From: Choristocarpus tenellus KU-1152 | Taxonomy: Eukaryota > Protista > Phaeophyceae | Assembly: GCA_964200185.2 (NCBI GenBank) | Contig: CAXNAD020000006.1 | Coordinates: 1-59,947, forward strand | Length of the DNA stretch: 59,947 nt | Reading direction: 5' to 3' | Part shown: positions 1 to 59,947 of the stretch, one piece after another | Layout of the letters: each line of letters begins with the position of its first letter | Numbering within the stretch: position 1 is the first letter of the stretch | Translations under genes and position numbers: made by a program | Notes under the pieces: generated by a model | What the model was told of the DNA's origin: nothing | The model's input: the letters and a program-made list of their open reading frames with translations, nothing else | Database searches by the model: none

Positions 1-5
1 GGGAT

Positions 6-749
6 ATGAATCCGTTTACATCACAGCAGGGGAGTGGGAAAAGGTTGATGCTGAGATTAGCGGATCATAATCGTGATCCCCCATGTAAACCTAGTGAACC
101 ATCGGAGCGTGCTCTTAGGTATGAGAGGAGACTGGTTGGTTTACTTGTTGGTGGGAAAGATAGGCTCCTCCCACCTGAACCATTTACCATACGAGCAGCA
201 ATGGAGTCCGTGGAGTGGCCTTTATGGAAAAGGGCTATTGATGAGGAAATTGATGATCTGGACAGCAGGGGAGTGTGGATTCAAGTTCCTCGCCCCACTG
301 ATGGTCAAAAGGTACTTGGGACAAAAATGGTGTTTACCAGGAAGGTGGATGCTAATGGAAATGTGGAACGGTATAAGGCTAGGTTGGTTGTCCAGGGATT
401 CAGGCAAAGGAAGGGGGAGGACTACTTCGAGTCATTTTCACCAACACCCACACATGCTTCTCTTCGCATGTTACTAGCTCTAGCGGCGAAGAGGAATTAT
501 GAGTTGATTCATAGTGATGGGAAGAAGGCTTTCACTCAGGCTGACTTGGAGGAAACCATATACGTGGAACTTCCTGAAGGAAAGGCAAAGTTTGATGGAG
601 CAGTGGGATTACTGAAAAAGTCCCTGTATGGGATAGTCCAGGCTTCTCGAAACTGGAATTTTCTACTGGTGGAAGCTTTGCTGGAGCTGGGCTTGGAACA
701 ATCTGAGGCAGATCCATGTCTGTTTAGAATGACTGTGGATGGTGAGACT
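6..749 (+). mobile_element. Ty1/Copia pol fragment (region upstream of RT plus RT N-terminal part), truncated before the catalytic DD motif
   Basis: EP.T...AM....W..AIDEE; KMVFTRKVDANGNVERYKARLVVQGFRQ; DGKKAFTQADLEETIYVELPEG; LKKSLYGIVQASRNW; DPCLF. Near-identical to the inverted copy at ~10410-10925. Similarity stops at ~749. Confidence 0.93.
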
Positions 750-1598
750 TGCTCTTTTACGGGCAAGATGGGAATGGGAAGTTGGGAAAAGTCACCCTCT
801 ATTCACATCATGGCACTGTGCTTCTTCCTTAAGATTCGTGGAAACCTCTGTTTTGTCAACTCAATTGCGTGTAAAACAAGGTCTGGGTCAAAAGACGCTA
901 GATCCTCCTGGAGATTGTCAACCTCGATCTTCTCCTTTTCTCGAGCTCTTCCTTGTTGTTTTCCTCCCTTAACGTTTGGAGCTCGACATTCGAATGTTAT
1001 GATCTCTTCTTTAGCCACTGCTGGCACCTCAGAGTGTTGACGATACTTTTTGCAGCTTCCTCCTCCAGTTACCTGTCGTTTCTTTACTACATCTTACCTT
1101 TTCTTTACTACATCTTACCTTACCCCTAAAGGTCAATCGTATGGAAGGACCAGGATCGAGTTCTCAGCAGGTTGGCCTCTTTCATCTCTCATCTTCCTTA
1201 TCAACAACATAGTGGCAGAAGCCTCTGATGCGTTTTCTCCCTTCCTCATCACAGTGGCCTCCATCATGGTGGAGGCTTTCGACCTTGCCCTCCACCTCTG
1301 CTTTCACTTCCCTCAATTCGATCTCCATCTCGATCTGTTATTTTGTACCCATGATCTCACCGTCAGCAGTCGCCTGCTTTGCTTCAAGTGCAACAGACAC
1401 AATAGTGGCAGAAACCACCTCAATCATCCGTTGAGCATCTTGAACCACACATGCTTTACCTGTGGCAGTGACACATGCTTTGCGTTTTGCATAGGACATG
1501 TCATGAATGGGGTAAAAAGTTCGATTCAATTTGTATGTATGTATTGTTGTAGAGAGGAGAAATGTTGAGTCAGTCAGGGGACACAAACTTCACAACTG

Positions 1599-1967
1599 TG
1601 TGAGGCGAGCGACAGCCGCAAGAAATGAAAAATATGGTTCTCATTCCAAGGCGTAACAGATGTACAATGAAATACGGAATGATATGTAAAAGAGTTTTAT
1701 TGTAACTTAATTTATATAAAAAATACTTGAGTATGTAGCAGTAATAATATACAAAATTAATCACACAACACCTTCACAAGATAGAAAGAAAATAATAATT
1801 GAAATTTTTTGGTACTCCTGTGAGAAATCCCAGATTCTGGTGGAGGATTTTTCGTATGATTGACATGGGGATTTTTTTGGTAAGAAACCAATCCCGCAAG
1901 TAGTGGATATCTCTTCAATGAGAGGTGTCTGAGTGAGCCACACTGCCGCAGAATCATATGGTTCACA
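1599..1967 (+). repeat. Candidate 5' LTR of the Gypsy element
   Basis: TGTGA...TCACA inverted termini, followed after 1 nt by PBS-like TGGCGACAGTGG (1969). No matching 3' LTR found in the window. Confidence 0.35.
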
Positions 1968-1968
1968 T

Positions 1969-4900
1969 TGGCGACAGTGGTGAATTCAGATAAAGGGTGA
2001 TGGGCAAAATTTTTGTTTGACAGCTGACCAAACATGCTGATCGCCATAACCAGAAGGATACGTCGTCAAGAAGAGCAGAAAACCGATGAGACAGTGTCAA
2101 TCCTGGACATGGAGTCATCCAGGAATCATGACTCGGACTCAAGTTTTCATAGTTACTCCTCCTAATTCTCATCCAACAATTCAAATGATGCTAACTGTAG
2201 ATGAGACTCCCCCCATCTCCTCCAAAATATTGTTGGGGTGGCGCAGGTGCAGCGTCGCCAACCGTTGAGCATCACGTCAGCTTGGGTGATTGTATCACCT
2301 GTTGTGTCCTTTCTTCCAGGACAGTCCAGTTTTCTCACCAGATTCAACCACTTCCGACGTGGCCGCTTTGTAGGCACAGTTTGGCAATGCCATCCCTGTG
2401 TTCATTGCACACCATGTCAACGAGTGCGTGAGAACAAGCGCTGTGCCGCCTGAATGGCTTGAGAATCTCCTGAAGCTGCAGGCCCATGGACATACTGATG
2501 ATCATGTAAGACCTGTCCAGAATCATAGCGATGTCTTGCACCCACATCCAACCTGAGAGGAATCGTTTTAGATATTCTACTTCAGAAATCTGTTCTGGAG
2601 ATCACAGGTTCTGGAGAAGAAGATTTTCCGTTTTTTCTTATCTAAATGGCACGTTGCAATCACTCTACACTCCTGTCAATACGGTCTTGCATCCTCTGAC
2701 ACTATTGACTCTTTTTGCATGGAATTTTTTCCGAACATTCTTCAAGACCCTACTGAAACATTCTCTTTTCAGGTGTTGACCATACAATAGAATAGAAAGA
2801 TCGTTCACCTTGCAATTTAGCTAGATTGCAATCGTCCTCTGACACCCCTGTTCCTATAACTCCTCCAATGTCATGGGAAGGTGTACTGAAGGCTTTGATT
2901 ATTGCGTTTTCCGCCGCCTATGCTCTGAGTGTTTTGGCCCGTAGACTCACACCCTTGAAACAGGAAGTGACAGAGTATGTCGATGAATACACTGTGAGTT
3001 GCAAAACAGTCATGAATCGATTTCCAGAGGATGTTCGTTGTACAACACGTCCTTCAGATTGTCTTGACACAACAACCCTCCTTGTTGAACAACTCAAAAT
3101 CACCCTCATGCAAAATGGCTTACTCCCTATGATTTGTCTTGAACAAATCCGAGAAGAACCTGCGACAATGTTTGCTCAGGCAAATGACTGTGCCAAATGC
3201 CATGAAGCCAACAACCTGTCCAGTCACAACCCTACTCCCACCAATTACATCAATCCTGTCACCCACAAACCTTGTCATGAGCATGTTCCTCATTTGAACT
3301 TTGTCTAACCCCAGCGAGAGAACCAACATCTCTGGACAGAAGTGGAGTGTCACCGAGCAGGGAAAGTAACCCTGGCCCTGTCCTCAGCTCGGTTGTCAAC
3401 ATGCACACCTGTGACAGTCTGCCTGGCTGACCGTTCAGCATCACGACCATGTCGTCTACCTCATCGTATAGAGTCCCTCCCTGGCTACTCCCTATCATTG
3501 TGTTGATGCACAGCAGAATGCCGCAAAATAGCTCGTGCCAGGACCCTGGTTGCTAGGGGAAGACTCGTCTTGGTCACTCAACCCAGTACTGCCTGGACAA
3601 CCCAGATGGTACTTGTAGGCCATTCTTATGTTGAAGTGGAAGAGCTTATGGACGTCAAGGTAGTGAAGATTGACAGCCAGTTGCTGGTCACTGCTCTCCT
3701 TGTCCTAGGGGTCCCCAGATGGATTTGACTCCTGTCCATTTGAGAATGAGTATGATGTGTTCGATACCATTGTAGGGAGTGGCAAGCATCAGAGGTTGAC
3801 GCCAGTCACACCATTTGCTCCTCAGGCATCGTTTTTAGCCTGTTCGTCTGTTTCAAATAATTTTTCTTTGCCCTCAGTTCAACCAAGGTTGTACCATAAT
3901 AGTCAAAATTAATTCAACAATTCTTTGTGCAGATACTCATCTACTCCAAAACCTTTATTGTTTTCATTAGAGTGGGTTTGTGTATCCGGCATTGTCAAAC
4001 AACAAGAAAAATATTACTTGACCACTGACACAGCAAGTGATGTGCCATATATTTCAGGGGTATTTTTTGCAATCACCCTCAACTCAAACTTTTGGATGTG
4101 CATCCTATCCCACCTGGAGCAATAAATCTACGTAATGCTAGTAGTTTACCACTGTATATTCATGGATTTACTAATTTTGCACTTACACATGGTCACACCA
4201 CATTTCCGTCGCAGCTTTAGTGATTAACCAACTTGGTTCCAAAAAAATACTGTTTGAAAATAGTGTCATGCAAGCCTTCAATGCAATCCTTGATTGGCAA
4301 GAACAACGGCTCTTGTCCTGCAATAGTGTATGTACCCTTCCACCAAGACATCACATGACAAGGAGCCTCACACAACAAGTGTGTGATACAAAGCTACTCC
4401 TTTGTACTTTGTGGTGAGTGTGTAACATGAATTCAACCCTGTACCCGTCTGTTTATATATACAGTACAATGTACCAACTGGTCATGAAATCACCGTACAT
4501 TGCACAACTGCTGATAGCCTGTCCCTTGATACTGCCTTTGTAGTGGAGTCAGCCATACATTCCATGCCTGATGTAGACTAACACAATGAACCCAAACATC
4601 CATGGAATTGTATTGTCGTTGCTTGCACCCTCGGTACTTGGTCAGCAAATAATAGATCAGTATTGGTTCAACTGCCAAACCCAACCACACGAAGGGTTTG
4701 CATCAAGAATTATCTTGTGATTGGCCACCTGACCCCTATTTCTGATCAGACACCCCTCACCATGAGTACTCTTAATATGGATTCTGTCTCGTTCAATGAA
4801 GGCAGATAGAAGGTACATCAAGGTTTCAGTTAGACAAATGCTTTCAAAGATAACATGTTCAATCAGTCACAAATGCCTCAACCTTTAGACCTCTGGGCCC

Positions 4901-7900
4901 GTTACAGATCAGTATTTGGTTGAATGCAGCAGAATGGCATAGATGTACTTAGCTGAAGCAGAAATTCCTGTAGAGCCTGGTACCAAGCCTGTCGATAGGA
5001 ACCTGTACATGGCAAACCCCTGTATTCAAGAAATGATTGACTCGTGTGTTAATGGCATGGAAGAGCAAGGCGTCTATGAAAAATGTGCCAGTCCCTGGGG
5101 TAGTCCTGTTACCATCGTAGCTAAGCCTGATGACTCTCCACAATTCTGTGTTGACTATTTCTTGACTATTAACAAAGACCTTGTTCAACAGACTTGGCCT
5201 ATGCCTGATATGGAGTCTCATGTTGATACTTGTCAAATTTATCACCGTTTGTGACATTCTGGCAAATTTCAGTTCCTGAAGCTGATATTGGTAAGACTGT
5301 CTTTATCGCTTCCAGAGGCAAATATGTTTTTGAGAGGGATGCCTTTTGGGATATCAAATGCTCCCTGGTGATTTCAAAAAATGTTTTTGTTAGCCTTTGC
5401 CACTTGGGGATTTGCTGGTATACATGGATGATTTGATTGCTTGTTCTTCCATGTGGGAAGGGCATTTTTCATTTACTAGAGCAGCAGTTCAACATGTTGC
5501 AAGCAGCAGGTTTAATTTTGAAACCGCCAAAGATCCAATTTGAACCTAAAGAAGTCTGTTATCTAGGTCAGGTCTTCATATCTGAAGGGATTTGTATCTG
5601 TGAAGATTGGGTTCATGCCATCACTGAATTACCTAAACCCACCACTACAAAGAACTTCAACCTGTCCTAGGCATAATTTTGTACATGAATTTATGCCCAA
5701 CCTAGCCACCATCATCAAAGCTTTGGTTGTCTTAATGAGAGTGGTGTCAGTAAGAACATTGCTAAAGAATGAATGACCAGGATGTGCCATTTTTCTAAGT
5801 GAAAAATTACTCACTGTACCCCGGTTCTCTTTTCTGACTTTACCAAAGAGTCTGTTATTCATGTTGACGCCAATGAGATTGGTGGAGGTGTTTTAGCACA
5901 ACCCTGATCTCATAATCCTAATGACCTGGGTAGCAGTGCTTACTTAAGCAAGAAATTTAATGAAGCTCAACATCACTGCTCAGTCACATTGAAAGAGTGT
6001 TATTCATTTGTTTAGTCGAAGTATCTTAGAAGGTAGAGACACGTCCATTTGGGGGGAAAAATCAAATGTTTTGATTTTGATGTAATTTTGACTATCGTGT
6101 TTGTTAGGAAGTGTCAATATCCTTGTTCTGGATACACCTTTTCATAACGTAAACATTTTACCTACTCCGAAACATTTGAGTCAGAGTATCTTAGAGGGTA
6201 GAGCAGCGTCCGTTTGGGGGCAAAAGTTCGATGTGCTGATTTTGATGTAATTTTGGATATCTTGTTTGTTAGGAAGTGTCAATATCCTTGTTCTGGACAC
6301 ACCTTTTCATAACATACACATTTTACCTACTCCAAAACATTTTGGAGTAGGTAAAATGCCATAAAAACCCGTGGGAAGTCAAGCCACAAACAGACAAACA
6401 GAGCAAAGCTTGTGCCCTCCAAGATGCTTTCACTCTATTACCATTATCACTCATTGGCGACTGTATCTCTGGGGTAGACACTTTATCCACAATACAAATC
6501 ATGCTGCATTGTGTCGCTTGTATAGAATGCAGGATTCCAGTAACATGCTTATTTGTTGGGCTATTGTACTTCAAGCTTATGGTTTCACTGTCAAGTACAA
6601 GTCTGGTTAGCTAATTGTTGTACCTGACATCTGTTTTGTGTTCCAAATTTGAAGAACTGGAGAAATCCATTGCTCCGATGCTGGCACGCATCTGTCACAA
6701 TGTACCCAATGGTAATTGTTCAATTTCCACGCATGTTTAGTAGGAATATGGGTTATCTGCTTCTAACCATGTCCAAGCAACTCCCATCCATAGTGACCGT
6801 GAACTATTACTAGTTTCACTACTGTATTTCCTATGGTGGACCTGGTGAAATTGTGCAAGGAGCTGGAGTCTGAGTTCGGACCACAGTCTTGGTGTTTTGC
6901 AGTCCCCCACCACCTGATACCGAATCAATGACATCTATGTTGTATTTTTGCTTTGTGATGGCTTATTGCATTGTTCGTATCTACCGGACCATCTTTGTAA
7001 GAGGAGCATGTTTAGAGACCAGATGATTGTTCCTTGCTCATTAGTTCGTCTTGTACTCCACATTTGCCATTGTCATGCATTGTCTTGGGTTTCAAACCAA
7101 TGTTTGATAAGATTAGAGAGTTGTATTGATGGCCAACATTCAATAACAATTTTCGTACATTGTGCCATGATTGTCAGGCATGTCAAACGTGTAAGACTGC
7201 TCATAACAAAGCTACGCTTCCCACTGACCACCTTCCTGTTGACAAACCATTTCAACGTGTTGCTAATGATTTTGCAGACTACAAAACATATTTCTCAGCA
7301 GCAAATTGTATGATGTGCTTACATCTTGTCTGCAATTGATCCTCTCGCTTGCTTTGTTGTGTGTGTCCTGTTCCAAATAAATAGGTCACAACAATTGCTA
7401 GTATGCTGGTAGAACGTGTATTTTCAATTTTCGGCCCACCCAAGTTATTATACTCCGATCAAGGTACTGAATTTGAAAACAATATCGCTGCAGAGTTGCA
7501 GTCTTTGGTTATGAGAAAACCAAATCCACACTGTATCATCCCCAAGGAAATTCTGTGTTAGAGAGAGAGTACATGCTACGTTGCATTCGATGCTAGCAAT
7601 GTATATCTCTGTTACTGAGGATAACTGGGCTTTTTACTGCCTTTTGTACAGTTAGCTCATAACACAGCTTTCAGTGCAGAGTTGCATGAAGCTCCATTTT
7701 CCCTCCTGTTTGGAAGACAAGGTCACTTTCCTGATGATATTATCCTTGGTTCGTCTGATACTGATTCAGATGTCACTACTGAAGAGTTTACTCAGTAAAC
7801 CAAAGATAGTTTACAGGTCACATTTGAGTTGGCACACCGTAACCTCCATGAACACCTCCAAAATCAGGAATGTGTCAACCAGCATCCTTGTGTTCCCCGT

Positions 7901-8396
7901 TTTCGTACCTGGTGAGCAAGTTCTAGTCCATACGCCACATGGGAGTACTGATTGTCCGAATCCTAAGTTGCTTTACCCTTGGAGGAGTCCATATGAAGTA
8001 CATTCTACAGTATCACTGATTGTGTACAAGGTCGTATTACCTGGGAGTCCACGTCCATTTTCCATTCATCTGGGTAGAATTAAATATTACTATGCCCAAG
8101 TCCAAACCTCCTAGACCAGACTTGAATGAACTGAATCATTTATTTCTGGGACAACCGTTACCATTGCTGGATGTAGACCATAAGGTCTCTGAACCAGTTA
8201 TTGGCCAGTACACTATTGATAGCATTGTTGAACATAGACCTGGCCCTGGTTGTCATTCATTTACAAATGTTATCTGTCGTGTTTGTCTTTGTGGCTATGG
8301 GCCCTCTTGTGACCTTCACAAAAGAGTAGAACATATTCCACAATGCCGTGCAATAATTGCAGTGTATTGTACAGTAAGCATACTGTTAAATCAGTA
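1969..8396 (+). mobile_element. Degenerate Ty3/Gypsy chromovirus internal region (gag?-PR-RT-RH-IN-chromodomain), pseudogenised
   Basis: Protease-like DTASDVPYIS (~4027); RT SPWGSPVTIVAKPDDSPQFCVDY (~5090) and LVYMDD (~5413-5430); RNase H IHVDA..GVLAQ and HWRLYLWGRHF; integrase CHDCQAC, YSDQGTEFEN, YHPQGN; GPY/F-like WRSPYEV; chromodomain YTIDSIVEHR..GYGPSCD. RT precedes IN. Many stops and frameshifts. Confidence 0.92.
6013..6435. mobile_element. MITE (GAGT..ACTC termini) inserted in Gypsy RNase H: partial copy 6013-6177 plus full copy 6178-6435
   Basis: Imperfect ~21-bp TIR (GAGTCAGAGTATCTTAGAGGG / CCCTCCAAGATGCTTTCACTC). Interrupts RNase H between ECYS and ITIITHWR. Same family as 14727-15378. 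Confidence 0.85.
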
Positions 8397-8548
8397 GTTC
8401 CTCTGTTCAAAATTATATATAACACTACGTTTGCAGTCCCAATGAGAAAGAAGTTTTTTTCACATGTTCATGCTTTGTGGGTGTGTTGTGCGGACACTAA
8501 AAAGGTTGCCCACCAAAATCTCAACCAAAAGGGACAGCCTACACCTAC

Positions 8549-9051
8549 CTATGATTCCACCCCTGAAGCCCTCCAAAACTCTATTCCAGCATGATATTTA
8601 GCTGCATCCATGAGGGCATTGAAGGGGAGCTTGCACGCCTTCTCAGCCTTTCCCTTGCTAAGATGGGGGATTTCGAAGATATTGTCACCCTTAGACCCCA
8701 GCACTTCACGGTAGACTGCGAAGAGGCTCTGCCAGACGCACTCTAGTGTCTCCATGGGGTGCAGATCGGTGTACACATCGAGCGTCTCCATTGTGGCCTC
8801 CACCAGCTCCTCTGTGTTGGTCACCCCCACGTCTTCCTTCAGTTGCTGGATGGAATGAAAGAGTCCCAGGTCATTAACGTTGAAGTCAGGTGAGTTGACT
8901 AGCTGGGTATCCATGAAAATGTCATCCCCCGCCACCTTGTCAATTATCCCTGTGATCCCTCCCTTGGTGTGTGGCTTTGTCATGTCCTGCTGCACGAAGG
9001 TGGTGTGTCCTTCCAGTCTGGGCGTGCAGGCCTTGATTCTTGGGATGACAT
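8549..9051 (-). pseudogene. Mariner transposase, C-terminal half
   Basis: FVQQDMTKPH...NSPDFNVNDLGLFHSIQ...TLECVWQSLF..VLGSKGDNIFEIPH; 37 residues between the second and third catalytic Asp by hand count. Confidence 0.88.
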
Positions 9052-9359
9052 TGTTAAATAAATTGGTGTTCCTAAGGCTTGTGTATGTAAGTAACTTGAT
9101 TAATTCCTTATTATGCAGAACAGGTTGTACATGAAGTAAGGAAGGTGAAAAGGAAGGAGTGAACCTCAAAGCTCAAAGGGGTTGTCACCTTACCATTCAT
9201 ATTCTAATAGCACGTCACTCATTCTCTGTATCACTTGCTATAACATTCCCTTTCTAACTTTTCTATCAATTATACCATTATCAAAATATAATCCAACAAC
9301 TGATCATTTATCCTACGAAATCTTCTTTTACACATGAATAAAAAGTATAGTCTTACACA
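9052..9359 (-). repeat. 3' LTR of the Copia element
   Basis: Direct repeat of 12184-12553, sharing a long identical core (GTAAGGAAGGTGAAAAGGAAGGAGTGAACCTCAAAGCTCAAAGGGGTTGTCACCTTACC). Purine-rich PPT-like AAAGCAGGGGA abuts it on the minus strand. Confidence 0.92.
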
Positions 9360-12183
9360 ATCCCCTGCTTTGAACTTCAAGTGGAAAAATTTACTCCTAA
9401 AAACATTCTTGGACGTATCTTAAACCAGAAATCAATTCCACTTCATTCTATGCATGATAATACTGGAATGCCTATTGAAATATTCCTTAGACAAAACCCT
9501 TAGTAAAGAGACCAGTATGTTGGAACTCTGTTGGCAAATATCCAATTGCTCTCTTTCCTTCCCTCTACAACTGATGTACATAGTGATACCTAATATCAAT
9601 ATGCTTGGTTCTACCACCAGATATTGTCTTCTTAGCAATCTTGATTGCACCATCATTATCCTCGAACACAGATATAGGGTAGTCCTGACAAAGTGGTTGC
9701 ATGAGTATATGCACTTGCTTGAGGAACATAACCTCTTTCCCCAACTCACACAATGCAATGTACTCAGTCTCAGCTGTAGACAGTGTAACCGTTTTCTGCT
9801 TTATCGAAAACCAATTGACACATCCTCCCCCAAACATCACAACAACTCCTGAAATGGGTGATCTACTATCTTTACAGTTAGCGTAATCAGCATCTGTATA
9901 GCCAATTCACTTATCCCTTGGTCCATTTCCATACCATCCAAAGTTACCAAAGGTAATTCCATGCTCTTTAGTACCCAACAGGTACCCAATCACTCTCCTA
10001 GCAATACACCAATCAGACCACCTTGGATTCTTCACACACAAGCCAACTCTCTAACTGCAAATGATACATCAGGTCTAGTCATGATAGCAGCCCATTGTAT
10101 ACCACCAATCATAGATCTGTAATCATCTGGAACAGATCCCTCCTGTTCCACTCTCTTTGTGATGGATGGTAGCTCGTAAGTCGTGCCAATACCATGTCTT
10201 TCCGCCAGTTCTCCGATGTGCAAGCTCTGATATACCACAAGCGTCCCAGTTTTCCTTTTCCTCCTGATCCTGCATCCCATAAATTTGGTTACCTCACCCA
10301 AATTCACCACCGGGAACTTCTCATTAAGTCCCTCTAAGATACGCACAGCATAACCAGTCCCTGATTCCTCAGTCATCAGCATGTCATCCACATGAACAAT
10401 CATGATCATCACAGTCTTACCATCCACAATCATTCTGAACAGACGTGGATCTGCCTCACATTGTTCCAAGCCCAACTCCAGCAAAGCTTCCACCAGCAGA
10501 AAATTCCAGTTTCGAGAAGCCTGAACTATCCCATACAGGGACCTTTTCTGCAATCCCACTGCACCATCAAACTTTGTCTTTCCTTCAGGGAGTTCCACAT
10601 ACATGGTTTCCTCCAAGTCAGCCTGAGTGAAAGCCTTCTTCCCATCACTATGAATCAACTCATAATTCCTCTTCGCCGCTATAGCTAGTAACATGCGAAG
10701 AGAGGCATGTGTGGGTGTTGGTGAAAATGACTCGTAGTAGTCTTCCCCCTTCCTCTGCCTGAATCCCTGGACAACCAAACTGGCCTTGTACCTTCCCACT
10801 TCTCCATTAGCATCCACCTTCCTGGTAAACACCATTTTTGTCCCGAGTATCTTTTGACCATCAGTGGGGCGAGGTACTTGAATCCGCACTCCCCTGCTGT
10901 CCAGATCACTGACTTCATCATCAATGTCCCAATGAGAATCCTCCAAGCTGAACTGGCGTACCATTTGCTTTGTGTTCACCATCACCAGCTTCACCAGTGT
11001 TGCTTGCATTGCCACTCCCCTTCCCTTTACCATTCTTCTTCTTCCTTCAGGGAGTTTGTCCAGATGATCGTTGATCCGATTCTCCCAAATCTCCAGTGCG
11101 TTTGGGACATCAGTAAGCCTTGTGTCCTTTGGCTCCACGGACATAACAAGAACCTGTATAGGATCCAGAACGAGACGAAACAGTGGTGGGACAAGATGAT
11201 TGAAAGTGTGATCCTCCACACTGTCAACGCTCCACACATCTTGACTGCCGATCCTTATGAAAACCAGCAGTTCCACTTCTCGAATGGGGACCTTCCACCA
11301 TCAATGCACCGCCATTACTTCCCATCTGTCATTCAATTTGACGTTTACGAAGTTGATAGGTTTTGCAGACGCGTTTTTGTAGATCCAGCCTTACTTCTCG
11401 TCCACATCCTGTGCCCTGTTGAATCTCGATAAAATATTTGTTGGTCAACCAATTGTGCATGGCACTTAATTGCTCCTCATCACTCAGTTCATCATCCAGG
11501 GATTGCATTTTCTTTACAATGCTGTCCAGCTCCATGATGACGGTGGACCGATCCTCTCCAGGAGGTAGATGTAGCGAATTTAGCTTTGATCTCATGGTTG
11601 CCCTTTCAGTGATACCACTCCTCCTAAAGTGGTTCCTTAAAGCTTGGAAAGCTTCGGAAGGACTGCCGTGGTTGCTCACCACTTGTTCCGCGAACCCATC
11701 CAAAGTCATCACCAGAGCAGTCATCGCCATACTCGCCTTTTCGATTTCTCGTTTGGACCATCTTGAAGCGTTGAAGGAATTGCTACTGACTCTGATGTGG
11801 TCATCAGATAAAAGCATATACTTTCAGCCGCCCATGGCAGCACACGAAAACAATTTTCGCTCAAACATGGCAAATCCATCACCATCATCATCGCCACTGT
11901 CTACCTTGAATTTTGATGGCAGTGGTATAAGTTGTCGCCATCTCTGTCCAGTTGGTACCTACTGTTGCACGGTTCTGCTAACCGCCTCTCTGTCTTCATC
12001 TTCAGACTTGACCACCTCTCCACCTTCTTCAACTGGTGTTGCAGGTGTCATGTCACCATACTCCGCCCTTCTCGAAGTACATCTTCTGTAACCGACGGCC
12101 TCCTACATTGGGACTCCCCCTCAAATTGATTTAACGCTAGCCTTGAGAAGTTAGAACAATTCAATAAGAAATGCTAGCTAGCA

Positions 12184-12553
12184 TGTTAAAGAAATTGGTG
12201 TTCCCAAGACTTGTGAATGTAAGTAAGTAACTCGATTAATTCCTTATTTTGAAAACAGGTTGTAAATCATGTAAGGAAGGTGAAAAGGAAGGAGTGAACC
12301 TCAAAGCTCAAAGGGGTTGTCACCTTACCATTCATATTCTAATAACACGTCACTCATTCTCTGTGTCATTTGCTACAATCTTCCCTTTCTAGAATTCTTC
12401 TTGTTGTACTAAAATAACCTGGATAATATTCTCATGATTACTCAACAGAAAAATTTTCTGTCAATAATCCTGTTATCGAAACATAATCCAACAACTGATA
12501 ATTTATCCTACAAAATCTTCTTTTACACATGAATAAAAAGCATATTCTTAACA
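12184..12553 (-). repeat. 5' LTR of the Copia element
   Basis: Homologous to 9052-9359 with many substitutions and ~60 extra bp; TG..CA termini. Confidence 0.92.
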
Positions 12554-12558
12554 GACAT

Positions 12559-13440
12559 CCTCGATCATGGGCCGCTTATACCTCTCCTCATCCACCCTCC
12601 AGATCCCGATTTTCCCATTGAACCGTATCCCGTTGGAGAGTTCCTAGGGCGGGCCACAGCTGCAAGGAACATCACCTTCATAATGTAGCGCTTATTCTAT
12701 GCCCGTGTGGGTTAGGGGGGGTCCTCATTGGGGAACAGATATGCACACACCTTGTCCATCTCTGAGGATGTAAAACCACTTCAAGTCCACATGCACCCAG
12801 TTATATAGAACGTTGACCAATACCCCACTTCTCCCCCTCCAGTGCATGTGGCTGACGAATAAACCACCCTGATGACTTTCTGCTGGTCTGAGAGGGCTGT
12901 CTTAATCCACAACTTGACCTTGTTGACCTTCTCACGCTTGCACATATCCCACAGTAAGGCAAGGGAGATCCCAACTTTGACCTCCCATGTGTGGAAGGAT
13001 ATGCAGTGTACTGCTAATGGGACAGCCCAAAGCATCGAGGATACTTGTATGGTGGCCACATCACCCCTCGTACAAGGTCTATGCTTTCACCCTGCTTAAT
13101 CTCACTGCCATACTCTTTCAGTTGAAGGAACACAGTAATTGGGAAATTCCGAACTCCTCTGTGATGACCACCGCTGTCACCTGAGGCATCCATGTCTTGC
13201 ACCCTCTTGCCTCGAAGCATTATGCCACCAAACTGTTCTTCCTTGGGGTGTCTGAGTTCTGATGCCGGACAGACTTCTGGGTCGAAGAATTGGGACCAAC
13301 AGGCTACAATGGGATGAGTGAGCCGCTTGAACAATGGGGGGCCTTCGTCCTAGTCATCCCAATATCCGCCTGCTTTGACAGTTTCATGAAGTTCTCGAAC
13401 CCCATAAATGTGACTTGGTCGACTTTGCACTGGTGATCCT
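12559..13440 (-). pseudogene. Mariner transposase, N-terminal and first catalytic part (degenerate)
   Basis: IKTALSDQQK, VHVDLKWFY, KRYIMKVMFLAAVARP, FNGKIGIW; stops and frameshifts. Confidence 0.82.
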
Positions 13441-14726
13441 CCACAGTCATAAAGCCCACCATCTCAAACTTTGCCATCTTTCAAAAGTAATGCTACATTT
13501 AATTCCGAACGGAGGAAGTAAAATTCTCATCCCACAAAGTGTTGAATTGAGAATTTGTACTTTTACTGATACCATATTACTTTGCACAGTCTGAATATCA
13601 TGCATTGGTGTAACAGTATAATCTATCATTGAAGCAAAGATATTATTGGATGTATGTCTGGTACAGATCCTTGCCAATATTTTTTATGACTCATTTGGCT
13701 TGGACTAGATCTTGTGTGATCCACATATCACAATCCTTTACATAGGTTGACCATCTAGTTTTGACAAATCGTTTGTATCTCATATTGTCATAGATGGGTA
13801 TAGTCTACACTTGTGAAGAGATGAGATATCTGGTAACAGATCTCAGTTAACCTGTTCACAACCCACTCTGACTTGATATCTTGTGTTTTCCAGGTTTATT
13901 AATTCTGCAAATGGACTGACTATACATATATGTTGGTCAACATTTGGATACGTTAACAATGCAAATTTTTTTATTTCTCAACTCTCCTCATTTGGAGGAG
14001 TGGACTGTATCACCGGGAAGCTCATATTCAGACTGTCTGCATTGCTGATTCCTAGACCTTGACTATGAGGTTGATGCAATACTGACCACATCCCATCAAC
14101 CTCACTTGTATTTAGGCTGACTGCTATGCTGATCCTATACACTCAGACCATACCATGTATGCTTGATTGGTATTCTGACCAAATACCGTCAGCCTTTAGC
14201 TAGTGATATCCAAATCAAATGTTCATTAATACCTTATTTATATATCACACTTCATTTTGTATCACTGAAGTTCTGTAAAATATTGGAACGATGGTATACT
14301 AATAGTCATACCCGTTTCCCATTTTGCTCCCGACCTCACTTTTTAGTTGACCTTGAATCATGTTTACCTATATCTTCGAGGCGATCAGAAGAGGGGGCAA
14401 TGTCAAAAGCAGGGTTGTCCGTCATCATACTGCTACTGCCGTATGCCAGATACCGTTATAGGGATTGAGGTTCCTCGTCCTCTCAGTTACAGCTTGTCCT
14501 GGTCTGTCTGGTTCGTCTTGCCTGATATTTCTCTCCACTACCCTTGCCCAAGTGAACCACGCCGCCCCAGAGATTAACATTTCTCACTGATACTCCTCTA
14601 TTCCTCAATTTATTTATTGTTGTATCGATTATACTGTCGAGGTTCACAACAGTACCTTAGATGTTTTCACAACTCCAATTAATCGAAACGTTGCATACAT
14701 CTCAGATCATCAGTATACTGTGCCAT

Positions 14727-15378
14727 GAGTCGAAGTATCTTAGAGGGCAGAGCCACGTCCATTCGGGGGCCAAAATCCAATATTTCAATTTTGATGTAAT
14801 TTTAGCTATTGTGTTAGTTAGGAGATGTCAATGTCCTTGTTCCGGATGTTAGAACGTTACCTGACTACCTGCTCGGTAGACACAGGGGTTTACTAGTGTT
14901 AACAAACGCTACTCTCGTGGGATTGAATCTCGCCATGGTTACACATCTGTCAAAAGGCTGAACAAGCCGCCAGGATACACAACCTCACATTAGTAACTGC
15001 CCCGCCGAAGTTGGTCACTGATTACAGTGATAGCAACCCTCGGACGAAACTTCATCAAGTCTAACAGCTTGCGATCCCCGGGATTTGCTTTTTTTAGATC
15101 ACTAGTAAAAACGCTACTGTCATGGGATCGAATCCCGGCACGGTTACATGGTTACACATCCCCCTGGGTCTACCGAGGAGGTAGTCAGCAGACTATCTGC
15201 TAGGTAGACACAGGGGTTTAGTAATGTTCTAACACCGGACACACCTTTTCATAACGTATACATTCTACCTACTCTGAAACATTTGGGAGTAGGCAAAATG
15301 TCATAAAATACCCGTGAGAAGCCAAGCCCAAAAAGGACTAACAGGGCAAAACTCGTGCCCACTAAGATACTTTCACTC
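14727..15378. mobile_element. MITE (second copy, ~260 bp without insert), 3-bp TSD CAT, split by a 388-bp insertion
   Basis: cat|GAGTCGAAGTATCTTAGAGGGCA ... TGCCCACTAAGATACTTTCACTC|cat; colinear with 6178-6435 once 14847-15239 is removed. Confidence 0.88.
14847..15234. mobile_element. Solo-LTR-like element (TG..CA, 5-bp TSD CCGGA)
   Basis: TGTTAGAACGTTAC / GTAATGTTCTAACA termini (13/14 inverted match); CCGGA at 14842-14846 and 15235-15239; the empty site is visible in the other MITE copies (..CTTGTTCTGGACAC..). Confidence 0.85.
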
Positions 15379-15379
15379 C

Positions 15380-16090
15380 ATACCAACCGTATTGACCCAG
15401 AGAGTAGCTCAAAAGAAAATCGTTGACAGTGCCGCAGTGGTTGCTTATCACCAGTCGAAAAGATCACCATGGTGTTCCTTGACAACAACAAAAGAGCAAT
15501 CAATAGTAGGAAACATTGCCGTAGTGTCGTAGTGTGATATGCTCGCTTTCCTATCACCAAGCAAGACTTCTCTCTACGGACTACTCGAAAATGGCTACCT
15601 CTCCAAACAGGAATATGTCGAGCTGACGTCATACCTCAGGTCCGTCTTATCCACCCGAAATTTCCGCTTCGTCTATCCAGCCCGTCTTGCATGGCGTGAC
15701 CGCCCAAGAGTCATGCCTTCCAGATCCCTTGCATACATCTCGATAAAATGTGCCCCACCTGCAACCATAGAGGCCACATCGTCGGTCTCCACACGCTTTC
15801 TCACTCCTCCGAATCCTGTCGCTCTACCACACTACGGCACTAAAAGCCCTAGACAGTATAACAACAGTTCTGTAGTACTGACAATAGTATGTCCAAAGTT
15901 AATATTTTTTTGGTTAGAAGGATGAAACGTGCGAAACGTTCAGCAAGGGGATCGTTTCCTGACTCTCGAAAAATGTGTGGCACAAGTAGCGATAATATGC
16001 CGACAACGTTGTGTAAATGATGGAAGCTTCTTCCGTTCAGACTCGATCCTGTGACATACATGCCGCTGGCTGCTCTAAGATTGGTGATAC
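15380..16090 (+). promoter_or_regulatory. CpG-retaining region upstream of the giant gene (putative promoter/5' UTR)
   Basis: Visibly CpG-rich compared with CpG-poor, TpG/CpA-rich flanks; directly precedes ATG 16091. Confidence 0.4.
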
Positions 16091-18172
16091 ATGACCCCAT
16101 ACTTTGCACCCACCGACCCAGTGTTAAGAGGTCCAGGACCTACCTCGGCCACACTGCAGCAGATGCGTATCAAAAAGCGACGTCTAGGGACCAACCAGAC
16201 GTCCTACCCTGGGGCTGGGACAAAGGCTGACTTGCCAGCGATGGCATGGGAATCTAGCACTGGGAAGCGCAGCTTTCGGGGGGCATCAGAGGACTTGGAG
16301 AAGTCAGAAAACCCTCAAAGCAAGTGGGAAGTAGAGGGTTCAGAGGACGTCCAAAGTTCAAGCATTAGTCCAGCGCCTTTACCTGAAACACTGCTCTTCC
16401 AACCTTACAGTTCAGATCCACTCCCAACCGTCGACCTCACAAAATGGCAGAATCGCCTTGGGGTTTCGACAGCCCATGATATACTTCAGCGGAACGCTAG
16501 GTTCAGTGGGTTAATTCTTCGTGAGATACGGAAAGATGCCCCACAAGTTTGCAAGTTTATAAAGTTGCACTTCGGAAATATCGTTGTTGAGTTGGACGTT
16601 TCCCTTTCCAAAATGATCGATGACAATTGCCTCTCAATTTTGTCGACTTGTGAAACTATGAGGCGGCTCAATGTGTCGGGGTGCCCAAACGTGACAGACG
16701 CAGGAGTGAAGAGTGTGGCACGTAAGAAGGCTACAGCTCTTCAAGGACTAGATGTATCTAATTGCCAACGAGTGACGGATGATAGTGTGGAAGTACTAGC
16801 CAGGTGCTGTCCTAGCTTATGTTCCCTTATCCTCTCGGGCTGTCCAAAGGTGAGGGACCGATCCCTCTTTGCAATGAGTGCCTTGCATGGACTACAAAAC
16901 ATTGGATTGGCTGGCTGCAATGAGATCACTGACAAGGCTGCCCGTCAGCTCCTGACAAACCTCACACAGCTCAAGTCTCTCAATATTAATGGGTGCACAA
17001 GCCTCACCAATGAGGGGTTGCACTACATGTACAGGACAGATGTGCCGTGGGGAGTGAAGCGCCACCAGGGCTGTGCACAGCTCACAGTTCTACAAATATC
17101 AGATAATGGACATGTATCTGATGAGCTCGTGGCTGTGCTTACGTCAGTCTGTCCACTCATCTCCTGCCTAGAGCTGGTGAACTGCCCCCTCTTGGGTGGG
17201 GAGGGGGCAATGGGAAAGATGGGTGGTCTCACGCATCTCACATGCCTAGTGCTGAAGGGACTACGGCGAGTGAACGATTATGGAGTAGAAGAGTTCTTTG
17301 CTAGTTGCCCACGAAGATCCCTCACTTACCTCGACCTTCAGAGATGCACCAGGGTGGCTGATGGGGCGCTGAAGTTTATTGCAAAATATGCAAGAAATCT
17401 TCGGGAGTTGCGACTGGATTGTTGCATTAGCGTGACAGATCGGGGCCTCGCATCCCTGTCCAAGGGCTGCACTCTGCTGCACACACTGCAGGCAACACAT
17501 TTGGGGATGATCACCGATATTGGAGTACAGTTGATTTCTCGTAAATGTACGAGTATTACTGACCTTGATATTAGTTACTGCATTCGACTCAGTGGTGGTA
17601 TCATTTCAGTCCTTTGTAAGTTGCACACCCTTGAGAACCTTGGGGTGTGTGGCTGCCCCGGTATTGATAATGCATCACTGACAGATATGAAGCTCAGTCA
17701 ACTTAAGTGCCTTCGCATTGCTGACAACCCACAACTTTGTGATCCTGGCATTAGGGACGCTGTTGCTCGAAACATTTTACTGGTTTCACTTGATTTATCC
17801 AACTGCACAGGCACAACTTCAGCCGGCTTAGCTGACATACTCAAGTCCCTCCCAGAAATCACTCATGTAGACCTTACCGGTTGTACCTCAGTGGGACCTT
17901 CAGAACTACTGGCATTGGCTCATACTTTTCCAATCTCTAGCCTCTGCCTGACGCCAGCTTGCCTCGATGTAGATGGCTTTCACGGCCTACACTGTGCAGG
18001 TGATAATAGAGATGAACGGCATCAACAGGGAATCCTAAAGCAGAGCATACGAGAGAAGAGGGCAGCGATAATGGTGCAGCAGGTATATCGAAGGTATCAG
18101 TGTGAGAATGAAAACATGGAAAAGGAATACAAATTACATATGGAATTGATGCGAGCAGCTATGACAATCCAG
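16091..18172 (+). CDS. Exon 1: cysteine-containing (FBXL/AMN1-type) LRR array plus IQ motif
   Basis: 694 open codons; many LxxLxLxxCxx(V/I)TD repeats; [12 protein letters not shown]; donor CAG|GTGTGA. No F-box motif recognised. Confidence 0.93.
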
Positions 18173-21100
18173 GTGTGAAAAATTTCTATCGGGCTCTTGG
18201 AGAAATTGATTGTATTTGAAGTGCTCGGTATATATCTCAATTCTTCTGTGTGCCATACTTTCAAGCATTGCCTGATTGGTTTACCAACAGTATCTGGACA
18301 GAGTTTTTCTTGGTTTATTTTCACTGCTTTCAACTTGAATGTTTGATGATTCATCTACACACACACAGAATGCTCTGTCCTAGATACCAAGTGAAAAGGT
18401 GGATAGGTAAATAAGATGTGAAATACCCCAACATGGGAATATGTAAGTAAATTTACTCACACATATATGACAGTCCGAGTGAATCCTTGTGGACAATCTT
18501 CCCTCATAGCAATCAGTTTCATACCCCTGCTAATGTATCTCCTATACCAACTTCCACCACCTGGCTCAGTCAACATGTCCTCTTCTCTCATTCAAGCAGC
18601 AACATATTGGTTTATTGATGGAAATTCTATGGTCTATTTGTAAGCTTTGCTGGCTTAGTTTAATAATATTGCTGTGAGCATGTTGTGGTACGCTAAGTCG
18701 CACTGCTTGAATAGTTGATGTAGTGCTTTGTAGCTAGAACCATCATCAGTTGCTGCATGCTTGGAGTATAATTAAAAAAACTTTGTTTTGGTGCCCTATT
18801 CAATAAAAAAAATCCAAGATTAAAAAAAATGATCCTCTTTCAATTCTGCTGATATGACCATCTGCACCAGGCACAGGTGTAAAAATAGACCCCTTTCTCA
18901 CACCATGGTGATATAACATTGTGAAATATGTCATCTACTTAGGGACTTGTGATGAGGTGTGTTGCCTCCCGGAGGCTTCACTATCTAGAAATGCGTAGAC
19001 CACGCCTCCTGCTGAGCCTCAGCAAATGGCGCAAAAGGACGATTGAGGCCAATATCTGGGACAAGGCCTGTCGGCATAGTGACCGCACTACGGCAGTCTG
19101 TGCTATTCGTGACTGGAGGTTGAACACAGCTAAAGAAATGATAGAATCAAGTGAGCTTGGTGAAAAAGCTGTGGTGTTCTTCGAGCACCACCTGGTTTCT
19201 TCATGCCTCAGAGCTTGGAAGAGATACTTGGAACCCACGAAAATGATAGAAGCAACAGGGCAGGCCAAGGCAGAAGCCTGGCGGAGGGAGCATTTGAGGG
19301 CTTCACTATTTCATCTCTGGAAAGGCAATACAAAGGAAACAAAGCAACGGCGAGAAGCTTCCATACGTGCCGTGGTATTTCAACTCCCACTTCATTATGA
19401 GAATTCAATGCGACAGCAAGTAGCATCAAGGCGGGCAATCAGATACCATGCAAGACACGTCAAGGCACATGCTTGGGAGGCATTTTTAAGTCTTAATATA
19501 GAGCTGGCAGACCTGCACAAGCGCATGAAGGTTGGTCTGACTAATTGAATTGACCTTTTGAACAACAGTGCAATTCACCTCCTCAGGAATGCCTAGATCG
19601 CAAACTAAGGAAACACCCTTTTTAATCTTTTGTGGATCACCAATAATGGAGAACATTTCTGCAGTAGTCTAATACAAGTGGTTTAATGTATATTGACTTT
19701 CTCACCACAGAAAAGAGGGGCACCTTTTGGAAAATGAGGTGGGTAGGAGATGTGAGTTGGGAAAGGGGAGTGATGGTACTAGCCACCCAGGCCTGCTGGC
19801 CTTAAACTGGTCGAAATAAATGACCAGGTTTAGTACCAATTACTATTGTCCATAAATTCAACCAACACCTTGAAACTAAAACTACACCCAAACCACATTC
19901 AATTCCATAATAAAGCATACATGATTCAGTATGTGGAGAGCAAAAGCAGGAATTAATCCAAGACAGTTGATAAAGAACAGAAGCTTATGAAGACACTCAC
20001 AAATCCTCAGCATTATAACTCTGGCTTCAGATGTCACCTTTGCCGGTGATTTCATCCTTCAAACTCAAGTTCCTCAATAAACCCCCATGATTCTCTGTCA
20101 GCAATACAAGGTGTGGCATCGACCTCGCTTACTTCAGCGGACCCTTTGCCAGTTGAAAGATGCTACAGTTACCAGCAAGTGGTGTAGGGATGCCAAATGT
20201 AGAGCAGATGTGTTTGCAAGGTCAGGCAAAAAGCGTCGAGTCATCCAGAAGCTTCATGGATTGGCTACAAGTAGAGTGACTCAGCGCACTTCAATGGCCA
20301 TGGCACTAGCATTTGCAAAAGGGAGACCTCTAAGTTGTGGCTTGAGTTGCCTTCGCAATCATCCAGGAGAGAAAAGGGTAAGCATTCTATTAATACTAGA
20401 AATTTACTCTGAAATGTACGATTTATTCCAAAGTAGAATACCAACCCTTCCAAGTTTTGATGATTTGTTCAGTCATTGTGAGGAACTGCTTTACATGCTT
20501 TAAAGCATTCCAGAGCATGAAAAAACAAACGAGCATTAATAGTTGTGATCCAAACTAAAAGAAAAAGCTATGATACCATGATGGGTAAAATTTCTGATTC
20601 AGGTAGTGGGTTGGATTGAGAATAGTTAAACAGAAAAAAGGCTAAAATAATGAGAACAGATAGATTGCTTCAATTCAAAGTCACATTATTGTTCATTTCT
20701 TGGGAGGAAGTCCCTCTCTGTGTTTTTGGCAACACTGCCAGTAGGTCAGTAGCTAGAGAGGGTGGTGTGCGCTTGAAGTCAGAGAAAATAAACCTATGAG
20801 AACAGAAATTGCGAGGTGGAGATGAGGTTTGTTTTCTGCCTCTACTGTAGGATGTGCCCATGTCTACCAAGAACTTTGCAAAATTTATGATCCACATGCT
20901 GTGGTACTACTATTTTCAGATATTCAACTACTGTGAACTTTGAGATGTTAGTTTGTGAATGTGTGGAGCTCTATACAATGAATCCCACTATCCATGCACA
21001 AGCATTTCCTCCTCAAGCAAGTCAGGAAACATGCCTACTACTATCAATTTGGACACAGTTGACTACACAATAGGATTGATCATGATAGACATGACAAATA

Positions 21101-24100
21101 ACTTGCAGCAGTCTTGAACGGGGAATGTCGTTTGAGCAGGACTAGACACACAATTTTGAGTCTAATTGCTCTTGCTCTCCTTCCTTTTAGTACCTAGCTA
21201 AATGTATCTTTATTCTGAGGTTTTGTAGGAATCCTGAAACCCAAACTACACATTCTGATACATGCTACATAGCAGAGCTGTTCTTGGCAAGGACTTGAGC
21301 CCGTGTGCTTCATTGAAAGCACACTGTCTAAAAAAACAACAATCTTGGTTGTCTCACAACTATTGGAAGCCTTTTTTGTACATTAGTTGTTGAGGACAAG
21401 CTGCTTGAAACCCCTTCACGCCTTCTGCTTCACTCACAAAATCACCCATCTACAAAACACAGTTTCCTTAGTGTCAAATATTTCCAACCCCTAATGTGAG
21501 CCACTGTTAACAGCATGTACTCTGGTCATTCCTACTTCAGGTTATCAAGAGGATGCTACAGATTTGGATGGGAGAAGGTGTGAGATGGAGGATCCATAGG
21601 CTCAAGGCAAAAGGAATTGATGCAATGGAATTCTACATGAGGGAAAAGATCAGAGTGGGTTAGACTATTACACTGTGCTATGCAATTTACTCATGATATG
21701 TGCTCCGGTGGGGTAGACATCACTTCATCACTTGATCATTTCTACTGGGGTTACTTTAAACAGTAATACAGTAGAGAGTACTGCAAATTCTAGTGCTCTC
21801 TTGCAACCTTGAGTTAACAACCAGAGCTACCCTAAAAAGAACAGTTGGGTAGGACAATGCCAACCTAATTCTACATAAAGGGGAACAATTGAAGGGAGAC
21901 TCTGATTTGGAGCATTGAATATTGATTTCCCCTCTCAAGATGTATAGGATATTTGACTCTTAACTCCATACCTGTTTTTTTTTTATGTCAGAACAAACAC
22001 CAGCCATTTTCATCTCAACCCTTCACCAGGCTCCCTAGCCCAAGTACAGCACGAGAATCCCTAACTAATCTTTTGAAGTATCTCTTGTGCATCGACCCCC
22101 CAAAGGGTCCTCCTACCAAAGGGTCATCCTAGCCAGTACATCCCCATTCTGTTGTATTTATTCTGAGTACAGCGATGCAACGAGAGGATCTTGTTCATGC
22201 TCACCATTTAAGCAGAGTCTCTCAACTACTTAGCCTTCACCTCCTAACCCATTGCCAGGTCAAAGATATGAGTGCCAAGGCGATTATTATGTCCCTTCAT
22301 CACAGAAATGCTGCATGTTTCATGGCTTGGAAGCTACACCATTGCACGATAAAAAGTGCGATTGCTGCGTGTTATCAGAGAAGGCATAGGCATTTGCTTA
22401 GAAGGTCAGTTGTATGATTAAACATACTGACCCCAGATTGCACCAAGTGTCCTTTAAACTCCTGCTGCAAATTGAAGGTTGAGTAGTTTACCCACCTAAT
22501 AGGCAGGCACACAGAACTCTTGTCTCCTTTATTCATGGAATCCAACACACAAGTCAGTAAGTTGTTGAGTATGGTATACCATGGTTTGCATTTGATTATT
22601 CTGATAGGAGCAAATATGTATCGCAGCTTTGCAGTATTGGTCGATTATTCAATATCATTAGTGCCTTGTGTGAAACACTCTACTTTTTTTTCTACTTTCT
22701 TTGACCATTGGCTGGCTCAATAAAAGAAAATCAGAGTGGACATACCCCTTGGTGGGTTCAGAGAGAGCAACTTATGGAATGTGCACTATTTAATTTTTGG
22801 AAAACTTCTTGCTCTTGTCCCTTTACTCCTTGGACACAATTGCATACAATTTGTAAGAAACATACGAGCATAGCAATTCCTGATGAAAGTCTCCAGAAAC
22901 CATGTCCAGTAGTTCTACCATGACCTTGAGTTAAAACCCTCACATACCTGCTTATACAGAACATATTGCTTAGAGCCAGCTTATCCTTTGGTAGTTTGGT
23001 CCTTTCCCCACACCATTGTACTTTGTTGCCACTAGCCTTGATTTACATTGAAGTTCCTGCCATTGACTGAGCTAATGTTGTGGTCTATTTCCTTGATTTC
23101 ACTCCAGAACATTTCTTACGTGGACTGCATTCCATGGCAAGCTGGATCAAGGCACTGATGACCTCCAGAGTGACCTAGTCTCCATGAAAGAGGCAAGCTA
23201 TAGGCAACTTGAAGCCATGCAGCATATCTTCCATTCCTTGTTGTACCTACACCATATTGATAAGGCACCTAGTTGGCTAGCCACTCTTGTCCTAGATGCA
23301 CCACCCCCTCAAATCTCCCTTGTACATGTTCCCTTGATCTCACTGTCAGTCTTGTGTATTCCTGGTGTTGCCTTGTGTTCAGTAACATCCTGCACCCTCC
23401 CCATATGCTCTTTGCATAATTTGATCACTGGTACAATTCTGGTACAGACCAATGAGAGCCCAAGCATGGAGAGGGAGATGCAAGAGGGAAAAGTCGAGGA
23501 AGGACAGGACAAGATATACCTTCATGAGGAGGACCATTCAATCAAGGTATTGATAGCCACATTCTCCAGAGTAGTGTTGCTTTGCTCTATTGTAACCAAC
23601 CCGTACACTCTAAGTACTCAAGAGGAGTATTCCTATTGGTATTGAAATTCACTCTCAATAATTTTTTGCCCATCACATGAAAGTTACACACTGGAATATT
23701 CACTGTGCTGATCTTTTCATTGCCACGTTGAATTGTCACAAAATATTAACTAAATATAACGTCAAAGGCTTCTTGTTTGTTTTGTGATGTGTCCCTGGGG
23801 CTCTTGTTGAGAAGGTTGCAAGGTGGAGACAACTCTCACTATTGGTGGGGAGGGGGCAGCCATGTGGGGTTATGCTGTGGCAGTGGGGAAGAGGGTTGGT
23901 CAGGATCAAGGCTCAGGATGGGTGAAGAAAATTTCACACATAACAGCACACTTCTAAGTCTCCTCTTTCTGTTTTTATTGTTGAGGACTATGACATTGAA
24001 CAAAACAACTCCAGAGCATAGCATTCCTGTTTCATGACAAGGTGATTATTTTAGCTAAGGACCTGCTGCGCACCACTCTTGTCTTTGCTCATGGTAGGCT

Positions 24101-27100
24101 GGTAAACAGCAATCTACGGAGCAAGAAGGGTTGCAGGACGGAATTCTTGATGGGAATTCCAGTTCAGCAATACTTGTGGAAGCGACTGAAATGTTCCCCT
24201 TAGAGTATATAGCAGCAGTAGCATGTGTGCAGACAGTTTGGCGGGGATGGGTGGCACGCAAGGACTATGGTGAAAAACTGATCTTACAAGAGTGGGCAGC
24301 AGTGAAAATTCAATCTCTATTCAGGGCTCGGATTGCACGGCGAATTATGTCACAAAAAATCAGGTCAGTGTTGATGCTGAGCATAACATGTATTTTTATT
24401 GTTCGGGGCACATTATTCTTGACCCAAGTACCACACCCAGCATCAAGAAAAATGTGTAACGGTGAACTCAAGTTTGCAATTTTTAAGTGGACAGAAAAGA
24501 GATTAGGTACATGCCCGAAAGACAGGGTAACTGGCCCTTGTCTAAGGAGCTGATGCACCGATAAATCTGAGATTAACCTTTGTGTTCCCTACCATGAAAA
24601 CCACATTTGCCTCCTTTTCTGTCTAACCCTAACCCTACCTAATTGAGAGGTAAACTCTGGTTCTAATTGCTACACTAGGCACAAAATAATTCGTCAGATT
24701 GTTAAGGAGGAACAAGCAAATGAAGCAATGGCATGCTCAGACTCTGAGAGTCATCTCCTCCGAGTATATATTAAGGGTCTTGATACTCTAAGCCGTCTGG
24801 TGCTTGGGTACAAGGGTCGAAAGATCGCTCGGGCCAGGAAAAAAGAATTGCACCTGGAAAAGGTGATGAATCTCTTCTTTAACTTTAATCAACTGAACAA
24901 AGTTTACATCAACTTCGTCATCAATCCCCATCATTCACTTGCTTCAATCAGCATATGGAGTGGTGTAGGAGATGTTCAAATCTTCTGGGTGCTGAACAAA
25001 ATGAGAGTAAAACAGTTTGGGTGGCAGTCATTGTTGGAGTGCCCTGCTGTTTAAAGCCAGGCCACTAGACATGTCATACAACTTTCTCCTTGTGTTTCAG
25101 AGTACAGGTACAGACAGTCCTTGCACATACTCACAACAAACCTGAGACAGTAGATTTCTCCTCTACTACTAACCAAAATTATACAGAGCTTCAAACTTGA
25201 TAAGGATAGAACAAAATATCTGAAATGTGATGTCATTGACGATCATTTTATGTTCAACCTTTAATTCGTTGTCACTATGCACTGATATGCTGTACCTTGA
25301 CCTCACTTGGCTCAGGCCACACAGAGGATGCATGAAAATGAGATAGCTTTGAACAAGTACCAAGAAAAACAAAGGCGGCTTGAGCTCTTAAGGAACAACC
25401 TTGAGAGAACGGTCACCATAATTCAGGTGGGGCAGTCAGAACTAACTCACTTTGTGAAATTTTTGCTTCAACGAGAACGCTGAATTTGCCATCAATCTCT
25501 ATTCTTTGAACAAGAGTTGTGTATGCTTTTCCCATTTGGTGAGTGTCTGCAGTAAGGACTTCAGAAGGCTCTGTAACCAACATCAGACCAAACCCAATCT
25601 ATGAAAACACAGGTCTCTCTTGTACAAGTAGTGGATAAGTAGTACTAAATCTATCTTGTTTTCATACCACCACTAATACTACCAGTAGTAGTAGTAACCA
25701 GTAGTAGTAGAAACATCTCCACTCGGATCTGCTGATACTGTGACCTGCTTCCTTTTGTTTCGCACAGGCAGCAGTGCGAGGCATGATCGCAAGAATACAG
25801 GTGAGGGAACTAAGGGAGGACATTAGGCAAAACCTTGCAGCCATCCGCATCCAGTGCATGGTAAGGTTCCGTGGAGCCAGGCTGGAGGCTGGGGCACGCA
25901 ACCGACATCGAGGTGAGAAAGAAAGTGTGTAGTGTTCATGAAGTTTACTAAAATTGAATTTGATCAAGTTTACTTTATTTGAGGAAGTTCGAATGAAAGC
26001 ATTTTTACATGCCAATAGTATCTTAATGCAAACTATCTGTCTTGCGCTATTCAACCTATGGGATGTAACACTTAACTCACTTAACTAACTCAAGACAGAG
26101 AGGAAGATACCTCTAGAAACCAACCTTCTACAACCATGCTGCTCATGGGATGTGCATTGACTATGTATCCAGGGTTAGTCAATCACCATCTCCATCTGTA
26201 GACAACCTTCTAGTATGTTCACTCTCTCCTTCGCTTTCACTCTTTCAACAAATTCTTGAAAACACACATGTGTTTGTTCACAGAACGCCTCAAGTATCTG
26301 GGCCGCAGTCGAAAGATGCAAGGGTGCATTTTGCGACTGGCTGGACTCAGTCAGCGCAAAACCCAACGGCCTGTAATACGCCTCTTCCAGAGGTTTGGTG
26401 TGAATCTCATGTCCTTCACAATTGATGTGAAAAGACAATGGGCGGATATAACAAGGGACAAGGAACTTGCACGGGCTGAATTTTTGATGTGTCAGGATGC
26501 TTGCAGGCAAGATGATAAAAGTTTGCTGCTGCAGCCCTCTCTCCCCCAACATTCTGTAAGAGATACACAGAGTAATTTAATCCCTTGGTCCTAGTAAACT
26601 CAGTCTGATTCATTTTTTTTCAGAATCTGAACCTTCTCAATCCGCTGTTGTGGCTGTGCAGCAAAGAGCCTTAAAATATCATATAACAAAGACTGTACTG
26701 TGTGTGAGAAATTTGTGGTTCTGTTCCTTGGCTTGTTGATTAAATAGGCTTATGGTACAGTGCATGGCAAGACAATCTCAATATCAATTATATCAATGAT
26801 GGCCTTCAAAATTACTTTGGAGTATTATACTGTATTAATGTTAATTGCACAATCCCACTATTCCACTCTCATCTTCTTTTCACAGTTCTTTAAGATGGTT
26901 TTGAGTAGATCTCCCCCCTCCATGTGCTTCCATCCAGCTCCTTCTGACACCCTGGCTTGATTGCACTTCTTCCTTCATTCCACAGAAGAGGGGGGCGTGA
27001 TACCCATCTCATGGTGGAGGTTTTCAAGTCCTTGCAGATTTCAGCTCTTGAACTGAAGTGTGTAAAACGTGGTGATGTAGTGAAAATAGTGCAGGTTGAG

Positions 27101-30100
27101 CATGACTTCTGTGGATACACTGGTCGTGTTCTTCACGTGGATGTCCGTCATAATATCAATGCAGTTGCTGAGGTATATTCCCCCTTTGTTCAATGCCTAC
27201 CTTGATTTGGATTGTCTTGTACGTTCTCAATATTTGCTACACTACAACAAGTTGGAAGTACCCATATATATATAGATACATATATTTTCCAATTGATGTG
27301 TAATTTGCTCATCTTTTCCAAGGATGGGCAGAAATAATTTCATGAATGATACTGAGCAAAGAACATTCCTGGTGGATCACAACATCATGGGTCAAAGACC
27401 ATTGCTCTTTTATATCCTGAAGCCCCCTCAATATGACCTGAACCACAACATGAGTTTGATAATATGCTCCATTGATTTAGAACCTATGCATCCTTCGCAA
27501 GCCAATCATCTAAGTATTCAATTTTGCAACCCCCTTACTTCCACTGTCTCTTCTCTGGCAGGTGAAGCTAGATGACTGTAGTGGCAGAGTAGTGGGTGTC
27601 AAAATGTTTACAGACATTGATAATAGTCCTGAGAACAACGGCCTTCCAGAGCCAAACATGGTCAAGGTTAGAGTTGTAATTCCCCAACATAAAAATAGTA
27701 AAACCACTGTAGTAACATAATAATGTCTGTAAAGTAGCACTACTACTGACTGAAACAATACGCCCCATTTTTACTGATAAAGGCAGACCTCACCACAATA
27801 TTTCTAACAAAACTGAATTGGATGATACAGCAACAATGTTGCTCAGACCTTTTCCTTTACACCAAAATAGTTTCTCTGGCAAGTCTAGGTGTAGTATAGA
27901 AAACTCTGAAGTGCTAGATACCCACTATTGGCAGTGAGTGATTACTGTCTGCAACACTGAAATATCCGCAGATTGACAAAATGGAATTACCCCAGTACAA
28001 GTCACATGAACTAATGTCTGTCAAGGACGAGCTTCTGTTGTGGGCAGAGAGGGAGAGGGGGTGGTGGAAGAATCACTTGGCTGCTGTAAGGATTCAGACA
28101 CAAACCAGGTGGATGAGTTTTCCTACTTGGTTCTTGTGGAGGAGGAATAAAATCATGGATATCCTTACCATATGATTTTGATGAGCTATGATGAATTACA
28201 GAAAATTCTGTTCTCAGAGTAATCTTTTACATTTGGAAAACATGGGAAAATATATGGTTGGTGCCAAAATCGCTGATACACTCTTCAGTCAGATCCATCT
28301 CAACCTTTCACAACTCCCCAATAGGTTATACCTGGCAAGACACTACACAGCACGACAACGATTCAAGTATTACACACAACTACATACATGTGGAATAGCA
28401 GTCATTCAGGCTCTAGACAACACAAATACAGCCACCTACCAGGAAAGTCTATGGAGTACACCCAATAAGAGATGGAGCCAATCATTCAAATTATCCTGCA
28501 ATAATTGACATTTTCCTTGATTGATTTGTTGGTACTACCCTGTAGTTGCTTCTATAATGTAAGACTTCTTGCCAAAGTACGCCACATCCTACTGTTAATA
28601 ATAAAGGTTGACATGTTGGATCAAGGCAAGGCCAGCCCAGTGATCGCCAACCCAGTGATTTGACTGCTTGACAACATGCAAAAGCAACTGCTACCTATGA
28701 TGCTATATTCCTCTCATTTTGTGGTTCTCTTGTACAAAGATTGGTCCTGGTCATGTCCATAATCTAATTGCAATGCTTCCATGTTTTACTGATCACTATT
28801 TGGATAGGCTGTTCGAGCCATGGCTATATTTCGATTGCTTAAGCCATCCATGGTGCCAAAGCTGATACCCTGGATTCCTTTGAAGCCCCCACGCCTGGAG
28901 GAGGCAGTGAACTGCCAAAAGCATCGTAGTATTATATCAGCTGAGATTCATGACCGCATGAGCAAGAGAAGGTGCAGACCTCTAGCATTTTTTTTTTCAA
29001 TATTGTATTGTTGAGTGCTGTATCGGGGTACTGGCACTAGTACTAACATATAAAGTAAAAGAGGTCTAGTGAAAGAGTGGCATATTTATCATGGACATCA
29101 ATTAAATAAACATCGTATTCCAATCAATACTCGGGAGTATCATATCATGATGGCACGTGGAGGGAGTGCTTCCAAGACATTCAACTGGGAGTTCTGACTC
29201 TCAACCAAAGATCTATTTCCAGAACTACATTTGGTTTAGGTGTGCTTTCCTGACAGAAACCACACCCTTTGCTCTTACCCTCAGACAAGCGGCAATGGAT
29301 GGGCCTCACAAGATGACCTGGAAGACTGTCACACATGGGCCCATCTTCAGAAATCATAACCCGCTCAAGGAGGTATGTGCACCTAACATATGAAGGTTAG
29401 TGACTGGGTTAGAACAGGGACACTAGAGGATGCATACACTACTGAGGGTTGCTTAGCTTCCAAATGCAGATGCTTAGTATAAGATATTGCCTACAATGTG
29501 AAAATTCCCAAGATTATCATAAGGGACACATTGAACCAGGGGGTATTGTTCTTCAACATACTGACTATATATATGCTCATAATGCTCTCAATATATTTTT
29601 GGAAGAAGCTATTACCATAAATGTGTACTCATTCCTTCTTTGCAGTAGGTACCCTCTTATCTCCTGTGACTGACTCTTGGGGTTATTTCATATTTGCACT
29701 GGGGAAGGAATGGGGACGCCTGGCTTCAGGTGTAAGTCCAAGCAAGCTATCCAAAATATTCAAGACTTTCACTCCAAGATCGCTTCTTGAGAATTGGGAC
29801 AGGTGGTGTAATGTGAGTCTGAAGGGCCTTGGACACATCTGCACCTGGTGGGCCTTGCTTAGCTGAATGGATATCTAGGGCTCAACCCAGTTCTCCTTAT
29901 CACCCTCTTGTGCATAATCATTTCCCTTTCCATTCCTCATCCTACCACCAACAGGCCTAGCACCCCGTGCCTCAGCAGGACACATACTGGTAGATATGTT
30001 GTGTATTTCTATGTTGCACAGGTGTCCCTCCAGGCCCATGCCACACTTGAACAACCTTCAACCCTAACCCTAGCCCTAACCCTATATGATGCTCCCCTCC

Positions 30101-33100
30101 GTTTTTTCTAAACACATTAGAGGCAAAATGTGTTTACACGAGCCTACACATTTGAGCAATTTTCTCAAAGTCCTCACATGTGTACACAAGGACGTGCATT
30201 GTATCATGGTGCATGGGGTGGAAGAAGCAAGAAAGCAATTGTTGGATCCGTGCCACATGGGGAGGGCTATGCAGAATTCCTGGATGGGTGGGGTGTTGCC
30301 CAGGTGATGTTATTTCCACCTCTTAAAGTGGAAAGTGCAAAGTTTCTTGTCTTTCCTTGAGTGTTTCTTTCCCCTTTTCTGGCAATTAGATGGCATTTCA
30401 TTCCACACTACTTTGAACTCACCCATCTCTCAAATGTGCAAGGTACTTCAAAGTACTATCCAAGCGTAGTTCAATTCTCTTTGCGGAACCATTCATTCAA
30501 TTCTATTTGCTTGACTGCATGCAAAAATTGTTCATTGTTTGGCAGGAAGAGAAGACACTCTATGTGACTGTTGAAGAGGCAAGAGAGCTACCAGCAATGG
30601 ATCAAACAATGTTCAAACAGAGTTCAGATCCTTTTTTCGTGTTGAAGTGTAATGGTAGAATCCTGAGGACAGCTACCATATACAAAACACTCATGCCCAG
30701 GTATGTTCCTTGGTGTAGGATAATGTGCAACGGAAAATGAACAGGTAGGTTGCCCACTTACAAATATGATTGATACTAATAGTGGACTACTTTTTTGGTC
30801 AGATTTCCAACTAACCTTACGCTGTCACTGATTAAAAGGCATTTGATTATGAATTAATCTTGTAAGTGTGACATTTATTCCTCCCCTTGCCTTCAAAAGG
30901 TACAACGAGCAATTTGAGGTTCCAGTGACCAATTCATCTGCAACCTTGTTGGTTGAGTGCTGGGATGATGATGTCATTGGAAAAAAATTCATCGGCTCCA
31001 TCAATATACCCCTCCAAGATCTCTCAGATGGCCAGAAGGTAGTGCTCCTAGATGTAGTGCTCTGACCATTCTTTCCCCGTACTATTCCCAGTGAATACCT
31101 ACCCTATGTCCTGGTTCCTAGTTAGGACTAAGCTGATTCACATGTTTCCTACCAATAGCACACACTTGTGTTGATGAGTCACTCAGTGTCTCTCACCAGA
31201 TAGTGTACCTTGTTTTTATTTTCACACTGTCTGAGCTAATCTTTACACATTGCCTGAACTAATCTTTACACATTGTCTGAACTAATCTTTACACATTGTC
31301 TGAACTAATCTTTACACATTGTATGAACTAATCTTTACACATTGTCTGAACTAATCTTTACACATTGTATGAACTAATCTTTACACATTGTCTGAACTAA
31401 TCTTTACACATTGTATGAACTAATCTTTACACATTGTATGAATTAATCTTTACACATTGTATGAACTAATCTTTACACATGGTAACAAAAAAATCCCCAC
31501 CAAAATGCTGATATGAGTTATGGATCACCCTTGTGTGTTACTCCTTAGGTGGAAAAATGGTTCCCACTTGGTGAAGATCCAAAGAAGGGGGTGTTGCGTA
31601 GAGCAATGAAAGGAACCTCAAGAGGAATTGTCAAGCTAGGTGAAATTAGTTGTTGACAAGTTATAATATTTGGAACATATGCTCACTCCTATGGCCAAGG
31701 TAGTCGAGGTACTCATGCACTTCAGTAAAAGAGTTAACAATATATTCCACTTGAGGCTGTGTCCTTCAATAGAAACTCACTGAGCACAGTCTAGACATTC
31801 TGCTCCTGATGGCAACAAATGTAGTTGGCATCTAAACGAAGTGATTCACCTAAGAGTTACTCCTGTACTTTGGAGTGGGTAGATTATATGTCTATATGTC
31901 ACTGCAACATGGATGTGAAAAATGGAATATTGACATTTTCTTGATTTACATACCATACTTCAAGTTCAAAAATAAAATAAGATGGACTTAATTCCCTCCC
32001 ACATCCTTACGACCTTGTGCCAAAATTGGACTTCACTTGTAGACTTTGTATAATGAGAACCATGTATTTGGTTGTAGGTTCCTGGATTTCTTGCCATGAT
32101 GACAAGGTTTTGGTATTGGCACACCAATCTTTTTCTCCTCTCCTTTTCAATACAAGCATCCAAACATCAACATAAAAAAATATAGCCCAGAACACCACAG
32201 CTGTTCCTACCCCATCCCAAAGGTCTGCAGTGGCTGCCAAACAAAACTGAGGATGATGTGAATGCCCTCATTTGCCTGGAGAAGGCAGCAATCACGATCC
32301 AATGCTGGATGCGTCAATATCGTACTCGCAAGATCATAGATGATGCAACTGAGGAGGTGGCAAGGAAGGAACTATACATTTTTTTGAGGTCAAGGACTAT
32401 TCAGATGTGTTTCAGGAGACATAATTCCCGTGAGATTCTGAGGGTAAAGCGGTGTCACTACCGTAATGCAACCATAATTCAAAAGTATGCTCGCAGGAAG
32501 GTGAGAAGAATTAGGCATCTTGTGTTTACACACTTTAGCAGCACTGGGTTCAATGCAAGCTGGTCCCAATAAACAAGTTAATATATATTTTAGTTAGAAG
32601 TTTGAGAACTGAGGCGAGGAAACTGGCATTCTGACCTGTTTGTTGGGGCTCTCTCTGTGGCAAAGGGTGGAATTCAGTAGTGTGTCAAAGATTTGCATGA
32701 GTCTTGTTCGTGACTCTTTCCTGGCAGCAATGAAACATCATTTTAATCCAACAAGATCCTAGAGGATGCTGTTTTGGCAGTGCTTGTATGGACTTTCCAA
32801 GACTGCATGTTCAACTCATTTTTACACAACCCTACCTTAGCTGTGCAAGCAGCATGGTGTTATGTCTAGGTGCTGGAAATACACCTGGTTCCTGAGTTAG
32901 GACCATAATATCCTTATCCTTGTATCAAACACCTTGTAACTACTATAGGCAAACTGGGGCCAGTACCTTTCTGAGGGTCCCAAATCCAATTACCCCCCTA
33001 GTGAGGTTCTCGAGTTTGACCATGACTTGTTGATATGTTACACAAACATTCCCGTCAAACAGGGCTTAGAGACGGAATATAGTAAAAGTACAATATTTTA

Positions 33101-36100
33101 TACTATATTACTTTGCACTATGAATTGTCAGTAAAACATAGCAGTGGTGTTTATATCAAGGCGATATATCAATGCTTTATCAGGACCGCGTGTTGAAAAA
33201 TTGTTTATTGCAAAGGGAAGCAGACATTTTTCATTCATGCAAGGAGTGTTGTATTGGGGATGGTGGGAGTGCTGTTGTGTTTTTGTGCACACATCGCTAG
33301 ACACATTACCATAGGAACCCCCCAAAAATCCACAGGTGTAGCCAGTGGGGTAGCTGACTAATTAGTGTTGTTGTTGCGTCCTAATCGGCATGGTGGAGAG
33401 TTGCGTGACCTCTTCAATTTTCCACAATAGAACCATTTTGATGAAATGCAATTTTGTCCTTTTCCAATCTCTTGAAATAACCAAATAGATGAAAGGGAAG
33501 GGGGGGGGTATGGTGACATACATATACATTCAACGATTCACATCTAGAGATAGGTACTAATCCAGTGTAAAGTTGTAGATATGTAGTGGTCTTCATTGGC
33601 ACAATAGTGGGAAGCATATTGAGAGTGGATGAGAAACCCTACGGGTAGATACTGCATCAATTTCATTGATTTCAATGATTTCATTGATTTCTGACCCCCA
33701 GTAAAATACTTGGCCCTACAGCTTGCTTACAGGGAGATTGCCATCAGAAGGCTGCAGCGAGAAAATGCAATAATAATCCAGACCTCAGCTCGCAGGTATA
33801 TAGCAAGAAAAAAACTACAGTACCTGCAAGAACAAAGGAGGATACTGGAACATGAGATGTCCATCAAAATTCAGGCTGTTGCCAGGTTGGTAATCGGCAT
33901 TGGTGATTTTTGTGGAAGGCAACACGACGACATAGAGTAGTATCAGCATACAAGTCACACTACATTTGAATGCCACTATTTTAGTCAACAGTTGTGCTTG
34001 GTCCAGGGCTACTGGTGGCTCAAATCCTTCATAAAGTTACAAACATATGTGGAAAAAACATACTCAAGTAAGACACAAGTAGAAGAGGTGTGTGCATGCT
34101 GGTGAGTAGATTAGGTGGTTTTGTTTGCTTCTGTAGATAACCATGAACATTTGCCATGTGGTGGACAATTACCATGATTGATTGCTACATCAAACTGCAA
34201 CCCTATGCAGGGTAATGCTAGCAAGAATGGAGGTTGCAACCAAGCTTGAGGAGCAAGGAGAGGATCGTGACATCCTTTGCGTTGAAGATTGGGTACTTTG
34301 GTATGGAACAGATCCTGAGTATCCCTCCAGACGTCTGAGGCGGATCACAGAAAGGGTTTTTCGAAAGGTACAATCTTGAACTTCAAATGTTTGCAGGACT
34401 TTGGTAGTACAGAAAAAGAGCAAGACATAGGTTGTGTCAAGTTTGGAACATTTAGCAAACTACCTAACCCTAACCCTACCTGGCAACTAACTAGTAATGG
34501 AAAAAAATTCCAACAAAAACTAGCAAATTAATCCTGACACCAACCTTCAAACTTCACACTTCTCAAGTTATCCTTTTTGATCAAGTACCTTTCATCACTG
34601 ATTTTGGTGCACATGACTACCTGGAACATGGCAGATACTTTCCACCAAGGGTGCTGTGGTTGAGACCCGTTTTGGCGCAGCTAAGGTGGAATATTATCCA
34701 GCCCGGGGCTGCTATAGTAACTCTGCAACCGACAAGGGAGAGCCATTGCGGAGTGTGAAGCAGTTTTTGGAGGTGTGCAGTACATATGGACATGGAGCAT
34801 AGCACGAACTTCAGTGATGGCACACATTGTCGTTACTTTGGTTACTTTGTCCTCTATGTACCAAGAAATAATAATTGCCTATGCAAGAGTCATATTCTGT
34901 GTGTGTGTTCATCCTCTCTATCTCACCCAACTACTCTGTTTGCATACTGCATCAATCATCGTACCTGTAGGTCAAATGGCAAGCACATGCAGATTTGAGA
35001 TGGCCAAAGAAAGATCTAATCAAGGTTTTTAAGGCTGCAGGCAGGTGAATATGGCATTGGCTTCATCAAGTAGCAATCCCTCTGTCCATTGAGTGGTCTC
35101 AGTAGCACTTTTTTTCTGAAGTGCCTTGCATTTTTTATCAGTTAATTTCTCAATTTGTGAAAGCCAGTTGACATGAATATGTAGCCTTACAACTTTTTTA
35201 TGTATGCGATGTACTCCAGAACGTATCTCTAACTCTCTCTTCATTCAAATGGACTGAAAGCTTTGTTCTTGCTTCCTTTGTGTATTATGTATTGGACGAA
35301 TTAATCTTTAGTACCGCTTTGAATGACTGTAATGCAGCAAGTTATCCTAAGTTGTTTTTACCTATATGCACTTATTCAGACCTCACTGAGTGGGTTTTGA
35401 AGTAATGTTAATTGTTCGTATAAGGATTTTGTTAGCATAACTATAAGAAAAATATTTTGCCACATTTTATAATTCAGTGGAGAATAAAACAGCAAGTGCT
35501 CACAGCTCAACCTTCTTCATCAGCCAGATGATTTTTTCCACAGATTACCAGCACTCCACACATAGTTTTGGAAAAATATATACTTTTTACATCTGTCCTT
35601 TTAATATATGCTGTGCAAAACATGGCGATTCATCATCATTTTACCCATGGTTATTGCCCTTCTGTATAATTGTTAGCAACTATTACGGGATTCTGGAACT
35701 AGGTTCTGTCTCCACAGACAGGACTGTTGGCAGAAGAGTGATCTGTATCCAGTGTCTTGTTCGTCAACAGCAGGCACGCACTACAATGGAAAAACAAAAA
35801 CGTACATGGATGGCTGCTACATTAATCCAGAAAGCCGCCAGGTAACTAACTTATTCTGCTGCATATGTACCAGTTGATGTGGAATACCTTGTCGGAATTC
35901 TCTGATGCTTCACATACATTACTGCTACATGTTACCCACCTTGTATGTTCACACATGTTGTATGATCTGGAATTCCACTGGGAAGAATAGATTGGACAAC
36001 ATAATTACATTACAAGAATTCATACGTTAAATCTGCTTGAGCTCATGAGCATGACATTGTGTGCTTTTCTTGACCTTATTCTGAAAAATGAAATCCACAT

Positions 36101-39100
36101 TGAATCCACATTGAACTATAATTGCACAATCATTTCAAGTCTGCAAGAGTGACCGGTAATTTCAAGATGCCTTCTAATGGTGTCTATTGTAGAAATTACT
36201 GGTTCAGAAACCTACCTTGGCTGTACATCAAAAAATATATAAAATATATATGAGTTATATATGTATTATATATGTATTATATATGCTAAACTTGTCCTGT
36301 CATGATTGGACAGTTGAACTTACATAAGGAAAGATACCTATTAGTACAATAGTTGTAAATAATATCATACAATTATAACTACTAGTACTTAGTAGTATGT
36401 GACAACATACTGATTGCTGGCATGGGTTTAGAGCCAAAATTTCGAATATATATGAAAGAAAAAAAAAAGCTTGATTAACTAGGTTCCGCCAGATTCAAGA
36501 TATGCTCTATCTGGCACGCCTTTTCTTTCAGTGGTTTTGATTGCAAATATCAACCTATCTCCATGTAGGTATTACGTCCCTGATGCAGATGAGGTGTCTA
36601 ATCACTTTGTCAGCTTGCTTGCATCAGGAAACAGATCACTCAAGATAGAGAAAAACATAATGAGAGGAGTAATTTCATTCTATGACAAGGAATGACCTAG
36701 CTGCATGTCAGTCAGTATGCTTATCACAGTACTATTATCATTATTGCTATGTATGCATTCATACCACCATAGGTGGATGGGAATGGCACCCCACGCACTA
36801 AGCCGAACCCCAAATGTGTCAGGAGTTTGTCAACTAGGTATGCCCACTGTTCATAACAAACATGAAAATAGAAAAAGTGTTCCAATCACAAACTATTATA
36901 AAAAAGGACAACTTGACACCATGAAAGGGATCGATGTGGGTATCTATTTAGGTGAATCTGTTTGGTATCATTTCTGGCATCTATTTAACTGTATATATAG
37001 GTAGGTCCCTGTCTTGGAAAAGCTTTCTATCAATAGAGATATGGCACTATCACAAACAAACCTTCAAGTTTATAAAATGTAATAAATTGTCAGTAAATAT
37101 GTAAACCAGGGATGTGAAGGTGTCAAATCTTTAAAATCCAATGAATATTGGAGTCTTCAGACATTTCAATCCCTCCACTGCCAAGACTGTTTTTTTTTCT
37201 ACTTTTTGAGGGCCAGTTGGCTGGATGGCTAATTGGATGGCATATCACCACTAGTAATGACCATTGCGGTTGTTTCCTTTCCTCTGTCAAAGTACTTTGT
37301 GGGAAACCCTGAGTAGAATTTGAGGGGGGAGTTGTGAGCTACTTATTGATCACCGTCGAGTCAATATCTACTGTCATGTGTATATGAGGTCATATGTGAT
37401 GGTGCCACATTAGGAGTGATCCACAGCACATGGGTAGTTCTTCTATCATGCTGGGTTTGATGTCTAGCACATTATTGAGTCATACCATCGAGGAGGGGGG
37501 TGTCATTGAGTTTTAAGGGTTCCAAGAACACATTGTGATCGATGTGTTTTATCACTGCAAATGGTGCTTTCAGTAAATAATGAGTTCCCATCTGACCTTC
37601 TCTTCCACAGCCACACCCTTACAGGGGTCTCAACTGCACTTCAAGCATGGTCATGTGCATAGTTGCTCAAGGTTCAAAAAGCCCTCACAACTCAGAAGGG
37701 CCAAAATCAACCCCCCTCTTGGATGGTTTCACTCATTACCATACCAAAATGATAGAAATACACAACTTCAGTCTATCATCTTAGTCACATGATGACACTC
37801 TGTGGTACAATACAGTCGATGTCACATCATTGTAGCACAGTGCAAAATTAACAGTGCAGTGGATGTTTCCCCATGAGGTGGACAGAACCAGATCAAGTGG
37901 GCAAAGAATGGGTATGACCTGGCGGTTTTCCTTGTGCCTCTAAATGGGTAGCAATAATTGTCAACAGCTTGAGGTAGTTGTAGTCATGTTGATTACAGGA
38001 GCGAAGACGTATCATACCCTTAAAATCCTTGGTCTTTGCTAATCCTCTATCTTCAAACTGTGACCATGGCCCTTTCTTTTCTTGTCCCCTATATCCCCCA
38101 TGCCTTGTTAGAAAGAGAGTATCACTCATAGACAAGACAGTGGCAATGTTGCAGTGCATGGTGAGGAAAATGCATGCACGGTCAAGGACTGCCATGCTTC
38201 GCCATGAAGTGGAGTGTGCACTGAAGATACAACTAGCCTTCAGGCAGTACAAGTCACGACTAGTTCTAGACTACAAGCGGGTGATACAGTGAGATATTTA
38301 TTCTGGTGTTTCTAACGTATGAGTGCAGGGAGTTTAGTGTTTCAAAAATTGATGCAGTCCTATCAATAGTCTACTGCAGCTTTAGTTTTCATTGTTTAAT
38401 GTACTCTGAGTAGGTGTGAAAAAACGATCTTGACATATTCAAGAATCTCTTGCGATAAAGACATCCCAATAAAACAAAAAGAGCATGCCCATTGCATTTC
38501 TTCTCCATCCACCTATCTCAAGAGTCCATTGCATTTACAGACTTACCTCCCACAAAGCTCTCCACATATCCGCACCTTACCAGGACTACAGCAGTTAGAA
38601 ACAGCTCTGGATGTTCAGACCCTCTCTACAAGGCAGAGAATTGTCTTGTGAGTTGGCTGGTCTATTTTCAATCTGTGTGTTAGACTACTCAATAGTCCCT
38701 GCATGTTGCATGTTGCTAGCTAGTCAAGACAACTTCTGCAGGTTGCTTACACATCTGCAATGAGGTTGGACCTATTCGTCAGGATTTTTTAAAATTATTT
38801 TCTCTTCTAAGGTTACTTACTAAATGGGGTAATTAATCTACACTGTGTTTTCTGTTATTTCACTATTTACAGCTTCTCAAGCTGCGATACATGTGCCTGT
38901 TAATGTTGACTAACACAATCCTCAACCTTGCCTAATCTTCCTACTTAGGTCCTAGATTCACCTGACGAGCCGACTCTGTGGACATCACCTTACGGAGAGG
39001 TGGAGGGGCAATGGATTGAATTTGACCTTAGCACAGACAAACCAGTTGGAGTTGTAAGATTCTTAGCAATGGCGAACACAGCTTGTCCGAAGCAGGCAAG

Positions 39101-42100
39101 TGCAAGTAGGCTATAGGAAGGATTCTGGGTGGTGTGCATGTTACGATGTGCATTGCAATGGAATACAGACAAGATTATTATTGTTACTATTACTATTATT
39201 CATACAGACAATATTATTATTACTATTACTATTATTAATTCAGATAAGATTATATATTATCACTATTACTACTATTAATACAAACAAGATTATTATTAAT
39301 ATCATTTCAGACAAGATCTGTGGACTTGTCACACCAACCAACCTATCTGTATGAACATAGAAAAATAGTTAATCTGAGATAGTGATTGTGGTACAATCTG
39401 ATCTTATCACTAGATAGAAATTCATTTTCTGATATTAAGTTAGTCAGCTTCTTTCTTTAGTGGATCTTGTACTACTGTACACTTTATGCTACAAAAAAGA
39501 ATACTTCAATGCACATTAAGAATACTGCAAGGTACATGATACTATCAATGTGATAATTAGTGCTGATGAGGCATTTTGAGTAGCTATCACTAGGCACAAA
39601 GCGGTGGATATCTGATGCTATCATGATACCTTTCCCATTGCCTTTTATTTCTCTGTGTTGTGACACTGCCCTCCTTTCCTTGTATCACTCTAGTTACTTG
39701 AGACCTGGAAAACACAATGGAACATTTTGTCCTCTTGTGAAAAAGATCCAACTATGGAAAAGTGAAAGGATCATACAGCTCACTCTAATGTAGTATATGC
39801 ATTAGATGTATCTATATCCATGTAGGATGTGACAACAGCACTACCCATTCACATCCTACATGAGTTCTGAACAACAGTGGTTTTGGCAAGAAAAAACCAG
39901 AGCAAACTGGGAATTGAACTCTGTTCCTACTACCACAGTCAGCAGTCCATATGACCACATAACATAATAGTTGAGTGGAACAAGGGATGCATACTGCATG
40001 GCTGACATGGCACTAGCCAACCAGATTTCTCTGACTGGAAAATCTTATTGCCACTGGGATTTCAATCTGGGCTAACAACATTTGGAGTAGTCTTCACTAG
40101 ATTTTTAAAGCTGTAGTGGAAGGACCACCAGAATAAACAGAAAAATAGTAAAAATTGTAAATATTAAAAATAATATCTCTCCACTCATATGTCAGGAAGT
40201 GATAGTTAGCTTTTGAAACAAAATGGAAAGATTGGGAGAACTGTTTCAAGTAAAATTACAATTGCACAGTTAATTGTGTCAAGTGATCATATTTGCAATA
40301 ATAATACTGTGAACTCTTTCACAAATATTTTGGTCTCATGGCTAAATTTTGAGGAGGACATTTGTATCCTAGAAGCCGGTGAGATGTATCAAATCCAGTT
40401 TGTCTTGTTCATGAACAACCAAGGGACTGAGCAGTTTCCTGTATTGGTATTAAAAGTATAGTAAACAAAAATCAACTCAACATTAAATTGGACTTTGTGC
40501 AGGAAGCTGCTGCAATTATCTCAACATCTAACTCTAATATTGGATTGAGAAGACTGCTGGGGATCAATTCAATCTCTTGGTGGTATCAGGTTGTAGACAT
40601 AAACCTTTGACCATTTCCCTGAGACAAAAGTGCCTTGCTCCACCCAACCATATAACACACTATTTGTGTCATTGTCCTTAGTATAGGTTAATTAAGGTGC
40701 AGAACATGAAGATACTGCCACCCACTTACTTGAAAAAGCTGGCCACCTCACTTCCACACTAATAATATGCATTGCTGCTATTAGTACTGTGTTGCATGAA
40801 ATATTTTTTGTACTAAGCATCCAGATTTGGCACCCCTTCCGGCTTCTGTACACATGGCTAGGTACGCCTTGAATGTTGCAAGGCAGGCAGGAGTGCTGAC
40901 AATGAGTCATGGACTGTAGTTGCGACATTTCACTTGCGAATGTATAGAGGTGAGTGGATCCTTCTGAATTAGCTTCTTTGAAAGTTTGTGATTTGTGTGG
41001 AGTGATTTGTGTGGAATTTGACAAAACGTGTTTGCTTCAATCGAGACTTTTAGGCATCAGGTAGGGTAGACATTCACCTTCATTCCAAGAGTTTGACTAA
41101 CAGGAGATACAACCATTGGTATCTAGGTGCAGAAGGGAGATAGGTCAACCAACATTTCACACAAGCCACAATTGTGAGGGTAACAAGACCCCTCTATCAT
41201 AGAAATCATCACAAAGCGCATACACACTACAAGTGCACATTGGTTAGCACTTTACTCAACAGTTTCCCAACATTGTTGATGCGCATCATAACAGAAATGT
41301 GGTAGATCTTTTTTATTTAATCAATGCTTGCGACGACTCCCCATACGAAACCGTTTATCTTCAGAAGCAGTTGTTCCATTCTGTTCTTTGAAGCACTATA
41401 GTATTGAATCAATACACCCTACAGGTATGTATGTGTCTATTAATAGTGAAAGCACCCATCACAACCTCACACACAACCTTGATCCACAGCCATCACATAA
41501 ATTGCATTCCTTAAGCGACCCCTGTTTGCATGTGTAGACCAAGTGAATACAGAATATTTCCTGCCACTAACAGTTGCTTTTGGATATCAACCCATTTCAA
41601 ACCTATTTCAACAAAAGGATGGCAGACATTCGACATACCAAGACACCTTGATAGGTCTTGTGTTGCCCGGCTATGGAAGGCAACTTTTTTGTCCAACTAT
41701 GGAAACACTGCAGCTGTTGCTCTACATGGGATACAGGTGGAGAGCATGAGCTTGTATTGGGATGAGTATTTGGATCACTTCTCAGTGGACTGTGATCAGT
41801 GTCAAATGCATTGCGTCATTGTTGTCTTGTGAATCCTGTTCTGTATATCGTCTAACATAAGCTGCAAACATGTCACCATTCCTACCTATTCCAATACTGA
41901 AAACACACATTTTTTCAATCTCTCCGACCTGTTATAACCCCTTCGCCAAAGTGTCCCGGTTTTGTCTGCCTTGCATTTACATCGGAGTAATTCTTCACAC
42001 ACTCCATGCAGTGTGGCTTCTGTACAATTGTATAGGAAGCGCATGGCTAGGAGTAGGAATAACTTGTTCATATCTTTCAGTTGTACATGAGAACCAAAAC

Positions 42101-45100
42101 TTAACTTATTCTTCCTCCACTACTCTCCCAGTTCCTTGTTGCGAAGGAGGAGTCACCCAAGGTTTCCAGTCAGTGCCATTCACAAGTGATATCCCCACCC
42201 CCAATTGGCCATGAAACCTTCCGTCAAAGCCTTTGTGTAGTTGCTACAGCTTGGCCACCACCCAGGTATGGCACCCTCTTTGCACTTAAACTCAACATTG
42301 CATCAAGCTGGCTCTTTAGCACCCATCTTTCCACCTGGTCATGGTTTGTACGTGATCAATCAATATAAAGCATACACCCTGAGAAAATAGTTGACTAGAA
42401 CACAACTATCTTATCAATACAAGTGACTCGAAGGTTTGTAGGCAGTCTGATGCTGGAGACACCAAAAACACTTGACTCTAGTACTCGTTTCAGGTAGTGT
42501 CCAAATCGTCTAAATTATTGTTCTTGTCCTAACTTAAATATGTATGCACTAGGATCAATGCATTTTTCAACCAAACATTTCTCAATATATGGGTATCATA
42601 TCTTCAATATTTTGCTCCTCCCTTGACTTGACAAAAAATGAAGACAAGATGTAGCCAAGATTAAAACAAAAAGAGGTGAGAGGTATTCGAAAGAACATGT
42701 TTGCTATTCATTTCTTCTAGTAAAATCCATACAAAACAGTTTGTAATGAGGATTTTAGTTTTTCAAAGTTACCTTGTGCAGAAACCGGCATTTAATTCTG
42801 TTATTGATTCTGTTATTGATTCTGTTTCTTATTCTGTTCTACGTAGCAGACCATCCCGTCCGTCTCAGAGAGTTAGTATCTTGAGGCTCGAGCCGTTAGC
42901 AATTTTTTACTATTTGGTGTGCTGCAAGTACCAAGCAAGGCTCACAATTGCTTAGTGATGGAGTCAGTCTTATCTTGTTGGTCAAACAATAGACCTTCCT
43001 CTAAAAGTGGATGTCTTTTGGACACAGCCAATCTTGTATGTGCTACGGGGTATCACAAACATACGTGCCTGTTCATGTGTACAATCTCACACGAGACGAA
43101 GATTGCAATAGTTCTCTTTACCTTACACCCTCATTCCTCCAGTAACACTGAACACTGTTGCGTCTTATACCCCTTATATTCCTTATATCCCTTTGTCAAG
43201 ATTATGCTTGACCATTTGAGAATATGATTTGAAGTATTATTTTGTGTACGCACAGACGATAATGCGGGATATTCGGGATATTTGACTAGACGTAATCGGC
43301 GGACTGTTAGAGGTGGAGTGTTTCTGACATGTACTATAGAACTGTTGAGTCATTTGGTATTCTGAGTCATTCAATGTGAGGATTGGTGAGCCCCACCTAG
43401 TGAAGGTATCTCACTCTCTTCTCAACTGTGATACAAGCCAATAAACAATAATATAACTGGTTGTGTGGGACAACAGATTGTCAAGGACAGCTCAACACCC
43501 TTATATCTCTTATATCCCTGCCATGCCATTATCCCAGGTACCAGTGGTTCCACAATGGCAGACTGCTAATAGGGGAGACCTCTCCAACACTGGAAGTGAA
43601 CATAAACTCCCCACCATCACAAAACCAGCGAGATTTCCAGTGTATACATTGCAAGCATGTCAGGCAAGTGTTCACAGGGAAGTATTAGAAACGGTGAGGC
43701 CTACCCTCTAGACTGCTGGGAATTTTCCCTGTCTGAGTAGCGATCACCCTCATTGGCATGGTTTTGCAAGAGCTAGATGTAATGCTGGAGAAATAAAATA
43801 TATTTCATGGAAGGATATATACATATTTTCCCCTATGTTTACAACATTGTGCCATTTTTTGGGGTTGGAGCTTGGATATGCAACTAATCGATATCCTCGC
43901 CCCTAGGCATTCATCAGACTACGGGAGGGCTATCCACAAAATGCCCATTGACTACTGTCCTGTGCAGGCGAGGGGTGCCTCACAACGCTTTTCGCATTGT
44001 TTGTGGCAACTGCGAAACCTTACACATATACAAGGAGTACAAAGAGGCAGAAAAGTGCCGTAACACCTGGGAGTCTGAAGTAGAGCAGCTGGAAAAGGAT
44101 GTGAGCATAGCTGACAAGGAGTATGATGAAGCAAGGAAGTCAAGAGACAAATCTTGGCAGGAGGTAGGTGATGAGTCATGAGTCATGAGTGATTTTGAAC
44201 TGTGAATGTAACAAAGGCAGTAGAGTAAGCAGTAAAAGGGTTCAACATGACTGAAAGAGAGTATAGGTCACATTGATATGGGGCATAGTGAAGTATCTAA
44301 CATGTGCACTTGGAAAGTGATTACCTTTCTAGTTTCAAAGTTAAAAATCTTCCAAAGGCTTCTTCGTGTACCTCTCCTCTCTTTGACTGAAATTATTTCA
44401 CATTTTCTTCAGGTCATCCTTGAATTGTAATTCACAACCAGGTTGTTTTGGTCAACTGATGTTGCCAATACAAAGACTCTACTCTTCTCTATTCCAGGCC
44501 CTAATATAAGTACAATTCCAACAACATTTGCGTACATTGAGCACTTCTCAAAAGTTGTACTAGATAATCCTTGTTTTAGAGAGGCTATAATAGTGCTACT
44601 GATTATATGAGCTTGATCATCATCCTTAATTGAAGCAGCGCAGTGTTTGCTTGTAATAGACATCTTTCCGAAATAATTTCCTAGACTTCAGGATATAAAA
44701 ATTGTATTTGAGAGGTTTTAATAAATCGAGTAGAGAGATCCCTTACAGATTCTCCCTCCCACACCACCGTACATGCGCCAAATATTTTTTCTGTGGTGAT
44801 CCATCTTTGACGTTGTTTGTCTTGATGCTTCCAGTTAGTACATGCCCAGGAGGAAGGTGGGTCAAGGGCAGATGCTGTATTGGCAACATATAAAGCAAAG
44901 CAAGCACTGATGGAGAAGGCAGGAGCTGTACTGGCAGATGCAAGGAATAATATTAATGCCAGGCACAAGGATATTCTCAAGTCTTCTCAAAAAGACCCAA
45001 TTAAGGTGTTCATATGTTGCCAGTAATCCTTCCTCAAATCTTATGCTGAAACTCCCTTGGCATCCCTCAGCAATGAAGCCTTTCCTCATCATTTTGGTTT

Positions 45101-48100
45101 TCCCATATTTGTGCGGCAAAGTAACAGGCAGCTAGTAAAATTGTATAATCAATCTATAGCACTTGCCATGTGGACTTTTGATAATCGGAATCAGATTTCC
45201 CTGAAAAGGAGTCTGACATTAACGGAATTTGAATCCAAGGAATCAATGCAGAGGACAATATCTATTTTCCACCAAGTCATGAGACCTGAGCCATGATGTG
45301 TATACTCTGGTACTGAGCAGAAGAGAAAAAACATAAATGTATCAAACTACCACTTCATGGCTAGAGCTCTAGTACCACAATCCCTCTTGCCCTTATTTGT
45401 CTGGTGCAAGAGTTGGTTTATGTCTGTCTCTAAGGACAAACAGTTCAGAACCACTCACAAGTGTTTTCAACAATAGTTACAATCCTTATTTTCTTGATAC
45501 CTTGCAGATTTCACATCCTTGTGAAGGTTTTTACGACTGCTGCGTGTCAAACACACGTGGGGGGGATATTATCCGAACAGTATCATCTGCACGGATATAT
45601 CTATTTGCAAGAGACCCTCCACCACTTCGACTCAAGGTGGAAGCCTAGAAATGAACTAGTGTACATGGTACCCTTGACAACAGCAGTAGCAAGAAGCACG
45701 TTTACATTAGAACTAAAGTGTGTAGGGATGACACACCTCAACATGTATTTTCTAATTTTTTTCTATTGTTGAGCAGGTTAAGGTTTCATACATCCAGCAG
45801 AGGCGTTTCTGTCGACGCCAATGGTCAAAATATGCCTGGGCCTTCGGGTGGTTTACTAACGGGGAGTTTGGTAAGCACCTGTCCATCTCTTACGATACGT
45901 GCTATCTTAGTAGCAAGACAACCACCTCAGACCAACAGATCCACAGTAATATAAAAGTAGAGGAGTAGAACACTATCGTAGCAGCAACTTTTAGATTAAT
46001 ATTGAACAATCACTATTCTTACAAATTTTGCACCATGTACCACTTAGGTATATCTGGCAATGTGTACACAAGGTTGACCTGCAACAGCCCCCATTAATGG
46101 TGCTTCATATTTTCAATAAAATGAACCTCTGCCACTGCTGTAAAATGCAAGATGTGTAAGCATGAGGATCATCTTTTTTCCAAGAAAAATGACTTGAGAT
46201 CACAGATAGTTGACCTGAAATGGATGATCAAGTTCCGTTGTATGCCCAGGGGACCTCAATGGTGTGCCAGATTAATACCTTTGTTGTAAGCGATAGGACC
46301 ATCCGTCTATGGGAGGAAAAGGGTGTGCCTGATTTCTATCTTGGTTGGGTCATAATATCAGGAAGTATGATATAGCTTGAATTTAACATTTGCAAAGTAC
46401 TTGAGGGGTCAGCATTCTTCTGTCCACATGACGTTTTGGAGTAAACCACAAAACCTGTGATTACACTGGCCTTGATACTGTGAAGGATTAGTAGGTACTC
46501 CCTCTGTCCCATAAGTCTGCAACATTATGGGTGTAACTTGCCAATATGACCTCCAATAAAAAAGCAAGGTTTTCTGCATTGGATCCCTTCAATGCATTTT
46601 CCTGAAAATTGTTCTTCATCACTTTCCTCGTACCCATCAATCCACCAATCCACCACCACATCGAAAGCATCTCTGTCAACTCTGACCCATTTTGGAAGAC
46701 TTCCTTCACACTGCCTTTTCCTAGTTCCGGTGTGCTGCACCTCAAAATCATCACCACCTAGCACCTTCAAAACTTGACTATACTCCTTAAATAGGCTCAC
46801 CACACCCTCTCTAAAGTAGTTGGATTGGACAAATGGTTGACAAATCATCTTGCTTTGATTCATGAAATAGGATTACATATTCCTTTAGATAATCTATGCG
46901 TTTGTTGTGCACCCTCACAACTTGACTTATTGGGAAAATGACATGCAACACATCACATAAGTGGACGTGATAGGGACTTGACATGATTGATTGGTGCACT
47001 GCAGATTATTGTTTTGCACTGTAGATCCAATATACCTGAAAAATGAGACACCCTTGCCCTCTTTTCCCATGCACGATTTGAGATCCAGAGTTGAACCACG
47101 CTATTGCTGTCATTACATTCATATAGGTGGAGAGGTCCTGATCAAATTCCATGATGGGGCTGTCTATGATGGACCATACGTGGCAGAGGATTATCTTGAT
47201 GTCAAGGGTGGGATCCCATCTGGTGAGGAAATTTCTTGAGAGTTGGTTCACTGGTGGAACAACTCCCAGATGCTACATACACTAAAACGTTGCACTAGAG
47301 AGGAATTTACAAGACAGAAATTAGAAGGGTCTACTGCAGCATTGTGGGCATAGCTAGTAGTTGACCCTCGTTCTTACAAATGTGTTTGCTGGATATTGCA
47401 TGTGCATGATGTCAAGTGATCTTCATGCATTAAACCTTTCAGTTGATTAGTTAACAGTCCCAAACCTAACCGGTTCTGTGGTGAGTACTGAGACTTCAAT
47501 CATTGCCTATTTGTTACTGTGATGGAATTTGTGCCATTGTCATACCTCTTTATATTTAGACATAAAATAGTTTTCCAACCTTTCCACTTCACATCTCCCA
47601 GTGTACCAACATAACCATGTATGCCGTCAAGCCTATTGGAGTGAACGACCGATGATTAAGTCAACAATGACATTGTTTAGCAACAAATTGGAATACTTGC
47701 TGATCCTTTTCACTTTTACACATTCTTGAGCCAGTTTTTTGGCATATTAATCATATACATAGTACACTTATCTTGCATGAACCCAGGCCTAAAAAGAGTG
47801 TGGTTTCAATGACGTGAGTTCCTCCCCATTACAGTGGCACGGCATCCTGGGCATTGGGGCACATGGGTCACTAAAAATGGGATAATGCATGAGGGGCCAT
47901 TGGTTGACAATCACTTTGATGTGAAGTGCGTTACCGGCCCCTACAGGATCACCACACCTGGTGGAGAGGTGGGATAAGGCTACTTGTGCATCACCTTTCA
48001 GGGGCGTACAACCCGATCAATCACACAGTAATCATGATTTCTTGTTTTTTTTTTATATTGAATGGTTTCTCCCAGTGTATAAAGTGGTTGGGACACATGC

Positions 48101-51100
48101 TTACATACTATATGATGTATGCTGTACTGTAGAGTAAGTGCATATTTCAGCCAGTAATATCGACAACTTCGGAAACACCATGAGGGTTGATGAAAGAAGC
48201 CTGTGTGCCTTCAAGGTATTTTTCTTTCTTCAAAACTCTTTTTTTTATGTGGTCAATTTCTAACGGATAAATGACTGATAAACAAGGGCATCCCTGTGTA
48301 CAAATAAAAAAAAATGTTCCTATGAGTTTGGGTCATTTCTGTTCTGACAGACCGTTCCTGTACGCAGGACATGACGGCATTGTTGACATTTTTTAAGGTT
48401 TGCATTGCTTATATCTAGAACATAAGCTGTGATGTGATCTACTACTCCTTGTGTCTAAACCAATTCTTCCTTGCATGTCACATTTCAACGTAAATGTAGA
48501 GTAGGAACTGATGTAGTCAGTACTCACCCTATGCAAGGGAAAAAACATCCGACTCTATTATTGAGTGAATATTCATTTTACTTAGAATTTCTCCAACTCA
48601 TTTGTTAGGATCTGAGAGTATGACAAAATTTGTTTTGGGACAGAGTAGACTCCACTTGCTACAGTGAGTGGTAAACTTTTCATGTAGGATATATTGATTG
48701 AGGTGATGATACTCAAGGAGTGAGACTTTGTCCAATCACTGAAGTGCAGTTGTCCACCAATCACTGAAGTGCATTTGTCCACAGTGAACTGAACTTATGA
48801 TACCTATTTCCACCTCTTGACGTTTCATAGAGCTCCATTTTGCGCAGAAATGTTGATACATACTCTGTATATATGTGTGAGTTCGTATGTGTGTGTAATG
48901 TACTGTACTTGTTCTGCATTACGTGAAAATTTTGATACAGACCTCGTGTGCCTTGTTTAAGTTTGCACAGGAATGGGAGGCAAGGCAGAAGGCATTTAAT
49001 AATCCATGGGCAGGTCAAGTACTCTCTTTTTTTGTGGAATGTGTAGGAATGTATATTCACTCCCCTGTAAATCCATTGCTTAAGGCAGACTGATGCTAAC
49101 CTGAGTCTGTCTCTAGAAAATCAGATTAGCAATGCACTAAGTGTTCTGTTTGTGAGGTGTGCAACCAAGAAGCCCAAACCCTGTTGCAACTAGGATTAAA
49201 AAAAAATGAAACCGAGCTATTATGTATCCAACATTCATACTTCAAAAGTATAATGCACATGCAGGAAAGTTAATCTGTAATGCGATTACTGCAATTGAGT
49301 GCTGATTGGCCTCTACCTAAAGAAACATCAAAATTCATAGTCCTGAATTCATGCCTAACGTTAGCCAAATTGACTTCAACTGGTGAAGGAGACATTTCGA
49401 TTAGTTTGAGCTGATGTTCAATTTTGGTAGCATAGCGTTTTTCAGTAAACCCAGTTTCCATTGAAATTTCAGGTTTATGAAGGAGAGTATGTGGATGAGG
49501 AGATGCATGGTATTGGAGAATATTGTTCTGCAGACCACACTGTATACAGTGGAGAATGGCATCGAGGACAGCGGCAGGGATTTGGGATACTAGAGTCTGC
49601 TGATGGTGCAGTCTATGAGGGTGAGACACAAATATTAGTTAGTGTTAATTGAAGGAAATGTATTTGTGTCTATCAAAATATAGTGCCATTTTATCCCCCT
49701 TTTCTTATACACTCAATATATCTCTACTACAGTTTCAATAACCACGAAAAAACTTTGCACTGCGGGATGTGCTACAGCTGACTGGCACATTGAATACAAC
49801 TGCAGGTGACTTTGACCACAATGTTATTCATGGTGATGGACTCTGGAGGTGGCCAGATGGGTCTACATATGTGGGACAGTCAAAGTATGGCAAAAGAGAA
49901 GGAAGAGGACTATATGTGACTAAGATGAGGGTGAGACACTACAAGTTGTGATGACCAACGACATTGGATAGGTTTTATTACCTTGGTTATTTCAGAGCTG
50001 TGAAAAAAATGTACACATTTGACGATTGGCATCAGTAGACTACAAAAATTATCTAGTACTTGGAGAATAGTTGTCCAACAACTTATTATTTTATTGTTTT
50101 CAAATGGTACACAAGAGGGAAAGCACATGTGACCCCTGAATATGACCAGTACATAATGAGCAGCATGTATCATAAATAGCCAGAGTCTGGTCTTCTGAAC
50201 CTGGCTATGTTTTTGATAAATAGTTGTGCTATTTTGAACTATAGATTGAACTTTTCTCAAAACACTTATTTGGGACTTCTCTCACACAACAATTACTGTG
50301 GATTGTGAGACTATAGCAGAAAGGACCATACACATGGCCACCCAATGAAAGAAATACCTACTCTGGAGAATCTTGTTGATGAACAGCATATTTATTATTA
50401 TTTTTTGTTGCAGTCTATGAAGGAAAATCTAAGTTTTTCCTTTTGTGCGTGCTTTGTTAAGGTTTACCACACCAGTAGAGACAGACTTACATATCTGTAT
50501 CTGTGTTTGGAACAGGATTTTGACTCTTTCAGCAGACTCTTGAGTGTAATCAATGTTCAAAATAAGTTATGGCAGTCAAATAGTAAGCGGTTCCCACTTT
50601 GCTTTCTAGTTCGAAGCCTTTGTTAAAGCCCCCTCAGTACTCACACACATATATAACCCTTTTCAACACTCAACCTTCTGGTCTGAAATGCCCGCACCTT
50701 GGTACCAATAGTGCGATACTCTGAACTCAACTTTTGTTTTGGCGTTAGGACGCATATTATGGTACCTACAAAAACAATAAACCTCACGGTACTGGGCTAT
50801 TTAAGTACTGTGACGGGTCCTCCTACAGTGGGGATTTTGACATGGGACTGAGACATGGGCTTGGCACATATGAAGATAGCAAAGGGGTGTGGAGTATTGG
50901 CTCTTGGAGGGGTGACAAGAAGCATGGGACTTTTGAGGTGGGGAAAATGAATCAACTCAATGAACAATGTTCATGGTACACATTTGGTCTATGATGACAC
51001 AAATATCCTGGTGTTGTGTTGTTGATGTGTAGCAGCAGCAGGATTAGACACATTTCATCACAGGAAAAATGCAATGGGGATTCCTAGCATTTTCTCTTTT

Positions 51101-54100
51101 GGTGACCAAGTTGCAGCGGATGGTCACAACCTGGACAGCAGCACCTGACAAATCTAACTCTGCTTGCTCTATCTCCCTCAGTGTCAGTCCAATCACTCAT
51201 CAGGTAAACAACACTTGAACAAAAATGTGTTATAATTGGTATGTTGATGCCAAATAACTGCTGTGAACACACCCCCAGCTACAATTCTTTATCTCTTTGT
51301 ACTCCTTGAAGTTTTGAGCATCATCTTCATTGTTGCTGTCGCTTGCTGAGAAAAGGAATGTCACCTCCATCCATGTCCGCCCCAGATCTGCTAGGCATAT
51401 GTTTAACCAAAGGTGTGCTTGCAACCACTGCGGTGTTTCAAACACTATGTGGAATTGATGTTGCTGATTGCTGTGCAGGAACACACACCTGTGTATATCC
51501 CTGAACTGCAGGAAAGTCAAGATGAGATCAAGACAGGACGGTGGGAAGAAGGACTATTTGTGGAGTGGCTACTACCCCCAGTATTCCCATATGCAACCAA
51601 GCAGTTCTACGAGTTGTTTGAGACTGAAGAGAATGAATATGATGGGGTGTATGCCATGTTGGTGAGATGTGGAAAAGGAGGGATCCTCCACAATTTCTCC
51701 ATAGATCTGTTTGTTTGGGTTCACATTCTGGTGAGCTTTATTGCTGTCTTGTAGGAATTACATTATTTACACCTTTGAAAGAACTTAACAAGTAGACCTA
51801 GCACTTGCTCTGTCTCCTTGACCCACCCATCATCCAGTTCGAGGCAGCAATTAATTATACCTAGACTGGAAGGCCACTCACATTACAGCAATTAATCAAG
51901 ACAAACCACATATGACAAGCTCAACCGTACTGTAGCCTGCCCAGCCTGTTAACATTATTTACACAAACCTATTCAAAGCACAGTCAACAACTCTGTATAA
52001 CCCATTGTGGTTTCATCGGGTTGAAATGTGTGTCAAAGCAAATTCCCAGGTACATGTCCCTTGTTCACATGAACAATTAACACATAAAAGGATATACAAA
52101 AAGTTATTTCATATTCTGATTTGGGCCTAGAGTTAGTAGTAGCCTGAACCATGCACTGACTCTTGTAGGCAGGAGTAGAGTTTTATCCACTTGCACCTCC
52201 CTGATGATGAGCCAACAAGCTGAGGTGATTTGGGAGAGGTTGCATTTGAAATGCATTGCAATGATTCCATGAATAGCATATACCCTGGGAGTATATATGT
52301 ACTATAGTAGTTCACAAAAAAAATGTGACCCAAAATGCCAACAATCACTTTACAGCACCTTCATGTCATGGGTATGGGTACCAGATGGAAAACCAATTTT
52401 GTAGTGTAGTAGCACTTGTTGCACAATCAAACTAATAAAGCCAACTGTGAGTATCAGTGGTTGCTATTGAGTATGGGAATATACTCTAGATGATGTGACG
52501 ACTCAAGTGGTATCCTCTTGTGTATTTATACCTACACAATATTATTTATTGCCTTGAGTGCTGTCTTTTCCCCATCAACCACCACGACATTAGTGCCCCA
52601 ATTATTGATGGTCTCTTCACAGTGCACCTTGTATAATTAGAGACATCATTATCTGGAAATATATCTTATTCACTTGGACTATTGCTGGTCACTCCTACAC
52701 CTAACCTGGGTTTAAGGTTTGTGTCGCTAGGTCACATAGCCAAATTTCACAATATAGTGCTGGTGGTTGTGATTGCTGCTGATTGATCCATGCTGTACAT
52801 CTCAACAAATTCAGCTGAAGTCACATAAATTCCATCAACAGATATTGAAAAATCCTGTGACGGTTTTCAAAGATCCAAGCCCTAGCATTATCACCCCGTA
52901 ACTTTAATATCTTCTCATTGGTATCTGCAAATAGGTGGCCAAGAAGCTGCCCTTCTTGCCAAGGGGTGTTAATCCTTCCAATCCACGTGTGGCTGCGGTG
53001 GTTCGTCGCATAGCTATGGAGGCTGGGGAGCTATGTGCAATTGACACTATAAATGAAACAACTCAAAATGTAGGCACACTAAAGCAAGCTGGCGGGGAGG
53101 ATGCTTGAAAAACTCGACCCTGGATCTCTTTCCCATTGTGAAAAAAACTTTGCCAATTTTTTCTTGACTTGATGAGAGTTCTTTTTCTGCCAACATTAAC
53201 TCCAAGAGAGTCTCAAACCTAGGCACGTTAAACTTAGTAAAGACTTTCTGAAGATGAACATATGATTTAATCAAGTGGAAAGTGTCAAAGTTTCAAATTT
53301 TATCTTTCAATAAAGATTGTAGCACTTTACAAAAGTAGAACTTGGGTAGAACTAATGGAAAATATAATAGAATAATAAAAGTGATAATTTTTTTTTGTGA
53401 ATTATCTCCTAATCGGCTTAAAATATTATAATTACACTCAGATATGTCAATAGATGACTCTACCAATAAACTGTACATCATAATGTCTCTGACGTAAAGT
53501 TCTTTTTGCCACTTACTTCCCTTGCCACAGCAAAAGATTCATAACTGATATCATCTAAAGTTTGTCCACCTTTTAGCTTTTGATTAAGATACGCAGTTTT
53601 GTTTTTTGGTTCCTCATCGGTTAAGTTTTGCATAGTTTGTTAGGAGACTTTATCTTGGTTATACTTCTCAGCTTCACGCAACTAGTTAAGACTAAAACAT
53701 AAAATACTCATTACCAACTAAACAATTTCTGTAAGTCATGTGGCACTAGACAGTGGGTATGGTATGATGGATAAAATAAAAAAGTCTTAAACGATTGATA
53801 AATTGCATCTAAGAATGCAGAAATTAATTTAGGAAATGTTTTTCCTCGAGAAAGTCTAAAATCATTTAGAGTGATGGTATAAAAATAGGTATTCATATGT
53901 GAAGATATACGAACATATTAACGTTTTGTGATGACATATCTCTCTAGGTACAAAGTGCAAAGATGATTCATGATAAGGCATTGTCAAGACTTCAGTCTGC
54001 CCAATCTCTTGAAAAGATGGACCTTTGCAACCTGGAGAGTCAGAGGGCTGCTACCAATGTTCTAGTTAGGAAGCTCAGTCTATTGGAGGTATGATGACAA

Positions 54101-57100
54101 AAGCATGTACCTGGTCATTCTTATTTTGTGGTTATGTCTTCAATAGTAATGCACTGAAGGCACCTGGATTTTTTTCGATGATACTTTGTTTCTACTTACA
54201 CTGGCATTGCCTATGAGTAGAACCCATATGGTTGCCATGATGTTACTCAACCATCCCCTCTATATGATATCAATGCCATTTCTCTGCATTGTTCAAGTAT
54301 GCCCCTCTGCTTCAAGTACCTTACTACCTCACCCACAATTGATTTATGTGTCTCCCTATGATGATGGTCTATCTTGATATGTGACAGGGGAACAAGGAAA
54401 AGCTTGAAGCTGAGGTGGAGCAAGCCTATGTTGATGATCGCTCTCAGACCCGTGCCGCCTTCTTATCGGCGGTCAAGGTCCTTAAAGGGCTTAGTTCAAC
54501 AGACTGGTTCATTTTGCGTAACTACAATCAGCCTCCACCAACACTTACTACCCTGATGTCTGCTGTGTGCACTCTCATGATGGTCAAGGACAACTGGAAA
54601 AGTGCCCGAAACTTGCTTGCGACCTCTGTTCAGAACATGCAGGTAATCAATCTAAGGGTTATATGAACAAGAAGTTTCTTATTGCTGAACTCCAGCTTTT
54701 TAACAAACCAGTGCATATCAGGATATTGAGAAAGATGTGAAGCCTTTTACGTTTTTTGCAACTGATATATACTACGCCTGAGTCAAATGGTGGTTGAAAT
54801 TGACCAATGAAATCAGATCATGTGGTCAAAGCCTTCTAGACAGATCAAGCATAAAACCCCAATTTTAACTTTGATCCTTGTTTGACTTGCCTGCATTGGA
54901 ATTTTCACCACTTTCAAATATAAGGACGGGGATGAGGAGGCTCTACATTGCTCCTACGATTGTAAGCTGATCTACCGCCTTGAAAATGAGTTCAACCCCT
55001 ACAGTCGCTGTGATGCAGCGGAACTCATGCTCAAGCTAAGCATGTTTGTGATTGATCCACACTTCAAAAGTGACAGCTTCTTCCTGCGCACTTTTGGAAA
55101 AGCTGTTGGCCCACTGGTGGATGTTGTGGGCTCAGCCTATAACTACATTCTCAAGGCTGCGGAGTTGAAGCCTCGTGTGGTGATGACACAAGGATTGGCA
55201 TGGAAATAATCGCATTTTCATTAAAAATCTTTTGGTTAGATTGAGCTTAGTAGTATACTTGGATCTTGCTTGCTGAATCTGCATGCCATGGTCCAATGTT
55301 TATTTTTATCATGTGATGAAATACTACAATTCATTTTCTATATATGATGTGCATACCACTAAATTTACAGATATTTCTCTGTTGCCTGCCTGTGTCTGTT
55401 GTTGTGGATCAGAGCAAAGACTCTGTGAAGACTGAGAACAATCTTAGCTTGAGCTCTAGGACTTTCAAAAGCTTCATGCTAGTTACTGCTTAGACTCAAC
55501 AGATTCTCGCATCCTTAGATATGCTGACTTGATATCCTTGCCATGGCTTTGCTGTTTTCTGGGCACACCGCATGATATACCCGAATTGGTGGGGCAGCTG
55601 GCTGTCACTGGCCTTGCCAACAACATCAAACATACAAAAAATAGAATAGAACAGGAGAGGGAGATTGAGACTAGGTTTGAAAGGGCAACAGCAGAAAAAA
55701 TTTCAAGGGCCAATGCAGCAAGGCAGGACGAGGACAAAACAAGGGTGCATCTAGAGAAGCTTGAAGCACTCCTTGCAGAAGCCAAGGGACTTGTATCTGT
55801 CTATGTGGTGCGTGGTGTATGAACATAGCATTGGCCAAATTCGATGTATCAGTAGAGAGTAGGTTGTGCATACCCCTAGCTGGCTGTATGTTTAGAAATG
55901 CAATGTGCTTGACTGGCATCCAGGAAATATATCTTTTCTCCCTCCCATCCCTTCCTGTCCCTATTTAATATATTCTCAGAGTACCTGCAAATTTGGGTAG
56001 TTCCACATTTCCAAAAGTCACATTCTAGTCCATTCAAATTTGCAGTTTACCTATCAAAATCCAAGCTTGCATTTAATGATTTGATATGCCGTCAAAGTAC
56101 AGAGTAGCACCTCTACAACAACAAAAAAATCCCTTGTTACTCTTGCAAGCCTCCGAGAGGTGATCCTGATACTTACGAGGAGTTGGAGAATAACCTCAAC
56201 CGGGATCGCACTGAGATTGAGGTCGTCTTGGAGCTCATGTTCGATCAGCTTTCCTCAAATCTCATCAACTTTCACACAGAGGTTCCAGAGTTCAAGGCAA
56301 GCTGATCTGTTTTTGGCAGTGAGGGGCTATCCCTTTCTCAATGATACATGTTGATTGTACAATTGCATTGACTTTTTAATACAAATCTTCAACTGAGGAA
56401 TTGTCATCCTTTACTGAATGAAGACACTACAGAAAAATGTTCGTTGAATGCTAACCCATACTTTGTATTTTCTTGTATCCCACTAAGGGGACCAATCCTT
56501 CCGTCAAATTTACAGTGACTCAAGGGTGATCTCATGTTACCCCTTTTGTATGTAATTTGAGCTCAATTTTTCTTGATATGACAAAACAGAAGATCTAAAA
56601 AGTTTTCTTTCCATCCCTTACTTGAGTATCCACACATCTGCCTTAACCTTTCAGCAAGAAAAACTCACCATCTTTTCTCATTCCTATGTTTGTTGCATTA
56701 TCACTCCACCTGTTTTCAGCTGCAGGAATATATTTGCAGTCAGATAGAGGAGGCTCTAGCCAGCATGATCAAACGTGGGGAATACAACTATGTGGCTGGT
56801 AAAGCTGTATGCCGTGACAGTATGAGGGTAGGTTGCAAATCTTCATATTCAGTCTTCTCATATTACTACTCTAATTATCAGATTCACCCACAAATAAACA
56901 TGCGGGGTAGGAACGTAGGTACACCTCAAATGGCTGTAGTCCTGTTCATGATGACCTCATCTTTGGTATTCTGGACTTTGTACAGAGAGAGGTGGGGGAG
57001 GATACAGGGCAATTGGTGGAGTACATAACGAAGTCAATTCAAAAATGTTGACAAGAGGCAATTGTTGATCTTTCTCACCCACCACATTGTTGTTCAACTC

Positions 57101-59848
57101 CACCTGACAAAACAATTTGCATTGAACATAAACTGGTGTGTAGGATGTCTGTGCTAGTTTGACACCCTTTCAAAAAATATACTCCGGACTAACCCTAACC
57201 CTTATCTATTCTCCCCCACCTCATTATGTGACGTCTCCTAAGGTGGAGGAGGCCAAGAGGGATATACTGAAAGGCTGTGTGTACCAGATAAATGAGTGCT
57301 TACATAAGTCGCCCCCTTCAACATGTACCTGGATTAGCCTTGATGGTCAGCAGGTTGTATCTGCGCACATTAACGAGGTGACTCAAGAGTTGCTAGAACA
57401 CTTTATTGAAGCCAATCACACCATCCTTTGTCAATCCTTCATGGTGTCAGAGACTTTCACCCATATCTTGAGTCTTTTCTAGGTTACATAATTGACGTGA
57501 GATGTCCAAGTCAACCTTTCACCTTTGCTCCAAGTGGAACCCCCTTCCAAATGATGTGGTCCTTGATTGAGGCAGGTTCTGGACAAGGAGTGGGATGCAT
57601 ACTTGTCCCGGAATGCCCACGATGTGGCAGTTTCTAATTGGGAGCTAGCCTTCACAGGGGAAGGAGAGGCCGCCTACCAAGCATTATTGTCAATGACCAA
57701 TGATCTTGTTACAGGGGATAGGAAGGCGGAGGCAACTCTATGGCTTGATAGGTGAGGCTGTGACTGTCAGTTTTTATCATGACATTCCAAAGATAAGCTT
57801 CTTCGACATGAAAGAGGAGCGGCATAGGAGGAAGATGAACTGGAGGGAAACAAAAAATGGAGGATTTTTTTTTTCTATGCAGTCTATGTCACAATTTTAT
57901 TTTAGGAAAAACAAAAACCCTTGCAGCAGCAAGGGATATAACTGTCTTGTGCATTGACTCTTGTTCCTATGGCACCATTGTAGCAACCCAGATCAAGCAG
58001 CGGAGATGAGGTGGATGCTGTCACAGCAATTTGCAGATGGGTGGCCAGAAGATACTGCTCGGAGGTGCCTACAGGCAAGAAAACAAATTCTTGGGAGCAG
58101 TGCAAGATTAAGGACTGGGATTTGGCTTAACCTGTTGTGGCCACTGAAGTTTGATTAAACTTTATTCTCTCACCTTGAAGTTGATTAACATCCGGTGAAA
58201 GTTGGGCACTACAGTCAGTGTTTTGGCATAGGGGAGGTTAGCATACTTGCAACTCTGAAAGTACTGCAGAATATATCAACCATACACTGTGGCTGGCAGG
58301 TGTCCAGTAGCTACATGCACCAGGAGCTCCAGCTGCTATGTCAAAGCATCAGAAAACGATAGACTTGAGGAACTCAACAAATTTCAATGTCACCTTCCAC
58401 ACATTTTTTGGTCAGTTTGTGACATGTTTTTAGTTTTGAACCTGGAAAACATAGTGTAATATATCTGAAGAGGAAGTGTAATGGGCTCTCAGTAGTTATG
58501 ATCCTTGACCGTTGTGAAGTGAGTTGCTACAATCCTATAATGTCAGACTGGGACAAATTTGTGAAATTACATTGAAACAAAATATGTCGCTTGATAATGC
58601 TGCTCAAAACCTTACAACCCCCCCCAAAAAAGATGACGAAAACTACAGCTAAATGGTTTGATTTTGACAGGTGACCAAATATTTTCTGTTGGTTGGGTGA
58701 ATTAGGTTGGATGGCTTCCAAGCATTTGGTATCTGAGTGTGAAGTCGAATATTAGGGCAATGCCAATAGTCAATTGGTTGCATAGAGTTCCTTAAATATA
58801 TGTGTGTGCAAGTGTGGAAAGGTGCCAGCGTAATTTCTTGTGAAAAATAGTCTTTTTTAGTTTAAATAATGTTCAATCTTTTTTCACGCTTGAGCCAACA
58901 TAGTCCCTACCACCTACTAGATTTCTGTGTCTCTGCATTCTGGTGCCAGTTGGATGGACACTAATTCCAGGTGACATCAGCAATGACAAACTCCCTCTTC
59001 CATTACCTTCAGTCAAGGATACCACTATGATAGAAAATTGGCATGCAGAATATTGTATTGTAAGATTGACAAATATTAAGATCTTGGCCTTGTTTTGGTA
59101 TTAGGGTTACACTTCTTGCTCCACACAACCCGGCCATTTTTTTTTTAGTCAAGACAGACAACCCTAGACTCAACTGTAAATTTAAATTATCCACTTTTTT
59201 GTCATGATTGTTATATTGTATATTCAATCAAGTTGAAAGCAGAACGGTTTATTTGTCCCTCTGTATCTGGTAGAAATTAATAACAGTATAACCCTTGATT
59301 ATGTGCCACATACCTCTATGTTATATAACCATGGGCAGGTACTAGAGGGTAAGGAGCGAGATTACTCTCCTGACATGGTACTTCAAGCTGCCATGTGGCA
59401 AAATGTTCATTCAGAGGAGATAAGAGAAATCAGCAACATTCTCTGTGAAGAGAAAGCTAGCAAGTTCATGACAATGTGGAGTTCAGAAGAGGAGGTGAGA
59501 AAAGATCAGTGAAGCGCGATGTGGTAGAATGAGACCTTTCACACAGAAAATACAGGTGTGCTAGAGGAGGGTGTGACATTTCAGAATTTTTAGGAACTTC
59601 CCTCTCACAACTAATCAACAAAAAATCAAGGTGAAGACAAGAATTTGCATGGAAATATATTCACTCCCAAATTGCATTATCCTTGTTTGTAATGATATGC
59701 AGGCAGCGCAAAAAGTTATTGAAATTCGAGAGAGCAATGACGTAATCCAAAAGTCATATGCTGAGGCATGGGCCTCATTCCACGTAATTGCCATGACCAA
59801 AGTGGAGGCAGCAATTGCTGCAAGAAGGGCTGATATGTTCGAGGAAAG
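16091..59848 (+). CDS. Giant multi-exon, multi-domain protein (LRR, Sfi1-like, IQ, C2, discoidin-like, Ig-like, MORN, dynein-stalk-like); 3' end lies beyond the window
   Basis: Hand-chained exons with matching phase: 16091-18172, 18943-19530, 20102-20377, 21541-21654, 22259-22404, 23108-23192, 23448-23546, 24098-24363, 24679-24862, 25316-25426, 25768-25912, 26284-26506, 26986-27172, 27562-27666, 27972-28108, 28325-28442, 28808-28971, 29285-29372, 29470-29542, 29649-29812(or 29731), 30121-30303, 30546-30700, 30900-31038, 31549-31639, 32223-32500, 33722-33885, 34211-34367, 34635-34772, 34971-35044, 35677-35841, 38112-38280, ~38525-38647, 38949-39095, 40862-40949, 41618-41736, 42132-42265, 43538-43663, 43968-44163, 44835-45005, 45508-45636, 45777-45870, 47127-47222, 47835-47968, 49473-49620, 49806-49930, 50749-50937, 51479-51661, 52935-~53069, 53948-54088, 54388-54642, 54925-~55179, 55598-~55792, 56150-56296, 56720-56827, 57243-57443, 57576-57751, 57984-58074, 59339-59494, 59703-59848. 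Several IQ motifs span junctions (e.g. AAMTIQ|GLVMR, TIIQ|AAVRG). A few junctions are unresolved and small exons may be missing. Confidence 0.8.
18943..23192 (+). CDS. Exons encoding Sfi1-like (centrin-binding type) repeats
   Basis: [18 protein letters not shown] and [18 protein letters not shown] fit A-X7-LL-X3-F/L-X2-WK with 34-aa Trp spacing; also AACFMAWK and LLRRTFLTW. Confidence 0.72.
24098..28442 (+). CDS. Exons encoding IQ calmodulin-binding motifs and a KOW-like motif
   Basis: [57 protein letters not shown]; [27 protein letters not shown] (26986-27172). Confidence 0.85.
30060..30084 (+). repeat. Short interstitial telomere-like tract (CCCTAA)n; others at 24623, 34463 and 57189
   Basis: AACCCTAACCCTAGCCCTAACCCTA. 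Confidence 0.7.
30121..32260 (+). CDS. Exons encoding one MORN-like repeat and a C2 domain
   Basis: YHGAW...PHGEGYAEF; [81 protein letters not shown]. Confidence 0.9.
31231..31483. repeat. Intronic minisatellite, 11 x 23 bp
   Basis: Unit (C/A)TGAACTAATCTTTACACATTGT, head to tail, no spacers. Confidence 0.97.
32261..38280 (+). CDS. Exons encoding a second IQ-motif cluster
   Basis: [79 protein letters not shown]. Confidence 0.87.
38525..41736 (+). CDS. Exons encoding an F5/8 type C (discoidin / galactose-binding-like) domain
   Basis: [79 protein letters not shown]. Confidence 0.72.
39166..39318. repeat. Degenerate ~30-40-bp tandem repeat: CAGACAAGAT anchor plus (TAT/TAC)n tail
   Basis: Five anchors (cagacaagat, cagacaatat, cagataagat, caaacaagat, cagacaagat) separated by variable triplet runs. 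Confidence 0.8.
42132..45636 (+). CDS. Exons encoding an Ig-like domain with inserted CxxC..CxxC and coiled coil
   Basis: [28 protein letters not shown], then CIHC..CGNC and a coiled coil, then [13 protein letters not shown]. Confidence 0.7.
45777..51661 (+). CDS. Exons encoding a MORN repeat array
   Basis: [86 protein letters not shown]. Confidence 0.92.
46498..46810 (-). mobile_element. Truncated mariner relic (3' end of transposase plus one TIR) in an intron
   Basis: TA|CTCCCCTCTGTCCCATAA Stowaway-type TIR; minus-strand [27 protein letters not shown] aligns with QSLFAVYREVLGSKGDNIFEIPH..CKLP of the 8549-9051 transposase. Confidence 0.78.
53455..53640 (-). pseudogene. secA: secA N-terminal fragment, probably plastid-derived (NUPT), inside an intron
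   Basis: [40 protein letters not shown], one frameshift, then [16 protein letters not shown]; matches the SecA pattern L.DEEL..KT..F...L..G.TLDD...EAFAV.RE...R.LG.RH.DVQLIGG. AT-rich codons. Confidence 0.85.
53948..55792 (+). CDS. Exons encoding coiled coil - dynein-stalk microtubule-binding-like domain - coiled coil
   Basis: [50 protein letters not shown] resembles the dynein heavy-chain stalk head pattern (AL..L...DI.E..SY..PP..V..VM.AVC.LL...W..A..LL); downstream [17 protein letters not shown] resembles L..WV.A...Y..V.P. Confidence 0.65.
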
Positions 59849-59947
59849 GTAAGGAAAACACTCTTTTTCAGACCATGAAGGGTGGGAGGAGGGAGGGGGT
59901 GGCATGGGTCAAGTCATTTTGATGTAATCATGACCGCATGAGAGAAG

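Follow-up and report, generated by a model that had tools for sequence, protein, structure and literature searches.

The locus considered here raises two connected questions: whether a very long series of exons on one strand of a contig of the brown alga Choristocarpus tenellus belongs to a single gene, and what might be done by a protein that carries a dynein-type stalk on the same chain as LRR, IQ, C2 and MORN domains. The window (the whole stretch of DNA that was analysed, 59,947 bp) is identical with the entire contig. A multi-exon gene on its + strand starts at the first ATG of an ORF at 16091 (695 codons), is still open at 59848/59947 and overruns the contig end. A sequence-only reading had described the locus as one gene of about 59 exons and roughly 3,700 aa, encoding a candidate calcium-regulated centriole/flagellar scaffold.

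The exon chain was assembled in two parts. Fifty exons between 16091 and 55814 were picked on the basis of homology and not of phase; their acceptors are AG and their donors GT, except for two GC donors, and joined together they gave a stop-free chain of 3,393-3,458 codons. About eight additional ab initio tail exons, two of them with orthologue support, extend the chain to 59848 and bring the total from 16091 to the contig end to ~58, in agreement with the exon number, the length and the open end given in the earlier reading. The boundaries of several small exons are uncertain, and the joined spliced model was used for local codon and stop counts only; all searches were performed with single exons or with unspliced orthologue ORFs. 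Some ab initio micro-exons (22-57 nt), one of them within a high-copy repeat, had been placed where GC donors were disallowed; they were judged spurious and dropped.

The question of one gene or several was addressed with orthologous loci. Colinearity with the window was seen in at least five protist loci with few introns and in Discosporangium, the sister alga. On each of five independent, intron-poor loci of eukaryotes, drawn from metagenomes and Logan assemblies, the same domains follow one another in unchanged order along a single strand; the GC content of the protist loci is 41-55%. The following loci were used:

L001: uninterrupted ORF of 2,080 aa, corresponding to window 16379-32509.
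L005: uninterrupted ORF of 2,273 aa, corresponding to window 32216-57743.
L002: uninterrupted ORF of 754 aa, corresponding to window 34659-49930.
L006-L008: uninterrupted ORF of 2,373 aa, with LRR, IQ, C2 and discoidin all on one ORF.
L004: coding run of 9.3 kb, with unrelated genes on both sides and a WW domain at its end.
P0159: gene model of 1,245 aa from Discosporangium mesarthrocarpum (sister genus), corresponding to window 34629-55813, with 45-85% identity per exon.

Exon 23 lies in both the L001 and the L005 ORF. Because these ORFs, each unbroken, jointly bridge every junction of the exon chain, the stretch from 16091 to the contig end is, as far as sequence can tell, one protein-coding gene with a predicted protein of ~4,000 aa, and the earlier choice of a single gene over several holds. 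The orthologues run for ~360 residues past the point aligned to the contig end; when the tails of two orthologues were used to look for the 3' continuation of the gene throughout the assembly, no match was obtained. Two public sequencing runs with the locus consist of intron-containing DNA contigs that are colinear over 38000-43900 and show no splice joint there.

The publicly deposited annotation divides the locus differently. When exon 1 was used in an exhaustive HMMER search, a 100%-identical protein of 2,317 aa was retrieved (CAM9103157.1, also P0001, 'unnamed protein product, partial'), which tblastn placed on 31 exons at 16376-39113; the public model covers only the first 2,317 residues of the gene. 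As this protein ends at an in-frame stop at 39114, the locus could be taken as at least two adjacent genes, one for an LRR-IQ-C2 protein that stops at 39113, with the MORN repeats and the stalk encoded further downstream by one or more genes of their own. The two introns that bear on this point are:

39096..40861, + strand: GC-AG intron with a microsatellite inside (donor CAG/GCAAGT, junction CPKQ/VRLECCK).
43664-43967, + strand: second GC-AG intron, with its AG/GCAAGT donor inside a zinc ribbon.

Exon 38949-39095 ends in CAG and is followed by GCAAGT, which is the GC-AG intron consensus; the deposited protein reads through this GC donor to a TAG stop at 39114-39116, 18 nt further on. Splicing from 39095 to 40862, a junction that the open codon chain requires, gives a gapless CPKQ/VRLECCK junction relative to four orthologues and completes the discoidin-like domain, which an end at 39113 would cut in two. 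The public model ends at 39113 because the GC-AG intron at 39096 was read through. The GC donor at 43664 likewise restores a four-residue spacing that is common to all orthologues. Moreover, the ORFs of L002, L005 and L006-L008 and the Discosporangium model cross the 39113 point unbroken, the phase is kept through ~3,400 codons, and in L004 the run as a whole is flanked by unrelated genes. A division into two or more genes is accordingly regarded as very improbable. The public gene model needs correction, and other genes in these assemblies may share the GC-AG error.

It was also considered that the locus might be decaying and non-functional, an exon-shuffled relic that has lost its expression. 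The upstream 12 kb of the contig is full of retroelement fragments, and a very high-copy repeat lies inside an intron; against this stand ~3,400 stop-free codons, the exon identity to Discosporangium given above, a domain order that is kept in distant protists and the presence of the locus as a single copy, so that a relic is thought extremely improbable.

Only ~7 cluster representatives among 1.8 billion could be aligned along the full length of the LRR exon, and the only named species among the matches are two Discosporangiales (Choristocarpus and Discosporangium). A word-indexed search of proteins of up to 4,055 aa with residues 600-2317 of CAM9103157.1 returned only this protein itself and an unrelated C2 protein, and metagenomes scanned with the stalk alignment, or with a conserved motif that had been back-translated, gave no match.

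The N-terminal half of the predicted protein is composed as follows:

16091..18172, + strand: exon 1, N-terminal region and ~500 aa of FBXL-type (cysteine-containing) LRR, with the first IQ-like motifs at its end.
18943-19530, 20102-20377, 21541-21654, 22259-22404 and 23108-23348, + strand: exons 2-6, basic W-rich helical repeats (in the annotated model).
24098..25912, + strand: exons 7-10, first IQ cluster (Pfam IQ E 5.7e-9 and E 0.003; L001 and L005 colinear).
26991..27666, + strand: exons 12-13, small beta-barrel-like module (KOW/SH3-like), conserved in orthologues.
30546-30700 and 30900-31038, + strand: exons 20-21, C2 domain (Pfam C2).
32223..38288, + strand: exons 23-29, second and larger IQ array (Pfam IQ and pattern count).

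Four of the domain types named in the earlier reading (LRR, IQ, C2 and MORN) were recovered exon by exon with Pfam. Exon 1 matched LRR_6 (E 7e-16, 57 bits) and LRR_4 (E 1.4e-11), and the LRR of the orthologue P0006 matched FBXL2 (6o60_C, E 8e-25); an F-box was absent from the Pfam results for the window exon 1 and five orthologues. The alignment of L003 and L005 to exon 1 begins at 16196-16235, and the annotated model begins at 16376. The C2 domain (PF00168) is split between its two exons exactly at profile position 50, with E 1.3e-6 for positions 2-50 and E 3.9e-8 for positions 50-97 (29 and 33.9 bits, cut-off 22); the C2 matches of orthologues reach E 2.4e-21 (76 bits) and E 3.7e-16 (60 bits). 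Acidic residues, as read from the sequence, are present at the usual Ca-binding loop positions. Pfam IQ matches were obtained in six exons (PF00612; 35.4, 21.2 and 22.5 bits, cut-off 20.3), and by pattern count ten IQ motifs lie inside exons and at least five more cross or touch exon ends, which bears out the claim of more than 12.

The remaining two modules of this half are less readily assigned. The W-rich region had been described as Sfi1-like, and L003 is colinear with the window across exons 2-3. Its tryptophans are spaced at 22-37 residues, with gaps, and a hydrophobic-x-x-W-basic motif is enriched in exons 2-6 of the alga (7 observed, 1.7 expected, P 6e-4); in the orthologue P0006 the motif was found 4 times (1.6 expected, P 0.07). 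The Sfi1 family gave no Pfam match at E <=0.1 and no PDB sequence match at E <=10 for this region. The link to Sfi1 and centrin, suggested by tryptophan periodicity, thus has no statistical support from homology. For exons 12-13, alignment A5 revealed a conserved RGD-V-I-V...CG-TGRV core, a barrel-like motif. The KOW assignment is weak: the best matches of the profile to PDB sequences were ribosomal protein uL24 (E 0.28) and a designed SH3, within a range of E 0.28-0.64, and Pfam gave nothing significant for the module.

The middle of the predicted protein contains the following features:

38949-39095, 40862-40949 and 41618-41736, + strand: discoidin-like (galactose-binding-like) domain.
42132-42265, 43538-43663, 43968-44163, 44835-45005 and 45508-45636, + strand: Ig-like domain into which a CxxC...CxxC zinc ribbon and ~100 aa of coiled coil are inserted.
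45777-45870, 47127-47222, 47835-47968, 49473-49620, 49806-49930 and 50749-50937, + strand: MORN array.
51479-51661 and 52935-53069, + strand: post-MORN module with a motif of 12 residues, and the base of the stalk.

The discoidin-like exons are colinear with P0159, L002 and L005. Matches to F5_F8_type_C (PF00754) and NedA-like proteins recur in the window and three orthologues (E 0.01-0.14), yet lie below the cut-off; a precomputed match graded as weak (E <=1e-3) was present on the L006-L008 ORF, and CBM32 gave E 0.028. The earlier label is retained here as a likeness that recurs but stays sub-threshold. The Ig-like domain could be assigned with more confidence: profile A6 matched the PDB sequences of CEA (E 3e-7), the MALT1 Ig (E 7e-6) and titin (E 4e-4) in its N-terminal half only, and the C-terminal half gave Pfam Ig_2 at E 0.049. 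MORN repeats (PF02493) were matched in three exons (E 8.7e-11, 9.4e-6 and 7e-13; 41.5, 25.7 and 48.1 bits, cut-off 22.5), the L001 ORF has six MORN stretches, and the MORN matches of orthologues among PDB sequences are MORN1, FAP266, RSPH1, RSP1 and RSP10. The post-MORN module is 60-78% identical to L001, L002 and P0159 (alignment A1) and has no family match.

The C-terminal part comprises two features:

53948..55814, + strand: dynein-type stalk, with CC1 (53948-54088 and the start of 54388-54642), a six-helix MTBD (54388-54642 and 54925-55179) and CC2 (55598-55814).
56160..59848, + strand: helical tail exons with uncertain boundaries (ab initio chain).

The stalk, which had been noticed as dynein-stalk-like, was confirmed by profile search and by structure prediction. 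Profile A2 was prepared from two orthologue ORFs and five window exons and was compared with all PDB chain sequences; almost only dynein heavy chain stalks were returned (best E 6e-9 to 1.7e-7), the best matches being a Leishmania heavy chain, DNAH6 and a DNAH1 stalk crystal construct, and in the alignment the characteristic 'PP' in helix H1 lines up with dynein, as does the proline with which CC2 begins. An AF2 model was made of the Discosporangium orthologue with a deeper alignment that included the window exons (pLDDT 89.7, pTM 0.70), and shows a long helix, a helical head and a second long helix; an earlier AF2 model of a 402-aa L001 ORF with a shallow alignment (pLDDT 48) was left out of the fold search. 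All 50 matches listed by Foldseek against the PDB are dynein stalk/MTBD structures (8i3j: E 8.6e-8, TM 0.60/0.63; TMq up to 0.73 among the matches listed), and ESM Atlas concurs on a dynein stalk by language-model features and by shape. The module is present as a single copy in the genome. The PDB alignments to dynein span stalk residues only, MORN repeats lie directly upstream of the stalk, and Pfam scans of the orthologue ORFs contained no AAA, Dynein_heavy or other dynein domain. By sequence profile and predicted fold, the stalk head is a true homologue of the microtubule-binding domain, on a full hairpin without the motor. In the tail, the L005 ORF aligns at 57567-57743 and a tail ORF of L001 at 59703-59843; some orthologues end in a WW domain (L004, WW E 6.6e-10).

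Taken from end to end, the predicted domain order is LRR, W-rich helices, IQ cluster, beta-barrel, C2, IQ array, discoidin-like, Ig-like, ~8 MORN, dynein-type stalk and helical tail. Exons and orthologue ORFs together show this string of domains to be real, conserved and out of the ordinary.

The domain content is consistent with the giant protein being a non-motor tether. The tip of the stalk would hold the microtubule lattice in the manner of a dynein MTBD, but statically, because there is no AAA ring to shift the register of the coiled coil. The IQ motifs, at least 15 in number, may carry calmodulin-like light chains and so form stiff, Ca-sensitive rods; the C2 domain would bind Ca and lipid, and together with the MORN repeats and the discoidin-like domain it might retain membrane or partner proteins, while the LRR solenoid could dock another partner. 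The likeliest site would be among the microtubular structures of the zoid, namely the axoneme, the basal bodies or the flagellar roots; this site is the weakest step of the account and is weakly indicated. As a whole, with one gene, a non-motor tether, the functions suggested by the domains and the zoid site, this account is regarded as fairly probable. The 'centriole/flagellar' and 'calcium-regulated' roles proposed in the sequence-only reading are likewise inferred from the types of domain present.

The same single protein might instead act away from flagella and centrioles, in vegetative cells, either as a cortical or organelle tether of cytoplasmic or spindle microtubules to membranes or as an ASPM-like scaffold at the spindle pole. 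C2 and MORN domains are typical of membrane contact and would suit a place at the cortex or at membrane contacts just as well; they speak for such a function, as do the matches of orthologues to MORN1, junctophilin and synaptotagmin. The pairing of a long IQ array with predicted microtubule binding is reminiscent of ASPM, as a matter of general knowledge. Furthermore, the axoneme cryo-EM entries 8glv, 8j07, 9e5c, 9y6s, 9fqr and 9ijj, which cover six organisms (Chlamydomonas, human, bovine and mouse sperm, Trypanosoma and Leishmania), contain domain-level matches only and no orthologue; a role in the axonemal core is therefore not a general feature of eukaryotes. An axonemal flavour is nevertheless indicated: by sequence the stalk comes nearest to the inner-arm axonemal dyneins DNAH6 and DNAH1, the MORN repeats match proteins of the radial spokes and others of the axoneme, the LRR is of the FBXL type, and MORN, IQ and FBXL-type LRR domains recur in axonemal complexes. 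The CH and ASH domains of ASPM are absent from the Pfam results. A cortical or spindle tether is thus a serious rival, although we consider it rather doubtful.

For the tether, a more specific form can be put forward with due caution. The stalk and MTBD would constitute a free-standing, ATP-independent strut, derived from a captured inner-arm dynein stalk, in a calmodulin-regulated link between microtubules or from microtubule to membrane (a nexin-like bridge that reaches the neighbouring doublet, say, or a tether at the flagellar root); the protein would then represent an undescribed class of non-motor MAP, occurring only in stramenopile-like protists. This version is offered tentatively, and we would sooner expect it to need revision than to stand in full.

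Comparison with known systems places these results in context. ASPM/Asp is likewise giant and has a long IQ array and microtubule association (calmodulin decoration and microtubule association being predictions for the present protein). ASPM, in contrast, has ASH and CH domains and lacks a dynein stalk, LRR, C2 and MORN; Pfam scans of the window exon and of the orthologues gave none of the domains specific to ASPM. Sfi1 resembles the W-rich region in its basic helical character, in tryptophans every ~22-37 residues and in their hydrophobic-x-x-W-basic context, the [hydrophobic]xxW[K/R] repeats expected of Sfi1 recurring at about 23-36 residues; the giant protein differs from it in having no Pfam or PDB match to Sfi1 and in a motif enrichment that is not significant in the orthologue.

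LRR, IQ and MORN domains are found in the subunits from which the nexin-dynein regulatory complex and the heads of the radial spokes are assembled. The corresponding subunits DRC6/FBXL13 (LRR), DRC9/DRC10 (IQ) and RSP1/RSP10/RSPH1 (MORN) have the domain types that the giant protein combines on a single chain; they are, however, small separate proteins, and their likeness to the giant protein is at the domain level only. The protein composition of the heterokont flagellar apparatus is poorly known, and the giant protein would be a candidate structural element of it.

The closest comparison is with dynein itself. A dynein heavy chain contains a linker and six AAA+ modules, with AAA4 before the stalk and AAA5 after it, and the AAA ring controls how strongly it binds, via the register of the coiled coil. 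The axonemal inner-arm dyneins (DNAH6, DNAH1; 8i3j) share with the giant protein the full antiparallel coiled-coil stalk and the six-helix MTBD (TM 0.6-0.73). The giant protein differs from dynein heavy chains in having no AAA+ ring, linker or tail, so that an ATP-driven register shift should be impossible; in addition, its stalk has an insert of ~20 residues between H3 and H4 and is placed between MORN repeats and a helical tail. To our knowledge, the dynein stalk with its MTBD is known only within the dynein motor; neither the literature searches nor those of PDB sequences yielded a description of a dynein stalk outside a dynein, and a characterised protein with the present architecture was found in neither (the six axoneme entries included), as the sequence-only reading had supposed. 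The component domains are already known; what appears to be new here is the use of a dynein stalk in a non-motor, microtubule-associated scaffold. Such a protein would be a new kind of microtubule tether, and the conservation of the whole hairpin without a ring would provide a natural experiment on the stalk's own action.

The donor AG|GCAAGT is identical in both GC-AG introns of the scaffold gene:
39096-40861, + strand, GC-AG intron 1, donor AG|GCAAGT
43664-43967, + strand, GC-AG intron 2, donor AG|GCAAGT
The public gene model (CAM9103157.1) is truncated because of the first of these, and this cause may have led to mis-annotation of further genes in the Choristocarpus assembly. An A/T-rich trinucleotide microsatellite (39117-39351) was observed within this intron, and positions 39170-39245 were left out of the read comparison as repeat. 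The intronic stretch 43122-43515, at which the DNA contigs (intron-containing public sequencing data) break, is a very high-copy repeat, with word depths summing to 10,000-50,000 in these contigs versus approximately 24 elsewhere.

Retroelement fragments were noted, from translations only, in the 12-kb region preceding the gene:
6-1040, + strand, retroelement ORF or fragment
4943-5254, + strand, retroelement ORF or fragment
10032-11276, - strand, retroelement ORF or fragment
11329-11817, - strand, retroelement ORF or fragment
As read from the translations, the set comprises two oppositely oriented copia-type reverse-transcriptase ORFs, one gag-like ORF, and one gypsy-type reverse-transcriptase fragment.

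In two exons of the scaffold gene (ends at 18172 and 25426) the 3' boundary falls immediately behind the "IQ" of an IQ motif, and in several further exons it lies inside such a motif; these exon ends hint at expansion of the IQ arrays by exon duplication.

The C-terminus of the scaffold protein is absent from the window. Some orthologues from intron-poor protist loci end with a WW domain (Pfam E-value 6.6e-10 in L004), and the protein of L005 ends without one. The C-terminal regions with the WW-domain ending are:
L004:19029-19328
end of L001:19341-21098

Another intron-poor orthologue locus, L002, contains a GT-AG intron of 43 nt (in the region L002:2240-2290) at most two codons from the brown-algal intron 49931-50748, and its ORF is interrupted near L002 position 3500, the place of the window donor 55180. 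Some intron positions are therefore common across a large distance.
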